A DNA stretch of 64,000 nucleotides, the filler included, from Stramenopiles sp. TOSAG23-6 (taxonomy: Eukaryota), in NCBI GenBank assembly GCA_900128565.1. It is 12 parts of 12 records of this genome, joined end to end, with 100 filler letters (N's around TTAATTAATTAA, not from the genome) between each part and the next. Parts side by side here need not be neighbours in the genome. Positions count along the whole stretch, not along the records: positions 5,407 to 10,705 come from LT636936.1; 11 more parts are not named here. One strand, given 5' to 3'. Both the position numbers and the translations under genes were made by a program. Of this stretch, positions 1 to 64,000 are shown in pieces. The notes below the pieces were generated by a model. The model did no database searches, was not told the DNA's origin, and saw only the letters and a program-made list of their open reading frames with translations. Numbering within the stretch: the stretch's first letter is position 1; the number at the start of each line of letters is the position of its first letter.

Positions 1-197
1 ACCCTATTATTGTACTTCGAGCTGAAATAGCTGCATCTTTAGGTGCACAAAGTCCCCTCTGTGGTGACCTTCTTTTGAATACAGTCACGGCACCTTTAAT
101 TTCGGAATCGGAGTTTCGTGATTTGGAGATGAGAGATGTTTGGTCTGCAAAAATATGAAAATATATTTCAAAAAATAAAAACTCGAAGTATTTTTTT

Positions 198-2414
198 TTA
201 TTGTTTTCTTCTTCTTCTTCTAAACTTTGGACTAAATCTTGAGAGGAAACTTCTCTTTTTCTTCAACTCTCCCTTTTTACTATTTCTAGTAGAAACTTTA
301 CTTGGAAAATTAGAGCCGCGTGCAAATAGTGGATTATCATGGGCATACTCAATAATTGCAACGTCTGAAGCTGAAGTACTATTTAAAAGGGCTTTTGATT
401 TAGTATCGATTCTTTCTTTTTCAAAATGAATCTTTTCATCTTTCAAAGTAGGCACCATAGTATTTTGAAAACTATTGGAATTGCCATGATCATTATACAT
501 GGACCTTCTTGAATTTATCAGACCTGAAAATGAGAATGACTTCATTCCTTTACTTTTATTTATTATTCCTCTACTATGTTGCAATTTTGGCTTACCAAAC
601 ACCCGTCTGGCTTTATTTGATGTTTTGTAAGCAGTGAAAATACCCCAAGGCCGAACTGCACTTTTTATTGTGTTTTCTGCTTTTATAATCGGATAAGACT
701 TACGTGGCATCATTTTTAAATCAATTAAAGGATTTGACCCTTCAATCCTAAATGTGTTATGTATACGCTGTAATTTGTTTTTACCTTGTATACCTATTTC
801 ATGTTTATCTCGTTCTGAACTATCATTGCTTTGGATATAGTTTTCTATTAGTTGCACGTTTTGCTCTTCATATTGATTACCATCAACGACATTCTTCGTT
901 TCATAATTTGTATCTGAGACAGCTTTATCAATCATGTCATTCGCCAATTCTTTTGCAATATTATCTAATGTTAAAGTTGTTTTTCTACCTAAAATACTTG
1001 CCGAATCTTTCCAAACAACATTTGATTCTTTAGTTGGCAAAGTATTCACATAATCTATTTCGTGTGCTGTATCATAATTTATTTTATTTGTATGATAATC
1101 TATTTGATGTTTTTTATTTGTAGGATTATAATCTATTTGATGTTTTTGATTCGGTGACATTAGATACATTTTTACACTCTCTAGTATCCGAATTTGTTCT
1201 ATATAAGCCACAACACCTAGGTCTATCAAACATTCTATGTCAAGCTGACATAAAATAGCACCATCTATGTCTTCTTCTTCAAAAGCACGTTTATGTATTG
1301 TGAAAAAATATTTCAAAAAAATCGTTAGGTACAAAATTTCATACCAAAAAAAAATTGATTCATGATGAAAACATACATGTTTTGACAAATCCGTTTGTTC
1401 TAACCACACTAAAACTTCCTGGGTGTTCCATAAAGGTAAATAGTGTGCCATACGTGTAATATAAGCCTCTGTTGGTGGTAACCACAAAGATGGTTTGTCG
1501 TCGTACTCGGAGGAAATTTGTTCAATCATTTGTGTTTTCCTCTGTTTGGAGTATTTTTCTATGACGTCATCATCAATAAAGCGAACATTTTTTATATTAT
1601 GGAAAACTTTTTCATTTGAGTTTGGGATACTATTCTTTGATATTTTAAGTCTTTCCTCTTCAAAACGTACTGTTTTTTTACTGAACTTGGAATTTAGGTT
1701 ATGAGCAATCTTCAATTCTGCACTTGCAATTTTCATCACTAAATTTACAGAGTTTTGTGTGACAAAACAATCTAATGAATGAGCTGTAATACTCTTATGC
1801 AACTTATATGCCAAACTTGCGCTAATACTATCACCAGAAGGAACACTTCTAATTGTTTCTAAAAACTGATAATTAGTCATCTCTTTGACAGGACTTGATT
1901 TGCTACCAGAAGTAAACACATCAAGCATCATTGCAGAAAAAATAGTAATGAACGCCGCTTCTTCCGAGCGGAAAACAACAAAATTTGAATTAATAAATAC
2001 TGATGCAAATGCACGAGCTACCATTTGAATCACTGAATAGTCTTCGACAATTTTAAAGAAACCCAAAAAATGCCGAAGCGAATGCTCAAAAGAACTTCGC
2101 TGGGGAAGCCTTGATTCCCACGCAAAAGCCTTTAGCAGATGGTAGGAAGAAATTCGTTTTGAAGCTGTTAAAAGACGCCCTAATAGAATCTTATCTAACT
2201 TTTGAAGTCTCTTCATTGATATAATATAGTACGCTATTGTATGATAATCTCTAAGTGAATCTATCAACCCATAATCAATCAGAAGCAAGATTGCAGCTTC
2301 TGGGCTCTTTTTGAAAAGTTCGATAAATTCTTCTTCAACTTGAGCTTCATGATCAGAAGACCATTCCCACATTACAGTATTGAAAAGCCTAGTACCACTG
2401 TATTTGTCATACAT
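198..2414 (-). CDS. Sec7-like domain + SAM domain protein; 2 exons (in-frame intron 1293-1376)
   Basis: N-terminal half resembles a Sec7 ARF-GEF domain (LDKILLGRLL, FEHSLRHFL, FRSEEAAFITIFSAMML). SAM motif WNTQEVLVWLE..DLSKH/KRAFEEEDIDGAILCQL becomes contiguous after removing 84 nt. Confidence 0.7.
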   Translation of the reverse strand: MYDKYSGTRLFNTVMWEWSSDHEAQVEEEFIELFKKSPEAAILLLIDYGLIDSLRDYHTIAYYIISMKRLQKLDKILLGRLLTASKRISSYHLLKAFAWESRLPQRSSFEHSLRHFLGFFKIVEDYSVIQMVARAFASVFINSNFVVFRSEEAAFITIFSAMMLDVFTSGSKSSPVKEMTNYQFLETIRSVPSGDSISASLAYKLHKSITAHSLDCFVTQNSVNLVMKIASAELKIAHNLNSKFSKKTVRFEEERLKISKNSIPNSNEKVFHNIKNVRFIDDDVIEKYSKQRKTQMIEQISSEYDDKPSLWLPPTEAYITRMAHYLPLWNTQEVLVWLEQTDLSKHVCFHHESIFFWYEILYLTIFLKYFFTIHKRAFEEEDIDGAILCQLDIECLIDLGVVAYIEQIRILESVKMYLMSPNQKHQIDYNPTNKKHQIDYHTNKINYDTAHEIDYVNTLPTKESNVVWKDSASILGRKTTLTLDNIAKELANDMIDKAVSDTNYETKNVVDGNQYEEQNVQLIENYIQSNDSSERDKHEIGIQGKNKLQRIHNTFRIEGSNPLIDLKMMPRKSYPIIKAENTIKSAVRPWGIFTAYKTSNKARRVFGKPKLQHSRGIINKSKGMKSFSFSGLINSRRSMYNDHGNSNSFQNTMVPTLKDEKIHFEKERIDTKSKALLNSTSASDVAIIEYAHDNPLFARGSNFPSKVSTRNSKKGELKKKRSFLSRFSPKFRRRRRKQ
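1293..1376 (-). other. family intron, GT-AT, 84 nt, phase 0
   Basis: cat|GTATGTTTTC...TGTACCTAAC...CACAATACAT|aaa; removal restores SAM domain spacing. Confidence 0.85.
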
Positions 2415-2820
2415 TCTATTGAATTTCAATGTATCATGAATGTACTGATATTAGGATATGTAAACTGTGTAATCCCTACTAGAGTAATTGGCGGTTGATA
2501 GGCATTATTCTTCACCTTGACGCTACTTGTGTATTACCTAGTAGGAGTATTTCCTGATTTTTACAGTTTCATTTTCACTTTTGCGTTAATTAACACACTT
2601 GACTTCGAAACTAAATAAAAAAAAACTCGGACAAACCTAAACCCTAAACCTAAACTCTTTTAATCACAATAAACAATGTGTGGGGAAATGTGGCCAAAAC
2701 TGTAACAAATTATTATCAACAATATCACATGAAATGTGTTTTATTTATAAACAACTCGTTGCTTTCTTATACATTGTAAGATTCTTAAATCCATTCTGTA
2801 AATGAATTGAACTCCACCGA

Positions 2821-3894
2821 TTATATTGTAAGATTCCTAAATCTCAGACTTGGTGGTTTTGATATTTTATCTTTGTCTGTACCAATTGTTGGACTTATAT
2901 CTAATAGCAATTCTATAGGCCAATGATCAGAAACTGATTTAATGTGTTCCCGATGCAACTTGAAACTGTCGCCGAAGTTAAAAGCATCGGCATCGACAAA
3001 TCGTTTCACGCAATCGTCGCAACCTCCCGAGAAAACAAACCTATCATACGTACAAGTACGCCCAAATGTAGTAGTCGTATCTACATCTTCTGGTAATAAC
3101 CAAGTGTACTTTTTTGGATTCCAGAGTCGCATTTTTGTTGTTGAGCAAGTATCACTTTTTATACAATTCCACTTCTTTTTGGATATATAGGCACAGTCAG
3201 CGTTTAAATCTCCCATCAGAAGAACACCCAACCCAGCAATCGATGTTTTCACTACACTGTCTACTAGCCTTGCCAATTTATCAATTTCTCTAATTGCGTC
3301 AGTTGGTTTTACATGAATTCCAAGCGTTGCAAATACATGAGATGACTTTTTTTTTGATGGCATTTTCGGATTCTTCACTTGCCAAAAGACTAAACTTGGT
3401 TTTCTCTCCCAAACATTACTTTTATCTTTGACCTCTAGCTCTTTGTGGACAGGGCGGACACGGGCCTTTTTGTAAAACCAAACATACTGTTCTTTCGACT
3501 TACTTCGACCGAGACGCTTTCCCACCAGAACAGAAAATGTGTTCTTTTTGTCCGCAGACTCATTTACAAGACTCAGCAATGCTTTCACTGCCTCTCCAGA
3601 TGCATCCCTAACTTCTTGCAAAAATAGAATATCATACCGCTGAACTATCGAAGCAAGCGTTTTCATCACTTCGGCGTTTTTCCGCTTTTTCTCACCAAAT
3701 ATTTGAGCATTGAAAGAACCAATTCTCAGCTTACCCTCTGGCACAGTAACTACTTTTTGTTTCTCTTTATCTATCTCATCTTCGGGAAAATCTACTGACT
3801 TTAGTTTCTGTTTATCTACTAATTCTTCATTTTTTGAAGATGAAACAAAAACAAAACAGATAAATACAACGATTTTTCCCAGCCTTGTAATCAT
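2821..3894 (-). CDS. deoxyribonuclease I family protein, secreted
   Basis: LRIGSFNAQIFGEKK, YDILFLQEVRD, LGRSKSKEQY, MGDLNADCAY, YDRFV, VSDHWPIE motifs; N-terminal hydrophobic signal; intronless. Confidence 0.9.
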   Translation of the reverse strand: MITRLGKIVVFICFVFVSSSKNEELVDKQKLKSVDFPEDEIDKEKQKVVTVPEGKLRIGSFNAQIFGEKKRKNAEVMKTLASIVQRYDILFLQEVRDASGEAVKALLSLVNESADKKNTFSVLVGKRLGRSKSKEQYVWFYKKARVRPVHKELEVKDKSNVWERKPSLVFWQVKNPKMPSKKKSSHVFATLGIHVKPTDAIREIDKLARLVDSVVKTSIAGLGVLLMGDLNADCAYISKKKWNCIKSDTCSTTKMRLWNPKKYTWLLPEDVDTTTTFGRTCTYDRFVFSGGCDDCVKRFVDADAFNFGDSFKLHREHIKSVSDHWPIELLLDISPTIGTDKDKISKPPSLRFRNLTI

Positions 3895-4156
3895 GGTTCA
3901 GAAAAGCTCAAATAGTAAGTGGTTGGTGTGGATATAGGCTATAGGGTAAGCGCTGCCGGTAAGTCAAAAGTGATAAGGAACTTCAGAGGAACTGACTCAT
4001 CTGGAAAAATCTCGGACAAACCTGTTATAAAAAAAAATCGCTCAAGAATTTTCGAATCCAGCTGCTGCTTCAGGAAAAGAAAAATCTCTCTCTCTCTAAA
4101 ACGCGTGCGGAAACACAATCTAGTTAGTTGCATTTGCATTGATAACGACTAGAACT

Positions 4157-4846
4157 ATGGTACAGGCTACAAAGGTGACAGTAGTATCAACTACACCAAT
4201 GACAAATTCGAAAAAGCCGTATCGAAAAAATAAGCGCAAGCACCGTAAAGGACCAAAACGGGCTCTCTCAGGTTACATGTTTTTTGTGAAGCTTCGCAGA
4301 GAAAGTGTAAAAATAGCTAACCCAACTCTCGATAATAAAACTCTTGTTTCTAAATTGGGTGAAATGTGGCGGTCAATGACAGCTCTTGATAAAGCGGAAT
4401 TTACAACTCTTTCCTTGAAGGACAAAGAACGATATGAAGATGAAAAAAAAAATTGGGTTCCTTCCGAACATGAACCAAAGCGTAAGGTAAAGAAGCCTCG
4501 TAAACCCGGACCAAAGCGCGCACTTTCAGCATACATGTTTTTTGTTAAACTCCAGCGGGATAATGTAAAAAAAGCTAATGTTAATGCGGAGAACAGACAA
4601 ATTATTTCGAAACTTGGAACTTTGTGGCGACAAATGAGTGATAAGGATAAAATGCAATACGAAGTAATGGCAGAAAAGGACAAGGTTAGATTTACTAACG
4701 AAAAGATAAAATGGGATGCTAATAATGCTCATTTGGTGAACAACATGAACAACAGTCACATGAATCCCATAAAAGGAGAAGTAATGAGAGTCATGGAAGT
4801 GACTCATATCCCGCATCAATTACAGGCTCATGCTCATATATTATAG
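4157..4846 (+). CDS. HMG-box protein with two boxes
   Basis: Two PKRALS(G/A)YMFFVK...LG.MW..M...DK..Y/F motifs. Confidence 0.92.
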   Translation: MVQATKVTVVSTTPMTNSKKPYRKNKRKHRKGPKRALSGYMFFVKLRRESVKIANPTLDNKTLVSKLGEMWRSMTALDKAEFTTLSLKDKERYEDEKKNWVPSEHEPKRKVKKPRKPGPKRALSAYMFFVKLQRDNVKKANVNAENRQIISKLGTLWRQMSDKDKMQYEVMAEKDKVRFTNEKIKWDANNAHLVNNMNNSHMNPIKGEVMRVMEVTHIPHQLQAHAHIL

Positions 4847-5039
4847 TGAACGTCTGAAATTAGATTCCCGTGTCACGTCTAGTCTAATTGTATCCATTGT
4901 TGACAACATATTATTATGGGCTTACTGCCCCTCTCTAGAAGTATCAGTGGAAAAAAACGCGCCTTCTATTATTGTGCTATATAAATTTAGAAATAAGAAC
5001 TAAAATTATTTTATTTTTTCCAAACTTCAAAAAATTATT

Positions 5040-5306
5040 TTATTTTTTCCAAACTTCAAAGTGACAATAGCGATTGAAATGTATACAACGTCTTGTGCGA
5101 AAAACTATCGCAGGACAATTTCCAACTGCATAATTAATACAATCCTTATCTCTTCTACATTTAATTTTCGTAGTGGCATAAGAACACACACGCCCTTGAT
5201 TTGGAATTTCAACTGCAAGCTTGGCATCTTTTTCACCAATTTTAACCATGTAATCTAGATTGGAAGTATCGAAATCTAAAGTCCCGTTTAGAGGGACCGA
5301 CGGGTA
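5040..5306 (-). CDS. partial C-terminus of a Cys-rich hypothetical protein
   Basis: Frame open from the contig edge to the stop at 5040; no recognised family. Confidence 0.4.
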   Translation of the reverse strand, partial: YPSVPLNGTLDFDTSNLDYMVKIGEKDAKLAVEIPNQGRVCSYATTKIKCRRDKDCINYAVGNCPAIVFRTRRCIHFNRYCHFEVWKK

Positions 5307-5406
5307 NNNNNNNNNNNNNNNNNNNNNNNNNNNNNNNNNNNNNNNNNNNNTTAATTAATTAANNNNNNNNNNNNNNNNNNNNNNNNNNNNNNNNNNNNNN
5401 NNNNNN
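5307..5406. other. artificial contig linker N44-TTAATTAATTAA-N44; repeated at 10706, 16102, 21495, 26885, 32260, 37635, 43005, 48366, 53726, 59086
   Basis: Identical 100-nt six-frame-stop spacer; intervening contigs never increase in length, running from 5299 down to 5260 nt. Confidence 0.97.
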
Positions 5407-5500
5407 GTTTTCATTTCAATTTCGAATTTATTTTTTTTTTCGTACGAAATTTTGTACCTAAAGAAAAACGTTTTTTTTTTGAAATATTTTTTCACATTAA

Positions 5501-7924
5501 ATCATCGTTCGGGAAGGAATGGAACATCCGAAATTCATATTGATTGAGGAGGGGAGTTGTAAGGTCATGACGCGAGCACATCATTCTTCTGGTGTTTTAG
5601 AAAAGGGTGATTGTTTTGGTGAAGATTCCATACTCAATAAAGATCTTACATCTGCAACGATTCTCGTTCATTCGGATATTCTAATAGTTTGGGTAGTCGA
5701 TGGAATTATCTTTGAAGATTTATTACGTCCACGAAAATATTCAATCATTCAAAGAAAATCCATCTTGAGTAAAATTGAATTATTTCGTGATTTGTCAACA
5801 GATCAGTTGTTACTTCTAGCAAATAAACTCGGAGAATGCTCATTTAAAAATGGTACAACAGTATTTTCTGAAAACGAGGAAGCAAATCATGTATGTTTTA
5901 TTTTTTTTTCAATTTCGAGTTTTTTTTTTCGTACGAAATTTTGTACCTAACAAATTTAAGTTTTTTTTTTTTGAATATTTTTCCAAAATACATATGTATA
6001 TCATTATATCAGGTAGCATTAAAGTGTTTACCACCCAAAGAACTCAGCAAAACATTGGATTAGGGTTAGGATTAAAAAATAGCAAAAATGAAACGAATCA
6101 ATATCCAAATAACTCTAATCAATATATTAGTACAATTTATCCAAATAAGATCATTGGTGTAACTGCATTATTATTGAATAAGAATCATTTCTTTACAGGA
6201 ATTGCTGAATCAGGAAAAGAGCAACCAACACAAGATATAGAACTATTTTCAATAAGTAAATTAGATGTGAGTGATATACTATCTATCTTATCTATACCAG
6301 TGATAGAAAGACTTCTAATAGCTCAACTTAGAACATTACCACAATATTACAGAAACTTAAATACAAATCTTGAAAAAATAATAGTTAATTCGATGAAAGT
6401 CAATAATTTTGAAACAGGCAGACACATCATTCCAGGTAATGACTATCCAAAAAATATGTTTTATATTTGTTCAGGAAGTGTCAAGATTATAAATATGTTG
6501 AAACAAAAGAGAAATGATAAAAATTATCCATTTTCAAAGAATTTCTCTACAAACAAAAACGAAACTGTGCATGTTTTTGATGAGAGTCATCATTCCTCAT
6601 CATTTCAAGATAATCAAGATAATGTTTTTGCTGGTGCTTTCTCATCTAAACAACGGAATAAAATTATTATTGCCGGTGAATTCTTTCCGGAAAGTGCAAT
6701 GTACGTTTTTATTATAATTTTTATTTTATTTTTTTTTTTGTAAAACTTTTTTGCACCTCACGAAAGTTTTGAAAAAAATGAAATAATTTTTCACAATACA
6801 TGAGTAAACGCCCAGAAATTGAAAATGACAAATATATTGTCAAATCAAATGCTGTTATAATTAGCTATATTACTGTTTCTGAAGCATATAACCAATTAAA
6901 ATATAATGGGGATAGAAATATGTCGTATGACGACATTAGTTCATCCGATATATCCTCAGATTCATCATATACATCAGATATTTCAGACACAAATCAAAAT
7001 AATGAGGATAATGATACAATGATGCTGTCACGTTTATTACATTCTACAATAAGTGAAGAAAACAATACAATAAATATCGACGCAAATATGACATTTCAAA
7101 AGAATAAAATAGACCAAAAAACAAAACTCAAATGTAAAAAGGATCAAAATGAGCATTTGAAATTGCAATCGCGTATACATCATCAAGAGCTAGTGTCTTT
7201 ACATCAAATAAAGAAAATTTCTCTGCTTGCAAAAATGACAAAATTAATGGATGAATTTATGGTGAAAAAACACGAATTTCATCGGTTACGACATAAACCT
7301 CGAAACAACCGATTATACAAAGCAGAAACTAATCCATATAATCAATATCCTGAAACAAATAGACATAGAAAGTTACTTATGGGTGCTCATATACATATGA
7401 AACGTGAGAGATATTTGAGGAAACATTTGCAAAAAGAAGCAGATAATAAGCGAAAATTAAAAATACAAGAACAAATAAAACAAAAGATAAAGCAAGAACA
7501 AATAAAACAAAAGATAAAGCAAGAACAAATAAAAAAAAGAAAACAGAAAAAACAAGAGCTTTTCAATGAAATAAATTATCCAGGAGTTTTGAATAATTTG
7601 GATTCTCTGAGTGAAATCAGTAAAACATTAGTAAAAGCTTTTGAAAAATTTACTAATGTAGAACGAAAAGATGTGAAATATATGACGCCATCAAGGACAA
7701 ACACTTTGTTTTCATACTCCAGACAAATTGGAGAATATGTCAATGAGGATGACATTTCTCCAACATCTTTTGATCAATATAAAAATAGACATTTTGATGT
7801 TCATGATGGGACACCAAAAAACACGCCTCCAAGTTCTCCTATCAAATATGAGAGACATTTTGATGTTCATGATGGGACACCAAAAAACACGCCTCCTGGT
7901 TCTCCTATCAAATATTTTTCATAA
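5501..7924 (+). CDS. cyclic-nucleotide-binding domain protein, 5' partial; introns 5891-5993 and 6701-6801
   Basis: Repeated cNMP motifs (FILIEEGSCKV..GDCFGE; FSENEEANH+MYIIISGSIKV; MFYICSGSVKI..GEFFPE); three ORFs join in frame after GT-AT removal. Confidence 0.8.
5891..5993 (+). other. family intron, GT-AT, 103 nt, phase 0
   Basis: cat|GTATGTTTT...CGTACGAAATTTTGTACCTAAC...CCAAAATACAT|atg gives ANH-MYIIISG; the first in-frame AG would delete the conserved strand. Confidence 0.88.
6701..6801 (+). other. family intron, GT-AT, 101 nt, phase 2
   Basis: gca at|GTACGTTTT...CACAATACAT|g agt joins ORF 5850 to ORF 6800; degenerate branch TGCACCTCAC. Confidence 0.8.
7786..7914 (+). repeat. 63-nt coding tandem duplication (RHFDVHDGTPKNTPP x2)
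   Basis: Near-identical direct repeat visible in DNA and protein. Confidence 0.85.
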
Positions 7925-8011
7925 AACAAATAAACGATACAGTACAAAAAATAAGTTTGATATTTTTATAATTATTTTACAGTACAAAAAATACGTTTGA
8001 TATTTTTATAA

Positions 8012-8860
8012 TTATTTTACATTTTGTGCGATAGCGCCTACCAACTTAAATATTGCACTGATAACAACCATTCTAATGAATGATTCAAACATTTTAAAAA
8101 GAAATGATTTGTCAGTGGATTTTTGTTTGCCTTTTACTTTGCCACTATTAGGGTTAGGACTCACTTTGCATTGACGTTGGACAACTGCAAGGATAAAACA
8201 AGTCATACAAATCTCACGAAATAAAATGATAAATTTCCTTTGCCGTTTTGTACAATTCATTCTTTCAGCTTCGATAGAAAGTGCTTTGTTCACATCAGTA
8301 AATGTATTTTCATGTAAAGGTGACTTCAAATTATTCCGCACAATATTTTTAACGAGAAGATAAAATGAGTCATTACTCCTAGTAAGTCTGTCTAATTTGA
8401 GTTCAGGACATAAAGCCTCAAAAAGAGAAGCATCTTTACCTATATAACTTGACACTGCTAGTTTCACTTCGGATTGTACGTCCAAATACAGTTGGCGACG
8501 TGAAGACTTTGGTAATTTTGACCACTGTAAGGAAAACATTTTCTTTGTTGTTTTCCATAATTGGACGAGTTCAGTCTTTTTTGTACAAAGATGAGTCTGT
8601 AGTTGACTAATGTATAGTCCCGAAGGAATGATAACTTTTCTACATATCAACTTTTTGGTTTTGTTTTTCCGTTCCTTATTGCCTGTAGTAACCTCATCAC
8701 TGAGAGGTAGAGGTAAACGGATAGATAAGACTGTGCCGTTAGGATCAACTGTTGGTGGTCTCTGAGATTTTTGAATCATTGCAATATATACATATATTGA
8801 TCCTCCCACTAAAAGTGTAGCAACACTCACCACACAAAATACAGGGTCTAACTGGATCAT
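8012..8860 (-). CDS. hypothetical membrane protein
   Basis: 282-aa ORF with N- and C-terminal hydrophobic segments. Confidence 0.6.
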   Translation of the reverse strand: MIQLDPVFCVVSVATLLVGGSIYVYIAMIQKSQRPPTVDPNGTVLSIRLPLPLSDEVTTGNKERKNKTKKLICRKVIIPSGLYISQLQTHLCTKKTELVQLWKTTKKMFSLQWSKLPKSSRRQLYLDVQSEVKLAVSSYIGKDASLFEALCPELKLDRLTRSNDSFYLLVKNIVRNNLKSPLHENTFTDVNKALSIEAERMNCTKRQRKFIILFREICMTCFILAVVQRQCKVSPNPNSGKVKGKQKSTDKSFLFKMFESFIRMVVISAIFKLVGAIAQNVK

Positions 8861-9124
8861 TCTGGCTAAATAGGTTGGAAAATATACTTGTTTGTATAGA
8901 AACTCGGTTAAATTCTATACACAGAATGACTTCCACAACAACAAACTCAGCGACGAGATGATCGATGTTGACATCATCAACACGTGTCAAATGATTGGCC
9001 AAAAAGTGAAAAACTCACTCGATGGTATCCAAGGATCAATAGTATTAATATATCGACACAATACTATTTGTATTCAGGTTGACATTTATATTTGTCAATC
9101 TGACTTCTTTGGTAAACTTCATTA

Positions 9125-10584
9125 ATGTGGGGCGATGATAGAAATTCTTCAAAGTATAATGATTCAGACGCTAGCCTAGGTGATGTGGAGTTGGCTTTAA
9201 AAGGTGACAACTTGGCTGCAGTCGCTCGTAACATTGCTGCAAAAGAATCTGTCGTTTCCTTTGCTGATAAACCTCACCATAGTTTTGGAAATAATGGACA
9301 AGGTACACTGGAAGGTGTGTTTATACCATGTGTTCAAAACATTCTTGGAGTTATTATGTTTCTTCGAGTAGGCTGGATGACTGGCCAAGCTGGACTAGCA
9401 CTTCTTACTGGTCTCATGGTTCTCTGTGTGTCAGCGACAACCTTGACATCGCTATCTCTATCTGCTTTAGCTACAAATGGAAAAGTAGCATCTGGTGGAC
9501 CATATTACGTGGTGTCACGTAATCTTGGCCCTGCATATGGTGGTGCCATCGGGATTCTATTTTATTTAGGGACTACTATCGCTGGTTCAATGTATGCGTT
9601 AGGTGCGATAGAAGCCCTTCAAGCAGCATTTGAATTTGATAATGGTATTTTAGGTTTAGGTGAAAATACTAAATTAAATGAAATGCGTGTTGGTGCTATT
9701 TGTGTATTAATATTGGCTGGTTTAATCGTCAAATTAGGTATTAGAACGATTAATACAATTTCTATAATAGTGTTTGGTATTGTCATGCTTTCTGTTGTCA
9801 TGATGTTTAGTGGTTTAATTTTACACGCGGGAAAAGTGTGGCATCCTGATAACATTTTATCCGTACCCATCTCGGATAATTTCTCTTCACATTTTCAGAA
9901 AGATCCGGACACGAACATTACACCGAATTTTACAATCTTGTTAGGTATTCTTTTTCCAGGTTTTACTGGTATAATGGCGGGGACAAATCGATCAGGTCAA
10001 TTACGTGATGCAGGTCAGTCTATTCCTAGAGGAACTCTATGTGCAATATGTGTGACATTTATATTAAATTTAGGTGTTGCTTGGTTAGGTGGCTGTGTTG
10101 ATCCTCAAATTCTCAAAGATGATAAAACTATTCTAGCAACGATTGCATGGCCAAATCAATATCCCGTAGCCGTAGGAATTTTTTGTTCTTGCGTTGGTGC
10201 AGCCTTGCAATGTATAGCCGGTTCAGCACAATTATTACTTGCTATAGTAAAAGACGATACACCAACATTACGTTGGTTATTACCGTATACAGATATGTCA
10301 TATTCAATATGTAGTAAAGGTGTAAAACACAAATCAAATTCAAATGGAGACTTGACAGATGAATTAACCCCTAACCCTAACCCTAATAATGAAAACCCTA
10401 ACCCTAAGGAAAACATTGAACATCTAAACTTGAAGAAGAAGCAAGGTATCCCGTCTGTTTTATTAGGTATTAACGTTGGTATAGCAAGTTTATGCTGTAT
10501 ACCAGGTAATTTAGACGTAGTTTCGCCAATAGTGACAATGTTTTTTCTTGTCATGTATGCATCTATAAATGCAGCATGTTGTCT
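9125..10584 (+). CDS. cation-chloride cotransporter (SLC12 family), 3' partial
   Basis: GTLEGVFIPCVQNILGVIMFLRVGW, ATNG..GGPYYVVSRNLGP, FPGFTGIMAG.NRSG.L.D..SIPRGT; interrupted by a family intron at 10585 that runs into the contig end. Confidence 0.92.
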
Positions 10585-10805
10585 GTACGTTTTTATCATG
10601 TCGATTTTTAATTTTTTTTTTTTGAAACAATTTTTTTTTTTTTTTTTTTTTTTTAGTAAATTTCGTACCTAAAAAAAAAAAATATTTTTTTTTTGTGCAA
10701 TTTTTNNNNNNNNNNNNNNNNNNNNNNNNNNNNNNNNNNNNNNNNNNNNTTAATTAATTAANNNNNNNNNNNNNNNNNNNNNNNNNNNNNNNNNNNNNNN
10801 NNNNN

Positions 10806-10837
<32 letters not shown>

Positions 10838-10887
10838 CAAAAAAAAAAAAAAAAAAAAAAAAATCAACCCTAACCCTAACCCTAATA

Positions 10888-12402
10888 CTAAACATTCATA
10901 CTAAAAAATAACCTACACCTAGAGTTCTTCTTTGGTTCATCTCTTTCTTTCACAACACTAAAATCTTCAGGTTTCTTAATTGACTTTATAGAAGTATTCG
11001 TTTTTGGACTATTTGCCCATCGACTGTTTTGTTGCTCAGGTGCTTTACGAGAGCGACGGGGTTTTTTTCCACCACGTCCTGATTTTTTTTCAGATTTTTT
11101 TTCAGATTTTTTTTCAGATTTTTTTTCAGATTTTTTTTCAGATTTATTTTGAGATGTTTGACTTTTGTCTTTTAATGGTTTATTGTCCATAGCTTTGGAG
11201 TTGGATATAACTGTAGACTTAATTACAGAATTTTCATTCGGTCCACGAAGTAAAACTTTTTTTTCATTCAAATTTTTTTCAATGTTTTTTGCTGCTGCTT
11301 TTTCCGCAAAAGTTGATTTTTTAACTTTTTTAACTTTTGGTACACTTTTTGGTACAATTTCAGGCTTTGCAAATCCACGTCCTGGGATGAACGTTGCACC
11401 AGTGGCCGAAAGTGTTTTTTTTACTTCTGGTTTTTCGTTTTCTTTTTGATCATTTTGTTTTGTAGTCACTTCAGATGAGGTAGTTGTTGTGATGATGACT
11501 TTAACTTTTTCATTTTTTTTTTCAGAGACTTTTTTATCATTTTTTTTTTTTTCAGAGATTTTTACATCATCTTTTTTTTCAGAGACTTTTTTATCATCTT
11601 GTTTTTCAGAGATATCATCTTGTTTTTCAGTCACGTTATAAATATCTTTGGTTGTAACAGCACGAGCTTTACCAAATGGATTCGTTTTTGGAGCTTTTGG
11701 GATTTTTTTTTTCTCAGGCTCTTTACGGATATCTATCTTAGGTACAGGCTTTGTTCTACGTGTAAGTTGTAAGCGTTTCCCGGCGGGTCTTTCTTCAGGT
11801 GGACCTCTTGAGTCGCCGAGACCACGTCCTTCCCATGGATAAACCTCTCGGTCACGACTGCGATCTTCAGAACCTCTTCGATTACTACCAAATCCACGTC
11901 GACCACTATCACGATCATCGCGGTCTCGGAAGCCATCACCAAAACCACGTCGACCACTATCACGATCATCACGGTCTCGGAAGCCACGTCGACCTCCATC
12001 ACGATCATCACGGTCTCGGAAGCCACGTGGTTCGTCACGGTCAAATGTACCGCCATAACCACGGCTACTTCCATCCCGTTCATCTCGGCCTTGAGGTTTG
12101 CTACGGCGCCATGGATCATTCATTTCAGAATCATCTGGACCCCGACGATCACTACCACGGTTACTTTCGAAAGCGCCACCAGAACGAGATGGTTTTTCCG
12201 CTGGACCGCGTCTCCAGGCGTCGTCGAGATCTCCACGTTGTGGAGCGTCGTAATCTTCCCTTTTGCTAGATTTTTTAAAGTAACCATCATCATCCTCTGC
12301 TCGTTGTGCTGGTCCTGATGGTAACAGAGCATCCTTTTGATGTGCTACTGAGCCCAGAAAATCTCCTAGAGCTATCTTTTTTCCTTTCTTCTTCTTTGGC
12401 AT
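10888..12402 (-). CDS. eIF4B-like translation factor; probably 3' partial (last codons look intronic)
   Basis: MPKKKKGKKIALGDFL, LPSGP, DR/RG-rich region, RLQLTRRTKP, NPFGKAR. Confidence 0.65.
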   Translation of the reverse strand: MPKKKKGKKIALGDFLGSVAHQKDALLPSGPAQRAEDDDGYFKKSSKREDYDAPQRGDLDDAWRRGPAEKPSRSGGAFESNRGSDRRGPDDSEMNDPWRRSKPQGRDERDGSSRGYGGTFDRDEPRGFRDRDDRDGGRRGFRDRDDRDSGRRGFGDGFRDRDDRDSGRRGFGSNRRGSEDRSRDREVYPWEGRGLGDSRGPPEERPAGKRLQLTRRTKPVPKIDIRKEPEKKKIPKAPKTNPFGKARAVTTKDIYNVTEKQDDISEKQDDKKVSEKKDDVKISEKKKNDKKVSEKKNEKVKVIITTTTSSEVTTKQNDQKENEKPEVKKTLSATGATFIPGRGFAKPEIVPKSVPKVKKVKKSTFAEKAAAKNIEKNLNEKKVLLRGPNENSVIKSTVISNSKAMDNKPLKDKSQTSQNKSEKKSEKKSEKKSEKKSEKKSGRGGKKPRRSRKAPEQQNSRWANSPKTNTSIKSIKKPEDFSVVKERDEPKKNSRCRLFFSMNV

Positions 12403-12663
12403 CTTGTAAATAAATAAATGTTTGGTGTATTATCACTTTTTTCACCATGCGCGGTTCGATATTTTAGGGGTTGTGTCGTCGAGTCAGTCCATGTGATGAG
12501 TCAAAAGTCGTCAAAAGTCGTCAAAAATTTGTCTCAAGTCTTAGGGTTAGGGTTTTGCTACCCGGTACCCATGTTTTTGTCAACGTTACAGTTTTTTATG
12601 TCCTCTCTCAAAATAAATATCGACAATTTATAAACATCTAAAACATCTAAAACATCTAAAACC

Positions 12664-13378
12664 ATGGCAATGCTTTACACACCCCAACAGCTAGCTGGTG
12701 GCGCTAGTTATAGTAAAGGAATTCGTGTTGGAAATTGGGCTGAAGATATAGATTATGCAGATGAGCAGGTCAAAGACTATATGAAGAGCCGTGACAAAGG
12801 CGACTTAAATTCAACAAAACAAGCAACGCGTGATGAGTTATTGAACCGACAGGTACCTCACTCATATAGCAAACATGGACATTTACACTTTGGTGATACG
12901 ATTGTTTTGCAGAATGTTGCTACAGGTGGTAATGTAACAGGTGATCACTTTCGAGAACTTAAATCAGGATCTCGAGATTCTCTCGTGAATGTCAAACAAG
13001 CTGTTCAAGGCCCATTTCCTACATCATCAGGTACTCTTGTACTAACAAGAGACGAGGACAGTGTTTCAGAAGCGAAAGAAAAAGACGAAAATGTGTTATG
13101 CTATGGTGACTATTTCTACATGTGTTCTAATCCATCTCTACGTGCAGATTCTAGAACTGGAATGTTACGTCCGCCACTTTTTTTAAAGTCTCTAAAAAAA
13201 GGATTGACTAATGGCCTTGGAGGGATGCAAACTACTGCAATGACTGCTTCGTGCAACAACGATTGTCGATGGAAAGTATGTCCTGTGGATAGATCAAGGG
13301 AGATTTTATTTGAGGGCAAACCTGTCCCTGCTAACGAACCTGTTGTGATTGTTCATAAATCCAGCCATGATTTATTGG
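12664..13378 (+). CDS. CFAP161: cilia- and flagella-associated protein 161-like, 3' partial
   Basis: YSKGIRVGNWAED, LHFGDTIVL, VLCYGDYF, EGKPVPANEPVVIVH; family donor GTACGT at 13379. Confidence 0.7.
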
Positions 13379-13556
13379 GTACGTTTCTATTTTTTTTTTT
13401 TTTTTTTTTTTTTTAGTATGAATTTGAATTTGAATTTGAATTTTTTTTTTCAAATTTTTTTTTGTTTTTTTGTTTGTCCCGTTACATTAAAAAAAACAAT
13501 TCTGGACCTAACAAATCAAAATTCATTTTTTTTTTTAAATATGTTTATANATACAG

Positions 13557-14402
13557 GGACTTTGGATTCTCCCACCTCGGCAGGTACCGCAAGAATCGAA
13601 TTGGAAGCTCCTACACAGCGTAAATGTCGCTGGGCAGATGATCGCGAGGAGAGATCCAAAATTGATGCAATGATGCGAAATGGTACCCGTGGCAATGATG
13701 ATGAAAATCCTCATCAAAGTCAAAAGATGAATAGTCGTTGGTCTTGTATGTTTAATTTTTTTTTTTAATTTCGAATTTATTTTTTCGTACGAAATTTTGT
13801 ACCTAACGAATTTTTTAAAAAAAAATTTTGAAATATTTTTCCAAATTACATCGGATAGAGATGAAAATTCAGATATCACATTAATTGCACCAAAAGTTGT
13901 AAATTCTCGTTGGTCGAATCAAGTCAATCATGATACAAATTCAAAACATGATTCATCATCATCCACAACAAAAGAAGCAATACTATCAAAAGAAAAATCA
14001 GAGGAAGATTTGAAAAGGGAAAAAGAATTGGATGCAAAAATTCGTAAAATCCGAGAAAAAAACAAAAATGGACAAAAAAAAGGAAAAACGTTACCAGAAG
14101 GATTTACATTAGATCCTTTTGGGAACCCGGTACCTAAACAAAAATCTCAAACATTGCAAAATAATACTGAAAAATCACAGAGAGAAAAAGAAATCGATGA
14201 ACGTATTGCTGCCGTTCGAGCGAAAAATGCAGCTATAAAAGCTGGTACTTGGGTAGATCCAAATTTGACAAATTCTTCAACACAAAAAAAACATTCAAAA
14301 TTAGCTGCATTGGAAGCATCAACAGTACGTTTTAGTTTTTTTTTTTTTTCGTACAATTATCTACATTTATTTTTCATACGAAATTTCGTACCTAACGATT
14401 TC

Positions 14403-14433
<31 letters not shown>

Positions 14434-14677
14434 AAAAAAAATTTCATACGAAATTTCGTACCTAACGATTTAAAAAAAAAAAAAAAAAAAATATTTTTTC
14501 ACAATATATGTTGGTCCTGAACCATCTCAACATTTTTCAGCCACTTTACAAAATCTGTTAGAATCAATGAAAATCAGTTCAGAGGAAACTCAAAAAATGT
14601 CAGATATGAATCAAGAACAAATTTCAAAAATGGAATCAAAGACGCGTTCAATGAATCGCGAATTTCTCGCGGGACAT
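13557..14677 (+). CDS. hypothetical charged protein, partial; introns 13746-13851, 14325-14509 and a donor at 14678
   Basis: Three open segments join in frame on GT-AT removal. Confidence 0.6.
13746..13851 (+). other. family intron, GT-AT, 106 nt, phase 1; upstream exon ends TT
   Basis: tct t|GTATGTTT...TACCTAAC...CAAATTACAT|cg gat. Confidence 0.8.
14325..14509 (+). other. family intron, GT-AT, 185 nt, duplicated branch cassette; upstream exon ends CA
   Basis: aca|GTACGTTTT...(CATACGAAATTTCGTACCTAAC)x2...CACAATATAT|gtt, in frame with ATG 14567. Confidence 0.75.
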
Positions 14678-14761
14678 GTATGTTTTATTTATTTATTTTT
14701 TTTTAAATTTGAAATTGATTTTTTTTTTTTTTTTTTTTTTTTGTACGAAATTTTTTACCTA

Positions 14762-14800
<39 letters not shown>

Positions 14801-14977
14801 NNNNNNNNNNNNNNNNNNNNNNNNNNNNNNNNNNNNNNNNNNNNNNNNNNNNNNNNNNNNNNNNNNNNNNNNNNNNNNNNNNNNNNNNNNNNNNNNNNNN
14901 NNNNNNNNNNNNNNNNNNNNNNNNNNNNNNNNNNNNNNNNNNAAAAATGTCAAGGAAAAAAAAAAAAAACAAAAAAA

Positions 14978-15021
<44 letters not shown>

Positions 15022-15463
15022 GAAATTGAATTTTTTTTTTTTCTTCTAAAAAAAATTTGTACCTAACGAAATATTTTTTGAAATATTGTCCCAAAAAAAC
15101 ATTTTGGGCTGGACAGCGGACTGATGAAAATGATGATTTCGTGCAACTTTTATTTCCTGATGCGATCGAATATAAAAAAATGTATGAAAATATTGGAATG
15201 AAAATGGTCTAAACATAAATGTTGAAAATTGTTAGGTACAAAATTTCCTACGAAAAAACATTTTTTTCGGTAAAAAAAAAAATGTTTCGTAGTAAAATAT
15301 GTCAAACGTTTCAAGAAAATGTTAGGTACAATTTTTTGTATGAAAAAAATTAGGAAAAATAAAAAAACAATATAAAAATTAGGAAAAATAAAAAACATCT
15401 CAAAATTTGGTTCAAAAAATAAATTTTTTACATTACATTTTTAAATTTTTAAATTTTTATAGT

Positions 15464-15921
15464 TTAGCACAAAAAAATATTTTTTTCCAAACTTTTAATC
15501 CCATATGAAGGTAAATTATCAATAAGATTTGCATCATCCTCAGTCACCTCATCCGATATTGTATTTTGTTTTTTTTGTGTATTTTGTGTATTTTGATTTT
15601 TTTGTTTGTTTCGTAATGAAGCCAGTTCTTCTTGCATGTATTGTGAAAAAATATTCAAAAAAAAAAAAATTTTTGTTAGGTACAAAATTTTTATAAAAAA
15701 AATTTCATACAAAAAAAATACAAAAAAAAAAAAATAAAATTTACATAATGATTTTAAGTTCATCAGACGTTAAATCTGAAGATTTTTTTTTTTTTTTGTA
15801 AAACATTTTCATCTAAAATTGTTTTTCGATTAGCAATTTTCATTATTTTTTCATCAACTGTAGATTTAATGACAAATCGAATAATTTTTACTACTTTTTT
15901 TTGACCTATTCTATGACATCT
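15464..15921 (-). CDS. SNF2-family helicase C-terminus, 5' partial; intron 15636-15744
   Basis: RCHRIGQKKVVKIIRFVIKSTVDEKI (helicase motif VI region), preceded by a TATAG acceptor at 15922. Confidence 0.8.
15636..15744 (-). other. family intron, GT-AT, 109 nt, phase 2
   Basis: att at|GTAAATTTT...TGTACCTAAC...CACAATACAT|g caa gives ELKIIMQEEL. Confidence 0.8.
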
Positions 15922-16011
15922 CTATATAGTGTAAAGTATTGTTAAAAAAAAAAATATTTTTCATTTGTTAGATTAGATAAAAAGGATGACGTCATTAATT
16001 TTGAGTTGGGG

Positions 16012-16049
<38 letters not shown>

Positions 16050-16201
16050 AAAAATTTTTTTTTTTTTTTTTTTTTGGTAAGGGTTATTCAAAAAATTTAT
16101 ANNNNNNNNNNNNNNNNNNNNNNNNNNNNNNNNNNNNNNNNNNNNTTAATTAATTAANNNNNNNNNNNNNNNNNNNNNNNNNNNNNNNNNNNNNNNNNNN
16201 N

Positions 16202-19200
16202 CACCAAATGCTTGGTTTTGGTTATAGTAATAAAGAAGGAGTTAAGGGAAATGTTGGGCGTTTTGGTATGGGTTTTAAGACATCATCCATGCGACTTGGT
16301 CGCGATGTCATCATCTTTACACAGAATGAAGAGAGCTGTTCCGTTGCGTTTTTCTCACAAACATATTTAGAATTAACTAAAGCTACAGAAGTTAAAATAC
16401 CCATCGTGTCTTGGCCTTACGCAGCTGTTCATTCAAATTCTTACAACGAAACTGAAGAATCTGAGGAAAACAAAGCTAATCTTAAAGAAATATTTAAATA
16501 TTCACCTTACGGTGGGACGCCTCTGATGCATGATGTGTTCAAAAACATGGCTAAAAGAGCAAAAGAAGCGAGATCTGGAAAATGTGCAACTGGGACTAGA
16601 GTACTTATTTATGGCCTTCGAGGTGTCGGTAAGAGTTCTGGTAAGTTTTCAGAAGAAACTCCAGATTTCAATTTCGTCCAAGATAAATATGATATTGCTA
16701 TATGGACTGGTGAGATAGATCATTACGTTCTTATCTAGAAATTCTATATCTTCGTCCTCGCATTAAAATGTATCTCCGAGGCAAAATAGTAACTCCACGA
16801 AATCCTCTCGAACGTTTAAAAAGATGTAGAAATGAGTACACATATAAACCAAATATTGTACCAGTTGGTCAAAAGAAACCTAAAGTCTTAGAGCCAATGA
16901 AATGTACTTTAGGTTTCTACGCTGAGAAGAGAGAAAAAGAGTTACGAAGACTTCGTAGAGGTTTGTCTTGTGGATTGCACATTTATAACAAAAACCGACT
17001 TATTCGATTGTATGAAAAGTTCGCATATCAACTTCAACAAAACAGTGTTGGAAAAAGTCTAATTGGAGTTGTTGAAGTTGACTGGCTCGAGCCTGTGCAT
17101 AACAAACAAGGCTTTGATACGTCAAAGGCAGTGTATTCGAAATTTCAAAAGAAAATGAATGAATTAATGAGGAAATATTGGCAATTTCAAACGGTGAGTG
17201 GTGCTGCTAAGCAATCTGGGTGGCGCAATAAAGGGAATGTATCAAGAAGTAAGAAAAGAAAAAAGACACCAACGAAAATGTCAACAAAACAAAAGCGAAA
17301 GAGAAATTCTTCTGAAGAATATCTTGTTAAACCAACATTTTCAAAGAGAATTAGATTTACTTCATCCAAAACGTCTCAGTCCTCTTCAGATGTAAATAAT
17401 AGTCAAAATGATACAAATAGTAGGAGAAGTTCTCGTCGAAGTAGTGGTAAAAATCGCCGTGAAGATTTTACAACGATAAGTTCCAGTGATGATGACGAAA
17501 GTGATTCAGTTGAATATAGTATGTACGATGATGCTTCTCCTACTACATTTAATCGCAGATTACATTCCAAAAATACAAATAATAATCAGGCATCTACTAG
17601 TAAAGCGACTAGTTTTTTTTCTTCTTCAAAAGTGAACAAAATTGCTGATTTCCGAAAAGTTGATTATAAATCACCCGAAATTTCATATAATGGTATAAAA
17701 GCAGAGTCGTTTAAAATTGGATTTTTATTTGATGCTTTAGACCAATCGAATGAGTGGTATACTGGCCTAGTTCAAAATATATCGTTCATTCCTTCAAATT
17801 TACCTGGTAAAGGAGGCCGTGTACTTGCCAGATGGAAGGGTGGTACTGTCTGGTATGCTGGAATTATTCAAAATGAGATTGAGCCATATAGTATTCGATA
17901 TACCGATGGTGAGGTAGAACATGCGGTTCAAAGAGAGTTTATTCGATTTCCTGATTCTAATAGAAGAATTCGCCAATCGGATAAAACTCATTTAATTCTC
18001 GAAGTTCATTTTATTGGATGGACTAATGATAGTGATGAATTTTTTCGATTGCCACGCGACTTCAATCGATTTTCAACACTTGGTTCAACTTGTAGTGAGA
18101 TAAAATCAAGGGATGTTCTTCTCTCTGAACTGTCTATTGGACGACATTCTAATTTTTTCAGAAATTCTGTTCCAGATATAAAACTACAGTCGTTTTTATT
18201 ACTTTTAGACCGTATACAAAATCATCATATATATACCGAGAGTAATGGCAAGTGTTGTACTTTACATGTTTTTACTCAAGGCAAAGAAAATACAACGGTG
18301 CTTGCCATCAAAAATCTTTTCAATGATATATCCCCCTATGAAAGGTATACACACGAACAGTTTGCAGGTATTATCACACTTCTCTTGGATAAAAAAAATG
18401 ATAAAGAAAGCGAAACAAATCAAGAAATGAATACGACATCTAAAAATGATGTTATCTTTCGTTTGCAATGTAAAAAAATTCTTTATCAAATTGTTTTGGA
18501 ATGGTTCAGTGAAGCAAATGAATATTTTGGAAATGAATCATCTCAAAATAATTCATTTAGTAGTGACTATAATGAAAATCAAGAAGAACACGACCAAATT
18601 ATAGAAATTGAAGAATTCGACAATATGAAATGTAGAAGAAAGCAAATAAAACCTCAACGATTTCACAGTGGTGTCAATTCAGAATCGCAGTCCGAATTAT
18701 TAGATGTACATGTAAGTACAAATAATACTAGTAGCATATCAAATGACAATGGAGCGATTATGCAACATACCTTATTGAATAATGCTGTTTTATTAGATGA
18801 ACGTGTAACTACAAGTAATAATAGTAATACTAGTAGCATATCAAATGACAATGGAGCGATTATGCAACATACGTTATTAAAGAATGCTGTATTGTGCGAA
18901 TCTAATCATTTGATACACCAAGATCAAGATAAACATGATAATGATGAACGTTTTCCCCAAGGTTTTGTCAGTGAAAATATAGATTCTTCTTCTAAAGATA
19001 AAATTGATCAATTGCAGAAGAAAGTGAGTGAAATTAGCGGAATTTCATTGGAAAATGTTTTAGAATATTGGTCAATCGCTCGTTCCTCTTTTAATCATTC
19101 TGTAAATAATAATGCAAATATTTTGCCCGCCGAAGATTTAGCTAAAATAATTAGTTTAATTGAAAAATCTGTATCGTTGGATGGTGATAGTGTTTTGGTA

Positions 19201-19245
19201 TCGATGGATGCTGTTTTAGAATCGATGGATGCGAAGACTGAATAA
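16202..19245 (+). CDS. MORC family GHKL ATPase with Tudor-like module, 5' partial; apparent frameshift near 16715
   Basis: VGRFGMGFKTSSMRLGRDVIIFT, FFSQTYL, KYSPY, GTRVLIYGL, then SLRSYLEILYLRPR in another frame, YNKNRLI, LEPVHNKQGF; VLARWKG..WY.G.I..YSIRYTDGEVE. Confidence 0.85.
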
Positions 19246-19593
19246 TGTTGCTGAAAATGAAAATAATTTCGTATCAAATGAAAGTAATGATACATCGGTA
19301 GAATACACTAATCAAAATGATGTTGTTGAAAATAATGTTGTATCAAATGAAAATAAGGATGCAGTAAGTAATACAACTGAGATATTAGATGAAAGTAAAA
19401 TTCTAAAAGCACTTAAAAAAATGGATACTGTCAATTGGCATGATACATCTAACTTTTTTACTGTTGAAAAGATACAAGACTTTGTGAAACAATTATCTAA
19501 GACTTACAACTCTATGAGTAAGTAACTTGAATATGGTAATATACTATAAATATAAAATGTAAAGAAAAGTCAATAAAAAAGGAGATTTATTCT

Positions 19594-20940
19594 TCAAGAA
19601 TATTTTTTTCCCATTTTACCTTGGCGTTGTAATTTTTTCATATATCTCGTGCGTTCCAAAAGAGAAGGATGGTTATGGTGACACAAAGAATCTAACCAGT
19701 CTGGATCTGCATCACCAAGGTTACTCTTGTGAAGCGCCAGTAATGAATGACATAGGTCAAATCCAAGTTTTGTTGAATATGCATCTGCTTGGTATTCAAA
19801 TTGACGAGTGACCGAATTCATGACTACCATAATAAATGGTTGAAAAGCTGCATTATACATATTCAAATATAACTCAATAATTAAATATGTACAACCACCA
19901 TGAGTAAATCCAAAATCATTCAACAAAAATGATGCGTTGCTCTGTACCATTCCAAACAAGCCAAACATAAAAAAGAAGTTCACACAAGTCAATGCAACTA
20001 AACCATAGTTATGATTTAACATGGCATGACCAATTTCATGACCAACAACACTCTGAACTGCATCAACATTATTCTTCAGATCGGTGATCAAAGTATCATA
20101 AATTACAATACGACGCGTCCCACAAAATCCTGCAACATAAGCATTAGAATGACCTGATTGCTTTGATCCATCAACTTCGTATATTGAATCACAAGAACAG
20201 TGCAGGCCTGTCTTTTCAATGAGATTCTGAAGGGCATCTCGGACGGGTCCGTCAGATAATGGTGAAAACTTATTAAATAGTGGCGCAATTACCACCGGAT
20301 AAAGTGCATTCATCACTAACACGAAACTACAAACAAAAATCCAACAATATAACCAACCAAATTCACCAGCCCAATCGACTAAAGCAACAAGAGGAAACAT
20401 AAAAAGAAGACTTATTACGATACCCAAAATTGTTTTTTTCACAGTTTCCAAAAGATATGAACCAAATGTATAATTATTAAACCCGTGTTTCTCCTCTATA
20501 CAGAACGTCCTGTACACACCAACTNNNNNNNNNNNNNNNNNNNNAACAAGACCAAGTAACGTGACAAACGTCATGTAGACAAACATCTGTGAGTAAGATG
20601 TCTCCGACATTCCTTCAGTCATTTCAACACCAGCAATACTACCAGATAGCAGCCAAATCTTTGGGGACAATACTATAGTCCAAACCATAATATGGACACT
20701 GTATATCAAAGAAAATGCACCGAGAGAATTTTTGTCCACGCTATAGACCAACGACTTAGCGTGCTCTTCTTCCGTTATAAGACCTTTAAGCTCAGTCGGT
20801 CGGCCAATCAACGAAGATTCCGAAAATTTACGACTACGACGTAAACAAATGTACAGCTCAAAACAAGTATGCAGTACAGCTAGTGAAATATATGCATGGA
20901 GCCAATTTAAAGAATCAGGAATAAACATTGTATGGTCCAT
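19594..20940 (-). CDS. STE24: CAAX prenyl protease 1 (peptidase M48)
   Basis: TFCIEEKHGFN, IAPLFNKFSPL, VDGSKQSGHSNAY, RRIVIYDTL, HEIGH, EYQADAY, HPSLLER. Confidence 0.93.
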   Translation of the reverse strand: MDHTMFIPDSLNWLHAYISLAVLHTCFELYICLRRSRKFSESSLIGRPTELKGLITEEEHAKSLVYSVDKNSLGAFSLIYSVHIMVWTIVLSPKIWLLSGSIAGVEMTEGMSETSYSQMFVYMTFVTLLGLVXXXXXXXVGVYRTFCIEEKHGFNNYTFGSYLLETVKKTILGIVISLLFMFPLVALVDWAGEFGWLYCWIFVCSFVLVMNALYPVVIAPLFNKFSPLSDGPVRDALQNLIEKTGLHCSCDSIYEVDGSKQSGHSNAYVAGFCGTRRIVIYDTLITDLKNNVDAVQSVVGHEIGHAMLNHNYGLVALTCVNFFFMFGLFGMVQSNASFLLNDFGFTHGGCTYLIIELYLNMYNAAFQPFIMVVMNSVTRQFEYQADAYSTKLGFDLCHSLLALHKSNLGDADPDWLDSLCHHNHPSLLERTRYMKKLQRQGKMGKKYS

Positions 20941-21211
20941 TTTCTGCAGATTTTCTCCTTTCTCCTTTCTCAGTTCACTGAAGACTGAAGTGGTGGAGAC
21001 GAGGCTTGTGTGTGTGCTGACGACCTCGCATTTGATTTGANNNNCTTTTTGACCAATTTATCAATTTATTTCTATACCGCGTATATATATCAGGTATAGG
21101 TATACCCAGGCATCATTTTTGCAGCTTACTACAAAGTACTACAAAAGGAAAAACAATATTTGTGTGTAAAATAATTTTAAATCATTTTATTTCAAACAGA
21201 TTATACTTTGA

Positions 21212-21494
21212 TCAATTTGTCAGAGTAGAAGAGATTTCACCTCTAATTAGCTCTGGCTCGATATAAATATATTTTCTCTGTTCAATTGGCCAAGCTTTAT
21301 AAGTTGCATCATATTCAGTTTCTCCTATGAACTTTACTCTACTTGGCTGGTATGACATTTCTTCTTGGTTCTGCTGCCGCTTTGGTAATGGCTTTTGGCA
21401 GTAAGCATCTTGCGTCTCCGTAGTTGCCGAGAATGGTAAAGATGGGCGTAACTCATTTTTATGTTGTTCTACTTGTCGTGGTTGGATAGGCCAT
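21212..21494 (-). CDS. SAXO/FAM154-like microtubule-stabilising repeat protein, C-terminal fragment (not in ORF track)
   Basis: Manual translation gives PFSATTETQDAYCQKP and KFIGETEYDATYKAWP, resembling Mn motifs. Confidence 0.55.
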
Positions 21495-21594
21495 NNNNNN
21501 NNNNNNNNNNNNNNNNNNNNNNNNNNNNNNNNNNNNNNTTAATTAATTAANNNNNNNNNNNNNNNNNNNNNNNNNNNNNNNNNNNNNNNNNNNN

Positions 21595-21909
21595 TATGAA
21601 TATTATTATAACACAAATACAGGTGAAAGTGTTTGGACTTTACCAATGCCATTAGTAAAGAATATTGAAAACCCTAACCCTAATAACACAGGAAATCCTA
21701 ACCCTAAGGAAAACAAAACACAATTGACAAGAATGATTAATGATGCTAGTAGTATTACATCAAAAACAAATAGTTTGAAATTCCATAAAAAAATACCAAC
21801 CCCTCCATTGAAAAATAATGATACAAATAATTTGAATACATTACATACATTACCTCCACCTCCACCAAAGAATGAAAAACAACTTCAATTACTCTGGCAA
21901 GAATGCTAA
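21595..21909 (+). CDS. WW-domain protein, C-terminal fragment
   Basis: YEYYYNTNTGESVWTLP at the contig start, followed by a Pro-rich tail. Confidence 0.7.
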   Translation, partial: YEYYYNTNTGESVWTLPMPLVKNIENPNPNNTGNPNPKENKTQLTRMINDASSITSKTNSLKFHKKIPTPPLKNNDTNNLNTLHTLPPPPPKNEKQLQLLWQEC

Positions 21910-22233
21910 ACGAAATACAACACGAAAACTTCAATTACTCTGGCAAAAATGATGCGCGGCACTCGGCACTCTTAGGGTTAGGGTTAGGGTTTTAATAAAA
22001 TATTAATAATAATAATCTAGAAAAAACAGGATACGCGTATCCGTATCCAAAACAAAGGTATATTCAAAAGTAGTGTACCATCTTTCGTAAAAGAACAAAC
22101 TATATAAGTACATAACGGGAAAACACAAAGTGATCTACACCTTCTTCAAAACGACTTAATAATAATTAATAATAAAGAATATATAAACACATTCTTTATT
22201 CAAAGATACTACAAGAACCAGCGAAAATAAATA

Positions 22234-23110
22234 ATGACGACCACATCCGAAACTCCACTGTTGCGAGGGAACTCGAGTGTGAGTAAGAAGAAGCCATTCT
22301 GGACAAAACAAAAAGTAATCATACTTGTAGTCTTTCTAGTGGTTGCAATATCTCTTGGTATTTTAATTCCATTGGTCTTTCTACGTCGTTCAAAGCCAAG
22401 TTATAAGCCACCACCACCACCAGGACCACCACTACCCACACGTAAGCGTATAAAACTAATTAACGTTACAAGTGATCCCATACAAATTGATTTACTTACA
22501 GTTGTTCGATATGGCAAGGTTAATCATAACAATGACAACATTGACATTGGTCATACTGTACGTTTTTACAATTGAATTTTTTAACTAAATTTTTTTTTTA
22601 TAAAAATTTTGTACCTAACCAAAAAACAAATTTCGAATTTAATTTTTTTTTACAATACATGTACTTTATTTGGGTAATACATTACATTCACCACACCACT
22701 TCAAGATGGATCTTAGAACTAGTGAATATTATGATGTAAATTATACATATCTAGAAAAACCACAAAGAAGCTTTCAGTTTATACCTGATCAAATTTGTTA
22801 TACAATGAAATTAGATCATGCTTTAAGCGTTACTCATGTAATAAGCAAAATGCGTGAATGGTGGAAGCAAAATTTTGAACAATTTAAAACGTATAACAAA
22901 AATACTGCAAATTGTAGGATGTATATTGATTCAATGGCTTCCTTAATCACGAAAGATAATTCGATTCAATATCCCTCAAAATTAATGGGTTCAATTAAAT
23001 GGAAAGATTTACTCAAAGAAAATGATTCACAACAAAATTCACTTGTAAAATGTCCAAGAAGAGTTCTTTTGTTGAAAAAAAAACAAAAAAAACAAAGAAT
23101 GCTATTGTAA
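22234..23110 (+). CDS. membrane-anchored permuted papain-like (PPPDE/LRAT-like) putative peptidase; intron 22558-22660
   Basis: N-terminal TM; spliced GHT-VLYLG and YNKNTANCRMYI resemble the His/Cys dyad motifs. Confidence 0.5.
22558..22660 (+). other. family intron, GT-AT, 103 nt, phase 0; upstream exon ends CT
   Basis: act|GTACGTTTT...TGTACCTAAC...TACAATACAT|gta ctt tat ttg, in frame with ORF 22670. Confidence 0.82.
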
Positions 23111-23135
23111 AGAGCATACATTGATAGAATAGTAC

Positions 23136-23249
23136 CCAAAAGAAATTGGTCAACTAAAAAAACTCGGTTCATTGCGTTTAGATATAAACCAACTATCTGG
23201 TCCAATTCCAAAAGAAATTCTTCAACTAAAAACAATTTTTGTCGTGTAA
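23136..23249 (+). pseudogene. orphan LRR repeat fragment
   Basis: PKEIGQLKKLGSLRLDINQLSGPIPKEILQL, preceded by an in-frame stop; DNA resembles repeats at 26060-26520. Confidence 0.7.
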
Positions 23250-23528
23250 CATTCAGACAAAACTGTCTTATAACAATTTCTTTCATATATATATACAAAT
23301 CTATTTTTATTATTTTTTATAGTATTTTTTATAGTATTTCCAATTATCTTTTGAAATAATAATAAAAAATAAAAAAAAGAAATTTCAATTATTGACTATT
23401 ATAATAATTAGTATAATACTATTCATATTGAATATTCTTCTTTATTATGTGCAAATGTTTATTAAAAAATTGAAATAATACAAACAAATGATAAAGTTAT
23501 TTGTTTACTATTTTTGTAAATATTTTTG

Positions 23529-24902
23529 TCATCCATATTTTACAATCACATCACCATCATTTCCATAAATAATAGTACTCCATGCTGTCGCTTTTACTCT
23601 TACTACATGTTTACCTTTTAATTCTTCAACACGTTTAGGTTTAAGTTGATTTTCTGTATCACCATGACCAAGTTGATCAGAATCTCCACGTCCCCATGTG
23701 TATACATCACCATTTTCAAGTAATGCAATAGTGTGAAAATAACCAGCTGATATCTGCTTTACTTTTTTATCTTTGAATTCTTCAACAAGCTTAGGTTTGT
23801 TTTGATCATTTTCATCACCATGACCAAATTGACCAAAATTTCCATATCCCCATGTGTATACATCACCATTTTCAAGTAATGCAACAGTGTGATTACCACC
23901 AGCATATATCTGCGTTACGGTTTTACCTTGTATTGCTTCAACAAGCTTAGGTTTTTTTTGATTATTTTCATCACCATGACCAAGTTGACCATTATATCCA
24001 TATCCCCATGTGTATACAGTACCATTATCTAGCAAAGCAACAGTGTGTTGTCCTAAAGCAGCTGATATCTCCTTTACTTTACCTTGTGAATGTAATTCTT
24101 CAATAAGTTTAGGAATATTTTGTTTTTTTTCATCACCATGACCAAGTTGACCATTATATCCTTCTCCCCATGTGTATACATTACCATTGATCAAAACAAT
24201 CCAAAATTCATTACCAGCAGTTATCATACCAAGATTAGACGTATATTTGTTTTTCCTACTTAAAATATTTTTCAAGTCTTTTCTTTGAAATATTTCTGTC
24301 GCTTTATTTCCAATACGTCTGTACCATTCAATTGACGATTCATCTTCTTTTTTATACGTAATTGTTGTACTTTCATCATTTGGAATCAAATTGAATGATT
24401 TCATTAATTGTAATACTTGTGAAATTTGAGAATATCTGCGTTGTGCTCGATGACGAAATATAGATACACTCATTTCTTTTGAAACAACAGCCAATGAATG
24501 AACATCTTCTTTAGGTAAAAAGGTATATAAGGTACTTGTAGTACCTCCATGTCGAAGCATTGTGGGGAAATGTATCGTATTTACTTTTGCTTCTTCTGGT
24601 TCAACGTCACTTCCAATAGTTTGTGTATTTTCGGGAACTACTGCCGCTATTGCTGGTTCAACGTCACTTCCAATAGTTTGTGTATTTTCGGGAACTTCTG
24701 GTGTATCTGCACCAGCATCAAGCAGTAGTTTCACATAAGCAACATCACCACGTCCTGTAGCAATCGATAATGGGGACACAGTCAACCCGTTTTGCGTAGC
24801 ACCACGTAGTCCTATCTCAAGTGCGGCATATGATGTTGTAATGACAGTACAGAACAATAGGATACATAGTAACAGAGCATTTGATATCATAGTTGCTTTC
24901 AT
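23529..24902 (-). CDS. signal peptide + single ankyrin-like + F-box-like + RCC1 repeat protein
   Basis: Hydrophobic N-terminus; PLSIATGRGDVAYVKLLLDAGAD; LYTFLPKEDVHSLAVVSKEM; four VYTWG.G..GQLGHG blades. Confidence 0.85.
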   Translation of the reverse strand: MKATMISNALLLCILLFCTVITTSYAALEIGLRGATQNGLTVSPLSIATGRGDVAYVKLLLDAGADTPEVPENTQTIGSDVEPAIAAVVPENTQTIGSDVEPEEAKVNTIHFPTMLRHGGTTSTLYTFLPKEDVHSLAVVSKEMSVSIFRHRAQRRYSQISQVLQLMKSFNLIPNDESTTITYKKEDESSIEWYRRIGNKATEIFQRKDLKNILSRKNKYTSNLGMITAGNEFWIVLINGNVYTWGEGYNGQLGHGDEKKQNIPKLIEELHSQGKVKEISAALGQHTVALLDNGTVYTWGYGYNGQLGHGDENNQKKPKLVEAIQGKTVTQIYAGGNHTVALLENGDVYTWGYGNFGQFGHGDENDQNKPKLVEEFKDKKVKQISAGYFHTIALLENGDVYTWGRGDSDQLGHGDTENQLKPKRVEELKGKHVVRVKATAWSTIIYGNDGDVIVKYG

Positions 24903-25224
24903 TGTTTTTGCTTAATAATTTATCGAATGAACTTTAGTAATGAAATAATTGAAAGTCTTCGACAGTGCCAGGAACTACCTGACGCGACATTATGACGCGC
25001 CATCGAAAATTGCCAGGAACTAGCTAGCCTTTGATTTCGTACAAAATTTCATACCTAAAAAATTGGTCAGCTGACTTTCATGAACGGCCGGTGCCCGTGC
25101 GTGCGCATCTCTCAAAGTCAACTGAACTCTACTCCATAAAGCTTCCTCAAATTGTACAATCGTCTTGAAATTTAGCTCTTACTCTACAAGAAACAACACA
25201 AGTGCTCAACATAATTGTAAAACA

Positions 25225-26601
25225 ATGAAAACAACACGTGTATTTGTTCTTTTGGTTATACTATGTAATACAAGATTTGTACATGCTGCAACAACACCAG
25301 CAGCAGCGAAAATCGATGAAATTGGTTCAATACGACAAGCTCTCAAAAAAACACGACACCAACTACAAGCAAACGAGACCCACGATGATTTGACTGATGA
25401 AACAACGACATTGAATGATATACCAGTACGCACTGTAAATGAGCTTCTCTCTGTACCTGATATCGTATCTCTGTCCACTATAAATAAGAGGATGCATCAG
25501 CGGGTGAGTAATGATTCTGAACCCTTGGCAAGTGGCTTATTCACGAAAGTTGTGAGAGAATTTGGACGATACACCAATGAAGAAGAAATAAAAGAATCTA
25601 CTGAAAAACCAGAAAACGAACCTTTACTAAAGTGGTTATATCGTGTACGAAGAATTTACCGAATGCTAAAATTTCAAATTCCTATTCACTTCAAAAATAC
25701 AGGAAGGGATCTTACATGTATGTTTTTAAAGAAAAAAAAAAGATTTCAATTTTTTGTCTAAATTTTTTTTCATACGAAATTTCGTACCTAACAAATTTTT
25801 CAAAAAAAATTTTTTTTTTACAATACATGGCTTACATGGAAAGAAAACGAAAGCCGTGATGAATGGTTACACCGTATTGAAAGCATCTGGGAAAGAGAAG
25901 CTTTGATTGCATTGTATAATAGTACAAATGGAATTAATTGGAAGTGGAAAACAAATTGGAATACAGATGCAGATATTTGTGATTGGTTTGGAGTCATTTG
26001 TAATGAAGAAGGAAGTGTTATTTGGTTGTTATTGCAAAACAACCAACTAACTGGTTCAATTTCAAATGAAATTGGTCAACTAAAAAATCTCAGAGAATTG
26101 AAATTGTGGAACAACAAACTATCTGGTCCAATACCAATTGAAATTGGTCAACTAACAAAGCTCACACATTTGCGCTTGGAAAACAACCACCTAATTGGTT
26201 CAATTCCAAGTGAAATTGGTCGACTAACAAACCTTCTATATTTGAACTTGAATTGGAACAAACTAACTGGTTCNATTCCAAAGGAAATTGGTCAACTAAC
26301 AAAGCTCAAAAACTTGTACTTGAAAATCAACAAACTAACTGGTCCAATTCCAAAAGAAATTGGTCAACTAACAAATCTTGAAGAATTGGACTTGCAATGG
26401 AACCAACTATTTGGTTCAATACCAAGTGAAATTGGTCGACTAACAAATCTTAAGAAGTTGTTTTTGCAATACAACAAACTATCTGGTCCAATACCAACGG
26501 AAATTGGTCAACTAACAAAGCTCATAGGGTTGAACTTGTACAACAACAAACAATCTGTTTCCAATACCAAGGCTCAACTAAGAGAAATCTTTGGACTTTG
26601 A
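25225..26601 (+). CDS. signal peptide + F-box-like + plant-type LRR protein; intron 25718-25828
   Basis: MKTTRVFVLLVILC signal; LNDIPVRTVNELLSVPDIVSLSTINKRM; spliced frame leads into EREALIALYNSTNG..W..CDWFGVIC and about seven 24-aa NxLxGxIPxEIGxL repeats. Confidence 0.85.
25718..25828 (+). other. family intron, GT-AT, 111 nt, phase 1
   Basis: aca t|GTATGTTTT...TTTCGTACCTAAC...ACAATACAT|gg ctt; contains an in-frame stop; removal fuses ORFs 25165 and 25903. Confidence 0.87.
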
Positions 26602-27072
26602 AATTGCAAAACAACCAAAAATTTTCGTACGAAAAATAAATTCGAAATTGAAAAAATGAAACATTTGAAACATAATTAACTTCAAACTTTGCATGATGTA
26701 AGTAATGAAAAAAAAAATACCTCCTCCTAGTTTGGTCATAGCCATCCTATATTAAATATTTTGAAAAAATATTTCAAAAAAAATCTAAAAAAAATTGTTT
26801 GGTACGAAATTTTTTTTGGTAAAAAAAAAAAAAAAAAAAAAAAAATTGAATTTTTTTTGGAAAAAAAAAAAAAAAAAAAAAAGTNNNNNNNNNNNNNNNN
26901 NNNNNNNNNNNNNNNNNNNNNNNNNNNNTTAATTAATTAANNNNNNNNNNNNNNNNNNNNNNNNNNNNNNNNNNNNNNNNNNNNTTTTTCAATTTCGAAT
27001 TTATTTTTCGTACCAAATTTTGTACCTAATAAATTTTACTTTTTTTTTTTTGAAATATTTTTACGAAATACA

Positions 27073-29328
27073 TACATGTGGCAATATCGCCCTTTCTTCC
27101 ACCTGTAGCACCACCAAAGCCTCCACCAAGGCCAAAATCCGTGCCTTTCTTCTTTCAATTACCGACGAATAAAAAACAATTTAAAAAGCATGTTTCTCGA
27201 CTTAAGAATCAATCCAATGACAGTAAGAAAACTATAAAAAGTCGTGCTCAAAATACAAAAAACGTCAAAAATATCAAATTTGAAAAAAAAACTACAATTC
27301 CACAACGTCCACATCGTAAAACTCCGCCTCCTTCTCCCCCGCCAAGAAGAGATTTGTTACATAAATTTGATATATATTCCGATGCACGAAATAATGGTAA
27401 AAGTGTCAGTTCTGCGGCCAAAATTATTTTCCCTTTGTTAGAATCAACAGAATACAATACAAAAAATGTATTATATGAAACTCCGTCGCATGTAGAAGAA
27501 TTGATACTCAAAAAAAATAATGAAATGGAAATTCTCGTCTCGCAAATAAAATGTTTATTTTCGCATATAGAACAAGAAAATATTCGAAATATAATGATTC
27601 CAAGAACACGAAATATTGTTTTAAAATATGGAAATTCTGGTACACATTGTGTCCGAAAGTTATGTAGGTTTTCATTATGAATTATAGCAAATCCTGTGGT
27701 TTTTATTTATACCTAATGAATCCTAATGAATTAATTTTAATTTATACCTAATGAATCCTAATGAATTGTGCACTTTTACAAATATTTTTTAATATACATG
27801 GACGTTTTTATTAAAAATTTACCCTGAAGCTTGGAAAAGTTCTTTTAGTCACTTGAATAATTGGAAAAGTTCTTTTCAAAGTTCTTTTCAAAGTTCTTTT
27901 TGTCATTTTCATGATGGAGATGTAGGAAGAGTAGATGAAAATTTTGATACTCATTTTGATTTAAATGATTTTTCATTTATTCAAACAACAAAAGAAAAAA
28001 AAAGTAAAAAAGATGCTAAAACTCACGATATTACGAATGAGAATGTACAATCGCATAATGATATTACTATAAATTTGCATAAAACTCATTCAAATAAAGA
28101 TATAGAAAAAACAGAAAATTTAAATGTTTCAAATAAAGATATAGAAAAAACAGAAAATATAAATGTTTCAAACTTTTGCTGGGTTTGGGATTGGAAAGAT
28201 GATCAATCATATTTAGGAGACATTAACAAGGATATGTTAAATAAATCTGGAAACGAAGATATTGAAGAAAAGACCCAAATTCAACGTAAAGAAATACAAG
28301 TAAAGGAACATACGAAAATTTATAATGAAACAAATAAGGATGTGGTGCCAAAATATACGACAAATATGGGTAGGAAAACACGGCGAGTTGCTGTTGGTGA
28401 AAGCGGAGATGGAGAAGTGACGCCATCAACTGTAAAAAATAGTATCCCAAAATCTGAAAATAATAATTCTACAAAAGATTTTCAAAAACAATTTGCTAAT
28501 TTAAAAGTTGATATAAAACCAAATACAAATCAGCAAATTAAAAAGGATATACTATACGATAAAAAATCATTTTGTACATATTACACTCATATCGAAGACC
28601 CGTGTTATCATCCAATTGAAAATGGTTCACTTACACATTTGGAGGTGGATCAGTCTGTATTTGAACCTTTACATTGTCAAATTGATGATCAATTTTCAAC
28701 TCCAAATATTCAAAATCGATCCCAAAAAGGTATTCAACGAATGATCCAAGATTCATTAAGTAAAGTAAAAACAAGTCTAGGATGGAGCGATTCAAAAATG
28801 TATAAACAACACCCTGGTGCTGCAAAAGCTATCATTGGTGGCGTATTATCTGCGGAACTTCTTTCATCTCCACTACCTGATGCAAAACATTCAATCCAAC
28901 CGGCTTCTGCTGGCAGCTGGAAAATTGTTTGTGGTGATATTGTTCAAATTTGTGGTCTCCGAAATGATATAGGTTTAAATGGTGTCATTGGTATTGTGAG
29001 GAAGTTGGAAAAACGACGCTCTGATGTTTTATTAGAAAACGGGCATAGAGTCTCTGTATCACATGGTAATTTAGAATATATTGGTCATCAGAACCTTGAT
29101 GAAGAAAGTCATGCTGAATTCTCTGATAGTGATGAATATGATTACTATTCATGTTCAGGTACAAATTCACCTACTACAATAAATACTAATGGTGAAACAA
29201 AAAATGAAAAAACAAAAGGTAATTTTTTATCATCCGTTGATGAATTTGTATCGAATAAGTATAGTGGTAAGCCTACCACTCCAAGTATAAAAACACACTG
29301 GAAACAGTATCATCAGAAAATAACATGA
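27073..29328 (+). CDS. hypothetical Pro-rich/low-complexity protein with KOW/SH3-like C-terminal motif, 5' partial; intron 27664-27799
   Basis: ORFs 27078 and 27853 join in frame (RKL-WTFLLKIYPEAW); GDIVQICGL...LNGVIGIV. Confidence 0.6.
27664..27799 (+). other. diverged family intron, GT-AT, 136 nt, phase 1, duplicated branch region
   Basis: tta t|GTAGGTTTT...(TATACCTAATGAATCCTAATGAATT)x2...AATATACAT|gg acg. Confidence 0.75.
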
Positions 29329-29384
29329 AAAATTCCGCTATGATTTTCTCTCTCAAAATAAATTAATGATGCAAAATCGTTTTA

Positions 29385-32259
29385 TTACAAATTTTTATAT
29401 GCTCCTCGACCTGCAGTTGTATAACTTGCACAAGCTTCTACATTCGACAAATCCAAAGTTAAATTTGAACTGACACCAATGTTCAGAGTTTTCTGTTTAA
29501 ATTTTCTCAATATTCTACAAGCAGTTTTATGAGTGGGCCAATGATTCTTTTGACATTTGTTACAACAGTATAATGTTACTGAACACTTACGGCATTGTAC
29601 ATGTTTCTTTTTTCCTGGACCTTTACCAATGACTTCATCTATCCCGCAGTTGGCACACTTTCCAGGAATGGTAGAATTTTCACGATGTATTCGATTTGAA
29701 TCATCAATATCATTCAGTAATTTTCTTCCAATTGATGCAAAATTTGTTTCGCATTTATCACTGAAATCTTTTAGTCTTTGCAACATAATCGACAATTCAA
29801 GGGTGCTTAATTCACCATGTCGATGAAGTTTGCGTAAACTAAATTGTGCGTCTTGTAGTTCTTTATTTAAAACTAGGATACTTTCAACTCCGTGGGTATT
29901 TTTATCAGGTTTTATTGTTGTGGCGGATTTGAAATCAAATTTATTTCCTCTTTGTTGCTTCTTTTTCTGGTTTATTTTTTCATTATTAGTTTGTATCATA
30001 TCAAATGCTGATTTATTGTATTTATTTCTAAGCATTCGATCTCCACCAGCATTGATAAGCAAACTAGTTATTTTGGTGTAATTATTTTTGCTAGCGGCCA
30101 TGAGCGGAGAAATGCCATCAATATCACACAGATTAACAAATGCACCAACTGAAAGTAAATAAACTGCTACTTCAAATAACCCTTCTACGCATGCCGTAAA
30201 TAATGGCCCTACGCCGTCTTTCTGTGTGTGATTGACATCTGCGCCAGATTCAATTAGAAGTTTTACTGCTGGCAAATTCCCTACTTGTGAAGCACCTATT
30301 AGTGGAGTTATACCATTTGGACTAATTTCTTGCTCAATCATTGCTCCCGAACGAAGCAATATTTGGATTATTGGTCTATTTCCAAGTCTCTTTTGCTTTG
30401 GCAAGCAGCAAGCAGCAAATAATGGACTTCTTGCGCCTTTACATGTTGGATTTACTGTATTGATATCAAATGCGTTGGTGCCGAGTAACAACTTTACCAA
30501 TGTTATTGATTTTCCAGCATTGTTACTCGAATTACTAGCAGCTATTGTGAGAGCACTTTCACCACGAGAATCCCAACTTCCAGCGTCAACATCACTATCT
30601 AATAATATTTCTACTATTCTTACATTACCCTCGTGAGTGGCTGCGTGTAGCGGGCGATGTCCTGATGGCATAGCTATTTCTTCGATTGGTGTTCCAGCTT
30701 GTACAAGTAGCGAAATAACTGCAGGGTTGCCACTTCGAATAGCAGCATCAATACAAGTCTGTCCACGATTGTCTTTGTGACCACAATCTATACCTAGTTG
30801 TTGTATCACGAATTGTACTGTCTTGGAATTTCCAGACATACATGATGCAATGAGAGCATTCGTGCCATTATTATCAATACAAGAAGTATTTGCAATGGAA
30901 TGATCATTGTCACTAAGTAATTTACATATATTTGCAAACCCATAAGTACAGCTGATAAGAAATGCAGTAGACCCAGTAAGGGTTCGAGTGTTTGGATCAG
31001 AACCTGCTTCTAGTAAGCGCTTAGTTATATTCATTGCACCAACCCGACAAGCCTGCCAAATTGGTGTTGCGCCAGCATTGTCTGTAGCATAAACATGAGC
31101 TTCAGCATTTAATAGTACACAAACAGCTTTGATAGATTTTTTTTGACAAGCCAAATGTAGTGGAGTCATACCATCACTTGTTCTTCGAGCTTCAATATAT
31201 GCACCATATTTAATCAACATTTTCATTACCTCTACATGACCTCCAGCCGCCGCAGTGTGTAAAGGTGTTGCTCCATCAGAAGACCATGCAGGCTGACTAG
31301 CAACAACCTTTTGCTCTGCATGAGGTAAATCTTTCAGTAATGCTTTGACCGATTTTATATTGCCAAAACGAGCTGCTTCTGCACATGGTGTTGATCCCCT
31401 CTTACCAGATTGTTTTCGATTTGCACCTGCTTCAATCAACATCTTAATAATTTCTACACAATCAGCACGCGCAGCTGCAGCAAGACACGTATCTCCATTC
31501 TTGCTATTTGGTAGATTAGGTGGCGCTCCTGCTGCTAAAAGAAGTAAAACTATTTTATTATAATGCCTTGCTAGCAATTGATGTTGCAAAAAAAGACGTT
31601 TTTCTCTTGGAATTTTCTCATCCGCTGTTATTGCACAGAGTAATGGATGAGCGCCATCTTTATTTTTTCGAGAGACACAGGCATTTTCATTACGCAAATA
31701 TAATTCAATTTCGCCTACATTACCTTTCATGGCTGCGTGGCAAAATCCCTCAGTAACTGCAGACACAACATCTTTTTGTGCCACAACTTCTGCATTTCGT
31801 GCATTGTCGACTGCTATATGCTCCAAGATTTGGAGTTGCTTCATATTTTTATCTTCTATTTTTTCAGTTGCTTCAATTTTGTTACTCCATTTTTGTGCAT
31901 ATAGCTTCGTCATTGTATCTCGCCCTCCATACCGATTAATTTTTCTCCCCTTTTCATCCACTCTTATCTTTTCATCTTTTGTTATTCTGTTATTCCAGTT
32001 TCCACTATTATTCCAGTTTCCATCTTTACTATTATTCCAGTTTCCATCTTTACTATTATTCCAGTTTCCATCTTTAGTTTTATTTGTTTCATTCATTGGT
32101 TCTAAAGTAGGCAGTTTCTTTGTACTATTAAATATTTCTTCTGAAGATGTCTTTAATAATTTATTCAAGTTAAACATTTTGGGTGAGGGAGGTTGATGAC
32201 TACGTATACTTTGCATTTTTTTCTTTGAAATGCGACCATCAGATGAAGTTGGGGAAGGT
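29385..32259 (-). CDS. ankyrin repeat protein with C-terminal MYND zinc finger (possibly 5' partial)
   Basis: Many G.TPLH.A...G....V..LL..GA repeats; CANC...CRKC..TLYCCNKCQKNHWPTHKTAC. Confidence 0.92.
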
Positions 32260-32400
32260 NNNNNNNNNNNNNNNNNNNNNNNNNNNNNNNNNNNNNNNNN
32301 NNNTTAATTAATTAANNNNNNNNNNNNNNNNNNNNNNNNNNNNNNNNNNNNNNNNNNNNAAAAAAAAATTTCAAAAATTTTTAGGGAAAAAATTTCCCAC

Positions 32401-32432
<32 letters not shown>

Positions 32433-32450
32433 GAAAACATGAAAACATAC

Positions 32451-33122
32451 AGTGATATTTTCATGTAATTCCAAGCTACTCGACATGGATGAATCTCGTA
32501 ACAAATCAAATATTTTTTCATTATATATTTGCATAAATGAGCAATAGACTCTAAAATTTATTCCAGTGTCGTTTTGTTTTAAATATCTACTATTTTTTTC
32601 ATCTTTTTTTTCAACGTTTTTTTTGGAATTGATTTGTTTTTGGTTTAAATGCTTGAATAATCCTTGGCAACACCGCGGGATTATACCACGCATTGGTTCA
32701 TATGTATTTAGTATGTTCATATTTTCTTTACCGAATAACGTATATGTTTTACCAGATCCTGTTTGACCATATGCAAATATTGAACTGTTATAACCAGAAA
32801 CGACATGATGGACAGCACGTTCAACACTTTTGTAAATTACATCTTGGGTCTCTGTTGGGCGGAATATATGATCAAAATTACATTCAAATGTCTGTTCCGC
32901 ATCAACAACACGTATTTCATTGGACGATAATACAGTTGTACACGCTTTTGAGTTTATTTCACGACCCAGCAAAGGTCGTACTCGTATAAACACCTTGACA
33001 TGATCAGTTTCATCATCATTTGACACTTCGTTTTTGTTTTTTTTCAGTATATTCTTCTCAACGGTACCAAGACGTCGTGCTGCTGATTTAGCTGCAGCGT
33101 GTCTTGGAGACGTTGCTGACAT
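32451..33122 (-). CDS. kinesin motor domain protein, 3' partial
   Basis: VKVFIRVRP, FDHIF, GYNSSIFAYGQTGSGKTYT, GIIPR, SFMQIYNEKIFDLL; family donor GTATGT at 32450. Confidence 0.92.
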
Positions 33123-33370
33123 TTATATATTCTTAGAATTGAATACAATTGTACAGTAGTTATTTATGAAAGCGATGTGTAGGTTACTGTATTATTCCAA
33201 AGGTGTAGTGGTGGTGGTGTTATATATGAGGTAGGCTCTTTTTGCCGTTTTTTTTGTAAAATAACGTATATTACATTATGTCATCATCGATCATCGTGTT
33301 TCCATTGTTGTGACACTTATTTCTTTTCTTCTTCGCTACTTCTCATTAAAAGGTATTGTTTTTGAGAGAA

Positions 33371-34588
33371 ATGGTTAATGCAACAATCTCTGCATATAAT
33401 GGTATTATTATTTCAAAANGTGGNACAATCACAGCTGATCCTGCATATAAACACGAGTTGGAAACGGTGACAAACATTGACCCCAGTAAACAAGAAATGC
33501 GTTGTTTACTACTCTGTTGTCACCACCAAAAGACAACAAGTAGTTTGTGGCGTCTTTATCAATTTGGAGGTGCACTTAATATTGGTCCATGGGGAGTTAT
33601 TGAAGATTATTTACATCATAAAATTATGAGTATTGGTGAAAGTGCCTTTAAAGATTGTACATCACTAAAATCAATAATAATACCAAATAGTGTCGCTAGT
33701 ATTGGTAAATGTGCCTTCCTTTTTTGCACATCACTAGAATCAATAAAAATACCCAATAGTGTCACTAGTATTGGGGATTATGCTTTCAAAAGCTGTACAT
33801 CACTAAAATCAATATTAATACCGAATAGTGTCACTAGTATTGGTGATAGTGCCTTTGGTGAATGCACATCACTAGAATCAATAAAAATACCCAATAGAGT
33901 CACTATTATTCGCGGACATGCCTTCAGAAGTTGTACATCACTAAAATCAATAACAATACCAAATAGTGTCACTAGTATTCGTGCACGTGCCTTTGATAGT
34001 TGCACATCACTAAAATCAATAATAATACCAAATAGTGTAACTAGTATTGGCGGATGTGCCTTTGATTTTTGTTCTTCACTAAAATCAATAACAATACCAA
34101 ATAGTGTCACTAGTATTGGTGAATATGCTTTCATGAGATGTACATCACTAAAATTAATAACAATACCAAATAGTGTCACTAGTATTGGTAAAGATGCTTT
34201 CTTTCGGTGTACATCACTAACATCAATAATAATACCAAATAGTGTAACTAGTATTAATCATTGTGCCTTCAGAAGTTGTGAATCACTAGAATCAATAATA
34301 ATACCAAATAGTGTCACTAGTATTGGTGATCGTGCCTTTGATAGTTGCGCATCACTAGAATCAATAATAATACCAAATAGCGTAACTAGTATTGGTGATC
34401 GTGCCTTCAGTTATTGCGAATCACTAAAAACAATAATAATACCAAATAGTGTCACTAGTATTGGTGATAGTGCCTTCAAACTCTGTAAATCACTAAAAAC
34501 AGTAAAAATATCAAGTGGTACTTATATTGCTGAAAATGCTTTCAGTGGATGTTGGAAAGTGAATATCATTCATAGTGAAACAAATTAG
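33371..34588 (+). CDS. BspA-type (LRR_5/TpLRR) leucine-rich repeat protein, 13 repeats
   Basis: 23-aa VTSIG..AF..C.SL.SI.IPNS repeats (69-nt DNA unit). Confidence 0.92.
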
Positions 34589-34894
34589 TACGATATTCAA
34601 TAATAAAAGAAAATCATTAAAAAATTTCAGTATTTCAGCATTTGATCTATATTACTAATACTAATACATACAGTGAAATCAAAATTTTTTTTCTACAATT
34701 TTAAACAAAAAAAGAATTATTTGTGCCCACGAAATATACGTACCCCTATATATGTATATGACACGTCATCGATCATCAAAATCGAATCGTGTTTGGTTGT
34801 TGTTGTTGTTGTGACACTTATGATTCATTCAAGTCAACCTTGTTCTGTTCTCTTCTTCGCTACTTCTCATTAAAAGGTATTGTTTTTGAGAAAA

Positions 34895-35767
34895 ATGGTT
34901 AATGCAAATATCTCTGCATATAATGGTATTATTATTTCAAAATGTGGAACAATCACAGCTGATCCTGCATATAAACACGAGTTGGAAACGGTGACAAACA
35001 TTGACCCCAGTAAACAAGAAATGCGTTGTTTACTACTCTGTTGTCACCACCAAAAGACAACAAGTAGTTTGTGGCGTCTTTATCAATTTGGAGGTGCACT
35101 TAATATTGGTCCATGGGGAGTTATTGAAGATTATGTACAACGTGAAATGATGAGTATTGGTAAATTTGCCTTTGTACATTGCAATTCACTAAAATCAATA
35201 ATAATACCAAATAGTGTCACTAGTATTGGTGAATGTGCCTTCGTTTTTTGTCATTCACTAAAATCAATTACAATACCAAATAGTGTCACTAGTATTGGTG
35301 ATAGTGCTTTCGAAAGATGTGATTCACTAAAATCAATAACAATACCAAATAGTGTCACTAGTATTAGTGAAAGTGCCTTTCAAGATTGTACATCACTAAA
35401 AACAATAATAATACCAAATAGTGTCACTTTTATTCACACATATGCTTTCAGAAATTGTATATCACTAAAATCAATAATAATACCAAATAGTGTCACTAGC
35501 ATTCGCTTATATTCCTTCAGTGAATGCAAATCACTAAAAACAATAATAATACCAAATAGTGTCACTAGTATTGGTGACTGTGCCTTTGAACACTGTACAT
35601 CACTAAAAACAATAATAATACCAAATAGTGTAACTAGTATTGGTGAATATGCTTTCTATAATTGTACATCACTAGAAACAGTAAAAATATCAAGTGGTAC
35701 TTATATTGCTGAAAATGCTTTCAGTGGATGTTGGAAAGTGAATATCATTTATAGTGAGACAAATTAG
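34895..35767 (+). CDS. BspA-type LRR protein paralog, 8 repeats
   Basis: N-terminal about 80 aa and C-terminal cap almost identical to the upstream copy; exactly 5 x 23 aa shorter. Confidence 0.92.
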   Translation: MVNANISAYNGIIISKCGTITADPAYKHELETVTNIDPSKQEMRCLLLCCHHQKTTSSLWRLYQFGGALNIGPWGVIEDYVQREMMSIGKFAFVHCNSLKSIIIPNSVTSIGECAFVFCHSLKSITIPNSVTSIGDSAFERCDSLKSITIPNSVTSISESAFQDCTSLKTIIIPNSVTFIHTYAFRNCISLKSIIIPNSVTSIRLYSFSECKSLKTIIIPNSVTSIGDCAFEHCTSLKTIIIPNSVTSIGEYAFYNCTSLETVKISSGTYIAENAFSGCWKVNIIYSETN

Positions 35768-35831
35768 TATGATATTCAATAAACATTTACTTATATATAT
35801 TACAAATGTATTAGTGATATTTAAAATTAAT

Positions 35832-36887
35832 TTAATACCAATCATTAGGAACATCTCTAAATAAAAGTGAAATCCTTCGATTTTGACGGACTCCATTTTC
35901 GCCTAAATATTTCTCTCCAGAAAATTGAACGACATCTTTTTTCTCATTAGGGTTAGGGTCTTTATTAGGGTTAGGGGACTGATCGACATCTCGATCGACA
36001 TCTTGATCGACATCTTGATCGACACCTTGACTATATTCAATACTTGGGAGTATTTCGTGTGTATACTTAAATCTCAAATCATTTTGATAAAAGTATAGAC
36101 TACGACGTGGTAAAGCTATATCAACACTATTCAATACTTGTTTTGTCTCTGGACGTTGTTTTTCGTGTTTTTCGTGTTTTTTGTGTTTTTTGTGGTTTTT
36201 GTGTTGTTTTTCACCTTTTTTTTTTTCATCATTTTTTCGCCCCATATATTTCTCCTCAAGTTGTAATCTCATTGTACAATTAGAAAGAAGACTAATACCT
36301 GCAATTATGCCACCTGAAAATTTAACATTATCTACATGTGGTTTAATGAAGCCATCTTTCTTCAAATCCAAAATGTGGACAGGTAAAAATTTTATTTCTG
36401 TAGGTTTTTTCTTACTTGCTTCAATTTGATTCTTTTTCGTTATATCAATTTCATTATGATGTACCACTGGTTTGTTTACCGAACGACAAGAACTTTCTAA
36501 AGTACACTGTTCAGATAACCACTTGTGTGTACGTTGTATGACATTGACGTTGGACGGATCCACCCATTTTGTTCTTTCTGTTTCCTTATACTGTGATATC
36601 ACAGAGTCCCAGTGTGTGCCTTCATATTTCTTCCTACGTAATATCGGATCAACTTCTCTTACTAGAGACATCTCTTCTTCTTCACTAATAAAGTCTGGAA
36701 TTATCCACAAATCCTTAAACGGAAAGTTTGGGCCGCAGTTATCTTTGTACACAAATGGGGTTGCAGAATTTGTTACTATGCTGCGTATAGGGTTAACATC
36801 CAACCGCGGCGGACTAAAACGTTGGAAATGATATGGCTGTGCATATCGTTGTACAAAAAACGATGGAACAATCAACTGCTTTCTCAT
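35832..36887 (-). CDS. ALKBH7: alpha-ketoglutarate-dependent dioxygenase AlkB homolog 7
   Basis: DFISEEEE, YEGTHWDSVI..YKETE, HILDL...GFIKPHVDNVKFSGGIIAGISLLS, RRSLY, YTHEI, RRISLLFRD. Confidence 0.88.
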   Translation of the reverse strand: MRKQLIVPSFFVQRYAQPYHFQRFSPPRLDVNPIRSIVTNSATPFVYKDNCGPNFPFKDLWIIPDFISEEEEMSLVREVDPILRRKKYEGTHWDSVISQYKETERTKWVDPSNVNVIQRTHKWLSEQCTLESSCRSVNKPVVHHNEIDITKKNQIEASKKKPTEIKFLPVHILDLKKDGFIKPHVDNVKFSGGIIAGISLLSNCTMRLQLEEKYMGRKNDEKKKGEKQHKNHKKHKKHEKHEKQRPETKQVLNSVDIALPRRSLYFYQNDLRFKYTHEILPSIEYSQGVDQDVDQDVDRDVDQSPNPNKDPNPNEKKDVVQFSGEKYLGENGVRQNRRISLLFRDVPNDWY

Positions 36888-37170
36888 CGTAGTAGCAAAA
36901 GAATTGAATGACACAAAAACAAAACAATGAAAAATGTTGTGTTTTGTTTGTAAATCCTACAACCACTGTAAAATATTGTGTGTGTGTACAGAAATCAAAA
37001 AAATCAAAAAAATCTCAATTTTCAAGTTTGACTCGCGCGATCAAAAAAACACGAAATATCTGTATATATAGTACGATATAGTTAGTACTGAATATCAAGG
37101 GAATATAAAACAAACTAAAATTTTGAATTTTTTTTATTGCTAAAACTTGTTTGATGTACTGGCATTATTA

Positions 37171-37485
37171 TTATTTTCCCGGAGGAATTGGCGCGTTAAC
37201 AGCATCGCCATGTTGTCTGTCAGTTTGTTTCTTTTTATTAGCAGAATTATTTCCATTAGTTATTTCTTTATGAGGACGATTACCCAAATTCCAATATTTA
37301 GATTTAGAACTAATTTTAAAACCAAATACAAGTGGTTGATAAATTCGTAATGCAAATTTCTTGGCAGATTTTTGTGGTACTAAATCTGGTCTGGTTAATA
37401 AGAAAAAATGTGGAAATGTCCTGCCAAAATATGCACTATCATTATTACTTAAAAGTGTATGAAATACGCCATTACACTTTGGACA
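37171..37485 (-). CDS. casein kinase II regulatory (beta) subunit-like, last exon
   Basis: CPKC..VFH...DSAYFGRTFPHFFLLT...P.VFGFKI; exon begins directly after a family AAAATACAT acceptor at 37486. Confidence 0.85.
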   Translation of the reverse strand, partial: CPKCNGVFHTLLSNNDSAYFGRTFPHFFLLTRPDLVPQKSAKKFALRIYQPLVFGFKISSKSKYWNLGNRPHKEITNGNNSANKKKQTDRQHGDAVNAPIPPGK

Positions 37486-37785
37486 ATGTATTTTGGACAA
37501 ATATTTGAAAAAAAATCTAAAAAAAATTTGTTAGGTACAAAATTTACTATAAAAAAAAATCAAATTTGAAAAAAAAATAAATTTGAAAAAAAATCTAAAA
37601 AATTTTGTTAGGTACAAAATTTCGTACGAAAAAANNNNNNNNNNNNNNNNNNNNNNNNNNNNNNNNNNNNNNNNNNNNTTAATTAATTAANNNNNNNNNN
37701 NNNNNNNNNNNNNNNNNNNNNNNNNNNNNNNNNNACGAAATTTTGTACCTAACGATTTTTTTTGAAATATTTTTCCAAAATACAT

Positions 37786-38920
37786 ACAAAAAGAATCCAG
37801 TTCTTCATCCGCAAAAGATGAACAAGAGCACGGTAAATCTGAAAGTAGCGAACTTGATGCATTACAAGAAAGCAAAATGAACATGGAAAAAGCAAGACAG
37901 GAAATGCTACAAAGCCGATATCAAGCAGAGAAGACACGAGAGGAATCAAATTTAAATTCCCGATTAGGATTAGAAATGAATAGTGCAAAAAAGTTGAATT
38001 TCGAAAATTCAGGCACTCGTCACCCAAGTAGAATATTTAATGATTCTTCAAATGATACCAATTGGTGGGAAGACCAAAAGAACTCAGAAAATCGAGAAAA
38101 GAAAAAAGAATTGGAAGCTCGAGAACAGCGTCAAATGATGATGTGGCAGCAGCAAATGCAAGAAGAAGTACAGAAAAGGCAGCAGCAAGAGCAAGAGAAA
38201 ATGCAAGAAGAAGTACAAAGGCAAGAGAATATGCAAAAAGAATTACAGAGAAGACAACAGCAAGAGCAAAAAGACAAAAAAACAGAAGACAAAAAACAAG
38301 AAGATGGAGAAAAACAAGAAGATGGTAAACAAAAACAAGAAGATGGTAAACAAAAACAAGAAGATGGAGAAAAACAAGAAGATGGTAAACAAAAACAAAA
38401 AGATGGTAAACAAAAACAAGAAGATGGAGGAAAAAAACAAGATGATGGAGGAAAAAAACAAGATGATGAAGAAAAAGAAGAAGAAAAAGAGGAAGAAGCA
38501 GAACAAGAGGAAGAAGATAACGATGAGAAAGAACGGCGAGATAAAAAAGAACAAACTGATGACAAGCACCACGAGGAAGAAGAACCTCAGAAGAAAGAAG
38601 AAGAAGAAATTGCGAAACTGGGCAAGTTAATGAATGAAAATGTTAATCAGGAGCAGCGTAACAAAGAGAAACAACGTCGGGAACAGGAGCAAGCAATCAT
38701 ACAGCAGCAACAACAAGCAATGGTACAGCAACAACAACAAGCTCAAATGCAGATGTTGCAGAGACAAATAGAACAACAGCAAGAATATGCTTCTCAGATA
38801 AATAAGCAAAAACAGAAAGAGAGAAAAGATAGAGAAGAACAAAAAGAAAATATCGATGGTAATTCTTCAGGCGAAAAAGTTGGGAGCGCATCAGATATTT
38901 TAAAAAGCTTGAAAAGTTGA
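37786..38920 (+). CDS. Q/E/K-rich coiled-coil protein, last exon
   Basis: Open frame after a family acceptor; KQEDG repeats. Confidence 0.65.
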
Positions 38921-38966
38921 TCAAATGACTGATCATTAAAATATAAACTACTTTATATTACTATAA

Positions 38967-40614
38967 TTAATTCTTTTTCTTACATCGATTTAGACGACTA
39001 AGTTTGTGATGAAATCCGTTTCACTTCTTGAATAACCTTACCCAAAATAATACGAACGTGTACACGGTTCTGAAGCATTGTCGGATGTTTTCGAGATACC
39101 AGTGTTAAATTTTGAGACACAGAATCATAACGAGGCCCACATGTATTGTCAGACAATATTTCAAAAATTTGATTTGTTTTGTTAGGTACAAATTTTACTA
39201 TGAAAAAAAAACAATTGGAAAAAAATCATAATGAAAAACGTACATAGCTGAGAAAGTGTTTGTATCATAGATTTATCTAGACCGAGGGCTGGCACATGGA
39301 CTTTTAAAGCAACTTTTCTTTGACCTGGGTGAACTTCTAATTCACTCTGCCGGACGCCTATGTACTCAGCAAATTCATATTGAACTCGAGCACCTCCGAT
39401 GTATGGGTTATGAAAAAATATTTCAAAAAAAAAATCGTTAGGTACGAAATTTCGTACGAAAAAAAAATCAAATTTGAAAAAAAAATAAAACATACATTCT
39501 GGTCGTTCCATCAAAAAAGATTCAAAATTATTTTGGACTTTTACTTTACTTACTTGATGATGCATCCATTTATCAAATTTGGCATACCACTGTTCAAGCT
39601 GAAGCAATTTTTTTACACCACGTTTACTGTGTAAAGAGAACAAAACATCTTCCCCACTAGAGTTATAATCATCTGTACCGCCTAGAGCCTATGTATTTTG
39701 GAAAAATATTTCAAAAAAAAAACTTAAATTTGTTAGGTACAAAGTTTTGGTTCAAAAAAGAAACCTTTTGTTTTACCACCTTCAAATGCTTCAGGGCCAT
39801 TATGCTCTGTGTCATCATATGTATAATTGAATAGATCTAATGCTGGATCCTTTGAGAGATAATGCTCATCTAGATCCTCACAAGTAAATCTTTGTCCATT
39901 ATTTTGTACACTCCGAGAAATTTCGGGATGCTTTTGTGCCCATCTGTCATAATACTTATTAATTATTCCATCCATAACACCGCCATCTTTCTCATGGAAT
40001 TCTTTGAATCCAGCACCCATACCATCATCACCTTCTTCCAAATCATCTTCGTCGTCAACGACGCCCACGTTTGTAGAAGGAACCTCTTGAGACAATTGCG
40101 AACTCACATCAAAACCACAATGCCATAAAGCATTAATTACACCTTCTGGTACACCTTTTCCAGTTCCAGATTCACTTGCGTCAACAATATCAGGCAATAC
40201 TTCCTCTACTTGAGCATCAAAAGCATCCATGATTGCTAAAGTTTCCGCATCTAATGTAGCTCGTTCATTTTCTTCAAAGTTTTCACCAAAAAGTTCTACA
40301 GTGAGTTCGTCCATTCGCTTTGTCAGCGCATCAGAGTCAGCCAGCAATTTTTCATCTGACATTAATTCCACTAAAGCATCATAAGCATCCGCCCCAATCG
40401 CATCTTCAAGAGAAGGAATAATACGAGAAGTGCGTTCACTTGTAGCTTCTCTGAGTGCGGTAGCGTACTCATTAGAGAAGCAGCGTGAAGAGTGGGAACA
40501 AAGTATATATTTAGAAGCTTGAAAAGAAGGAGATGTACTACCTATACGTACACCAACATTCTGCAATGGCTTGGATATCGTATGCCTTACGGATCTACAT
40601 GTGGTGTGCAACAT
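38967..40614 (-). CDS. mitochondrial ribosomal protein mS35 (Rsm24/MRP-S28 domain)-like; 3 introns
   Basis: Mitochondrial presequence-like N-terminus; HPGQRKVALKVHVPALGL..LSQL-CGPRYD..LTLVSRKHP..QNR only after GT-AT splicing. Confidence 0.72.
39141..39243 (-). other. family intron, GT-AT, 103 nt, phase 1
   Basis: cta t|GTACGTTTT...TGTACCTAAC...ACAATACAT|gt ggg cct cgt tat restores the conserved LxGPRY motif. Confidence 0.88.
39403..39495 (-). other. family intron, GT-AT, 93 nt, phase 1, in frame
   Basis: gaa t|GTATGTTTT...GTACGAAATTTCGTACCTAAC...AACCCAT|ac atc; perfect 16-nt palindrome; exact acceptor chosen by frame. Confidence 0.72.
39691..39776 (-). other. family intron with atypical 5' half, tentative GT-AT, 86 nt
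   Basis: ggt g|GTAAAAC...TGTACCTAAC...AAAATACAT|ag gct; donor uncertain. Confidence 0.5.
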
Positions 40615-40895
40615 TGCACAATTTGTGTGCCTACTGATGTAGGCTGTCTAGCTTGTAGTTGCTGGTACACTAACTTTGCTGAAGCTTGTGGCACGTGTTG
40701 TTGTTGTTGTGTACAACCTGAAGAAGCAGGTGTGTTCCGTATTGAAACTTTTTTGGCATCAAATCAAAAAAAAAAAAATTCTTTGAATGCTCTTTTTTGA
40801 TGGAGAGAAGAGAAACGAGAGACTCGAAAAGTACTAAAAGTACTAAAACATTCTTTCTTTTCTCTTCTTATTTAATTCAATTGTATTCTGTAATC

Positions 40896-43004
40896 ATGAG
40901 GGGTAGCATGCGAAAGTCACCTCCATCTTCAATTTCATCGAGGGAGAACAATAAGAATTCGAAGAATACAAAAGCGAAAGACAGTGGAGTCGACGCATAC
41001 ACGTCGAAGCCCATCGACGCGACGCGGGCAAGAATATTGAAGCTTGCAGCTGCTCGTGAAGCTCGGCGTAAACGCGCTGCTAACTTCAAGGAAGAGCGCA
41101 AGGCGGAAGAAGCTCGCAATCTCAAACAGGGTAGGCCTGGGGATGTAGACTTTCAACGTCTGATCAAAAAGTTCCGTGCAACACAGCTAAAAGTAGCTCA
41201 GCCATATGCTGCACCAAAAACTGTTGGTACCGATGGAGAAAACGCAAAAATAAATATATGTGCTCGTGTGAGGCCTGTAAACGAGAAAGAGAAGCGAAAC
41301 AAATCATTTGCTGCAGTCACAGCATCAAATCCAACAATGTACGTACATGAATGTAAGTTTAAAGTCGATGGCATAACAAAACATTTGGCTAATCACACTT
41401 TTGAATATGACAACACATTTGGCGAGACTAGTAGCAATGAAAGTGTTTACGCTGTGACTGCGCGCCCATTGGTAGAGTTTGTGTTCAAAAAAAATTTACG
41501 TCAACGGAGTCGTCGTGGACTTGGTGGAAATGCTACATGTTTTGCTTATGGACAAACAGGATCTGGTAAAACATGTACGTTTTTTATCATGAATTTTTTC
41601 CTACATTTTTTTCGTACGAAATTTTGTACCTAACAAATTTCGAATTTCGATTTTTTTTATAATACATATACAATGAGTGCCCTTCAGGTAGAAGCCGCTC
41701 GTGATATGCTAGATATGTTAGAATTACCTGAATATAGTGGTTTATGTCTCAATTTATCTTTTTTCGAAATATATGGTGGTCGGGTGAAGGATCTTTTACA
41801 TGAAGAGTCTGAGCTTTTGCACATCCGAGAAGATGGGAAGGGTGTAGTTCATGTCCGTGGTCTTCGTAGTACTCAGGCTTCTACTGTAGATGAGGTACTC
41901 AGTCTCATCGCACGAGGTAGTAGTAAACGAAAAACTGAGGCAACTGCCATTCACGAGCAATCCTCACGATCACACGCAATATGTAATTTAGAACTGCGAT
42001 TTAAAAATAATGGGAAAGAATATGGGAAGTTATCTTTAATTGACTTGGCTGGAAGTGAAAGAGCTTCCGAAACTGTTAAAGATAAGGGAAAGCAACGACG
42101 CGTCGAAGGTGCAGAAATCAATAAATCTCTTTTAGCACTGAAGGAATGCATTCGTGCTCTGGATAAAGGTTTGACTCATGTGCCTTATCGTCAAAGTAAG
42201 TTGACACTAGTTCTCAAGGAAGCATTCTTCCCAGGTGCCCGAACGACTATGATAACAACAATTGCACCAACTCAAGCTGACCAAAATCACACACTCAATA
42301 CGCTGAGATACAGTAATCGTATTAAAGCAAAGGGAAATAGAGGAGACACAGGTAAAGCATCTTTTACAGATACAAAAAGTGATATTGATGTTGTAAGAGC
42401 TCGTGAACTTGAAATAAAATTAGCTGCATCTCGAAATCTATCCCCACCCCATGTAGAAGGCAATACTGAATCATCCGTATTAAAAAAGTCAAAAATTGGG
42501 AAGCCTAGAATCCCGCAACCATATTCGTCTGGGTCTATCCCAGAGCCTGCATCACACCCCAAACTAGTTAATAAATCATCCAAATCTTCTAAATTTTCTA
42601 GCAATTCTTCGAATAAGCGAACATCTACCCAAAAGAAATATTCAGATAAGAGTGGTAAATTTGTAAAAGACTGTAGTAATATAGAAAAACGAAATGCTCG
42701 TAAAACAAAGAATGTCAATAAAAAGAAAAGTAAAAAAATTTCGAGTCCTATAGAAAGTGCTATAGGCAGCACATTTGATGAAATGATGGAGACGATGCGA
42801 CGGAATGGATCCACAATAGATAGTGTGATTTCTAGTGAAGATGACGACATGGATTATATGGAAATATTTGATGTAGAAATGGAAGATATGGGAATGGATG
42901 ATTTAGGACTACTTGATGGTATTGAAAGCCCTGAAATTTACTCGAAGGAATATACAAAAAATACAAAAAATACAAAAAATACAAAAAATACAAAAAATAC
43001 AAAA
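40896..43004 (+). CDS. kinesin-13 family protein, 3' partial; intron 41575-41667
   Basis: VHECKFKVDGITK (KVD loop), ATCFAYGQTGSGKT-YTM, SSRSHAI, LIDLAGSER, EGAEINKSLLALKECIRAL, HVPYRQSKLT. Confidence 0.93.
41575..41667 (+). other. family intron, GT-AT, 93 nt, phase 1, directly after the P-loop
   Basis: aaa aca t|GTACGT...TAATACAT|at aca atg gives GSGKTYTM; contains an in-frame TAA. Confidence 0.92.
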
Positions 43005-43152
43005 NNNNNNNNNNNNNNNNNNNNNNNNNNNNNNNNNNNNNNNNNNNNTTAATTAATTAANNNNNNNNNNNNNNNNNNNNNNNNNNNNNNNNNNNNNNNN
43101 NNNNAAATTTCGTACGAAAAAACATTCGAATTTGAAAAAAAATAAAACATAC

Positions 43153-43996
43153 ATGTTTCCAAGACATCAGTGACTGTAGTTAAACGCGATATCATTGATC
43201 TCATTTCGGCAATATTAATACCACCCGAAATATCAGAATCTGTATAATTTTTCAGTACACCTTCTCCATCGCCCTTATATTTGTCAAAATGTTTGGGGAT
43301 TTCCGATGAGTTGTTTGATACAAATTTGTTTCGAATAGATTTTTTTTTTGTACTTTTTTTTGTACTATTTTTGTCTATAAAGTTACTACTATTTAAAGAG
43401 TCATTTGATATAGGACTTTTTGTCTCAGCAAGAGATACTTTATGTATACCATTACCTGCTCGATATTCACCAGGATAGATATCAAAGTTAGTATCATGGA
43501 GTTTTGAATTATTTTTATTTGAGCTCGTCTTCATTTCACTCTTTTCTATTCTCTCTCGGCCATAGAGAGACAGAGAAAATTGCTGCAATTCAAAAATAAA
43601 TTCCTCATATTGAATATGTCCACGACCATATCTATCGTAGTAATGTATTAAACAATCAATATCGTTATCTACGATAGGAATCAACTTGCGTAGTGTATAT
43701 TCAAAGTCCTCATTCGATAACCAACCAGTCTTTTCTGTGTCAAATCGTTCGAATTCAGCGAGTAAACTTTTTCTATCAAATAAGTATGATTGAGCTTCTA
43801 ATGCATGACGTACCTTTTTCAAGACATTTAATCGATTATACGGTATTTCAATTTGATCATCTGATATAAATCTGTTTCTTCCAAGTGTATATTCCTTTCG
43901 ATTCTGTGACATATTCGTGCTGTCATTACTTCGGAGACTGTCACTGAATCGTGTAGATACTCTGCGCCAACTAGGAGCGTAACTTTTGTGTTCCAT
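43153..43996 (-). CDS. EF-hand protein, 3' partial
   Basis: FERFDTEKTGWLSNEDF and YYDRYGRGHIQYEEF; family donor at 43152. Confidence 0.75.
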
Positions 43997-44569
43997 CCCT
44001 ATGCCTTGTGTAAATAGTCACTAATACACGTCTAAAAACTAAAATGAGTCGTAAAATTTAGTATTATATTGTGATGAAAATTGAATAAAAAATGCACCTC
44101 TTTTGTAAACACCTACGCAATACGCGTAAGTAAGCGAAAGCTGAAGAGTAACAGACACAAAAAAATTCTGACCGCGAAATATTTCCATTTTTTTTTTTCC
44201 TCGCGGCTCGAAATAGAAATCTGAAAATCAAAATAAGCATCAGAGATCCTGTTCTGAAATCGAAGCAATNGGTCAATGATACGCATACAACGATGATTTT
44301 CTTCNGATCCCGGGATTAAGATATAATCGTCTTACGTAGTTATGAAAACGATTATTGTACTGGAAAAAAAAAATATTTACTGGAAAAAAAATTTTTTTTT
44401 CGTTTTGTATAATACCAATTTTTGCGCGTAACGAAATTTTTAAACGAAAAATCAGGTTATGGAAAAAAAGGCAGGAGTTTTTAGATATAATTGCATCTCC
44501 AAGTTTAATAAGCAAACAATATACATATATAGCTTTAAAAAAAATCCATGGTTGTAACCTATAATTTAT

Positions 44570-44842
44570 TTATTCCTGCATAGCGTCGCCATTTCCATTT
44601 TGGTCATTATTTTCTTCGGCACTACGAACATAAACAACATTATTACAGCGAATCAAAACTTCACCAAGCGCCCCAGCAAACTTATCTCCAACAAATTCTT
44701 CTGCATCAGTCAATTGAAGATTCATGTAATTATCGACACTCATCAAGTAACCTTTATACTCCATTCCCCACTTTAGCTTGACTATCACCTGTTTCCCTGT
44801 CAATCCGTTGAGAAAGGGCTTTGGGTTAATAATTAGAGCCAT
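44570..44842 (-). CDS. SNRPF: small nuclear ribonucleoprotein SmF
   Basis: [35 protein letters not shown]...[10 protein letters not shown]. Confidence 0.95.
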
Positions 44843-45184
44843 TCTTGTTTATAGTATGTGGATAAGGGGTTGTCTAATCAACGTATGTGATTGAATCCAA
44901 GTTTATTATCCTTGTAATAGCGATATTCAACAGGATTAAGTGTGAGACTCAATGCGAAGGAGGTATTAGGCTCGTGAAAACTTGTGTGTGTGTGAGATTC
45001 TTCTGTTCGTTCCGATTTTTTTTTTGACGTGAACTCGTGAACGAGTCACTTTTTTTTTCATATGGATTTCGTGTTTTTTGTTTGTTGGCGTTGAAAAAAT
45101 AACCGATGAGTGAGAAGCTATAACTACTGTACTAGTAGTGTAGAACAAGATATTTTGGAATTCTTCTAAACATTTGAGTTCGAA

Positions 45185-48100
45185 ATGGTCCTTCCCGGAG
45201 TCCCCGTCTTACAGGCATCATTACAAAAACTTTCTCATGGGTCAAATGACAAACTAAGTAGCTGGGACACTCACTTCTTCCGCACAAATGTGAGTAGTCG
45301 AAGTCTCGAATATTACAAAAATGAAACGGCCCCATCAGGGAAAATGCTTGGGTCAATACCGCTTGAGGATATTCAAGCAATCACTCGAGTTGATCAGCGA
45401 CATTTTGTCTTGAAAATAAATTTATTGTTGGGTTCAGAAACGCCAGAAACGTCTAAATATTGGTTGGATAAGCTAGAGGGATTTATTCACGAGAATGCCG
45501 CACACCAATGTGGACAAGCTGTAGTGAATGCTCGAAAAGATGTGGAAATGAAGAACAAAGCTGCACGTTCAGTTGAAGGCCCAGCAACGCGACCATCACG
45601 CCGTCGCTCACGAAAACTCCATAAAAGATTAAGCTCTAAAATTGGAAAAGTTGGAGCTAAAGCTGCAAGTAAAGTGAAGGGTGGAGTGACTAGAGGTTCT
45701 CACATTGTTGCGAAGCATGCAGATAATTTCGTGTCGAATTCTCGCGCAACAAAAGGTTTGAGAAATGCTGTAAAGAGTATTGATAATTCTTCACACATTA
45801 AAAAAATACGAAATGCTGGGCATATGGCAACAATTGCTTTTATGGGTTCACCAGACGACATTGGTGGAATTACTTTTGAGGAATTTAGACGTTGGTATCT
45901 TGAAACACAAGTTGATGAAGATATGAGATATATTCAAGAAAAAAATAAGGATAACAAAAATGCTAATCAGGCTGGTTATATGTATAACTTATTTCAAAGG
46001 TTTGACGAAGATAATTCTGGTACGCTTGAGAAGGAAGAAGTTCGAAAACTTTTGAAAATGCTTGGAAAGAAATCAACAGGTTTATTTCGCTTGAAAAGGT
46101 CCAAATTAGATGCGGCCTTTGCAGAGATGGATTCAGATTGTTCTGGAATGATAAGTTTTGACGAGTTTGTCGACTGGTGGCAGTGGAAGCATCCTGAAGA
46201 AAAAGTTGAATGTATGTTTTATTTTTTTCAAATTCGATTTTTTTTTCGTACGAAATTTTGTACCCAACGATTTTTTTTTGAAATATTTTTCCAAAATACA
46301 TGGACTGTAGATCAACGTATTAAATATTTGTTTGATAAAATTGATACGGATAATTCAAATTTACTAGAGAAAAAAGAAGTTAGAAAATTATCTAAACTTT
46401 TAGGTAATCGACTCACATCCATGTGGAAAGGGCAAGATGCTTTAGACCGTGCGTATCAAGAAATGGCATCTAAAAGGCCAGAAAGAATGCCGGACTTTGA
46501 GGATGATGCTGTGGATGAGACGAAAAGCAGTGATATAGATGATGCCGATGATGCCGAAGATGTTATGGATGAATCTAAGAATAGTGAAATTTATGAAGAA
46601 TCTAAGCAAGTGAATAATAATGAATTGGATACAAACGTAGACAAGGAAGCAAATCAAACAAGCATTGCAAACAAAAATGCTGCTACTAAGAAGGAAAGTA
46701 GTCCTCGAACTGTTAGACAAAGGAATATTTATGCTGATTTTCCATCCTCAATCAGTGAACGAGTTGAAAAGAAAAGTTCAAAGAAGAAGAAAAAGAAAGC
46801 GAAACAGTCAAAGGTGGTTAAGAAATCAGTAAAAACAAAACAAAATATGAAAGACGAAAGTCCGCCAATGACACCAGCGCCACCTACGAAGCCATATACA
46901 CCAGATGGATCAAAAACCAAAACAAGACTCCCACCAAATACAAATCAAATTTCAAGTGAACTAACTTTCGATGAAAAGATACCAAAGCAGAAAATTTCAA
47001 CCAAAGAGGTTTCAAATGAAAAACCAACAAAGCGGAAAACTTCAACTGAAAAAACAACAAAGCGTAAAACTTCAAATGAAAAAACAACAAAGCGGAAAAC
47101 TTCAAATGAAAAACCAACGAAGCGGAAAACTTCAAATGAAAAAACAACAAAGCGGAAAACTTCAACCGAAGAAATTTCAAACGAAAAACCAACGAAGTTG
47201 AAAACTTCAACTGAAGAAATTTCAAATGAAAAAGTTTTAAATAAAAAAAAACAACAAACTCCAAAGACATTTGATGAAATATCTAAAGAATTAACAAAGT
47301 TCTACCACCGTTACGCACCTGATCGAGTTCACAAGGTACCTAAAGTATTGAAAAAATACAAAGGCAAGGAAGGCATTCTATACGACATGTACAAGAAAAA
47401 GTACGGCGATGCTCCAGATATTCTACTTCATTTGAAAAACGAGATGGTGGAGGATGATATAAAAGCCATAGAACCAGCAAAAACAACAAACAAAGTACAA
47501 AAGAGTTATAAAAAAGATCCACCAGTCCCCCCTCCGACTGCAGCGGTAAGTATTTCAAATAAAATTACGAAAGCACCACCAGTACTACCTGTTGACAGTA
47601 CACCACCAAGCAGTATAATTGAGAAGGATCATTCAGTAGAGGACAGTGAAACAATGGGGGATAGCTTGTCATTTACTGCAAATCAACACCAAGATGACAA
47701 TAATGGGGATGAGGATGGTGAGGAGGAGGAAGATGGGGAAGATGATGTTGATAAGGAGGATGGTGGTGATGAGGAGGATGATGAAATGGAAGAAGATGAT
47801 GGAGAAAATGATGGAGATGATGGAGAAGATGATCGGGAAGATGATGGGGAAGATGATGGGGAAGATGATGGGGAAGATGATGGGGAAGATGGGGAAGATG
47901 ATGTCGGAGGATCATGGGATGATGAACCAGAACAAGAGAAATTGCTTCAAAGTAATCAGGAGGATTCTAAAACAATACGCAATGTAAAAGAGTACGTAAA
48001 TAATCAATATTCTGAAAGTGACCACGAAGATGATGTAGTCAAAGAATCTGAAGTAAAATATACAGAACCTGAGTCTGAAGAATCTGAATCTGAAGAGGGT

Positions 48101-48365
48101 GGTTCATGGGATGATGAAGATGATGATGATAATGATAATGATGATGATGAAAATAATGATAAATTTGATGATAAAGTTGATGATGATGACGATGATGACG
48201 ATAAAGTGGATTATGAAAATAATGATAAAGTTGATGATGAAAATAATGATAAAGATGGCGCTGAGGATAAAAGAAGCCACGAAGAAGAATATGATGAAAA
48301 TGAGTCATCTATGAGTAGTATCCCTGATATACAAAATGAAGCATCAATGAGTAGTATCCCTGATA
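45185..48365 (+). CDS. PH + EF-hand protein with long K-rich and acidic tail, 3' partial; intron 46212-46301
   Basis: PH-like N-terminus (LQKL..W....F...LEYYK...GSIPL); EF hands DEDNSGTLEKEE, DSDCSGMISFDE, DTDNSNLLEKKE. Confidence 0.8.
46212..46301 (+). other. family intron, GT-AT, 90 nt, phase 1, in frame and stop-free
   Basis: gaa t|GTATGTTTT...TACCCAAC...CCAAAATACAT|gg act; read through in the ORF track as CMFYFFQIRFFFRTKFCTQRFFFEIFFQNT. Confidence 0.85.
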
Positions 48366-49059
48366 NNNNNNNNNNNNNNNNNNNNNNNNNNNNNNNNNNN
48401 NNNNNNNNNTTAATTAATTAANNNNNNNNNNNNNNNNNNNNNNNNNNNNNNNNNNNNNNNNNNNNTTTGTACCTAACAAATTTTAATTTTTTTTTTAAAT
48501 ATTTTTCCAAAATACATACATCTTCTGGAAAAAACAAAAAAAAAAAAAAACGAAAACGAAATCGTGATTATGATTAACTGTAAATTATGTTTTTTTTTTG
48601 AAATGTAAAAAAAGAGATGGGTTGAAGATATACTGGGTTTTGATGTATAAAATCCTTGTAAAAAAATGTAAATTGGGTTTTGAAATTGAATGTTATATAA
48701 TAAAATTCTTTTTAAAACGTTGTTTTTTTTTCGTTCGAAATCGATTTCGATTTCGGATTTATTTAGATTTGATTATAAATTTCAAAATCGACAAAAAATC
48801 AAAAAAAAAAAAAAAAAAAAAATTCGACGTCGTGTCAAATTCCCTTGGTCAAACACAAAAAACAAAGATTGATCAATTGATTCCATGATCATATAATATA
48901 TCAAAAGAGTATTGAAATATAGTAGTATACTCTTATATCATTATACATTTCATCATTCCTTGTACATTTCTCTGTTATATATTGTTTGATCTAGTTCAAA
49001 CATTGTATTTCCAGAGAGACATTGAAGCATAACACTAATTGAGATAGTACAATTACATA

Positions 49060-50040
49060 ATGAATAGTTTGAGTTCATCTGAAAATACTTTGCTAGGTAT
49101 TGTCACTGGAGCAGAAGTTCTTTTGGTTGTTCAACCTTTAATATTTTGGAAAAATAGTAAACAACAGTCATTACCCTTTACTGCTAATCCACGTACAATA
49201 TATAGAGGTCTTGGTGCTTCTGTGTCTTCTCAAGCGTCCGTCACTGGTGTGCAATTCTTCACGACTGGCATCATTAAACATTTCTTGACACAAGATTCTG
49301 ATAGAAATCTATCATCAACAGAAACTATATTATCTTCTCTCATTGGTGGTTGTTGTAGTGGATTACTATGTGGACCCACAGAACTTTTAATGATTCAACA
49401 ACAAAGACATGTACATTTTTTATGTTTCATTTCTAATTTCTAATTTTTTTTTATAGAAAATTTTGTACCTAAGAAAAAAAACATTTTTTTACTATTTTTT
49501 TTTGTATAGGGTGGAACATTAATTAATGCAGCGAAACAATTATGGAAAGGAAAAGGAATTACAAGTATGACACGTGGCATTCTTCCATCTATAATGAGAG
49601 AAGGTGTGTATTGTACAGGATATTTAGGTATAGCACCAGTGGTTTCAATACATTTTGAAAATACTTTTGTTAATAATAATAATAATAATAGAAAAAATTT
49701 TGAACATTCTGAACATTCTGAACATTCTGAACATTCAGACACATTTGAAAATTCTGGTGGAATTCGTGCACGATTAGCAGGTGCAATTGTGGGTGGTCTT
49801 TTTGCTGGTATTGTTAGTCATCCACTTGACACAATTAAAACAAAATTACAAGGCGATGGTTTAAGTAAGAAATATTGTACCATCCGTGACGTCATTGTAG
49901 AAACACGAAATAATAGAGGTTTAATCAATGGATTGTATAAAGGAGTTTTATGGAGAAGTGCTACAATAATCACAGCTACTTTACTTATGAATATATTTAA
50001 AGATTATACAGCACCTGTTTTATTTCCTACAAAATTATAA
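49060..50040 (+). CDS. mitochondrial carrier family (SLC25) protein; GT-AG intron 49411-49509
   Basis: QPLIFWKN..Q, PTELLMIQQQ, HPLDTIKTKLQGD signatures. Confidence 0.9.
49411..49509 (+). other. family intron with canonical GT-AG ends, 99 nt, phase 0
   Basis: cat|GTACATTTT...TTTTGTACCTAAG...GTATAG|ggt gga, in frame with ATG 49567. Confidence 0.85.
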
Positions 50041-50096
50041 ATTACAAAAAAAAAAAAAAAAAATTTTATAAAAAATTAATTTATTTTTTTTTTTTT

Positions 50097-52016
50097 TTAT
50101 TCTACTTCTTCATGATTGAAATCACATGAATGAATGAAGGAATCAGATGATGATGATAATATATTTGAAGATTCAGTCATAGATATACCACGTAATAATG
50201 CACCAATACTTGTTCTCATATTTACTTCATAATTTGACCAATGTTCCATTTCAGGTGTTTGTGTTTTTGGCGTATTTCGTGTTTTTGGTGTATTGACATA
50301 TTCAGTGATTTGTGTTGTTGGTGAATCTATAGTATATTGAATAGTATTATTATTATTATTATTATTATCTGTTGTTGAAATTTGTAATGAATCCATCAAT
50401 ATTTTTTTTTCTTCAAAATCATTTGATTTTGTTGTATTACACGAAATATGTTTTTTATTTCTCGTATTTTTTGTATTTTTTGTATTTATTTCATTTTGTT
50501 TTGGAGAATCTTTTACTTGTGTAAGTAACATATCATAAAATGGATTTGATTCTTTTTTTTTTGATACAGTATACAATACATTTGAGTTTGAAGAAATATT
50601 TGTTGTTGGGAATGTACAAATATTTTTTTCATTTGTTGTACATTTCGTGTTGATTTTATTTTTTTCATTTGTTGTACATTTCGTATGTATTGTTTTTGTT
50701 GTTATAACTGGTGTTTTTTTTTGAACTGTTACTTTTGAATCTACTTTTATTGTATACAATGATGATACAATAGCAGGTGCTGAAATTGCCCGATTTCGTG
50801 ATTTTTGTATTGTTTCAATCCCATTTGTTTCTTTGCCACGTATCATACAATTTGTGATTGAATTTCGTTTTGGTTTTGCAAAACTTCCTAATAAACAAGG
50901 TTTTGTCACTTTTGTAAGTAAAGGTCCATTACCACACTTATTTTTGACACGTGTCATAAATGTATCAAATGAAATTTNTTTTTTTAGACATATTTCAATA
51001 CATGCTTCTTTAAATTCAGAAATTCCTAAACGTCGATTAATTTTCGATTTTAATTTTGTAAATATTAAATCAACATCAGTTACAGTCAATTGTGTTTTTT
51101 TATTTTTTTGGTTTTTTTGTGTTTTTTTTTTTTTTTCTATTTTTATTTTTTTTATTTTATTTTGTATTTTTTTATTTTTTTTATTTTTTTTATTTTTTTG
51201 AATTTTTTGGTGTATATCATGATTGGATTGTTGAGTAGTTATATCATGATTGTATTGTTGTAGTTGTTGTTTTGGTTGTTTTATATCCTCTTTATCATTA
51301 TTTTCAATATTATCTAAAAAACAACAATCTTTAACAAATTTAGCAAAACTTTTTGAGTCCATTGAATTTGAATTATTTCTCCCTAATTCACAATATGCTT
51401 TAAATGTAGTATATAAAGTATGTATTGACTCATTAGTTGATTTACTCATTGAACTTCTAAGGGATGCGGCCAAAAGAGCATCACGTGAAAGAGCAGCTTT
51501 CTTTTTTTTTTTTCGTTGATTTCGTGTTTTTTGTATTGTATTGGAAATAAATGATAATTCCTTTATAGATTTCGTTACACTAGACAAAGAAGGCCCACCG
51601 GTAAAAATTACTTTTTTCATAATAAATAACCAATTTGATTTTTTAATTACAGATATTGCTTTGGTTGCATCAATAAATTGAGAAAAATTCATTTTCCGGG
51701 CATTTCGTGTCGCTCTAATAATTCGTGTAAACACGAGATCAACATCAACTAAGCTCAAATTTTCATCTAATAATTTTGCATCACGAATAACCTTTGCAAA
51801 ACCAGCACGATGTAGCTCAGGATATGAATTTGTTGATAATGGTGATTCTGTGTTATTGTTTGATCTATAGTCTTTTGTATATTTAACTGTTGTTTTGTTG
51901 GTAGTCATTTTAGTTGATTTTGATTGACGGTGACTTCCAAAAGCACAAAATTTCTGGAACACTACACGTAATTCTTCAATGTGTTTTATCTCTGAAATAT
52001 CATGTATAATCGACAT
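50097..52016 (-). CDS. p25-alpha/TPPP-like domain protein (two copies)
   Basis: F..FCAFG...FAKVIRDAKLLD..L...DVDLVF..; MDSKSFAKFVKDC...LTVTDVDLIFTKLK. Confidence 0.75.
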   Translation of the reverse strand: MSIIHDISEIKHIEELRVVFQKFCAFGSHRQSKSTKMTTNKTTVKYTKDYRSNNNTESPLSTNSYPELHRAGFAKVIRDAKLLDENLSLVDVDLVFTRIIRATRNARKMNFSQFIDATKAISVIKKSNWLFIMKKVIFTGGPSLSSVTKSIKELSFISNTIQKTRNQRKKKKKAALSRDALLAASLRSSMSKSTNESIHTLYTTFKAYCELGRNNSNSMDSKSFAKFVKDCCFLDNIENNDKEDIKQPKQQLQQYNHDITTQQSNHDIHQKIQKNKKNKKNKKIQNKIKKIKIEKKKKTQKNQKNKKTQLTVTDVDLIFTKLKSKINRRLGISEFKEACIEICLKKXISFDTFMTRVKNKCGNGPLLTKVTKPCLLGSFAKPKRNSITNCMIRGKETNGIETIQKSRNRAISAPAIVSSLYTIKVDSKVTVQKKTPVITTKTIHTKCTTNEKNKINTKCTTNEKNICTFPTTNISSNSNVLYTVSKKKESNPFYDMLLTQVKDSPKQNEINTKNTKNTRNKKHISCNTTKSNDFEEKKILMDSLQISTTDNNNNNNNTIQYTIDSPTTQITEYVNTPKTRNTPKTQTPEMEHWSNYEVNMRTSIGALLRGISMTESSNILSSSSDSFIHSCDFNHEEVE

Positions 52017-52516
52017 TATGCTTTATGTTTTGTATGAAAACAGACACAATGCACAAACGTTTAGTTATCGTTTGGTTATAAGTGAAACACGAAGTTCTTC
52101 CATCAACTGTTTAATCCAACCAACCACATTGTACTGATATATTTTAGATATATTTTAGATAGAGTGGTCCAATTGAACTAAATAAAACAAGGCAAGTATA
52201 CAATAGAATAAATATAGGTGTCAGATAACTGAGAATCTGCTCTTATTTGTATATCAATGTGATGTTGAGGCTTTGTTATTTGATTAATATGTTATATATT
52301 TATGTTACAATTGTATTTTTTTATCTTGACCATTGGAAAAATCATTTTTTTTTGATGGCTCAGCTCATTGAAAAATTTCGATTTGAAAATTTGCTGAAAA
52401 TTTGGAATTGAAAATTTGAAATCGAATTTTAATTCTCAAAAATCTCAGAAACAACAAAATCATCATTCTTCAATAATTATTTTATCTTGTCGCGACGTCC
52501 ACAATCACCATTATCA

Positions 52517-53637
52517 ATGGTTCACTTTGACTTTGGCAACCCAAGTGGTTCATCTCAACCTGTTGAGTGGTCGTCGAATGTAAGTTTTAGTTTTCCAAGT
52601 GCAGCAATTCGGTCTGAAAGAGATGAAGGGCCTTGGATTGGAATTCATACGCACGGCTCAGAGTCTCTATACGACAAGGACTTCTGGTTTCGAGCTACTA
52701 CTAAACGGATGAGTGGTTTTCTTTGGGATTCTAAATACACCCCACCACCTGGAACGTATGATATGCTCATGGTACCTCGTGGAGGTTCACCGAAATCACC
52801 TCTTGGACGTATCACATTTGTTATCAGAGGAGATGAAGTTCCAAGTAGTTTGTTTAATCCACTACGTGGTTATGAAAGTACTGCGGAGGAAATTCTTCAA
52901 TATGCAAAGTCACACTCTGCTTGTGGTTGGAATGAATGGCTGAATCAGCTTCAAAATGATCTTGATCCAGGAGAAGATGTCCTTCTTAGTAAATTGATGG
53001 GCGTTGAAAGTGTTAGTAGCCATCGCTTGATAGGTTTCGAAGATTGGTCTCGAATATTTCGAAGAGCAGTTAGCCTTGGTGTTTTAGACAGTACTAAAAT
53101 ACCTACTCTTCAATTATCAAATCATTCAACTACCCCACCAAGTTTAGTAAATATTTCCTCATTCAATTCAAATTTGTATCCAAGTTTGAATACATTTTTG
53201 AAAAATAAAGTTCGTACGACTTGGTGTGAACGAGACAAGACATTTAATCTTCAAACACTTGAAACTCTTTCAATGAGAATATTTCAATGGAGATTGTTAC
53301 AACTACTTGGTGCCCCTGATCAGAATGTATCTCAAGTATTTACTTCTGTGCCATTTGTGAGACAATTATTTGATTCTGAAGAAATGGTAGTAGTATTGCT
53401 TACTTCAGGTGACTCTACTCGATGGCGGTGTGTTTTTCAAATATTCAATGATATTGCTTCTAAAGATAATCGTTCAATGTCTGGTATTTATATGAAAATA
53501 GCTTTTTCTGTTGCATTTTCATATTCATCTATTGACAAGAAAATAGAGGATGCTTTAGAAAGATATCAAACAATTGTTGATGCGGTAGAGAACGATTACT
53601 TTTATCCATCATTTAAGGATTGTACAACTTGGCAAAT
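52517..53637 (+). CDS. hypothetical protein, 3' partial
   Basis: Long ORF ending at family donor at|GTACGT (53638). Confidence 0.65.
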
Positions 53638-53898
53638 GTACGTTGTTTCATTATGAATTTCAAATTTATTTTTTTTTCATAGTAAATTTTGTACCTAACA
53701 AAAAAACAAAATTGAAATATTTTTCNNNNNNNNNNNNNNNNNNNNNNNNNNNNNNNNNNNNNNNNNNNNTTAATTAATTAANNNNNNNNNNNNNNNNNNN
53801 NNNNNNNNNNNNNNNNNNNNNNNNNTTTCAATTTTCGTTGTTGGGTACAAAATTTCGTACCAAAAAAAAAAACAAAACAATTAAAGTGGACAACATAC

Positions 53899-54491
53899 TA
53901 TAGCAATATGTTTATGTGCTCGTAAATCAGTTTCGCAATGATCTTTAGGGTCTGCTTTAAATGGATGAGATGGAGATTGAACGCATGTTTTTGGTTCAAC
54001 GTGATTTGGTTTTGATTCAGCATGAATCGGTTTTGTCGAATCCATTTGATAATCACTATCGTCAGAAGCATGAATCGNNNNNNNNNNNNNNNNNNNNNNN
54101 NNNNNNNNNNNNNNNNNNNTTTTGTCGTAGTTTCTATTCTAGTGATATGAACAGAATCTATTTGATAATCACTATCGTCTGAAGAGTGAGAAGAAACACT
54201 ACTCACACTACTACAGTCACTATGCAGATCTACCTTGTTTTTATTTTCAACATATATCTTATCTTGGGCTTCCTTGAGATCTTGTATTCGTCGAGCTTGC
54301 TCGGATGCTTCATAGAAATGAAGTTCTCGTTCAGTTGTAGTCAAAGTTTGAACTTTTGGAACTATTTGAAATGATGATAGCGAAGTAGCACACTTTTGTG
54401 TCACCCGGGAAATGACTTCAAAACTATTTTTTTCAGTAGCACCATTCCTAGCCTTTCTAAATCGTCGACGCCCCGAGGAATGTTTTACCAT
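53899..54491 (-). CDS. hypothetical protein, partial, spans an internal gap
   Basis: Open frame with SDDSDY repeats; family donor at 53898. Confidence 0.45.
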
Positions 54492-55024
54492 AATCACCAC
54501 TGATATATCAACTACTGTTACTCTTTAAGTGCTTCTTTTCAATACACTATATTTTTCCAGTATACCTTTACTGCAGAGTGATTTGAGATTTGATATTTCA
54601 GATGATATTGTGTAGATTCTTTCACTAGTAAAGGACAACTTGATGTTGGTTATTGCTATTTTACTGAAAGTGGTGTTGCTGAAGACAATAAAAAGAAGCT
54701 TTCAAAGTGGTTTACTAAAAATCGGCTATAAATCGAAATATATAGCTGACTTTCTACGATCCCGGTACCCAAAGATTCTCCACAATTTTGATTATTATTT
54801 TTGTCTCTATTTTGTCGGACATTGATTAGGGTTATTGAGGTTATTGATCCTCTGTCGGAGATTGATTATTATTATTTTTTGTAAAAATTGAGTGGCCCTT
54901 GCTGTGGCCGAACAATCTGTGTCACCACACAAAACGACACATAATTACACATACAGGCATACAGGCTTATAATAAGTAATTATTCAGGAATTACTCTTGC
55001 ACAGGCACCATAATCTATCTAAGT

Positions 55025-56317
55025 ATGGGGGAAATTCATGCAATAGCAACAACGCAGCAGAAGTTGGACTTTTATAAACCACCTAGTGCTATGAAATTTG
55101 TCACTGAAAAGAAGTACCTCAAAGGAATGAAACTTTTGGACATAGAAAGTTCACAAGACGAGGCTTTGGTATCTCTTGAATTTGCTGCGAGACTTGGGCA
55201 TGCAAAGGCACAAATCCAGCTATATCACATTTATGGAGATCGTACCAGAGCTTTAGAGTGGTTAACATTTGCGGCGGAGAAAGGTGATACCGAAGCTCAG
55301 TACTTGCTTTCCTGTCATATCCGGAAACAGCTACCGGGTGAACACTCTAACGAGACTAACGAGACTAACGAGACTCCTACTTCTTGGTTGACTTTGCTGA
55401 TGAACGCGGCATGCAAAGGCCACGCTGATGCGCAAAGGGAGCTTGCTATTTGTTATTTGAATGGCGTCGGTGTGCTGAAGTGTGACACCAAAGGCTGTTC
55501 TAGATTCGAGGCTGCGAGTCATTGGCTGTTGAAAGCTTCGGCACAAAATCATGCGTCTGCTCAATTCAAGCTTGCGACTCTCTACGTTAGATACGCCAGT
55601 TGTCAGACGAGTGGCTCACTCAAAGAAGTTGTACAATTATATACAAAATCGGCAGAGAATTACAATGAAGCGGCAATGTGGGTCTTGATTGATATATATA
55701 ATAATGGCAAGTTTGGCGAACCAAAATGTCTTAAAAAGTCATTTATGTGGTATGAAAAGTTAGCTAATCTAGGTGATAGTAAAGCCCAATATGAACTAGG
55801 TGTACGTTTTAAGCTTGGCGATGGATGTAGGCAGTGTAACGTGAAAGCATTTGAATGGTTTTCAATTTCAGCTGGCAATGGCAATAAAGATGCACTCAGT
55901 GCTGTTGCTCATTGCTACGAGAGAGGTTGTGGCGTGGAAAAGTCTTTGCTTCAAGCTTCACGATTGCAAAAAATTGCTGGGGAGTTTGAAAGAGCAACGA
56001 AGACAAATGGTGTCGCATATGTACGTTTTAAAAATTGAATTGAATTTTGTTTTTTGTCGTTTTTTGTACGAAATTCCGTACCTAACGATTTAAAACAAAA
56101 AATTGAAATATTTTTCACAATATATGTAGACACTGCGTATGTTTGTGAGTCTGCGCGCACGTGGAATAAGTGCAAATTGCGGCGAGCTATCCAGACATCC
56201 ACCAAGCACAGAACAATTGGGATAAAAAAACATGAGTCAAAACAACACCGGCGCGACCAACGACGACACTGGAAACAAATAAATTGGTCCAAGGGTCGAA
56301 GAAATAATTGGTCCTAA
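55025..56317 (+). CDS. Sel1-repeat protein; intron from 56021 to 56125 (AT) or 56129 (AG)
   Basis: Multiple AA..G...AQ..L...Y..G.G repeats; both acceptors give open last exons. Confidence 0.85.
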
Positions 56318-56714
56318 TGAATCTCGACATTTGAAAATTTGAAAGTATACTTTCATCTAATTTTATCGTAACATAATAAATCCTAATAAATTTTACTACC
56401 CTGGCGCTGGGTAATAAATATTTCCCCAAATTTTCTTAATAACTAGTTATTGAACGAATTGCTGAAATTTTCTACATCTAAGCTATATGATACCTCTATC
56501 TCAAATACCGTACCGTCAAATCAAATATTCGGGGATTTTTTTTTTTCACATTTTTTCACATTTTTTCAAATGAATTTTGTTTGATGTTTTATTAAATTTT
56601 GAACATGATCGAGAGCGATTCCTTTTAAGTCCTTACAATAACCTGATCGTAAAACGTCGTGTCGAGAGTATTGAGAGAAAGTTTACTGGATTTGTCCACC
56701 GCAGGATTGATCTT

Positions 56715-57623
56715 ATGTCAAGTATAATTACATCTGTTGCGAATGCAGCAACATTGGCAGCAGCATTTATAGGCTTTTATCGCACATACAAAATCATTGG
56801 TGCTGTTAATTCTTCTAAAGCTTATCGCGGCAAGGTTCAACTCAAATTTTGGGTACTATTTGGTGGTCTTTCATCTATTTCGAATATCATTCCGAGTTTA
56901 ATTCTTATTCGTACAATACTTGTGGTATTAATGTCTCTTCCAGGAAATATAAAAGATGATTTTTCAGGACCTAGTATAACTGAAACAATATTTAGCCGAG
57001 CAGCAATTCCAATGCTCAGAATATTCGAGGAACGACTATTGCCTAGTATTTCAGAGCTTCGACATAATGGACAACGTGCTATTGCTATGGGTGTTTTCGA
57101 ACTGCAATCAACAATGGGTCGTCATGCTTACTCAGATAGTCGTCTGAAATTATTACCTTTTACAGAGCTACTTCAATTGGAGTCACACTATTCTTCGTTA
57201 TTGATGAGTCTTAAGCAGGAAGAGCGCCGACGCACCACTTCTGAGCTTACAGACTACAAATCACACCTAGATCGTGTCACCCATTTAGGTAATTCAGTTA
57301 TGAACTCTCTTTCCTCAAATAGCCTGAAAGTAGCTGATGTAAGTACAAAAAATATTTCATCAAGTGGATGTTGCAGTACCGGGATTTCTCCAAGTAAAGT
57401 GGGTAATAAAAAATCTGTTTTAGATAGTTGGCTTAGTTGGCTTGGTGGTAGCACGGGTGATTCTACTACAAATCAAGACATATCTGCAAAACATAGTGGA
57501 AGTAATGATGGATCTTACGAAATTTTGGAGAACTTCGAGACACCGAAACCCAAAGTAAGATTCAGGAAAAATAGAAGATTAAGAGAAACAATTGGAGTTT
57601 TTCGACGCGGAGGTATAAAATAG
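56715..57623 (+). CDS. HVA22/REEP-like membrane protein
   Basis: FYRTYKII...QLKFWVLFG hydrophobic hairpin pattern; similarity judged by eye. Confidence 0.45.
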   Translation: MSSIITSVANAATLAAAFIGFYRTYKIIGAVNSSKAYRGKVQLKFWVLFGGLSSISNIIPSLILIRTILVVLMSLPGNIKDDFSGPSITETIFSRAAIPMLRIFEERLLPSISELRHNGQRAIAMGVFELQSTMGRHAYSDSRLKLLPFTELLQLESHYSSLLMSLKQEERRRTTSELTDYKSHLDRVTHLGNSVMNSLSSNSLKVADVSTKNISSSGCCSTGISPSKVGNKKSVLDSWLSWLGGSTGDSTTNQDISAKHSGSNDGSYEILENFETPKPKVRFRKNRRLRETIGVFRRGGIK

Positions 57624-57961
57624 AAGATTAAGAGAAACAATGGGTGGTTTTAGGTTATCAAGTAGTCGCGATGAAAAAAATGGTTTATTCTATGAAAGGG
57701 TTACTAGTTACAACTTTTTTTGTTGTACGAGATTTTATGCCTAAAATAATTGTAGACCTTTTATAAGGAATTTTACTATGCCTAAAATACTAATAGTAAG
57801 TCTATATTTCATNTTTAGTACAACAATATTTTTGTATACAATTTACGATTTAATTAATTTTATTCCTTTTTAAACATACTTTTCTCTACAAAAAGTTTTA
57901 TTCTTTAAATCTTTATTCTCAATCTATTCTTTATGCTTCAGCGTTTACATCTTCTATGAGC

Positions 57962-58414
57962 TTATCTTTTGTAATTCAAGATTAAACCAATGGCTGTTGC
58001 TAGTAGTAAAATAACTAGAACCAACATTGCAATGATTTTCCCATAGTTACGAGAATTTGTAGAAATATCATTTTGTTTTGTTGAAAAGCTTTGTACTGGA
58101 ACTTTCACCGCTTTCACAGCACGTAGGGGGTTTTCTATTTTATTCTTTTTCGCACTTTTCTCATTTCCCTTAGATGCTGCAGGCTGAGTTTCTACAATAT
58201 GCGTAACATAGTTGGCAGGAAATATTCCTGATTTTTCACCGTTGAGTTCTTTACCATACCACCAAGTGTTCTCAGGCTCAACCAGATAGAGACCAACATA
58301 TTCCTTATATGCAACGAGTTCTATTTCATCTTGCTCTTCAGTTGTGTAGTCAAAAAGTGCCATGAGACGAACTCCCTTTGGAGGTTGATTTGTTTTATTG
58401 GCTGTACTTAACAT
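57962..58414 (-). CDS. SH3 domain protein with C-terminal TM anchor
   Basis: ALFDY...DEIEL...WWYG...GIFPANYV. Confidence 0.88.
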   Translation of the reverse strand: MLSTANKTNQPPKGVRLMALFDYTTEEQDEIELVAYKEYVGLYLVEPENTWWYGKELNGEKSGIFPANYVTHIVETQPAASKGNEKSAKKNKIENPLRAVKAVKVPVQSFSTKQNDISTNSRNYGKIIAMLVLVILLLATAIGLILNYKR

Positions 58415-58794
58415 CTATAGTTAAGTCAGTACTAATTTTCAACAAAAATCAAAACTTAAAATAATATACTGAGGCGTTTTAACACTTTCAAAAATGTAGA
58501 GATATAATTGGATCTATTCTCAAAATAGTAGCTACGTTTTATGTGTAGTAGTAGTGAAAAGAAAGATATTATTGTAATATTAGATCTCTCAGGATCTCAG
58601 GATAGAATTTAACGTACGAAATTCTGAAATTTTCAATTTCATCAATTTTTGAATTCGATGGGAGACCGGGTAACTCCAACTTTAAATTTAAAATTCTGTA
58701 ANNNNNNNNNNNNNNNNNNNNNNNNNNNNNNNNNNNNNNNNNNNNNNNNNNNNNNNNNNNNNNNNNNNNNNNNNNNNNNNNNNNNNNNNNNNNG

Positions 58795-59085
58795 TATCAT
58801 CTACTCTATCTTTTTCAAAGAGAGAAACTTCTGGATAATTTGTAGCATCACGAAACCATGATCGTGCATATGTCATGTACAATAGAGGTCTAATCTCAGA
58901 TGTTTCATTTGCACCACCATAATGCAATGTTCTATAATCATGAATAATTACTGAACCCTATATTTTTTGTACAATATCTTTTTTTGATTTTTTTTGTTAG
59001 GTATGGAATTTTCTATGAAAAAAAAATGAGAATACTGGTTAGGGTTAAAACGTACATTTCCTTCTAGCAAAGATTCATCAAACTT
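58795..59085 (-). CDS. PhyH-family 2OG-Fe(II) dioxygenase fragment; GT-AG intron 58958-59055
   Basis: GSVIIHDYRTLHYGGAN..RPLLYMTYARSWFRD. Confidence 0.8.
58958..59055 (-). other. family intron with canonical GT-AG ends, 98 nt, phase 0
   Basis: aat|GTACGTTTT...CATACCTAAC...AAATATAG|ggt tca. Confidence 0.82.
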
Positions 59086-59239
59086 NNNNNNNNNNNNNNN
59101 NNNNNNNNNNNNNNNNNNNNNNNNNNNNNTTAATTAATTAANNNNNNNNNNNNNNNNNNNNNNNNNNNNNNNNNNNNNNNNNNNNTTTGTACCTAACAAA
59201 TTTTAGTTTTTTTTTTTCAAATATTTTTCCAAAATACAT

Positions 59240-59597
59240 TGATCGTGCAAAATCAATTCGAGATATTTTAGCTCCAAACTTATGTTACAAAAGTGTTGTA
59301 GATTGTGACCACGCTGCCGAAAGTAAAGAAAAGAATGTTTTTCATCATGAATTTCATTTTTTTTTGTATGAAAATTTTGTACCTAACGATTTTTTTTACA
59401 TCAAAAAAAAAAATTCACAATATATGAGTAAAATTGTTGGACGTTTAAAACTGCTTCAGCAAATACTGGGGAAAACTGGAAGAACGAAAGAAACTGTCAA
59501 ATTGTTTTGTGAAAAAGTGAGATTTGAGCATAAAACTCTCTTGGATCGAATTCAAAATGTTCAACTTGAACAAGTGAATAATACTCAAACTGAATAG
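59240..59597 (+). CDS. hypothetical protein 3' end with an in-frame family intron at about 59333-59425
   Basis: Open frame after a family acceptor; internal TACCTAAC element. Confidence 0.55.
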
Positions 59598-60043
59598 ACT
59601 TTGATATGAAAAAGTCAAGAGTTTACAATTGTTTACAATTAGTTCTAGAAGTTGTACTTTTTTTTATTAAAAACAAACTGAATAGAGTATTATATATACT
59701 AGAAGGATTAATTTTATTTTGTACAAATAGTTAAAATTACAATAAATTTGTAGAAAATGTTTCAAACAAGTGTAAAATTACTATAAATTTAGAACTACAT
59801 AAATTGTATCGAAATGAACAGGACATTCCAGATATCATTGAAGAAGTAAATTTGTTTTACAGTGGCAGAAGAACCTAACCTAACCCTACCCTAACCCTAA
59901 TTCCAAATTTCCAAAAAATTCCAATAATGTCGCAATAAGCAGGTTTATTCCCATAATTAAATTGTAACTGTCGAAAGTCAACTGTCAAAAAAAGGCCAAC
60001 GGAAATTGAGTTACTTCACCCACCGTTGAACAAAACTATCATC

Positions 60044-60904
60044 ATGATTGGTTTTCATCTAATGCTGTTTTTGTTAGTTGTATACCTTGGCATGCAAAAT
60101 ACGTTTGCGCAACAAGCTGTGCGACATGATATTAAATATGAAGATTTAAAACCTGTTGGTTGGTACTGTAAACCAAAGTATGGATATGCTGATGGCGCCG
60201 GTTCAAAATGGTGTTCTGGTAGAGGCATACCAACTACTGAAGTATCAAATTGGGGAAATTGTGCAAAATACCAAACATGTGCTCATAGCTCATCAGAAGT
60301 ATTTGTAATTTGTTGTGAAAAAAGAATGAATGAAATCTTAGAAGACTGTCATGGATCAAGTACACAAGGACGAACTAATGAATGGCGACCTCTTACTGGT
60401 GTGATTCCTGACTGCGGTGGCATTTACAACTCTGGTGACGCCGAGGTTGAAAATGCCATCTATGAAGCAGGCTTAGGTTATATTGGTCAATGGGCATCTG
60501 TATCAGCTACTGCAGAATTCAAATTATTTGGATGTAGTAATAGGAATAAATATTCTTTGGTAATAAGTTATGCATTACTTGGAGTGAATCGAGGTTTAGC
60601 GCTCTGGGTTAACAATGTAGTTCAACATAATGAAATTGTTTTCCCTTCCACAGGTGGTTGGCAAAAGTTTGAAGAAATTACTGTTGATCTCGACGTGGCC
60701 AAAGGTGATAATAGTATAAAATTTATGTCTATCGGATCTGGGGGACCGAATCTTAAAAGAATACAGGTTATTGCTCCACTTTCAGATCGTCTTATTGACG
60801 TTCCAAATTGGATGGACAATAACTGCAATGACGAAGACCGATACGCGCTGTATAGAGAACCAACTTGTGAAGATTCTACAACGTCACAGTGCTGGGTGTA
60901 TTAA
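60044..60904 (+). CDS. secreted Cys-rich protein with CBM6/CBM35-like module
   Basis: Signal peptide; YALL..NR.L.LWVN....FPSTGGW...V.L..GDNSI....GPNLKRI. Confidence 0.65.
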   Translation: MIGFHLMLFLLVVYLGMQNTFAQQAVRHDIKYEDLKPVGWYCKPKYGYADGAGSKWCSGRGIPTTEVSNWGNCAKYQTCAHSSSEVFVICCEKRMNEILEDCHGSSTQGRTNEWRPLTGVIPDCGGIYNSGDAEVENAIYEAGLGYIGQWASVSATAEFKLFGCSNRNKYSLVISYALLGVNRGLALWVNNVVQHNEIVFPSTGGWQKFEEITVDLDVAKGDNSIKFMSIGSGGPNLKRIQVIAPLSDRLIDVPNWMDNNCNDEDRYALYREPTCEDSTTSQCWVY

Positions 60905-61059
60905 GTTTTAGTTAATATCGTTTAATATCGTGAATAAATAAAGTTCTTTAGTTTTTCTTGTATTTATTTCGTGTATACAAACAAAGGGGTTACCAAAGTT
61001 TAATTGAAACATTAAAAAAAAATTGAAAATCCAGAAAATGAAAATATTTTGTTTATTTA

Positions 61060-61515
61060 CTAAAGAGCTAACATTACATCAAGAAATTCTTTTTGCTTCA
61101 CCCGATTGTTACCATCAACATCCAATTCTTTGATAATTTCCAATATTTCAACTGCAGAAAAAGATTTTTCACCGATTTCTTGAAGTGCATCTGTCAAATT
61201 TTCTGGAGTTAAAATTCCATCTTTATCGGTGTCAAATACATCAAATGTGTATTTTAATTCAGCTGAAGTGTCTGTATCTTTCAATCGACCAGTCATAATA
61301 TTGACAAATTCAAGAAAGTCTAAACGTCCGCTTCCATCTAAGTCGACGTCGTTGATCAAGTCCTGCAGCTCTGCATCTGTTGGGTTTTGCCAAAGCGCTC
61401 GCATTATTGTACCTAATTCTTTCATTTCAATCACACCATCACCAGTCCGATCAAACAAATGAAAGATTTGTCGCCATTGTTTTAGTTGTTCAGGTTTGAG
61501 TAAAGTTTCACTCAT
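61060..61515 (-). CDS. calmodulin-like EF-hand protein
   Basis: FDRTGDGVI..KELGTIMRAL.QNPT.AELQDLINDVD.DGSG..DF.EF; four EF hands. Confidence 0.9.
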   Translation of the reverse strand: MSETLLKPEQLKQWRQIFHLFDRTGDGVIEMKELGTIMRALWQNPTDAELQDLINDVDLDGSGRLDFLEFVNIMTGRLKDTDTSAELKYTFDVFDTDKDGILTPENLTDALQEIGEKSFSAVEILEIIKELDVDGNNRVKQKEFLDVMLAL

Positions 61516-61729
61516 TTCTAAATAAAAGTACTATATATATATACAGTAGCGTAACTAGTACTACTACTACTGTATGTATAATTGGATGGTATAGCTACTA
61601 ACATAGAGAAAAAAAACGTTTCATATCGGATATCGTCGGAGATTTTGGAAAATCTTTCAAAAATCTCCTTTCTTTTGACACTTACAGTAGTCTACTTTGC
61701 ATTTATCAATCAGTTCAAGGAAATTTATC

Positions 61730-62305
61730 ATGTCTGATTCTGAATTCCACACAAAATTAATTCCAGGCTTTCCATCGTATCCAACGCCTAATCTTAATGA
61801 TTCTTACTTTGAACCACCTGGAGGAAATGATATTGATATGTTATTCAATACTCACGCAAAAGCCCCTTTGAATAACCTTCATCATCTAATTATTTTGAAG
61901 GCCTATGACCCGCGTTCCATGGACGCCAAGTCATACAAGGAATTTAACAGTCCTGAAACGCTACAAGCTGCCCTTGCCATGCGGGTACTTTTGAAAGGTC
62001 GAGATAATGCGATAAATGCAGGTACGCTGAGATCATACTATATACCCTCCAATCTACGAGAAGACAGACTCATCAGAAATTGGAGCTTCAAATATTGGCA
62101 ACGAAAAGTAGCTACTGCACAAGTAGCTGGAGCGCATGGTAACCCATTATTTCGTCGTTATATTCACGAGTCTTCAAATAAATCAGGTTTGCAAAAGTAT
62201 TACCAAAGACAAACACAAAAGAAGAACGCCATGACGGAATGGCCAATACCTCACAACAGCGATATAAAACAAGGTCATTTGTCAACATTCCTCAACAGTT
62301 TATAG
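61730..62305 (+). CDS. hypothetical protein
   Basis: About 190-aa ORF divergent from the calmodulin-like gene. Confidence 0.6.
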   Translation: MSDSEFHTKLIPGFPSYPTPNLNDSYFEPPGGNDIDMLFNTHAKAPLNNLHHLIILKAYDPRSMDAKSYKEFNSPETLQAALAMRVLLKGRDNAINAGTLRSYYIPSNLREDRLIRNWSFKYWQRKVATAQVAGAHGNPLFRRYIHESSNKSGLQKYYQRQTQKKNAMTEWPIPHNSDIKQGHLSTFLNSL

Positions 62306-62509
62306 ATGCTTCTTCAATGAAAAATAATCTTTAAAATGAATTTTCAGGTAGTTCTATAGCTACGTATTAACAAAGTATATAAAAGTATATTTATTTATGT
62401 TGAATCATAATAAAATAGTGCAATCACAAAATTTTGTTTTAAAAATATTTTCATTAACAAATTTCGTACCTAATGATTTTTTTTTACTAAAACTTGTACC
62501 TAACAATAC

Positions 62510-63943
62510 TCATCTATGGTCTAGTATTGTACTACGAAGTGTTTTTCTTGCTCCAGCTCTATACTTGTGATATCGACTTAATACCCTTTCAATCTCTTTT
62601 TCTTCAGAAAAATCAATCTCTATCTTTCTAGTTTTTGGTAAATTTAGACGTTTCTTCAATACGATATCGTGTTCTGTCGTGAAGGAATATGGAGGGGGTA
62701 ATCCCCTACTTGTAGTTTCTACACTATTTTCACGGTATATTTGACGTGGTGGTGTAGGTGGATATATTTGACGTGGTGGTGTAGGTGGATATAATTGACG
62801 TGGTGGTGTAGGTGGATATAATTGACGTGGTGGTGTAGGTGGAGTTCCGGTGTCAATAGACTCATCAATAAATTTTTTTGATCTTTTAACATCGTCTGTA
62901 AGTGGAGGAATTGGAGGGAAACCCGTCATTTTTCCAGTATTACTTAATTCGTTATATGTACGTGAAGTGTCTGAACTTTTTGTTTGTTTTGTTTGTTTTG
63001 CTTGAACATCAAAATTGCTTTTTCTTGCTGGGGATAAATATGTTTGAGAAATTGATTCTAATGACGACTGATGAAAATTAACATTTCTATTTTTTGGCCA
63101 TGCTAATAGTATAGATGAATCATTACTACTTTCATCATTTGTACTAGAAGGATGAATCCTATTTGTATCAAAATCACTGCCAAGTTTTTCATGATACACT
63201 TTCAAGTGTGAAAAATGTGTTTCAGCTCGTTGCTGTTTTACAAGAGGCTCAGGCTTTTGTCTTGTTTCATTCGAATTACTATCCGATAAATGAGATGAAG
63301 ACATTTGTCTTGTTTCAACTTTACTATTTGACTTGTTTTGAGTTGTACTAAAATTGGATTCAAATGAAATATTGTCATCTTCGAATAATGGTGTTTCTTT
63401 CTGAAAAGTATAATTTTGTTGTGGTAAAGATTCTGCAGGCAATTCTGTATTATGAACTATTTTTTCATCTTTGAAATTTTCGTGAAAGGTTGATGTTTTG
63501 TGAAAAAATATTTTTTCAAAACATTGAAATGTGTTAGGTATAGAATTTCGTACGAGAAAAAAAAATGAAAATCAAATGAAAACGTACATTTCGTTTTTGA
63601 TCTGTCTTGATTGTCATTATTACTATCAATAATATGCTTATACTTGGCATGTTGTAACGTATAATTATGTATTTTGGAAAAATATTTGAAAAAAAAACAT
63701 AAATTTGTTAGGTACAAAATTTCGTACGAAAACAAATCGAATTTGAAAAAACATAAAACATACATAATTCGACGAAAGGACATCTTGCATATTTTTCCAT
63801 GTTACCTCTCCCGTTTTTTCAATATCAAATGCACGAAATAATGCTTTCATTCGATGTGTACTAATCTTTAGCTTATATTTTCGTAATCCGTGGCAAAATT
63901 CATCAAAAGTTATAGTATTTGAACGATCTCTGTCTAAACGATA
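62510..63943 (-). CDS. EF-hand protein with PPTPPRQ repeats, 5' partial; introns 63667-63763 and 63493-63587
   Basis: DRDRSNTITFDEF, FDIEKTGEV; three ORFs join in frame by GT-AT removal. Confidence 0.78.
63493..63587 (-). other. family intron, GT-AT, 95 nt, phase 1
   Basis: aaa t|GTACGTTTT...TATACCTAAC...CACAAAACAT|ca acc, in frame with ORF 62510. Confidence 0.83.
63667..63763 (-). other. family intron, GT-AT, 97 nt, phase 0
   Basis: tat|GTATGTTTT...CGTACGAAATTTTGTACCTAAC...CCAAAATACAT|aat. Confidence 0.83.
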
Positions 63944-64000
63944 ATAAAGTATTTTGGAAAAATATTTCAAAAAAAAAATCGTTAGGTACAAAATTTCGTA

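Follow-up and report, generated by a model that had tools for sequence, protein, structure and literature searches.

Few features of eukaryotic genes are as constant as the terminal G of introns, and the first and last intron G interact at the second splicing step. AU acceptors of the major spliceosome are not known as a class. The introner elements of Micromonas, Aureococcus and Pelagomonas are transposon-derived intron families, and fungal introner-like elements are ~100-nt, near-identical spliceosomal introns with GT-AG ends that have multiplied within their genomes without clear terminal repeats. In the available text of a Pelagomonas study, all 956 putative introner elements have an AG acceptor (10.1101/2021.10.25.465678), and the accessible portion of another report ascribes canonical motifs and terminal inverted repeats of constant length to Aureococcus introners (PMC7789003). 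For Amoebophrya, the same portion describes non-canonical introners that recur as repeats: direct repeats of a few bases straddle their boundaries and make the exact cut ambiguous, no dinucleotide signature is kept, and inverted repeats of 8–20 nt form a hairpin (PMC7789003). It also cites the tunicate Fritillaria borealis, in which the majority of introns are non-canonical (AG-A(N)) and handled by U2-type machinery (as cited in PMC7789003).

The window analysed here, 64,000 nucleotides in all, consists of 12 contigs of ~5.3 kb apiece joined by N44-TTAATTAATTAA-N44 spacers, and derives from an uncultured, AT-rich, marine stramenopile-like protist; the genetic code is standard and the best protein matches are stramenopiles. 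Nearly all gene interruptions in these contigs appear to be copies from one introner-like family whose members are removed as U2-type GT-AT introns, a reading to which we assign a probability of roughly 0.6. Like the introners of Micromonas, Aureococcus and Pelagomonas, the elements are one family of short, sense-oriented copies that account for many introns across unrelated genes, bring their own splice signals and are flanked by a short boundary repeat, the host being marine and stramenopile-like, as Aureococcus and Pelagomonas are. Unlike those of Pelagomonas and Aureococcus as portrayed in the available excerpts, they have an AT acceptor in 16 of 18 complete copies, terminal complementarity of at most 6 bp and a length of ~100 nt versus ~210 nt. 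They share with the Amoebophrya introns, as far as the excerpt describes these, repetition, non-canonical ends and short boundary repeats that make the exact cut ambiguous, but retain GTAYGT and a branch box, depart from the rule at the last base only and have no predicted hairpin. A non-canonical majority of introns is likewise found in Fritillaria borealis, which, in the account accessible to us, deviates mainly at the 5′ end (AG...), whereas the present elements have a canonical 5′ end and deviate at the 3′ end. The fungal elements are alike in length and multiplication and unlike in their GT-AG ends. The literature that we searched held no description of such repeated GT-AT introns.

Their shared sequence marks the elements as members of a single mobile, introner-like family. 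Their core motif occurs 34 times (0.57 expected from shuffles), and a sequence model search recovered ~38 copies or fragments with E below 1e-4 in ~63 kb, a density of ~1 per 2 kb; many similar copies stand as introns in unrelated genes, including those for kinesin, cNMP-binding, EF-hand, Sec7, LRR, carrier and mS35 proteins and others. Pairwise identity reaches 89% (median 70%), and lengths are 84–136 nt, plus one copy of 185 nt. Since this is one repeat family, the pattern points to the spread of a single family and not to many old introns changing their ends. All 18 complete copies (16 AT-type, 2 AG-type) are sense-oriented and flanked by intact frames; when the coding strand was assigned crudely, by ORF length, around all 35 copies with the core, 20 came out as sense, 2 as antisense and 13 as unclear, both antisense calls being partial copies close to contig ends. 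When the element core was searched in metagenome contigs, the sole real match was an independent contig (L001) with one more copy, the same element ends and a restored frame of 214 codons. A 30-nt exon probe had no matches among the metagenome contigs, the single match of the core in prokaryote genome contigs was due to chance, and its 35 matches in viral contigs included no element. Neither an empty site nor an autonomous element was seen. Among the long ORFs of the window, no break calls for another kind of intron, the exceptions being one unexplained frame break and two N gaps.

A sequence-only reading of this DNA had listed 15 introns running from GTA to YAT, in all three phases and in unrelated genes on different contigs. 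All 15 are there, distributed over the joined contigs, and removing each restores the frame, with phase 0 in 5, phase 1 in 8 and phase 2 in 2. Those in phase 0 are located at 1293–1376 (− strand, 84 nt, CAT/GTATGT...ATACAT/, with slashes marking element boundaries; Sec7/SAM gene), 5891–5993 (+, 103 nt, CAT/GTATGT...ATACAT/, cNMP-binding gene), 14325–14509 (+, 185 nt, branch box internally duplicated, exon end CA, 3′ end ATATAT/), 22558–22660 (+, 103 nt, exon end CT, which excludes an AT-AC register) and 63667–63763 (−, 97 nt, 79 and 69 codons open). Phase 1 comprises 13746–13851 (+, 106 nt, exon end TT, again excluding an AT-AC register), 25718–25828 (+, 111 nt, LRR gene), a diverged copy at 27664–27799 (+, 136 nt, donor GTAGGT, TACCTAAT box duplicated, 3′ end ATACAT/), 39141–39243 (−, 103 nt, mS35-like gene, ..SQL/CGPRY..), 39403–39495 (−, 93 nt, 3′ end ..ACCCAT/), 41575–41667 (+, 93 nt, within the kinesin-13 P-loop, GSGKT/YTM), 46212–46301 (+, 90 nt, EF-hand gene) and 63493–63587 (−, 95 nt, 3′ end ..AAAACAT/). 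The two in phase 2 are 6701–6801 (+, 101 nt, branch box diverged) and 15636–15744 (−, 109 nt, donor GTAAAT). Absent from that list was a sixteenth AT-type intron at 56021–56125 (+, 105 nt, phase 0, 3′ end ATATAT/), which follows a Sel1-repeat exon. The two complete AG-ending copies that had also been reported are in frame as well: 49411–49509 (+, 99 nt, phase 0, ..GTATAG/) in a mitochondrial carrier gene, and 58958–59055 (−, 98 nt, phase 0, ..AATATAG/). That the elements form one family had gone unnoticed.

Around 10 contig ends fall within copies of the element. Copies truncated by a contig start retain the 3′ end ..AATACAT/ at 26985–27073, 37735–37785, 48466–48517 and 59186–59239 (all +), and ..TTAAAT/ at 5407–5502 (+), where a cNMP-binding exon follows. 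Three others, also cut by a contig start, retain the donor, namely 32361–32450 (−, ..ACT/GTATGT, a non-AT exon, in a second kinesin gene), 43105–43152 (−, the 5′ half, ..ACAT/GTATGT) and 53826–53898 (−, ..ATA/GTATGT, exon end TA). A contig end truncates 10585–10705 (+, donor ..TCT/GTACGT, a non-AT exon, after an AA_permease exon), 37486–37634 (−, with an internal duplication, 3′ end ..AATACAT/) and 53638–53725 (+, donor ..AAT/GTACGT), and the window end truncates 63947–64000 (−), which ends ..AATACTT or ..CTTTAT before an EF-hand exon. The copy at 39691–39779 (−) is without the 5′ part of the family; a GT donor at 39779 or 39776 (both phase 1) is in frame with its ..ACAT/ end, and an AG 2 nt beyond is out of frame. 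The copy at 59337–59425 (+) lacks 4 nt at its 5′ end (GTTTTT) and has the 3′ end ATATAT/; the frame test is uninformative there because this copy probably spans a start codon.

Removal from GT to AT restores the reading frame in 16 of 16 complete AT-type copies, and removal from GT to AG does so in both AG-type copies, with a chance expectation of one in three for an in-frame cut. After removal, 14 of the 15 listed elements have 47–80 open codons per side; 13 have 64–80 on both sides, the element at 39141 has 79 and 47, and that at 15636, with its short exon, has 22 and 57. Cutting at the first AG downstream would keep the frame in just 8 of the 15. At the kinesin junction, cutting out 41575–41667 rebuilds GQTGSGKTYTM, gap-free against 13 homologs, just as the sequence-only reading had claimed for GKT-YTM. 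The downstream AGs fail at this site: those at +10 and +20 shift the frame, that at +24 leads to a stop and that at +27 loses 9 conserved residues. Homology fixes the exact position, beyond the frame, at this one junction only. On the evidence of these frames, exact removal at the ...YAT end is required for the genes to encode protein.

Pfam supports the cNMP-binding, kinesin, EF-hand and Sec7 genes. Two further motif genes named earlier alongside kinesin and the cNMP-binding gene fared less well, with a weak mS35 (MRP-S28) assignment at E 0.003 and a SAM domain weakly supported at E 0.002, below the curated cut-off, in which exon 2 begins at approximately profile position 22–23. A protein search with kinesin exon 2 gave a best match of 56% identity, from another organism; neither the first 120 aa of that exon nor the 168-aa mS35 frame had a match in the protein library, and the mS35 exons gave only noise against solved structures. 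The exon after the 22558 junction had two matches, at 27–31% identity, among 1.84 billion representatives. None of these protein searches turned up a sequence belonging to the organism itself, in spliced or unspliced form.

The conserved blocks of the element are a GTAYGT donor, an ACCTAAC branch-like box and a terminal YAT, and the invariant or nearly invariant alignment columns are T/GTA..TTT, ACC.AAC and the terminal A and T. All 18 complete copies begin with GT, and GTAYGT is perfect in 15 of them; among the 15 listed elements, 13 donors read GTAYGT, one GTAAAT and one GTAGGT. The nearly invariant ACCTAAC box, a putative branch site, lies 32–48 nt upstream of the 3′ end and is followed by T-rich sequence. 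At the sequence level, the GT donor and the CTAAC-like branch motif with a pyrimidine-rich tract are those of U2-type introns, and the acceptor departs from that type, being AT in 16 of the 18 complete copies and AG in 2. The 3′ end is conserved as ...AAYAYAT, with ACAT in 13 of the 15 listed elements, ATAT in 1 and CCAT in 1, and A occupies position −2 in all 18 complete copies. In both AG-ending copies, YAG/ stands at the alignment position where the others have YAT/. A terminal T produced by systematic miscalling of G, the artefact against which the sequence-only reading had cautioned, is not borne out: L001, an independent contig, also ends ..ACAT, and G was called at that position in two copies.

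In 15 of 18 complete copies, and in 19 of 25 known 5′ ends (complete copies and partial copies with a donor), the last two bases of the upstream exon are AT, and AT-AC and GT-AT registers therefore give the same mRNA at those sites. The same family could accordingly be spliced two bases leftward as AT-AC introns, leaving the AT after the element exonic; first A and last C are a pair known as compatible, and in the 13 of 18 copies whose element ends ..ACAT, ATGTAYG...ATAC/ yields an identical product. This register is nonetheless unlikely. In 6 of 25 cases GT follows an exon dinucleotide other than AT (TT, CA, CT three times and TA), and these copies would begin with those dinucleotides; positions −4 and −3 are not AC in 5 of 18 complete copies, which would end in AT, CC or, for the AG type, AT. 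The two AG-ending copies are plain GT-AG introns at the same alignment position. AT-AC donors of either spliceosome are expected to read ATA..., whereas the strongly conserved donor here is GTAYGT. The claim that AU is routinely used as the 3′ splice dinucleotide draws partial support from the DNA frames, the kinesin junction and the failing downstream AGs, and its register is inferred, given the AT-AC equivalence in 19 of 25.

Removal of the introns by a transformed minor (U12-type) spliceosome, a machinery known to accept non-AG ends, following a Physarum-like expansion, is distinctly improbable. According to the accessible part of one study, GT-AT introns make up 17% of 1,014 non-canonical U12-type introns in Physarum (10.1101/2020.10.12.336362), and GU-AU is listed among rare minor-intron termini in the available text of another (PMC8199999). 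Published GU-AU introns, which are rare, belong to the minor spliceosome. The termini of the present elements are like those of these rare introns in Physarum and others, and their donor and box each match the U12 consensus at 6 of 8 bases. Against the U12 donor RTATCCTT, however, there are 2–3 mismatches in 18 of 18 copies, compared with the perfect GTAYGT in 15 of 18; the best matches to TCCTTRAY in the last 45 nt have 2–4 mismatches, with fewer than 2 in no copy; and the conserved box lies 32–48 nt from the 3′ end instead of the 10–20 nt of U12-type introns. GT-AT introns are, moreover, a small minority in those systems as the excerpts present them and the bulk here.

Removal without a spliceosome, whether as DNA excision (ciliate-IES-like, with an AT pointer) or as structure-dependent RNA removal (euglenid-like), or a set of dead transposon insertions or assembly errors, is very improbable: short direct repeats (AT, CAT, ACAT) across the element boundaries resemble pointers, the termini form a weak palindrome (ATGTAT/ATACAT, the slash here separating its two halves) and the assembly of origin is fragmented, but conservation falls on donor, branch box and 3′ end and not on symmetrical termini, no consensus RNA structure was predicted from 16 copies and GTAYGT is conserved, terminal complementarity is only 0–6 bp, the standard code and stramenopile matches disfavour a ciliate host, all 18 complete copies are sense with intact flanking frames, unlike random insertions or pseudogenes, and L001 has the same element ends.

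Returning to the U2-type GT-AT reading, an introner-like family would have spread through genes and supplied virtually every intron observed in these contigs, each copy bringing its own U2-type signals (GTAYGT, the ACCTAAC box with its T-rich stretch, and ...AAYAYAT). Removal would take place in RNA, by the major spliceosome and in the GT-AT register, from G+1 to the terminal T, with YAU/ replacing YAG/ as the acceptor in ~9/10 copies and YAG/ still used where it has arisen. The AT repeat at the boundaries is present in 19 of 25 cases, and the right-hand AT is retained even when the left differs; the usual AT at the upstream exon end may be a 2-nt target duplication from insertion or may reflect insertion-site preference. 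A density of ~1 element per 2 kb implies thousands of introns in the genome, and we would give even odds to the broader proposition that the major spliceosome of this marine protist lineage routinely takes YAU/ over YAG/ in thousands of introns seeded by a single introner-like family. Routine use of a YAU/ acceptor would imply that, at the second catalytic step, the last intron base is recognised less strictly or in an altered way. Rfam at gathering scores found no match anywhere in the window, and hence no snRNA within it.

Repeated introns that nearly all end in AT may prove unusual, if RNA data confirm them. A free-living organism with ~9/10 of its introns ending in U, but with donor and branch site otherwise ordinary, would then be a natural experiment on 3′ splice site choice and would clearly illustrate the spread of an intron family whose acceptor is non-standard. 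Most genes of a widespread marine protist would then be wrongly annotated by standard gene finders and spliced aligners built around GT-AG. Introner surveys, as described in the accessible part of one report, discard families with unfamiliar splice sites (PMC12130899), and surveys of that kind would overlook a GT-AT family. Nine RNA runs contain part of contig 8, at shares of 0.27, 0.21, 0.10 and lower that are uninformative on splicing, and runs from 11 studies contain at least part of the stretch, mostly as a small share only.

The ~100-nt elements that begin with GTA in these contigs are copies of a single repeat family, which had gone unnoticed in the sequence-only reading. With one mismatch permitted, the core TTYGTACCTAAC occurs 34 times against 0.57 expected, and a sequence model from 16 copies recovers ~38 copies or fragments (E < 1e-4) in ~63 kb. 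Copies are 84-136 nt long, apart from one of 185 nt with an internal duplication, and their pairwise identity reaches a maximum of 89% (median 70%). About 10 contig ends are located within copies, an expected effect of a high-copy repeat on short-read assembly. Breaks between long same-strand open reading frames (ORFs) all fall at family members, save for two N gaps and a single frame break inside a MORC gene; judged from this sample, family members make up the full intron complement of these contigs. The pattern is real and far beyond chance, and the description that fits the elements best is an introner-like family of inferred GT-AT introns.

The sequence-only reading had listed 15 elements with GTA starts and proposed that a cut from G+1 to the final AT restores the reading frame in all three phases. 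All 15 lie where it placed them, and all are open on both sides of the cut (phase 0 in five, phase 1 in eight, phase 2 in two). The open stretch covers 47-80 codons on each side in 14 of the 15 and 64-80 on both sides in 13; around element 39141 it is 79 and 47 codons, and around element 15636, a short-exon case, 22 and 57. The two AG-ending complete copies it counted lie at 49411-49509 and 58958-59055, are indeed the only ones and are both in frame, but its AT-ending set was incomplete, as a further complete copy with an AT end lies in frame at 56021-56125. The 18 complete copies thus end in AT (16) or AG (2), with A at -2 in every one. In addition, a 5'-truncated copy (39691-39779) has its ...ACAT end in frame with the sole nearby GT donors, while the AG 2 nt further is out of frame.

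Only one junction, that of element 41575-41667 (+), which splits the P-loop of a kinesin-13 gene, can be placed to the exact residue by homology. Here the cut rebuilds the motif exactly, as had been claimed, yielding GQTGSGKTYTMSALQ, gap-free against 13 homologs; of the AGs downstream, those at +10 and +20 shift the frame, +24 leads to a stop and +27 loses nine conserved residues. Across the 15 AT-type copies (those ending YAT) with an AG in the 60 nt downstream, the first of these AGs is in frame in only eight, one of which leads to a stop. Three elements (1293-1376, 39403-39495 and 46212-46301) have lengths that are multiples of three and hold no in-frame stop, so retained copies would lengthen the protein by 28-31 residues instead of truncating it; lengths divisible by three (7/18) show no excess over chance.

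Invariant or near-invariant alignment columns form three blocks (a slash marks the cut): 5' T/GTA..TTT, middle ..AAATTTYGTACCTAAC and 3' ...TTTTTYCAMAAYAYAT. The donor is a perfect GTAYGT in 15 of 18 complete copies, and a putative CTAAC-type branch motif lies inside the ACCTAAC box, 32-48 nt from the 3' end. Downstream of the element, the exon opens with G in 11, A in five and C in two of the 18. In the AG copies, YAG/G stands at the alignment position of YAT/ in the remaining copies, which marks this position as a real acceptor. Internal tandem duplication has repeated the box in 14325-14509, 27664-27799 and 37486-37634, giving each two candidate branch sites. In a partial copy at 26747-26884 (-), the 3' region extends 9 nt beyond the usual end to ..AATATAG/G, just upstream of an ATG; this copy possibly represents a third family member with an AG end, situated in a 5' untranslated region.

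The last two bases of the upstream exon are AT at 15/18 complete copies and 19/25 known 5' ends; the others are TT (element 13746), CA (14325), CT three times (22558 and the partial copies at 10585 and 32450) and TA. For these upstream-AT copies an AT-AC register, with both cuts 2 nt upstream (ATGTAYG...ATAC/), may apply, because it would give an mRNA identical to that from the GT-AT cut. The GT-AT register is nonetheless favoured by the sequence comparison, since GT and the terminal A(T/G) hold constant, the left AT is variable where the right AT is constant, positions -4,-3 are other than AC in 5/18, and the members with AG ends simply read GT-AG. The repeated AT may represent a 2-nt target duplication whose right-hand copy is retained by splicing, or a preference for certain insertion sites; the weak termini place transposon origin and spread by reverse splicing on an equal footing.

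A rival explanation is removal by the minor spliceosome, the sole machinery for which GT-AT ends appear in print in the sources covered: in Physarum, GT-AT is given as 17% of 1,014 non-canonical U12-type introns (10.1101/2020.10.12.336362), and a review lists such termini as rare in minor introns (PMC8199999). However, the donors miss RTATCCTT by 2-3 bases in 18/18 copies, no close match to TCCTTRAY was found near the 3' ends of the 18, and the distance from box to 3' end is wrong for a minor-spliceosome branch site. As motifs, the putative donor and box match major-spliceosome signals far better than minor ones. We infer that the elements are removed in RNA, and any spliceosome change is put forward on the same footing; no snRNA was found within the window. 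Structure-guided removal is unlikely (no consensus RNA structure is predicted from the aligned copies, and their terminal pairing is 0-6 bp only), as are excision from DNA, dead insertions and base miscalls; a copy on an independent metagenome contig has ends identical in type to those in the window, and its removal yields a 214-codon frame.

Introner-like families are a known kind, and the putative GT-AT ends would be the new feature. In the freely accessible full texts searched, and in passages from individual papers, neither a family of GT-AT introns nor anything unusual about introns in single-cell genomes of marine stramenopiles is described. Introners of Pelagomonas (10.1101/2021.10.25.465678) and Aureococcus (PMC7789003) are described with AG acceptors, whereas the window family mostly ends in AT. 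By its own account, a large introner survey dropped families with unfamiliar splice sites lacking RNA support (PMC12130899).

The window is not one locus: its 12 contigs (4.8-5.3 kb each, longest first) are separated by N44-TTAATTAATTAA-N44 spacers. GC is ~33%, and the long ORFs stay open under the standard genetic code. The source is presumably an uncultured protist, marine and stramenopile-like. In a protein library search, the closest relatives of the kinesin-13 are stramenopile proteins (identity ≤56%); the public sequencing runs containing most of contig 8, the eighth part of the window, are seawater or marine samples, and part of this contig is present in nine metatranscriptome runs. Searches of the protein libraries returned zero sequences from this organism, and an exon probe had zero matches among metagenome contigs.

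Telomere-like TTAGGG/CCCTAA runs of two to four units occur at no fewer than seven interstitial places in ~63 kb (10369-10407, 10868-10885, 12541-12552, 21672-21707, 21972-21989, 35947-35976 and 59889-59900), where even a tandem pair is expected by chance essentially never. On the independent metagenome contig, such a run lies shortly past a stop codon (~2260-2330). These runs may act in regulation or mark a boundary. In the MORC-type ATPase gene (HATPase_c_3 followed by Morc6_S5), the frame shifts at 16700-16740, between ORFs 16202-16735 and 16714-19242, without an element there; a single-base assembly error or a very short intron of a different type could explain the shift. Two adjacent, closely similar BspA-type leucine-rich repeat genes, 33425-34585 (LRR_5, E 6e-111) and 34874-35764 (E 2.5e-72), share an identical N-terminal stretch. 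Directly after a partial element at a contig start, a 384-codon frame (37766-38917) encodes KQEDG-type repeats and abundant Glu, Lys and Gln.

What the first reader, a model, noticed from the sequence alone, without database searches (positions are those of the whole stretch)
5889..5993. Introner model: GTAT...ATAC inverted-terminus element with an AT target-site duplication that becomes the acceptor
Seen: the exon ends in AT at 18 of 26 visible donors, so the typical locus reads AT-GTAT(G)TTTT....AAAATAC-AT. This is an imperfect terminal inverted repeat flanked by a 2-nt direct repeat, extended to CAT or ACAT at several sites. Copies in unrelated genes share long sequence similarity (compare 5891, 46212, 39403, 63667). 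Known: introner elements of Micromonas and Aureococcus are non-autonomous DNA transposons that co-opt target-duplication bases as a splice site. Inference: a MITE-like element inserts at AT, and removing the element plus one AT copy is seamless, which explains the odd acceptor. No transposase is present in this window.
Basis: partly seen in the sequence, partly recalled or inferred. Interest (0 to 1): 0.85.

Follow-up and report, generated by a model that had tools for sequence, protein, structure and literature searches.

The report
Repeated mini-introns that end in AT
A family of about 100-base look-alike introns has spread through unrelated genes of this marine protist, and they appear to be cut out at GT...AT instead of the usual GT...AG, which bears on how new introns arise.

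Summary
Window 5891-5993 is one copy of a repeated 84-185 nt element: GTAYGTTTT, then TTTCGTACGAAATTTTGTACCTAAC, a T-run, then GAAATATTTTTCMAAATACAT. The model built from it has 35 matches in the window.

Nineteen complete copies and six with only the donor visible interrupt reading frames in unrelated genes. Removing GT...AT restores the frame. In three cases it also restores residues conserved in homologues: kinesin GQTGSGKT|YTM, and ERPE|YIGGARV and QLC|GPRY in a mitochondrial ribosomal protein.

The exon ends in AT at 18 of 25 donors (P = 8e-13). Copies in unrelated genes reach 83-89% identity.

So the introner reading is supported, and so is a non-AG acceptor. One copy rules out the alternative AT...AC reading for itself.

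The MITE and target-duplication part is not shown. The AT...AT repeat is family-wide and has no locus-specific component. The inverted termini are only 4-6 nt. No transposase lies in the window. No empty site could be examined.

No RNA evidence was obtained, because read laying failed.

I rate it a new variant of a known kind, of moderate to high interest.

The parts
5889..5890 (+). exonic AT directly before the donor of the finding's copy
   Evidence: The same AT stands before 18 of 25 window donors.
5891..5993 (+). the finding's copy, 103 nt, GTATG...ATACAT, phase 0, in a gene with cyclic-nucleotide-binding domains
   Evidence: 130 open codons upstream and 249 downstream after removal; cNMP_binding domains in both flanking exons.
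6701..6801 (+). diverged copy in the same gene, AT|GTACG...ATACAT, phase 2
   Evidence: 293 and 373 open codons
13379..13556 (+). family member with an AG end (GG|GTACG...ATACAG|GG), 178 nt
13746..13851 (+). copy preceded by TT, ends TTACAT
14325..14509 (+). copy preceded by CA, internal core duplicated, ends ATATAT
22558..22660 (+). copy preceded by CT, ends ATACAT
   Evidence: 109 and 149 open codons
25718..25828 (+). copy in a leucine-rich-repeat gene, ACAT|GTATG...ATACAT
41575..41667 (+). copy splitting the kinesin P-loop GQTGSGKT|YTM, ACAT|GTACG...ATACAT, 93 nt
   Evidence: three homologues are contiguous exactly across the 31-codon insert
46212..46301 (+). copy between EF-hand exons, AT|GTATG...ATACAT
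49411..49509 (+). diverged copy with an AG end (ACAT|GTACAT...GTATAG|GG)
56021..56125 (+). copy ending ATATAT
59337..59425 (+). copy with a shortened 5' end (AT|GTTTTTCAT...), ends ATATAT
63667..63763 (-). copy 88% identical to 5891-5993
63493..63587 (-). copy ending AAACAT
58958..59055 (-). diverged copy with an AG end (AT|GTACG...ATATAG|GG)
39403..39495 (-). copy in the mitochondrial ribosomal protein gene. The acceptor AT lies 4 nt before the ancestral ACAT. The junction is fixed by homology as ERPE|YIGGARV.
39141..39243 (-). copy in the same gene, junction QLC|GPRY fixed by homology
39691..39765 (-). 5'-truncated copy (3' half only) with no GT donor that fits the homologues
15636..15744 (-). 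copy with donor GTAAAT, ends ATACAT
1293..1376 (-). 84-nt in-frame copy inside the Sec7-domain gene

Best explanation
Window 5891-5993 is one copy of an abundant family of short introner elements (84-185 nt) in an AT-rich marine protist with stramenopile-like proteins.

Each copy brings its own donor (GTAYGTTTT) and a branch-site-like motif (TTTTGTACCTAAC) 32-45 nt from its end. A T-rich tract follows, and the conserved 3' end is ...CMAAATACAT. The copies sit in sense orientation inside unrelated genes.

They are removed as GT...AT introns. The last two intron bases are AT, not AG, and splicing leaves the exon's own AT.

The family spread by insertion at (AC)AT sites. The terminal AT of the intron is either a duplicated copy of that target or the element's own end. 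A few old copies have changed the final T to G and so became ordinary GT...AG introns.

Shown here: the family itself, seamless removal, the GT...AT boundary in one homology-fixed case, and the frame rule in the others.

Inferred: removal at the RNA level by the spliceosome, mobility, and the origin of the AT.
For: Family:
- The core motif occurs 22 times against 0.39 expected.
- There are 35 HMM matches.
- In the alignment of 18 copies the donor, the centre and the 3' end are conserved.
- The best pairs are 0.89, 0.88 and 0.87 identical over 93-103 nt in unrelated genes.
- Two subfamilies (GTATG...CCAAAATACAT and GTACG...CACAATACAT) each occur in several genes.
- 11 of 22 contig ends next to linkers lie inside a copy, as expected of a high-copy repeat.
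- A further copy lies on an independent metagenome contig, L001.

Intron status:
- Removing GT...AT or GT...AG joins long open frames in 20 of 20 complete copies. A few flanks are short because of a neighbouring intron or a contig end.
- Homologues are contiguous exactly across three copies.

GT...AT rather than AG:
- There is no YAG, and only 2 AG, in 613 nt between the branch motif and the end in 16 AT-type copies.
- The next exonic AG would shift the frame in 8 of 16 copies and gives no open frame in one more.
- Using the next AG at 39495 would delete the conserved YIG.

GT...AT rather than AT...AC:
- At 39495-39403 the shifted reading gives AT...CC.
- Four complete copies lack the upstream AT.
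- All 20 start with GT.

Insertion-site signal: AT at 18 of 25 donors (P = 8e-13) and ACAT at 7 of 19 (P = 4e-5). A standard U1 snRNA would pair with G, not U, at position -1 (textbook knowledge, not tested here).
Against: - No RNA evidence.
- For the 11 copies of the form AT|GT...AC-AT|, the GT...AT and AT...AC readings give the same mRNA and cannot be told apart from DNA.
- No empty site or orthologous gene structure was seen, so recent gain is inferred from similarity alone.
- There is no locus-specific duplication signal.
- Every copy whose flanking frames could be assigned is in sense. A DNA transposon does not predict that without selection.
- The window is a chain of small contigs that break at repeats, so the share of such introns in the whole genome may be lower than seen here.
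- The assembly contains at least one frame error.
Confidence: 0.68

Rival explanations
1. The element is a cut-and-paste MITE with a true 2-bp AT target-site duplication, mobilised by an autonomous transposon elsewhere in the genome. The ISL2EU group of the PHIS superfamily makes AT duplications. The duplicated AT is what serves as the acceptor.
For: - The AT|...AT| repeat is present at 16 of 20 complete copies.
- The termini ATGTAT...ATACAT are mutually complementary.
- Core fragments lie outside coding sequence at 25027-25066 and about 62440-62509.
- Truncated copies and copies with a duplicated core exist.
- ISL2EU elements make 5'-AT-3' duplications (PMC4482050, passages).
- Introners that carry the donor and take the acceptor from the duplication are described (PMC9860276, passages).
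Against: - No position matches within a locus more often than between loci.
- The 3' AT does not change where the exon end is CT, TT or CA.
- The wider ISL2EU target A|AT|T is not seen: A at -3 in 6 of 16 copies and T after the 3' AT in 0 of 16 (read).
- The inverted repeat is 4-6 nt only, weaker still in the GTACG subfamily.
- No transposase was found in 30 ORF stretches.
- No antisense copy was found within a gene.
Confidence: 0.35
2. The family spreads through RNA: reverse splicing of the excised intron into transcripts, then reverse transcription and recombination. This has been proposed for fungal introner-like elements. On this reading AT, or ACAT, before the donor is a site preference of that reaction and not a duplication.
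For: - All 25 copies with assignable flanking frames are in sense.
- Each copy carries a full set of splicing signals.
- There is no locus-specific duplication.
- The inverted termini are very short.
- No transposase was found.
- The fungal case is summarised in PMC9860276 (passages).
Against: - Core fragments occur in apparently non-coding DNA between genes, though these could be untranslated regions.
- The strong exon-end AT, identical to the intron-end AT, has no known basis in reverse splicing.
- Sense-only copies are equally explained by selection against unspliceable antisense insertions.
Confidence: 0.22
3. Where the exon ends in AT, the real boundaries are AT...AC. The intron is then ATGTAYG...ATAC, using the known compatibility of a first A with a last C. 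GT...AT is only an apparent reading.
For: - 11 of 20 complete copies allow AT...AC, and the mRNA would be identical.
- That A-first/C-last introns are spliceable by both spliceosomes is established knowledge (recalled). AT-AC classes are surveyed in PMC1557818 (search listing only).
Against: - At 39495-39403 the homology-fixed junction gives AT...CC under this reading.
- The two AT-preceded copies that end in ATATAT would become AT...AT.
- Four complete copies have no upstream AT, and three end in AG.
- The conserved GTAYGT matches a standard donor only if cutting is before the G.
Confidence: 0.15
4. These are minor-spliceosome (U12-type) introns with a shifted consensus. GT-AT is one of the non-canonical pairs that this system tolerates.
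For: [quoted passage not shown]
- The motif ACCTAAC resembles the U12 branch consensus (recalled).
Against: - The donor is GTAYGTTT, not RTATCCTT.
- The branch-like motif lies 32-45 nt from the 3' end, not the roughly 10-20 nt typical of U12 introns.
- No snRNA gene is present in the window.
Confidence: 0.07
5. This is not a mobile family at all. It is an old, lineage-wide extended splice consensus plus T-runs that makes unrelated introns look alike.
For: - A canonical-looking intron on L001 (AG|GTACGT...GTACCTAAT...CACAG) shares the donor and branch motifs without other similarity. Those two motifs are therefore general signals in this lineage.
Against: - Identity of 0.83-0.89 extends over the whole length, including stretches with no known signal such as CAAATTCGA and GAAATATTTTTCC.
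- The subfamilies have shared diagnostic stretches.
- Contigs break inside copies.
Confidence: 0.04

Closest known systems
Introners that carry the 5' splice site and take the 3' splice site from the target-site duplication (Chrysochromulina-type; Gozashti et al. 2022, PMC9860276, passages)
   Same: A short repeated intron family in unrelated genes. The element supplies the donor. The bases at the 3' boundary repeat the bases before the donor. Removal is seamless.
   Different: There the duplication is 4 bp and yields an ordinary AG. Here the repeat is AT, the acceptor is not AG, and the duplication itself is not demonstrated.
Micromonas and Aureococcus introner elements (as summarised in PMC11282704, passages)
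   Same: Non-autonomous, MITE-like, one splice site made within the duplicated target, hundreds to thousands of similar introns.
   Different: Those have clear 3-bp or longer duplications, clear inverted termini and GT-AG boundaries. The present family has 4-6 nt termini and GT...AT.
Non-canonical introners of Amoebophrya (PMC7789003, passages) and non-canonical introns of Fritillaria borealis (via PMC11282704, passages)
   Same: Transposon-like repeated introns with non-GT-AG boundaries and short direct repeats across the exon-intron borders, which make the exact cut ambiguous.
   Different: Those have 8-20 nt inverted repeats forming hairpins and many different terminal dinucleotides, including non-GT donors. 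Here the donor is GT in 20 of 20, the acceptor is AT or AG, and folding is no stronger than shuffled sequence (z from -1.80 to +0.78).
Physarum U12-type intron expansion with a proposed transposon origin (preprint 10.1101/2020.10.12.336362, passages)
   Same: Intron ends form a short inverted repeat flanked by a 2-nt direct repeat. GT-AT pairs occur. A transposon with splice-site-like termini was proposed.
   Different: Those are minor-spliceosome introns with an RTATCTTT donor, a branch site 9-12 nt from the end and a TA repeat. None of these holds here.
ISL2EU group of PHIS DNA transposons (PMC4482050, passages)
   Same: The only group I could document that makes 5'-AT-3' target-site duplications.
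   Different: Its wider target A|AT|T is not seen here (A at -3 in 6 of 16, T after the repeat in 0 of 16). No DDE/THAP transposase or YqaJ gene is in the window. Homology of the termini was not tested.

Membership tests
Introner elements (repeated, recently gained spliceosomal introns) | Introns in unrelated genes share sequence along their whole length | tested here: met
   35 HMM matches; best pairs 0.83-0.89 identical over 93-104 nt
Introner elements (repeated, recently gained spliceosomal introns) | Each copy behaves as an intron: precise removal restores the frame and the conserved protein sequence | tested here: met
   20 of 20 frame-consistent; three junctions fixed by homologues
Introner elements (repeated, recently gained spliceosomal introns) | Removed from RNA by splicing | not testable with these tools
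   Read laying gave nothing. No same-species proteins in the database.
Introner elements (repeated, recently gained spliceosomal introns) | Positions absent in orthologues of relatives, or polymorphic in populations | not testable with these tools
   No genome is held. The single metagenome scan returned one unrelated locus. Homologous proteins are contiguous, but their gene structures could not be read.
MITE / cut-and-paste DNA transposon | Target-site duplication with a locus-specific component | tested here: inconclusive
   AT|...AT| in 16 of 20, but within-locus matches equal the between-locus expectation at all 12 positions
MITE / cut-and-paste DNA transposon | Terminal inverted repeats of about 6 nt or more | tested here: inconclusive
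   GTAT/ATAC (4 nt), or ATGTAT/ATACAT (6 nt) if the ATs belong to the element; 3 (GTA/TAC), or 5 with the ATs, in the GTACG subfamily
MITE / cut-and-paste DNA transposon | Copies in both orientations and outside genes | tested here: inconclusive
   All 25 copies with assignable frames are in sense. There are a few core fragments in non-coding stretches. No formal antisense test was run.
ISL2EU (PHIS superfamily) | AT duplication inside the target A|AT|T | tested here: not met
   read: A at -3 in 6 of 16, T after the 3' AT in 0 of 16; rule taken from PMC4482050
ISL2EU (PHIS superfamily) | Autonomous partner with a DDE/THAP transposase and a YqaJ-domain gene | not testable with these tools
   None among 30 ORF stretches of the window. 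The rest of the genome was not available.
U12-type (minor) introns | Donor RTATCCTT | tested here: not met
   consensus GTAYGTTTT
U12-type (minor) introns | Branch site close to the 3' end (about 10-20 nt) | tested here: not met
   32-45 nt in 18 of 19 copies; no motif found in one
Hairpin-type non-conventional introns (Euglena, Amoebophrya, Fritillaria) | Extended pairing of the intron ends and variable non-GT donors | tested here: not met
   z-scores from -1.80 to +0.78, with only 6 bp of end pairing, seen in 5 of 8 folds. GT in 20 of 20.

The most novel reading that the evidence does not exclude
In this uncultured marine protist the major spliceosome routinely accepts AU as the last two intron bases. 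A burst of one small introner family, inserting at AT sites, created most of its introns as GU...AU introns. Older copies are slowly being converted to GU...AG by a T-to-G change at the last position. The non-AG acceptor would then be a direct by-product of the element's insertion chemistry, a duplicated AT.
Probability: 0.35. Interest if true: 0.8.

Novelty: new variant of a known kind. Interest (0 to 1): 0.62.

Why it matters
Introners are the best-documented source of new introns. The known cases mostly obey GT-AG, or else abandon conserved ends altogether. This family keeps a textbook donor and branch site but ends in AT.

If RNA data confirm that, three things follow:
- It would be a clean natural system for asking how the second splicing step chooses its site without AG.
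- It would allow a test of whether an element's target duplication can dictate a genome's splice-site rule.
- It would show that gene finders limited to GT-AG miss most introns in such genomes. Here that would break a kinesin P-loop and a mitochondrial ribosomal protein.

The same limit would hide such families from surveys that start from annotated introns.

Tried and rejected
- Whole genome: none is held.
No RNA or population evidence resulted.
- Same-species proteins that might span junctions: three searches gave none. One search gave no hit at all.
- Metagenome scan with the 22-nt core: one locus only, L001.
- Viral contigs: the core gave 0 hits. The 3'-end 21-mer gave 2 hits, L002 and L003. 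The family model gave no match on L002 and only a 21-nt match (E = 0.25) on L003, so I take both as chance.
- Rfam on the window: no snRNA or other family.
- Pfam on single exons around 5891: it did not resolve the split domain, so it was not used.
- RNA hairpin idea: the folds are no better than shuffles.
- Central palindrome CGTACGAAATTTYGTAC as a conserved stem: the variants I read show no compensatory changes. This was by eye, with no formal count.
- TA duplication or Helitron-like A|T insertion: these are other parsings of the same 3-nt sliding ambiguity. Nothing in the data favours them.
- DNA-level excision as in ciliates: I set this aside. The donor and branch motifs are spliceosomal, and the best protein matches are stramenopile.
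- Paper searches: searches turned up no report of an introner with GT-AT ends. In one search, 49 papers held at least 2 of the 4 terms, and none of the 15 listed holds both 'introner' and 'GT-AT'. One search was too broad to be useful.
- Supplementary tables of the two introner surveys (PMC9860276, PMC12130899) were not seen. They may list this lineage.
Full report
**What the window is**

The window is AT-rich, about 21-41% GC in 2-kb steps. It is not one stretch of chromosome. It is a chain of contigs of about 5.3 kb, in order of falling size, joined by eleven N44-TTAATTAATTAA-N44 linkers.

The genes are eukaryotic. They include kinesins, an SLC12-like permease, a CAAX protease, RCC1, ankyrin-MYND, BspA-type LRR, EF-hand, Sec7, MORC and HMG-box proteins. 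The best matches of two proteins are stramenopile or unnamed environmental sequences at 49-56% identity. Runs that hold the DNA are marine.

**The observation**

At 5889-5993 the sequence is ...aatcAT|GTATGTTTTATTTTTTTTTCAATTTCGAG...TTTCGTACGAAATTTTGTACCTAAC...GAATATTTTTCCAAAATACAT|atgtat.

- The core 12-mer occurs 22 times against 0.39 expected.
- An HMM built from five copies finds 35 matches, the five seeds included.
- Global identity between copies in unrelated genes reaches 0.89 (46212 against 39495), 0.88 (5891 against 63763) and 0.87. The median over all pairs is 0.66.
- The alignment of 18 copies shows three conserved blocks: TGTAYGTTTT, TTTTTTTCGTACGAAATTTTGTACCTAAC and GAAATATTTTTCMAAATACAT.
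- It also shows two subfamilies (GTATG...CCAAAATACAT and GTACG...CACAATACAT), each present in several genes.
- Eleven of the 22 contig ends beside linkers lie inside a copy. This is how an assembler behaves at a high-copy repeat.
- One more copy, ACAT|GTATGTTTTAG...CACAATACAT|GG, lies on an independent metagenome contig, L001.

**The copies are introns**

For 19 complete window copies and the L001 copy, removing the stretch from GT to the terminal AT (or AG) joins open frames in the same phase. Examples are 130 and 249 codons at 5891, 276 and 445 at 41575, and 347 and 687 at 46212. A few flanks are short because a neighbouring intron or a contig end is near. Phases are 0:8, 1:9 and 2:3.

Three junctions are fixed by homologues.
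- The kinesin P-loop reads GQTGSGKT, then a 31-codon insert containing a stop, then YTM. Three homologues read GQTGSGKT[F/H/Y]TM without a gap.
- In a mitochondrial ribosomal protein (PF10213), two homologues read ...EPE|YIG[ND]AR... and ...LC|GPRY... exactly across copies 39495-39403 and 39243-39141.

**Where the cut is**

Because the exon usually ends in AT and the intron ends in AT, the cut can slide by up to three bases without changing the product. Four facts favour GT...AT.

- All 20 complete copies begin with GT. Sixteen of these are GTATG or GTACG.
- At 39495-39403 the homology-fixed junction lies after CCCAT, four bases before the ancestral ACAT. The shifted reading would be AT...CC there, not AT...AC.
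- Four complete copies have no AT before the donor (GG, TT, CA, CT).
- AG cannot be the general acceptor. Between the branch-like motif and the 3' end of 16 AT-type copies there is no YAG and only two AG in 613 nt. The next AG in the exon would shift the frame in 8 of 16 copies and leaves no open frame in one more. At 39495 it would delete the conserved YIG.

Three copies end in AG: ATACAG at 13556, GTATAG at 49509 and ATATAG at 58958. One of them differs from ATACAT by the last base only. All three belong to the more diverged part of the family. I read them as copies that have become canonical. That is an inference from three cases.

**Signals inside the element**

GTACCTAAC, close to the yeast-type branch sequence TACTAAC (recalled), is present in 18 of 19 copies, 32-45 nt from the 3' end, and is followed by a T-run.

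A canonical-looking intron on L001 (AG|GTACGT...GTACCTAAT...CACAG) shares the donor and branch motifs only. Those two motifs are therefore general signals of the lineage. The rest of the similarity is family-specific.

The donor lacks the U12 ATCC, and the branch distance is too long for a U12-type intron. Physarum shows that the minor system tolerates GT-AT, but I still rank that reading low.

Folding eight copies gave z-scores from -1.80 to +0.78. Only the six terminal bases pair, in 5 of 8 minimum-energy folds. This is not a hairpin-type intron like those of Amoebophrya or Fritillaria.

**The AT before the donor**

I count AT at 18 of 25 window donors, against a background of 10.7% (P = 8e-13). 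ACAT occurs at 7 of 19 AT-ended donors, counting L001 (P = 4e-5). The signal is real, and a standard U1 pairing, which favours G at -1 (textbook), does not explain it.

Whether it is a duplication is another matter. I applied the test described by Gozashti et al. 2022. Matches between the bases before the donor and the last intron bases, and between the first intron bases and the first bases of the next exon, are no more frequent within a locus than between loci at any of 12 positions.

The 3' AT is kept when the exon end is CT, TT or CA. The pattern therefore fits three readings equally well:
- a strict AT duplication followed by drift in the exon copy;
- an element that owns its terminal AT and prefers (AC)AT sites;
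- a requirement for the exon AU to pair with the intron-terminal AU.

ISL2EU transposons do make AT duplications, but inside A|AT|T. Here A stands at -3 in 6 of 16 copies and T follows the repeat in 0 of 16.

**DNA route or RNA route**

All 25 copies with assignable frames are in sense. I saw no antisense copy inside a gene, though I ran no formal antisense test.

Fragments of the core lie in non-coding stretches between genes, at 25027-25066 and about 62440-62509, and degenerate copies lie at 15202-15353 between convergent genes. Copies with a duplicated core (14325-14509, 37487-37634) and a 5'-truncated copy (39765-39691) exist. No transposase, integrase or reverse transcriptase domain was found in 30 ORF stretches.

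This leaves a DNA transposon under selection for sense copies somewhat ahead of an RNA-mediated route, but neither is shown.

**What could not be done**

- No same-species proteins were in the database.
- The one metagenome scan gave a single locus.
- Viral contigs gave nothing.

Splicing at the RNA level, presence or absence in relatives, and the genome-wide share of such introns therefore remain untested.

**Comparison with what is known**

Introners whose element brings the donor while the duplication supplies the acceptor are described. So are non-canonical, transposon-like introns.

I found no report of an introner family with a standard donor and branch site and an AT acceptor (searches; supplements not seen).

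I file it as a new variant of a known kind. The descriptive definition of an introner is met. MITE and ISL2EU membership is not established.

Noticed in passing
window 5307-5406, 10706-10805, 16102-16201, 21495-21594, 26885-26984, 32260-32359, 37635-37734, 43005-43104, 48366-48465, 53726-53825, 59086-59185: Eleven N44-TTAATTAATTAA-N44 linkers, which carry stops in all six frames, join contigs of 5399 down to 5360 bases in order of falling size. The window is a chain of unplaced small contigs, so neighbouring genes across a linker are not neighbours in the genome.
   Followed up: yes
window 39691-39765 (-): This 5'-truncated copy keeps only the 3' half. Homologues require ...FFEPK(Q)ALGG..., which needs an intron starting TT or CT. 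No GT donor fits. It may be a deletion in the template or assembly, or a broken allele.
   Followed up: partly
window 8148, 10372-10407, 10871-10885, 12541, 21675-21707, 21972-21986, 35947-35973, 54826, 59039, 59892; also L001 about 2270-2330: The telomere-like TTAGGGTTA occurs 17 times against 0.40 expected. Some copies encode Pro-Asn runs inside ORFs. Others sit just upstream of gene starts, like a promoter motif. L001 has similar runs after a gene end.
   Followed up: partly
window 16714-16736: The MORC-like gene changes frame by one base with no intron-sized insert. This is either an assembly error or a real frameshift.
   Followed up: partly
window 1293-1376 (-): This copy is 84 nt long, in frame and free of stops, so the 750-codon ORF of the Sec7-domain gene reads straight through it. 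An ORF-based gene call would include 28 spurious residues.
   Followed up: partly
window 33350-34588 and 34874-35767 (+): Two tandem BspA-type LRR genes share a nearly identical N-terminal stretch of about 85 residues, which points to a recent tandem duplication.
   Followed up: no
window 6801/6802 and 59425/59426: At two copies the next exon starts GAG, giving an in-frame AG three bases past the AT acceptor (ACAT|GAG, ATAT|GAG). This is a possible alternative acceptor that would drop one codon.
   Followed up: no
L001 about 395-530 (+): A canonical-looking intron, AG|GTACGTCAAAA...GTACCTAATG...TTCACAG|C, shares only the donor and branch motifs with the family.
   Followed up: partly

Follow-up and report, generated by a model that had tools for sequence, protein, structure and literature searches.

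Introner-like repeats with apparent GT–AT ends in a stramenopile genome

Introduction

What determines the 3′ end of an intron-like insertion that has the donor and the branch motif of a textbook intron and ends in CAT? The question is raised by a repeat copy at positions 39403-39495 of the window, i.e., the whole stretch of 64,000 nucleotides (filler included) that was analysed from the genome of Stramenopiles sp. TOSAG23-6, an uncultured marine protist. A first-pass annotation of this DNA described intron-like insertions that start with GT, carry a CTAAC fused to a palindrome and end in YAT, and this description is supported by the present analysis. It further proposed that the acceptor is selected either by an RNA structure pairing both ends of the insertion or by an extended 3′ signal.

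The focal intron and its host gene

The focal repeat copy corresponds to a 93-nt intron on the minus strand. When the 168-aa read-through ORF is compared by BLASTP with its homolog P0121, the insertion appears as a gap of exactly 31 residues (31 codons) between ..RPE and YIGG.., and its excision leaves an open frame on both flanks. P0121, which is a gene model and not a transcript, serves as the reference for the homology junctions in this gene. It was the only match of the ORF among longer proteins, and among proteins of similar length no match was found. Within the intron, GTATGT is followed by U-runs, the 16-nt palindrome, CTAAC, further U-runs and the terminal CAT. The sequence features listed in the first-pass annotation are real, although they are situated on the minus strand.

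All three introns of this gene belong to the same repeat family. In the next intron (39141-39243), the junction ..SQL|CGPRY.. matches ..KLCGPRY.. of P0121. At the third copy (39691-39762), a tblastn alignment of P0121 suggests that the exon continues through ..KGFFFEPK, and the 5′ end that fits best lacks GT.

A repeat family in unrelated genes

About 40 copies or fragments of the family are present in 62.7 kb. The pattern GTACGAAATTTYGTAC, with at most two mismatches allowed, has 39 matches at approximately 21 loci where 0.28 are expected, a number that was reached in none of 100 shuffles. An nhmmer search gave a table of 78 rows over both strands, which reduces to approximately 40 sense-oriented copies or fragments. 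As many copies are situated at the ends of contigs, the copy number is likely to be high. The elements are 84–111 nt long, with composites being longer, and excision of 17 members restores the reading frame (Table 1). The host genes are unrelated, as their Pfam domains differ; they encode a Sec7 protein, a cNMP-binding protein, an LRR protein, a kinesin and others.

Protein homology confirms three junctions, namely those of the focal intron, of intron 39141-39243 and of the kinesin intron. In the latter case, the spliced product with the junction GKT|YTM aligns without gaps to all eight kinesin-13 homologs tested, and the Pfam Kinesin profile is matched at positions 1-91 upstream and 89-325 downstream of intron 41575-41667. 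For the second kinesin exon there was no near-identical protein match, the best one having 56% identity.

A search of representative proteins gave three matches, and two of these represent other copies of the element that have been translated. In a metagenome scan with the 18-nt 3′-end motif, five of the at least 118 loci listed passed a loose filter; all five are unrelated, and no family copy was present among the loci listed. Scanning for family copies gave two chance matches only in viral contigs and no match in genome contigs.

Table 1. Positions in the window of the focal intron with its putative signals, of the other copies in its gene and of family introns elsewhere
Feature	Position	Strand	Basis
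Focal family intron GTATGT...CCCAT, 93 nt	39403..39495	-	P0121 gap and open frame
5′ splice-site hexamer GTATGT	39490..39495	-	Read from sequence
Exon AT directly upstream of focal donor	39496-39497	-	Read from sequence
Outer arm TTTCAAA, intron nt 17-23	39473..39479	-	Pairs with 39421-39427 in MFE and centroid folds
Central 16-nt palindrome GTACGAAATTTCGTAC; 5′ arm 39450-39457, 3′ arm 39442-39449	39442..39457	-	0 mismatches, both strands
Branch motif CTAAC; putative branch A 39438, 35 nt from 3′ end	39437..39441	-	Sequence
First U-run (T10) past branch motif	39425..39434	-	Read from sequence
Outer arm TTTGAAA, predicted partner of 39473-39479	39421..39427	-	Fold prediction
Skipped TAT of GAAATAT, followed by U-run 39413-39418	39418..39420	-	Use would break frame and homology
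Skipped CAT (TTTCAT) adjoining U-run	39410..39412	-	Use would give GAA TAA stop; homolog reads EY IG
Acceptor triplet CAT in use, then exon ACATCGG	39403..39405	-	P0121 homology
Next intron of same gene, 103 nt, subfamily b, ends ..ACAATACAT	39141..39243	-	P0121 homology
5′-truncated or diverged copy, same gene	39691..39762	-	nhmmer match; tblastn of P0121
Family intron, 84 nt, Sec7-domain gene	1293..1376	-	Profile match and open frame
Family intron, 103 nt	5891..5993	+	Profile match and open frame
Diverged family intron, 101 nt; branch region CACCTCAC; different local hairpin	6701..6801	+	Match, fold, frame
Family intron, 106 nt; upstream exon end TT, not AT	13746..13851	+	Match and frame
Family intron, 185 nt; palindrome and CTAAC tandemly duplicated; TAT end	14325..14509	+	Frame
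Family intron, 103 nt; 5′ arm decayed to TATAAAAA	22558..22660	+	Match and frame
Family intron, 111 nt	25718..25828	+	Match and frame
Diverged family intron, 136 nt; starts GTAGGT, TACCTAAT twice, ACAT end	27664..27799	+	Frame
Family intron, 93 nt, splits kinesin P-loop GQTGSGKT|YTM	41575..41667	+	Homologs, Pfam
Family intron, 90 nt; branch variant TACCCAAC	46212..46301	+	Match and frame
Family-related intron, 99 nt, TATAG end	49411..49509	+	Frame open only with AG end
Family intron, 105 nt, TAT end; strongest fold of set	56021..56125	+	Fold, frame
Family intron, 98 nt, TATAG end	58958..59055	-	Frame open only with AG end
Family intron, 95 nt	63493..63587	-	Match and frame
Family intron, 97 nt	63667..63763	-	Match and frame

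Splicing signals and acceptor choice

Homology and reading frames suggest that these elements are removed by splicing, and the signals were counted in the 17 family introns whose removal keeps the frame open. The donor starts with GT in 17/17 and reads GTAYGT in 15/17, its context being GTAYGTTTT. The branch motif TACCTAAC is present in 13/17 and a single-base variant of it in the remaining four, with U-runs downstream; ACC and the putative branch A are invariant in all 34 aligned copies. The distance of 32-45 nt between branch A and 3′ end, earlier measured in a few copies, was seen in all 17 introns. The 3′ ends are CAT (13), TAT (2) and TAG (2). Of 14 family introns for which this was counted, 13 have no AG in the stretch that begins 8 nt downstream of the branch A and runs up to the intron end. 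At the level of sequence, the GT donor, the branch motif and the U-tract of U2-type introns are present, whereas the AG acceptor is found in only 2/17, with AT ends in the other 15. The apparent GT–AT ends are the surprising part of the finding. Searches of the window gave no Rfam family (no snRNA) and, by ARAGORN, no tRNA.

An AG acceptor is nearly universal in U2-type introns, and an AU acceptor is at odds with this.

The boundaries might also be shifted by two bases, which would make these elements AT-AC introns (ATGTAYG...ATAC) in line with the established A(+1)/C(-1) rule. Both spliceosomes accept AT-AC termini, and removing ATGTAYG..AC yields an identical mRNA in 13/17 introns, so that homology and frames cannot separate the two registers there. 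The shifted register is nevertheless very unlikely. It is inconsistent with four of the 17 introns, three of which (13746, 14325 and 22558) have TT, CT or CA upstream while the fourth, the focal copy, would end in CC; GT..AT/AG fits 17/17 instead, and the conserved GTAYGT agrees with a donor that begins at G, the register of U1/U6. The U12-type consensus combines a donor [AG]TATCCTT with a branch site TCCTTAAC located 10-20 nt from the 3′ end. U12-type features are absent from the family, as there is no ATATCC donor (GTAYGTTTT is found) and TACCTAAC lies 32-45 nt from the end.

Homology in the focal intron and in 39141-39243, as well as the family table, indicates that the first YAT past the branch site is not the acceptor. 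Earlier TAT triplets are indeed passed over: ..AATAT before the U-run is skipped in most copies, and homology proves this for 39141-39243, where GAAATAT is skipped in favour of the distal CAT. The extended 3′ sequence signal proposed in the first-pass annotation is viable; in the focal copy the acceptor context is AACCCAT and not AATACAT. A rule by which the first YAT or YAG after the last U-run is taken fails in approximately 7/17 introns and was rejected. Taking the first CAT at least approximately 30 nt past the branch site, or else TAT or TAG, fits 16/17. Acceptor choice would be better explained by sequence and position than by a fold.

The palindrome and RNA folding

The 16-nt palindrome GTACGAAATTTCGTAC at 39442-39457 is perfect, as had been noted, with 0 mismatches on both strands, and on the minus strand it is directly joined to CTAAC (39441-39437), giving TACCTAAC. 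The outer arms TTTCAAA and TTTGAAA flank it and pair in the MFE fold. The other outer pair that had been listed, GTAT/ATAC, holds less well: in the focal copy, the splice junction (..CCCAT|ACAT) cuts through the 3′ ATAC, which is therefore not wholly contained in 39403-39495. It could be that a conserved fold-back, made up of GUAU/AUAC, UUUCAAA/UUUGAAA and the central hairpin, presents the branch site, positions the acceptor and hides the earlier UAU. In the focal intron, the MFE and centroid folds reproduce the outer stem and central hairpin exactly; the fold is weak (-9.7 kcal/mol, z = -2.0, equalled in 9/200 shuffles). A 20-bp nested fold is predicted around the branch region of 56021-56125 (-20.4 kcal/mol, z = -2.7). 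Over the 17 introns the mean z is -1.04 in sense and -0.52 in antisense orientation, both being weak; the slightly lower sense values (Wilcoxon p = 0.04), together with z ≤ -1.78 in 5/13 copies, make some folding tendency at the RNA level possible. Moreover, a G-U pair is retained in the common T variant, but only on the sense strand, and the variant GTATGAAATTTTGTAC of intron 1293-1376 pairs via two G-U pairs.

To call the palindrome conserved is too strong, however. All six stem pairs are found in only 10 of the 34 copies, five in eight and at most four in 16; among the frame-consistent introns it is fully paired in 7/17 and has at most four of six stem pairs in 6/17. The 5′ arm is intact in 12/34 copies and the 3′ arm in 28/34, and the same imbalance is seen in partner columns (G5 16/34 vs. 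C20 34/34; C8 20/34 vs. G17 30/34), the apparent conservation of the 3′ arm being inflated because the segment alignment is anchored on TTGTACCTAAC. One whole subfamily has ATAGTAAA as 5′ arm and is thus devoid of the palindrome. Intron 39141-39243 has this arm and no outer stem either, and GAAATAT is skipped all the same.

Covariation beyond background, on which the first-pass annotation had staked its structure, was found in none of the helices, in a set of only 18-34 copies that are related by descent and hence have low power to detect compensation. In the central helix 67.8% of cells are paired, vs. 68.5% in shuffles, with 0 compensatory pairs. A three-helix model has 74.4% paired vs. a background of 72.8%, and its double changes are only AU/UA swaps in poorly aligned A/T runs, of which slid controls show at least as many. 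The end helix, of 4 bp, has 73.8% of cells paired and no compensatory change. Single changes that break pairs are never compensated, and RNAalifold predicted 0 pairs. In addition, TG and CA variants are expected from CpG decay of a DNA palindrome, and the frequent T variant may be inherited from a master copy. Altogether, the fold-back is an unlikely explanation, and the claim that pairing of both ends picks the acceptor does not hold up. The retained 3′ arm and the freely decaying 5′ arm suggest that the hairpin is dispensable for splicing. The palindrome is real, yet it lacks support as a conserved RNA structure; probably, it reflects the heritage of the element and an extended branch-site context.

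Origin and spread of the family

The explanation that we favour as probable is that the focal element belongs to an introner-like family of mobile introns, which turn spliceosomal wherever they are inserted in a gene. The element would bring its own yeast-like donor GUAYGU, branch site UACCUAAC and U-tracts, and it would be flanked by two AT dinucleotides, either through a 2-bp target-site duplication or through insertion between A and T. Excision that starts at the G of GUAYGU and ends with the T of the downstream AT would exactly restore the original mRNA, which would make the acceptor YAU (mostly CAU). This YAU would lie 32-45 nt past the branch A, beyond the last U-tract, with UAG in a few relatives, and the cue for its use may be a U-tract, then an A/C-rich spacer, then CAU. 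The consensus of the subfamily with the most copies would include the 16-nt palindrome, whose 3′ arm UUUYGUAC next to CUAAC would be retained while the 5′ arm would be free to decay.

As in introners, similar copies occupy non-homologous positions in unrelated genes, and their removal restores the coding sequence (3 by homology, 17 by frame). Introners are described as MITE-like, with one splice site often derived from the target-site duplication, in the relevant parts of two sources (PMC11282704; PMC9860276). The exon AT right before the intron is found in 14/17 and an intron-terminal AT or AG is kept in 17/17, which fits an AT direct repeat with a constrained 3′ copy; AT before GT (14/17) and AT as the last intron dinucleotide (15/17) make up a repeat of only 2 bp, which is weak evidence for duplication. 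The terminal inverted repeat also measures only 4-6 bp (GTAY/RTAC, or ATGTAT/ATACAT including the flank), with an inverted similarity of 12.2 across 26 nt, where 9.4 is expected. The window showed neither an empty site nor an autonomous partner, and none of its copies was clearly antisense or intergenic. A longer target-site duplication was rejected: 4-nt flank repeats occur in only two of 14 copies (1293 and 63667), and as the other 12 lack them, they are treated as chance.

Alternatively, the introns could spread as RNA: once excised, they would be reverse-spliced into transcripts, and reverse transcription and recombination would follow, the upstream AT then reflecting a preference for proto-splice sites. 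This possibility, to which we attach a small but real weight, would account for the sense orientation of all copies with readable context and for the minimal terminal inverted repeats; neither a transposase nor an autonomous copy lies within the window. Intron transposition through circles is discussed in a portion of PMC10996645. By contrast, 14/17 introns have the same AT on either side, which is the mark of a short target duplication. Clusters of copies are located between genes, in stretches of low GC content that appear non-coding (14.7-15.4 kb, 26.6-26.8 kb), and tandem and nested copies exist (14325-14509). Furthermore, most introner families are DNA elements in the surveys as far as covered by PMC9860276.

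Removal by a non-spliceosomal route, either nonconventional excision of the euglenid type or DNA elimination, is extremely improbable. A 3′ end other than AG, the short complementary termini (GUAU/AUAC) and the GT-less 5′ end that best fits the truncated copy 39691-39762 would agree with it. On the other hand, the GTAYGT donor, the CTAAC at a fixed distance and the U-tracts are classical U2-type signals, two relatives have AG ends, and the host is stramenopile-like by its best named matches. We know of no programmed DNA elimination in stramenopiles. Nonconventional introns, as characterized in part of PMC11282704, have no polypyrimidine tract and variable ends.

A Helitron-like element was considered as well. 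Such elements insert between A and T, start with TC and end in CTRR, and they have a hairpin that lies 10-12 nt before their 3′ end. Apart from the A/T flanks, none of this agrees with the family, whose termini read (T)GTAYG and ATAC(A) and whose palindrome is separated from the 3′ end by approximately 40 nt, and the candidate was rejected.

Comparison with known systems

With the MITE-like introners of Micromonas, Aureococcus, Chrysochromulina, dinoflagellates and others, the family has in common that numerous short introns, nearly identical to one another, occur in unrelated genes and at unrelated positions. In both, the element appears to carry part of the signals, a short direct repeat would supply the other site, and the mRNA is restored. 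In the sections of two sources that deal with it, the Chrysochromulina type is said to carry the 5′ site and to co-opt the 3′ site (PMC9860276; PMC11282704). The family differs from introners in that the co-opted AT repeat would supply an AU acceptor instead of AG, measures just 2 bp and comes with terminal inverted repeats of only 4-6 bp, and in that a strong branch site of the yeast type is joined to an internal palindrome. Published introner surveys start from annotated GT/GC/GA-AG introns and would thus miss the family.

Non-canonical introns derived from MITEs, with AG-AC and AG-AT ends, are reported for the tunicate Fritillaria borealis in the corresponding part of a review (PMC11282704). 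Like these, the family seems to be transposon-derived and lineage-specific and to be removed despite non-canonical ends that include a 3′ AT. In Fritillaria, a chordate, the 5′ end AG is non-canonical as well and the ends are diverse, whereas the protist family has a textbook GTAYGT donor and departs from the canon only at the last base of the acceptor.

The nonconventional introns of euglenids and hemistasiid diplonemids are probably MITE-derived too, and their complementary ends may join the termini, according to the passages concerned in PMC12621601 and PMC11282704. Their end dinucleotides vary and their ends pair extensively, a polypyrimidine tract is missing and branch motifs are few. The family does not share these features: it has a constant GT, CTAAC, U-tracts and an end complementarity of 4 bp without covariation.

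The donor hexamer and the CUAAC core are the same as in the U2 introns of budding yeast (GUAUGU...UACUAAC...YAG), and the distance from branch site to acceptor presumably falls within the yeast range. In yeast, folds between the branch site and the acceptor affect the choice of the 3′ site. The family differs from yeast introns in its YAU acceptor (15/17), in an extra C in the branch motif (UACCUAAC) and in being a single repeat family.

Wider implications

In a bolder reading, the major spliceosome of this stramenopile-like marine protist would routinely accept AU, a mobile element would have filled the genes with introns whose acceptor is the element's own AT duplication, and donor and branch site would pair in cis; we regard it as speculative and unlikely. 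Being complementary, the invariant YGUAC beside the branch site and the GUAYG at the 5′ end of the same intron can pair in 91% of cells, so that donor and branch point could be joined in cis. The 5′ arm of the palindrome would then be a donor mimic and a competing partner.

If the junctions hold in RNA, the family is a natural system of many U2-like introns with a textbook donor and branch site and an AU acceptor. Such introns would bear on the recognition of the 3′ splice site in the second catalytic step, and they would extend the introner model to cases in which the target-site duplication dictates a non-AG acceptor. In the literature searched, no description of a GT–AT introner was found, and in the consulted part of a single-cell stramenopile paper introns are mentioned only in the methods (PMC5778133). 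Gene finders that allow AG only translate these introns as Phe-rich peptides, and the proteomes of uncultured protists of this kind may therefore be systematically wrong. Two public CDS models from a related assembly indeed read family introns as coding sequence, by which the family would have escaped notice.

Intron borders and frame

Homology indicates that the 93-nt element at 39403-39495 (-) is an intron with exact borders. Aligned with P0121, a 483-aa homolog, the read-through ORF at 39185-39688 (-) shows a single gap of exactly 31 residues, from ..RPE to YIGG... P0121 itself is a gene model, taken from a publicly available set of proteomes, so that the evidence for the borders is of homology. 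In a tblastn search of the contig with P0121, three interruptions were found in this gene, every one a member of the same family of short repeated introns. At 39141-39243, the junction ..SQL|CGPRY.. agrees with ..KLCGPRY.. in P0121, which requires the distal ..ACAATACAT end instead of the earlier GAAATAT. In the kinesin gene next to it, excision of 41575-41667 rebuilds GQTGSGKT|YTM; the product aligns without gaps to all eight homologs tested and the Pfam kinesin profile continues across the junction. Removal keeps long open frames on both sides for 14 full-length copies and three further relatives, giving 17 frame-consistent introns. For the family as a whole, we infer that it is spliced, where it branches and in which register.

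The introns at 39403-39495 (-) and 1293-1376 (-) have lengths that are multiples of three, as do 6 of the 14 full-length copies, and contain no stop in the host frame. If retained, they would add a Phe-rich insert of 31 and 28 residues, respectively, without truncating the protein.

The gene that hosts 39403-39495 also contains a 5′-truncated or diverged copy at 39691-39762 (-). According to P0121, the exon continues here through ..KGFFFEPK, a stretch resembling the U-run and 5′ arm of the element. The best fit to P0121 is ..EPK Q|ALGG.., with an intron that would start TTTGTACC, without GT; alternatively, a GT-AG intron would take GTACCT of the palindrome as donor and end in CTCTAG.

Architecture and copy number

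The intron lies on the minus strand and is read 5′ to 3′ from 39495 to 39403. The perfect 16-nt palindrome fused to CTAAC and the outer TTTCAAA/TTTGAAA, as reported in the first-pass annotation, are present on this strand. For the GTAT/ATAC flanks a correction is needed, as the 3′ ATAC of this copy straddles the junction (CCCAT|ACAT). These features are real, but to call the architecture conserved is an overstatement, as conservation is not uniform over the copies.

Features of the intron at 39403-39495
Feature	Position	Strand	Basis
GTATGT, then U-run	5′ start	-	sequence
Outer arm TTTCAAA, then U-run	39479-39473	-	sequence
Perfect 16-nt palindrome	39457-39442	-	sequence
CTAAC directly after palindrome	39441-39437	-	sequence
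T10 run, then outer arm TTTGAAA	39427-39421 (TTTGAAA)	-	sequence
TAT, T6 run, CATAACCCAT	3′ part	-	sequence
Donor/branch complementarity	39491-39495 with 39442-39446; alignment A2 columns 69-73	-	complementarity
Branch-site sequence UACCUAAC, putative partner of U2 snRNA			

With up to two mismatches, the palindrome pattern has 39 matches at about 21 loci in the window, against 0.28 expected by chance. An nhmmer profile built from 11 copies gave 78 rows, which reduce to some 40 copies or fragments in sense orientation; contig ends cut many of them. The element is therefore real and highly repeated. No further copies were found among the matches listed in scans of public metagenomes, viral contigs and genome contigs.

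Several copies have unusual settings. A composite 185-nt intron at 14325-14509 (+) carries the palindrome and CTAAC twice, 70 nt apart, with long A-runs in between, and a long intron at about 14676-15103 contains an assembly gap and two more partial copies. The copies at 15216-15357 (-) and 26620-26818 (-) occupy stretches of low G+C (about 20%) that lie between genes or follow them, and may be intergenic insertions or introns in a UTR.

Splice signals and intron register

All 17 frame-consistent introns begin with GT, extended to GTAYGT in 15. The branch motif TACCTAAC is found in 13, the remaining four having single-base variants. The distance of 32-45 nt from the putative branch A to the 3′ end, originally noted for six copies, was confirmed and holds for all 17. 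The terminal triplet is CAT in 13 introns, TAT in two and TAG in two. Of 14 family introns in which this was counted, 13 have no AG between the position 8 nt beyond the branch A and the 3′ end. At 49411-49509 (+) and 58958-59055 (-), relatives end in TATAG, and their frame stays open only with the AG end. The organism thus seems to employ AU as well as AG acceptors.

An exon AT directly precedes GT in 14 of the 17 introns. The exon-side AT has decayed in three, while none of the 17 has lost the intron-side AT (or AG), as would be expected if a 2-bp direct repeat provided the acceptor through its 3′ copy. Where AT is repeated, shifted borders of the AT..AC type would give an identical mRNA. However, three introns with TT, CT and CA upstream fit the GT..AT register only, as does 39403-39495, which would otherwise end in CC, and the conserved GTAYGT is the normal donor register.

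Acceptor choice and the proposed fold-back

The observation that earlier TAT triplets are skipped is borne out by homology at 39141-39243 and by the positions of the skipped sites in the family. Nearly all of these are TAT, located 17-31 nt past the branch A and followed by a U-run. The acceptor used is CAT in 13 of the 17 and comes downstream of the final U-run and a spacer rich in A and C. A rule that picks the first YAT or YAG downstream of the U-run is wrong for about 7 of the 17 introns. Picking the earliest CAT that lies some 30 nt or more beyond the branch, or else TAT or TAG, fits 16 of 17, the sole exception being the TTTCAT abutting the U-run in 39403-39495 itself. A sequence-and-position signal is therefore sufficient. 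The extended 3′ signal suggested earlier is closer to the data than a fold, although 39403-39495 uses AACCCAT and not the proposed AATACAT.

The other proposal was that the acceptor is selected by an RNA fold pairing the two ends. In 34 anchored copies (30 distinct rows), 67.8% of the cells in the six-pair central helix are paired, compared with 68.5% after column shuffling; the covariation score is 0.071 against 0.072, and compensatory changes are absent. The full three-helix model, in 18 longer copies, is paired in 74.4% against 72.8% of cells; 64 of 500 shuffles were as high, and 24 of 500 reached its covariation score. The double changes that it shows are all AU/UA swaps where A/T runs align poorly, and slid controls gave at least as many. 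RNAalifold predicted zero consensus pairs. As far as can be seen with 18-34 related copies, whose power is limited, covariation does not exceed background, an outcome that the first-pass annotation had named as refuting its proposal.

Of 34 copies, 12 retain an intact 5′ arm GTACGA and 28 an intact 3′ arm TYGTAC; at single positions, G5 is kept in 16 against 34 for its partner C20, and C8 in 20 against 30 for G17. Anchoring of the alignment on TTGTACCTAAC accounts for part of this asymmetry, the direction of which is still clear: it is the sequence beside the branch motif that is kept, not the pairing. Among the 17 introns, six stem pairs form in seven, five in four and at most four in six. 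A whole subfamily, with the 5′ region GTACGTTTTTCATTATGA.. and the 5′ arm ATAGTAAA, is devoid of the palindrome. Its member 39141-39243 also has no outer stem, and by homology it still skips GAAATAT and uses the distal CAT. Selection of the acceptor by the fold, and a structural interpretation of the palindrome, are thus not supported.

Folds are weak, with energies of -5 to -20 kcal/mol and z-scores of +0.62 to -2.72 (13 copies). The mean z is -1.04 for sense and -0.52 for antisense strands (17 copies; Wilcoxon p = 0.04), a slight excess that could stem from the U/G-rich strand. CpG decay of a DNA palindrome would give both TTTTGTAC, the frequent variant with a G-U pair, and the less common TG/CA variants of either arm; simple inheritance from a master copy can account for the former.

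Besides, YGUAC beside CUAAC is complementary to the intron 5′ end GUAYG in 91.3% of cells, compared to 78.7% for the palindrome helix in the same alignment. Covariation between GUAYG and YGUAC is absent, both partners being conserved (shuffles 91.9%). Possibly this complementarity is a remnant of the termini; alternatively, it may hold the donor close to the branch.

Origin and comparison with known introns

Judged from sequence, the interesting part would be a mobile GT-AT intron family rather than a fold. The family most likely represents introners, short transposon-like elements that create introns, and it works like one. Two papers describe that introners often carry one splice site and obtain the other from the target-site duplication (PMC11282704, PMC9860276). 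Here, the element would supply its own donor, branch site and U-tracts and the AT repeat would provide the last two intron bases, so that splicing would restore the mRNA exactly. Evidence for mobility at the DNA level is modest: the terminal inverted repeat is only GTAY/RTAC, or ATGTAT/ATACAT when the flank is included (inverted match across 26 nt of 12.2 against 9.4 expected), and no empty site, autonomous partner or clearly antisense copy was seen in the window. Spread at the RNA level by reverse splicing is therefore a rival, though less likely, account of the origin.

The family matches every signal of U2-type introns except the AG acceptor, which is lacking in 15 of 17, and differs from U12-type introns in donor, branch motif and distance. 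Compared to the nonconventional introns of euglenids and hemistasiids, as described in PMC12621601 and PMC11282704, it differs in its constant GT, its U-tracts and an end pairing of only 4 bp. The review PMC11282704 reports introns with a 3′ AT from Fritillaria, which are MITE-derived and of the AG-AT type; as described there, their donor is also non-canonical, unlike the GTAYGT of this family. No description of a GT-AT introner was found in the literature searched. The single-cell stramenopile paper PMC5778133 mentions introns in its methods only.

The public CDS models P0122 and P0123 translate element copies as protein (MYVLFFF..FVRNFVPN..FFEIFFQNT), with three such stretches in P0122. This suggests that the family is read as coding sequence in gene models of a related assembly.

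Host and assembly context

The 64-kb window has a G+C content of 33% and is a chain of contigs of about 5.3 kb, each slightly shorter than the one before, separated by N44-TTAATTAATTAA-N44 linkers (e.g., 5307-5406, 37635-37734 and 43005-43104). Its ORFs encode eukaryotic domains such as Sec7, HMG box, RCC1, kinesin and p25-alpha, and every one of the best named hits to its kinesin-13 is from a stramenopile, with at most 56% identity. We therefore treat the host as a stramenopile-like protist, marine and uncultured. Element copies contain at least 10 of the contig ends (e.g., 5407, 26990, 37583, 37735, 43105, 48466, 53725, 53833, 59186 and 63949), as would be expected if the assembly broke at a high-copy repeat.

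The 384-aa ORF at 37766-38917 (+) consists mostly of Glu/Lys/Gln repeats (..KQEDGKQKQEDGE..), overlaps with low-complexity ORFs on both strands and, in the Pfam scan of the ORFs, had no matching family. Two ORFs side by side, at 33350-34585 (+) and 34874-35764 (+), score strongly for leucine-rich repeats of the BspA type (LRR_5 in Pfam, E = 1e-110 and 3e-72, respectively).

What the first reader, a model, noticed from the sequence alone, without database searches (positions are those of the whole stretch)
41560..41695. Decisive single case: the kinesin-13 P-loop cannot be spliced with any nearby AG
Seen: exon 1 ends GGT AAA ACA T, and the 93-nt insert carries an in-frame TAA, so it must be removed. 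There is no AG between the branch motif and 41667. The next three AGs give a frameshift, a frameshift and a TAA. Cutting after AATACAT gives GQTGSGKTYTM, the established kinesin consensus. The rest of the motor domain is intact, arguing against a pseudogene.
Basis: partly seen in the sequence, partly recalled or inferred. Interest (0 to 1): 0.85.

Follow-up and report, generated by a model that had tools for sequence, protein, structure and literature searches.

The report
Mobile intron family ending in AT
The 93-base insert in this kinesin gene is one copy of a repeated, transposon-like intron that starts with GT but ends with AT instead of the near-universal AG, and the same element interrupts many genes of this uncultured marine protist.

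Summary
Exon 1 ends at T41574. A 93-nt insert (41575-41667) carries an in-frame TAA and has no AG after its branch-like motif. Removing exactly these 93 nt gives GQTGSGKTYTM and a gapless fit to 40 kinesin-13 homologues.

One correction is needed. A fourth AG (41693-94) does keep the frame, but it deletes nine residues, including the [YFH][TS]M motif found in 95 of 95 homologues with a P-loop.

The insert is not a single oddity. It belongs to a stereotyped ~100-nt family with 39 profile hits in 62.7 kb:
- All 19 complete copies start with GT.
- Seventeen end in AT and two in AG at the same position.
- All 18 copies checked for strand lie sense to the host reading frame.
- The upstream exon ends in AT in 19 of 26 copies, which points to a 2-bp target-site duplication that supplies the 3' dinucleotide.

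My best reading (0.68) is a MITE-like introner spliced as a GT-AT intron. I rate it a new variant of a known kind, interest 0.75.

The parts
40896..41574 (+). Kinesin-13 exon 1 (226 codons plus 1 nt; ends GGT AAA ACA T)
   Evidence: Pfam Kinesin profile positions 1-89 matched at residues 124-226.
41573..41574 (+). Left copy of the AT dinucleotide (putative 2-bp target-site duplication)
   Evidence: The upstream exon ends in AT in 16 of 19 complete copies and 19 of 26 copies with a 5' end (my tally from the listings; probability computed).
41575..41667 (+). 93-nt intron, one copy of the repeated element (phase 1)
   Evidence: nhmmer hit 41570-41671, E 1.5e-14.
41575..41580 (+). 5' splice-site hexamer GTACGT (family consensus GTAYGTTTT)
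   Evidence: G1 and T2 in 19 of 19 copies.
41610..41621 (+). Central palindrome TTTCGTACGAAA, the family hallmark
   Evidence: 22 matches in the window against 0.39 expected.
41626..41634 (+). Branch-site-like motif GTACCTAAC; it contains the in-frame TAA at 41631-41633
   Evidence: TACC and AA are invariant and the T between them nearly invariant in alignment A1. It lies 33-49 nt from the 3' end in 18 copies. The stop is shown.
41661..41667 (+). 3' end AATACAT; the last two nt (41666-41667, AT) stand where AG is expected and are the right copy of the putative duplication
   Evidence: A at -2 in 19 of 19 copies; at -1, T in 17 and G in 2.
41668..43004 (+). Kinesin-13 exon 2 (AT ACA ATG...), open to the contig end
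   Evidence: Pfam Kinesin profile positions 110-325 of 327, E 3.8e-60.
41693..41694 (+). Fourth downstream AG: in frame, but would delete YTMSALQVE
1293..1376 (-). Family copy, GT..AT, 84 nt, phase 0, in a Sec7/SAM-domain gene
5891..5993 (+). Family copy, GT..AT, 103 nt, phase 0
6701..6801 (+). Diverged family copy, GT..AT, 101 nt, phase 2 (293 and 373 open codons on the two sides)
13746..13851 (+). Family copy, GT..AT, 106 nt, phase 1; upstream exon ends TT, not AT
14325..14509 (+). Family copy with duplicated core, GT..AT, 185 nt, phase 0; upstream exon ends CA
15636..15744 (-). Family copy, GTAAAT..AT, 109 nt, phase 2
22558..22660 (+). Family copy, GT..AT, 103 nt, phase 0; upstream exon ends CT
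25718..25828 (+). Family copy, GT..AT, 111 nt, phase 1, in an LRR gene
27664..27799 (+). Diverged family copy, GTAGGT..AT, 136 nt, phase 1
39403..39495 (-). Family copy, GT..CCCAT, 93 nt, phase 1. The 3' end was corrected after the fact from 39399 to 39403 by register with the family.
39141..39243 (-). Family copy, GT..AT, 103 nt, phase 1
46212..46301 (+). Family copy, GT..AT, 90 nt, phase 1, in an EF-hand gene
49411..49509 (+). Family copy ending in AG (GTACAT..GTATAG), 99 nt, phase 0, in a mitochondrial carrier gene
56021..56125 (+). Family copy, GT..ATATAT, 105 nt, phase 0
58958..59055 (-). Family copy ending in AG (..ATATAG), 98 nt, phase 0
   Evidence: (boundary mistyped there).
59337..59425 (+). 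Family copy with a degenerate 5' end (GTTTTT), ..ATATAT, 89 nt. This is the one copy that is not frame-consistent; it may lie at or before the start codon (AT^G).
63667..63763 (-). Family copy, GT..AT, 97 nt, phase 0
63493..63587 (-). Family copy, GT..AAACAT, 95 nt, phase 1
32735..32770 (-). Uninterrupted P-loop codons (GQTGSGKTYT) of a second, unrelated kinesin. The 26-nt string from CAAACAGG to ACATATAC equals the kinesin-13 sequence once the 93 nt are removed.

Best explanation
The 93-nt insert is a spliceosomal intron made by a short, non-autonomous, MITE-like mobile element (an 'introner'). The element brings its own 5' splice site (GTAYGTTTT), a central palindrome (TTTCGTACGAAA), a branch-site-like motif (GTACCTAAC) and a T-rich 3' arm ending ...AAUAC.

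Insertion duplicates a 2-bp AT target. Removing the element plus one AT copy restores the original coding sequence exactly. With the 5' cut at the element's GT, the 3' cut falls after the duplicated AT. The intron therefore runs GT...AT, and A-U stands where A-G normally does. In two older copies that T has become G, giving ordinary GT-AG introns.

Shown here: the anatomy, the family, frame restoration and the target duplication. Inferred: removal at the RNA level by the major spliceosome, and a 3' site that tolerates U at the last position.
For: 1. Exact removal of 41575-41667 gives GQTGSGKTYTM and a gapless alignment to 40 homologues. 95 of 95 homologues with a P-loop have [YFH][TS]M after GK[TS]. 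The Pfam kinesin profile is matched 1-89 by exon 1 and 110-325 of 327 by exon 2.

2. The insert belongs to a family.
- The palindrome occurs 22 times against 0.39 expected.
- A profile built from 17 copies finds 39 hits in the window.
- Mean pairwise identity is 64%, maximum 85%.
- 12 of the 22 contig ends at linkers lie inside a copy.

3. Ends of the 19 complete copies: G1 and T2 in 19 of 19; A at -2 in 19 of 19; last base T in 17 and G in 2.

4. Cutting GT..A(T/G) keeps one long frame open across the junction.
- First pass: 15 of 18 copies.
- After I corrected two 3' ends and added one copy: 18 of 19. Chance is 1/3 per copy, P = 3e-8.
- Phases of neighbouring introns in one gene agree with the exon lengths between them (13746/14325 and 63763/63587; my arithmetic from the coordinates and phases).

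5. All 18 copies checked lie sense to the host reading frame. Lengths are not biased to multiples of 3 (6 of 19).

6. The upstream exon ends in AT in 19 of 26 copies (window AT frequency 0.10; P = 3e-14).

7. Three AT-ending copies whose upstream exon does not end in AT (13746, 14325, 22558) are still frame-consistent as GT..AT.

8. There is no AG between the branch-like A and the 3' end in 15 of 16 AT-type copies. The first AG downstream would shift the frame in 9 of 16.

9. Precedent for the logic: in Micromonas introners the element supplies the 5' site and the target duplication supplies the 3' AG (PMC11282704, passages read).
Against: - No RNA evidence. The protein database holds no near-identical transcript product.
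- From recalled knowledge, not tested here: known spliceosomes use a 3' AU poorly.
- The borders are ambiguous wherever the AT is duplicated.
- Two of the 3' ends were corrected by me after seeing the frames (58958 to the AG; 39403 by family register).
- One copy (59337) is not frame-consistent.
- The terminal inverted repeat is only 4-6 bp. RNA folds are no better than shuffles in 4 of 6 copies.
- Only 64 kb of the genome could be seen, so the snRNAs and 3'-site factors are unknown.
Confidence: 0.68

Rival explanations
1. Same element and same mRNA, but the chemical cuts lie 2 nt upstream, so the intron is AT...AC (ATGTAYGT...AATAC). The A-C terminal pair is known to work in both spliceosomes.
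For: 16 of 19 complete copies have AT before the GT, and 14 of 19 have C at -3. An AT-AC register therefore gives the identical product in most copies, the kinesin included (the 4-nt ACAT microhomology).
Against: - Three AT-type copies lack the upstream AT yet are frame-consistent only as GT..AT.
- Five copies have T, not C, at -3.
- The two AG-ending copies carry the G exactly at the last position of the GT..AT register.
- GTAYGT matches a standard 5' site, whereas ATGTAY does not match the recalled /ATAAGT or /ATATCC.
Confidence: 0.1
2. The kinesin intron is spliced to the fourth downstream AG (41693-94). This gives an in-frame kinesin that lacks YTMSALQVE.
For: That AG is in frame and leaves no stop. 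AG is the normal 3' signal.
Against: - The nine residues are present without a gap in all 40 aligned homologues. [YFH][TS]M follows GK[TS] in 95 of 95.
- Three earlier AGs would be met first.
- In the family, the first downstream AG would shift the frame in 9 of 16 copies, whereas the AT end keeps it in 18 of 19.
Confidence: 0.05
3. The element is removed from DNA, not RNA. This could be programmed elimination as with ciliate IESs, or the sequenced allele may carry a polymorphic insertion that the functional allele lacks.
For: Short direct repeats at both borders (AT; ACAT in the kinesin) resemble excision pointers. No RNA data are available.
Against: - All 18 copies checked are sense to the gene, which DNA excision would not require.
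- Every copy has GT, a GTAYGT-type 5' end and a branch-like motif at 33-49 nt.
- Stop codons look standard in the long open frames.
- The contig is held by three or more other DNA runs.
Confidence: 0.07
4. The insertions are not removed. These are disrupted genes, or the element is retained and translated.
For: In 3 of the 18 copies (1376-1293, 46212-46301, 63587-63493) the upstream frame meets no stop through the element and the next 30 nt. Two of these (84 and 90 nt) are multiples of 3, so retention would keep the frame there.
Against: - The kinesin copy has an in-frame TAA, and 14 of 18 copies have a stop in frame.
- 13 of 19 lengths are not multiples of 3, yet long frames continue in the phase expected after removal.
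- Breaking this many genes in 64 kb while keeping every flanking frame open is implausible.
Confidence: 0.05
5. These are U12-type (minor spliceosome) introns, which are known to tolerate GT-AT ends.
For: GT-AT occurs among U12-type introns: 7 cases in human and mouse, and experimentally competent (PMC1557818, passages read). CCTAAC faintly resembles the recalled TCCTTAAC.
Against: The 5' end is GTAYGTTT, not RTATCCTT. The branch-like motif lies 33-49 nt from the 3' end, not the short distance recalled for U12 introns.
Confidence: 0.03

Closest known systems
Introner elements of Micromonas pusilla and Aureococcus (MITE-like; Huff et al. 2016, seen only as summarised in PMC11282704)
   Same: A short non-autonomous element copied into many genes in sense orientation. 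It supplies the 5' splice site itself and takes the 3' dinucleotide from the target-site duplication, so the element plus one duplicate is removed exactly.
   Different: There the duplication is 3 nt and yields a canonical AG. Here it is 2 nt (AT) and yields a non-canonical AT. No RNA proof is available here.
Non-canonical introns of the tunicate Fritillaria borealis (AG-AC and AG-AT; PMC11282704 passages; PMC13326754 abstract)
   Same: Transposon-derived introns with inverted and direct repeats at the borders. Their 3' ends include AT, and they are processed by a modified major spliceosome.
   Different: In Fritillaria the 5' ends are AG and the borders are diverse. Here the 5' site (GTAYGT) and the branch-like motif are textbook, and only the last base deviates. 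The host here is a protist, not an animal.
Introner elements of Amoebophrya (PMC7789003, passages read)
   Same: A marine protist with repeated non-canonical introns. Inverted repeats lie at the ends and 3-5-nt direct repeats overlap the borders.
   Different: Amoebophrya shows no dominant terminal dinucleotides, 8-20-nt inverted repeats, about 54-58% GC reported for nuclear gene fragments, and no U1 snRNA found. Here there is one uniform GT-AT rule, inverted repeats of only 4-6 bp, and 32% GC.
Isolated GT-AT introns (human/mouse DGCR2 as U2-type and seven U12-type cases, PMC1557818; one rarely spliced Giardia intron, PMC10711314)
   Same: The same terminal dinucleotides.
   Different: Those are single exceptions. 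Here GT-AT is the rule for the dominant intron family (17 of 19 complete copies).
Euglenid and hemistasiid-diplonemid nonconventional introns (PMC11282704; PMC12621601 abstract)
   Same: Non-AG ends, border repeats and a suspected transposon origin.
   Different: Those lack GT, a polypyrimidine tract and a branch consensus, and depend on strong end-to-end pairing. Here the folds are not better than shuffles in 4 of 6 copies.

Membership tests
Kinesin-13 (KIF2/KIF24/MCAK type) | Kinesin motor domain complete, with P-loop, switch I (SSRSH) and switch II (DLAGSE) | tested here: met
   Pfam PF00225 matched at 1-89 (exon 1) and 110-325 of 327 (exon 2). SSRSHA and LIDLAGSER are visible in P0001. The P-loop is complete only after the 93 nt are removed.
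Kinesin-13 (KIF2/KIF24/MCAK type) | Closest relatives are kinesin-13 proteins; motor domain is internal; class motifs KVD and KEC (the motifs are recalled) | tested here: met
   Source names in the best 120 hits include 'kinesin family protein 2/24' and 'Diatom spindle kinesin-1', at 48-57% identity. The motor starts at residue 124 of at least 672. KFKVDG and LKECIRAL are read.
Major (U2-type) GT-AG spliceosomal intron | 5' GT within a GTRNGT-like site | tested here: met
   GTACGT at 41575. G1 and T2 in 19 of 19 copies; consensus GTAYGTTTT.
Major (U2-type) GT-AG spliceosomal intron | Branch-site consensus (yeast-like TACTAAC / CTRAY) upstream of a pyrimidine-rich tract | tested here: inconclusive
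   GTACCTAAC is nearly invariant and lies 33-49 nt from the 3' end, followed by T-rich sequence. Its use as a branch was not tested, and no U2 snRNA was available.
Major (U2-type) GT-AG spliceosomal intron | 3' terminal AG | tested here: not met
   The last two bases are AT in 17 of 19 copies, the kinesin copy included, and AG in 2.
Major (U2-type) GT-AG spliceosomal intron | Removed from RNA by the spliceosome | not testable with these tools
No transcript-derived protein was found.
U12-type (minor) intron | 5' site RTATCCTT | tested here: not met
   Positions +5 and +6 are G (16 of 19) and T (19 of 19), not C and C.
U12-type (minor) intron | Branch site TCCTTAAC close to the 3' end (distance recalled as about 10-20 nt) | tested here: not met
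   The motif is GTACCTAAC, 33-49 nt from the 3' end.
Introner / MITE-derived intron | Many similar copies in unrelated genes | tested here: met
   39 nhmmer hits in 62.7 kb. Host genes include kinesins, Sec7/SAM, EF-hand, LRR, a mitochondrial carrier and a Sel1-repeat gene.
Introner / MITE-derived intron | Target-site duplication at the borders | tested here: met
   AT precedes the element in 19 of 26 copies and ends 17 of 19. No empty site was seen, so the duplication is inferred.
Introner / MITE-derived intron | Terminal inverted repeats | tested here: inconclusive
   Only GTAT...ATAC (ATGTAT...ATACAT with the duplication). The ends pair in 5 of 6 minimum-energy folds, but z is about 0 in 4 of 6.
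Introner / MITE-derived intron | An autonomous partner or a known transposon superfamily | not tested
   No transposase was looked for. Only 64 kb is available and no whole genome is held.
Ciliate-type internal eliminated sequence (DNA excision) | Orientation-independent; TA or pointer repeats; often a variant genetic code | tested here: not met
   18 of 18 copies are sense to the gene. The borders are AT, not TA. Long frames are open under the standard stops. Excision from DNA itself was not testable.

The most novel reading that the evidence does not exclude
This uncultured marine protist splices its dominant intron class at GU...AU. Its major spliceosome accepts, or has been re-tuned to prefer, YAU as a 3' splice site. 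A mobile introner exploits this: it carries GTAYGT and a branch site, and its 2-bp AT target duplication serves as the 3' dinucleotide. The family has colonised a large share of the genes, about one copy per 1.8 kb in this window. It is slowly being converted to GT-AG by T-to-G changes at the last intron base.
Probability: 0.5. Interest if true: 0.85.

Novelty: new variant of a known kind. Interest (0 to 1): 0.75.

Why it matters
1. The 3' AG is among the most conserved signals in eukaryotic gene expression. A free-living protist whose main intron class ends in AU, while keeping an orthodox 5' site and branch motif, would isolate the question of how the last intron base is read in the second step of splicing.

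2. It extends the introner model, in which the target duplication donates a splice site, to a non-canonical dinucleotide. It may also show conversion to AG in progress.

3. There is a practical consequence. Gene finders that require AG will truncate or mis-join many genes of such organisms. Published introner surveys rely on annotated introns and discarded families with unfamiliar splice sites unless RNA supported them (PMC12130899, passages read). A family like this one would therefore be missed.

Tried and rejected
RNA and read evidence
- The look-up of sequencing runs listed DNA runs holding the contig (X1 0.89, X2 0.84, X3 0.72) and marine metatranscriptome runs holding part of it (X6 0.27, X8 0.21; others at or below 0.10).
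- None could be laid. 
- These runs therefore say nothing about splicing, and the small shares say nothing about habitat.

Related loci
- The search for related loci on metagenome contigs did not complete six times.
- An exact 31-nt exon-1 pattern found 0 stretches there.
It found 0 stretches in viral contigs.

Protein database
- No near-identical kinesin among proteins of 244-779 aa (best 56% in the top rows) or 30-243 aa (best 54%). No transcript-derived junction was obtained.

Other tools
- No whole genome is held, so snRNAs, U2AF and a possible intron-free paralogue could not be sought.
- Rfam found nothing in the window.

Lineage
- Not settled. The named hits are mostly stramenopiles.
- The 32% GC is close to the 33.9% reported for MAST-4A single-cell genomes (PMC5269757, passages read). 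This is a lead only.

Considered and rejected
- A stable hairpin that brings the ends together.
- U12-type introns.
- Ciliate-type DNA excision.

Literature
- Search searches found no report of a GT-AT intron family.
- The two MAST single-cell genome papers do not contain the word 'splice' in their main text. Their supplements were not seen.
Full report
**What is at the site**

The window is eukaryotic DNA of about 32% GC. It is built from contigs of roughly 5.3 kb joined by linkers of 44 N + TTAATTAATTAA + 44 N.

On contig 37735-43004 an open frame starts at ATG 40896 and ends exon 1 with GGT AAA ACA T at 41574. The next 93 nt (41575-41667) read GTACGT...TTTCGTACGAAA...GTACCTAAC...AATACAT. 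Then comes AT ACA ATG..., which is open to the contig end at 43004.

What each way of handling the insert gives:
- Read through, the insert reaches a TAA at 41631-41633.
- The AGs ending at 41677 and 41687 shift the frame.
- The AG ending at 41691 makes T+AA, a stop.
- Removing exactly the 93 nt gives a 672-residue stop-free product with GQTGSGKTYTM.

One point was missed. The AGs ending at 41694 and 41712 are in frame, so reading frame alone does not exclude every nearby AG.

Conservation does exclude them:
- The product of exact removal aligns without a gap to 40 full-length homologues across the junction.
- The tripeptide after GK[TS] is [YFH][TS]M in 95 of 95 database homologues that have a P-loop.
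- The AG at 41694 would delete YTMSALQVE.

The gene is a kinesin-13 type:
- Source names among the best 120 hits include 'kinesin family protein 2/24' and 'Diatom spindle kinesin-1', at 48-57% identity.
- The Pfam kinesin profile is matched at 1-89 by exon 1 and at 110-325 of 327 by exon 2.

**The insert is one copy of a family**

- The palindrome TTTCGTACGAAA occurs 22 times in the window against 0.39 expected.
- The surrounding sequence is alike in all these places.
- An alignment of 17 copies gives the consensus AT|GTAYGTTTT...TTTTTTTTTCGTACGAAATTTTGTACCTAAC...AAATATTTTTYCAMAATACAT|.
- A profile built from that alignment finds 39 hits, about 35 separate copies, in 62.7 kb of non-N sequence.
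- 12 of the 22 contig ends at linkers lie inside a copy, so the family is abundant enough to break the assembly.
- Copies are 84-185 nt long (median 101), with mean pairwise identity 64% and maximum 85%.
- Hardly any other candidate introns were seen. A scan for GTAYGT outside the 18 copies catalogued at that point gave mostly coding or chance sites, further family members, and one short GTATGT...TACTAAC..ATAG candidate at 61572.

**Tests of the border rule**

I took the 19 copies with both ends present and cut each from its GT to the family's 3' end.

*Frame continuity*
- One miss was my own mistake: the 3' end of 59055 is the AG at 58958.
- A second miss, 39495, becomes consistent if the 3' end is placed at 39403 (...ACCCAT|). 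This keeps the family's 21-nt register from the AAATATTTTT block and again ends in AT. I made this correction after seeing the frames.
- A further diverged copy at 6701-6801 is consistent, with 293 and 373 open codons on the two sides.
- The final count is 18 of 19. Chance is 1/3 per copy, giving P = 3e-8.
- The exception, 59337, has a degenerate 5' end. It may lie at the start codon, because the junction reads AT^G.
- Where two copies lie in one gene, their phases fit the exon length between them (13746/14325 and 63763/63587; my arithmetic from the coordinates and phases).

*Terminal bases*
- G1 and T2 in 19 of 19 copies.
- A at -2 in 19 of 19.
- Last base T in 17 and G in 2.
- The two AG copies (49411-49509 and 59055-58958) carry the G exactly where the others have T. 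They read ..ATATAG against ..ATATAT.

*Other properties*
- All 18 copies checked are sense to the host frame.
- Only 6 of 19 lengths are multiples of 3.
- 14 of 18 copies have an in-frame stop.
- In 15 of 16 AT-type copies there is no AG between the branch-like A and the 3' end. The first AG downstream would shift the frame in 9 of 16.

**Origin of the AT**

- The exon base pair before the GT is AT in 16 of 19 complete copies. Counting copies cut off at their 3' side, it is AT in 19 of 26. The window frequency of AT is 0.10, giving P = 3e-14.
- The simplest reading is an element GTAY...AATAC flanked by a 2-bp AT target-site duplication. Removing the element plus one AT restores the original sequence.
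- A second, unrelated kinesin in the window (30% identity) has an uninterrupted P-loop. Its 26 nt from CAAACAGG to ACATATAC equal the kinesin-13 sequence after removal. This shows what the undisturbed site looks like.
- The duplication makes an AT...AC register give the same mRNA in most copies.
- Three AT-type copies without an upstream AT (13746, 14325, 22558) are consistent only as GT..AT.
- Five copies have T rather than C at -3.
- GT-A(T/G) is therefore the one description that fits all copies.

**How it most likely works**

The element looks like a MITE-type introner. It carries a standard 5' splice site and a near-invariant branch-like motif 33-49 nt from its 3' end. Its target duplication serves as the 3' dinucleotide.

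This is the logic described for Micromonas introners, where the duplication supplies AG (PMC11282704, passages read). Here the dinucleotide is AT.

Removal at the RNA level by the major spliceosome is inferred from three things: the sense-only orientation, the 5' and branch motifs, and the frame restoration. It is not shown.

The RNA does not fold better than shuffled sequence in 4 of 6 copies. I therefore do not invoke a hairpin mechanism of the euglenid kind.

The family fails both U12-type features that I could test.

**What could not be done**

- The metagenome scans were unanswered or empty.
- The viral collection has no copy of the core.
- The protein database has no near-identical kinesin.
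- No whole genome is held.
- As a result, cDNA evidence, empty sites, snRNAs, 3'-site factors and a possible intron-free paralogue all remain open.

The contig is held at 0.72-0.89 of its words by three DNA runs, one of them a seawater metagenome. The organism is therefore a marine planktonic eukaryote. The named kinesin hits are mostly stramenopiles, but the lineage is not settled.

**Comparison with what is known**

- GT-AT introns are known only as rare singletons: DGCR2 and seven U12-type cases in mammals (PMC1557818), and one rarely spliced Giardia intron (PMC10711314).
- Transposon-derived non-canonical intron classes are known in Fritillaria (AG-AC, AG-AT), Amoebophrya, euglenids and some diplonemids.
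- Six literature searches found no report of an intron family with orthodox GT and branch signals and a uniform AT 3' end. Supplements were closed.
- I class it as a new variant of a known kind.

**Verdict**

- Confidence in the GT-AT introner reading is 0.68.
- Interest is 0.75, pending RNA proof.

Noticed in passing
window 10369-10407, 10868-10885, 12541-12552, 21672-21707, 21972-21989, 35947-35976, 59889-59900: Short interstitial runs of the telomere-type repeat TTAGGG (2-3 units) occur 16 times with at most one mismatch, against 0.09 expected. They are scattered along contigs, not only at contig ends. They may be a promoter or spacer motif.
   Followed up: no
window 32360-33122 (-): A second kinesin of another family (30% identity to the kinesin-13) has an intact P-loop. 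It is interrupted by another family copy starting at 32450 (LHENIT|GTATGT...), which runs into the contig end.
   Followed up: partly
window 5307-59185 (linkers): The window is a chain of contigs of steadily decreasing length (about 5.4 to 5.26 kb) joined by 44 N + TTAATTAATTAA + 44 N. Neighbouring contigs are therefore not neighbours in the genome.
   Followed up: yes
window 61572-61606 (+): A short candidate intron outside the family: GTATGT...TACTAAC followed by ATAG, about 35 nt, upstream of the ORF 61697-62305. If real, it would be a conventional GT-AG intron with a yeast-like branch site in the same genome.
   Followed up: no
window 33356-35767 (+): Two adjacent genes encode BspA-type leucine-rich repeats (Pfam LRR_5, E 9e-111 and 2e-72), built from a 69-nt tandem unit.
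   Followed up: no
window 59337-59425 (+), 15636-15744 (-), 6701-6801 (+): In three copies the junction codon is AT^G = Met. At 59337 the downstream frame could start at this ATG, so the element may sit in the 5' UTR or split the start codon.
   Followed up: partly
window 15215-15357 (-), 25030-25066 (+), 62455-62503 (+): Partial or tandem fragments of the family lie in what look like AT-rich non-coding stretches. Not all copies are within reading frames.
   Followed up: no
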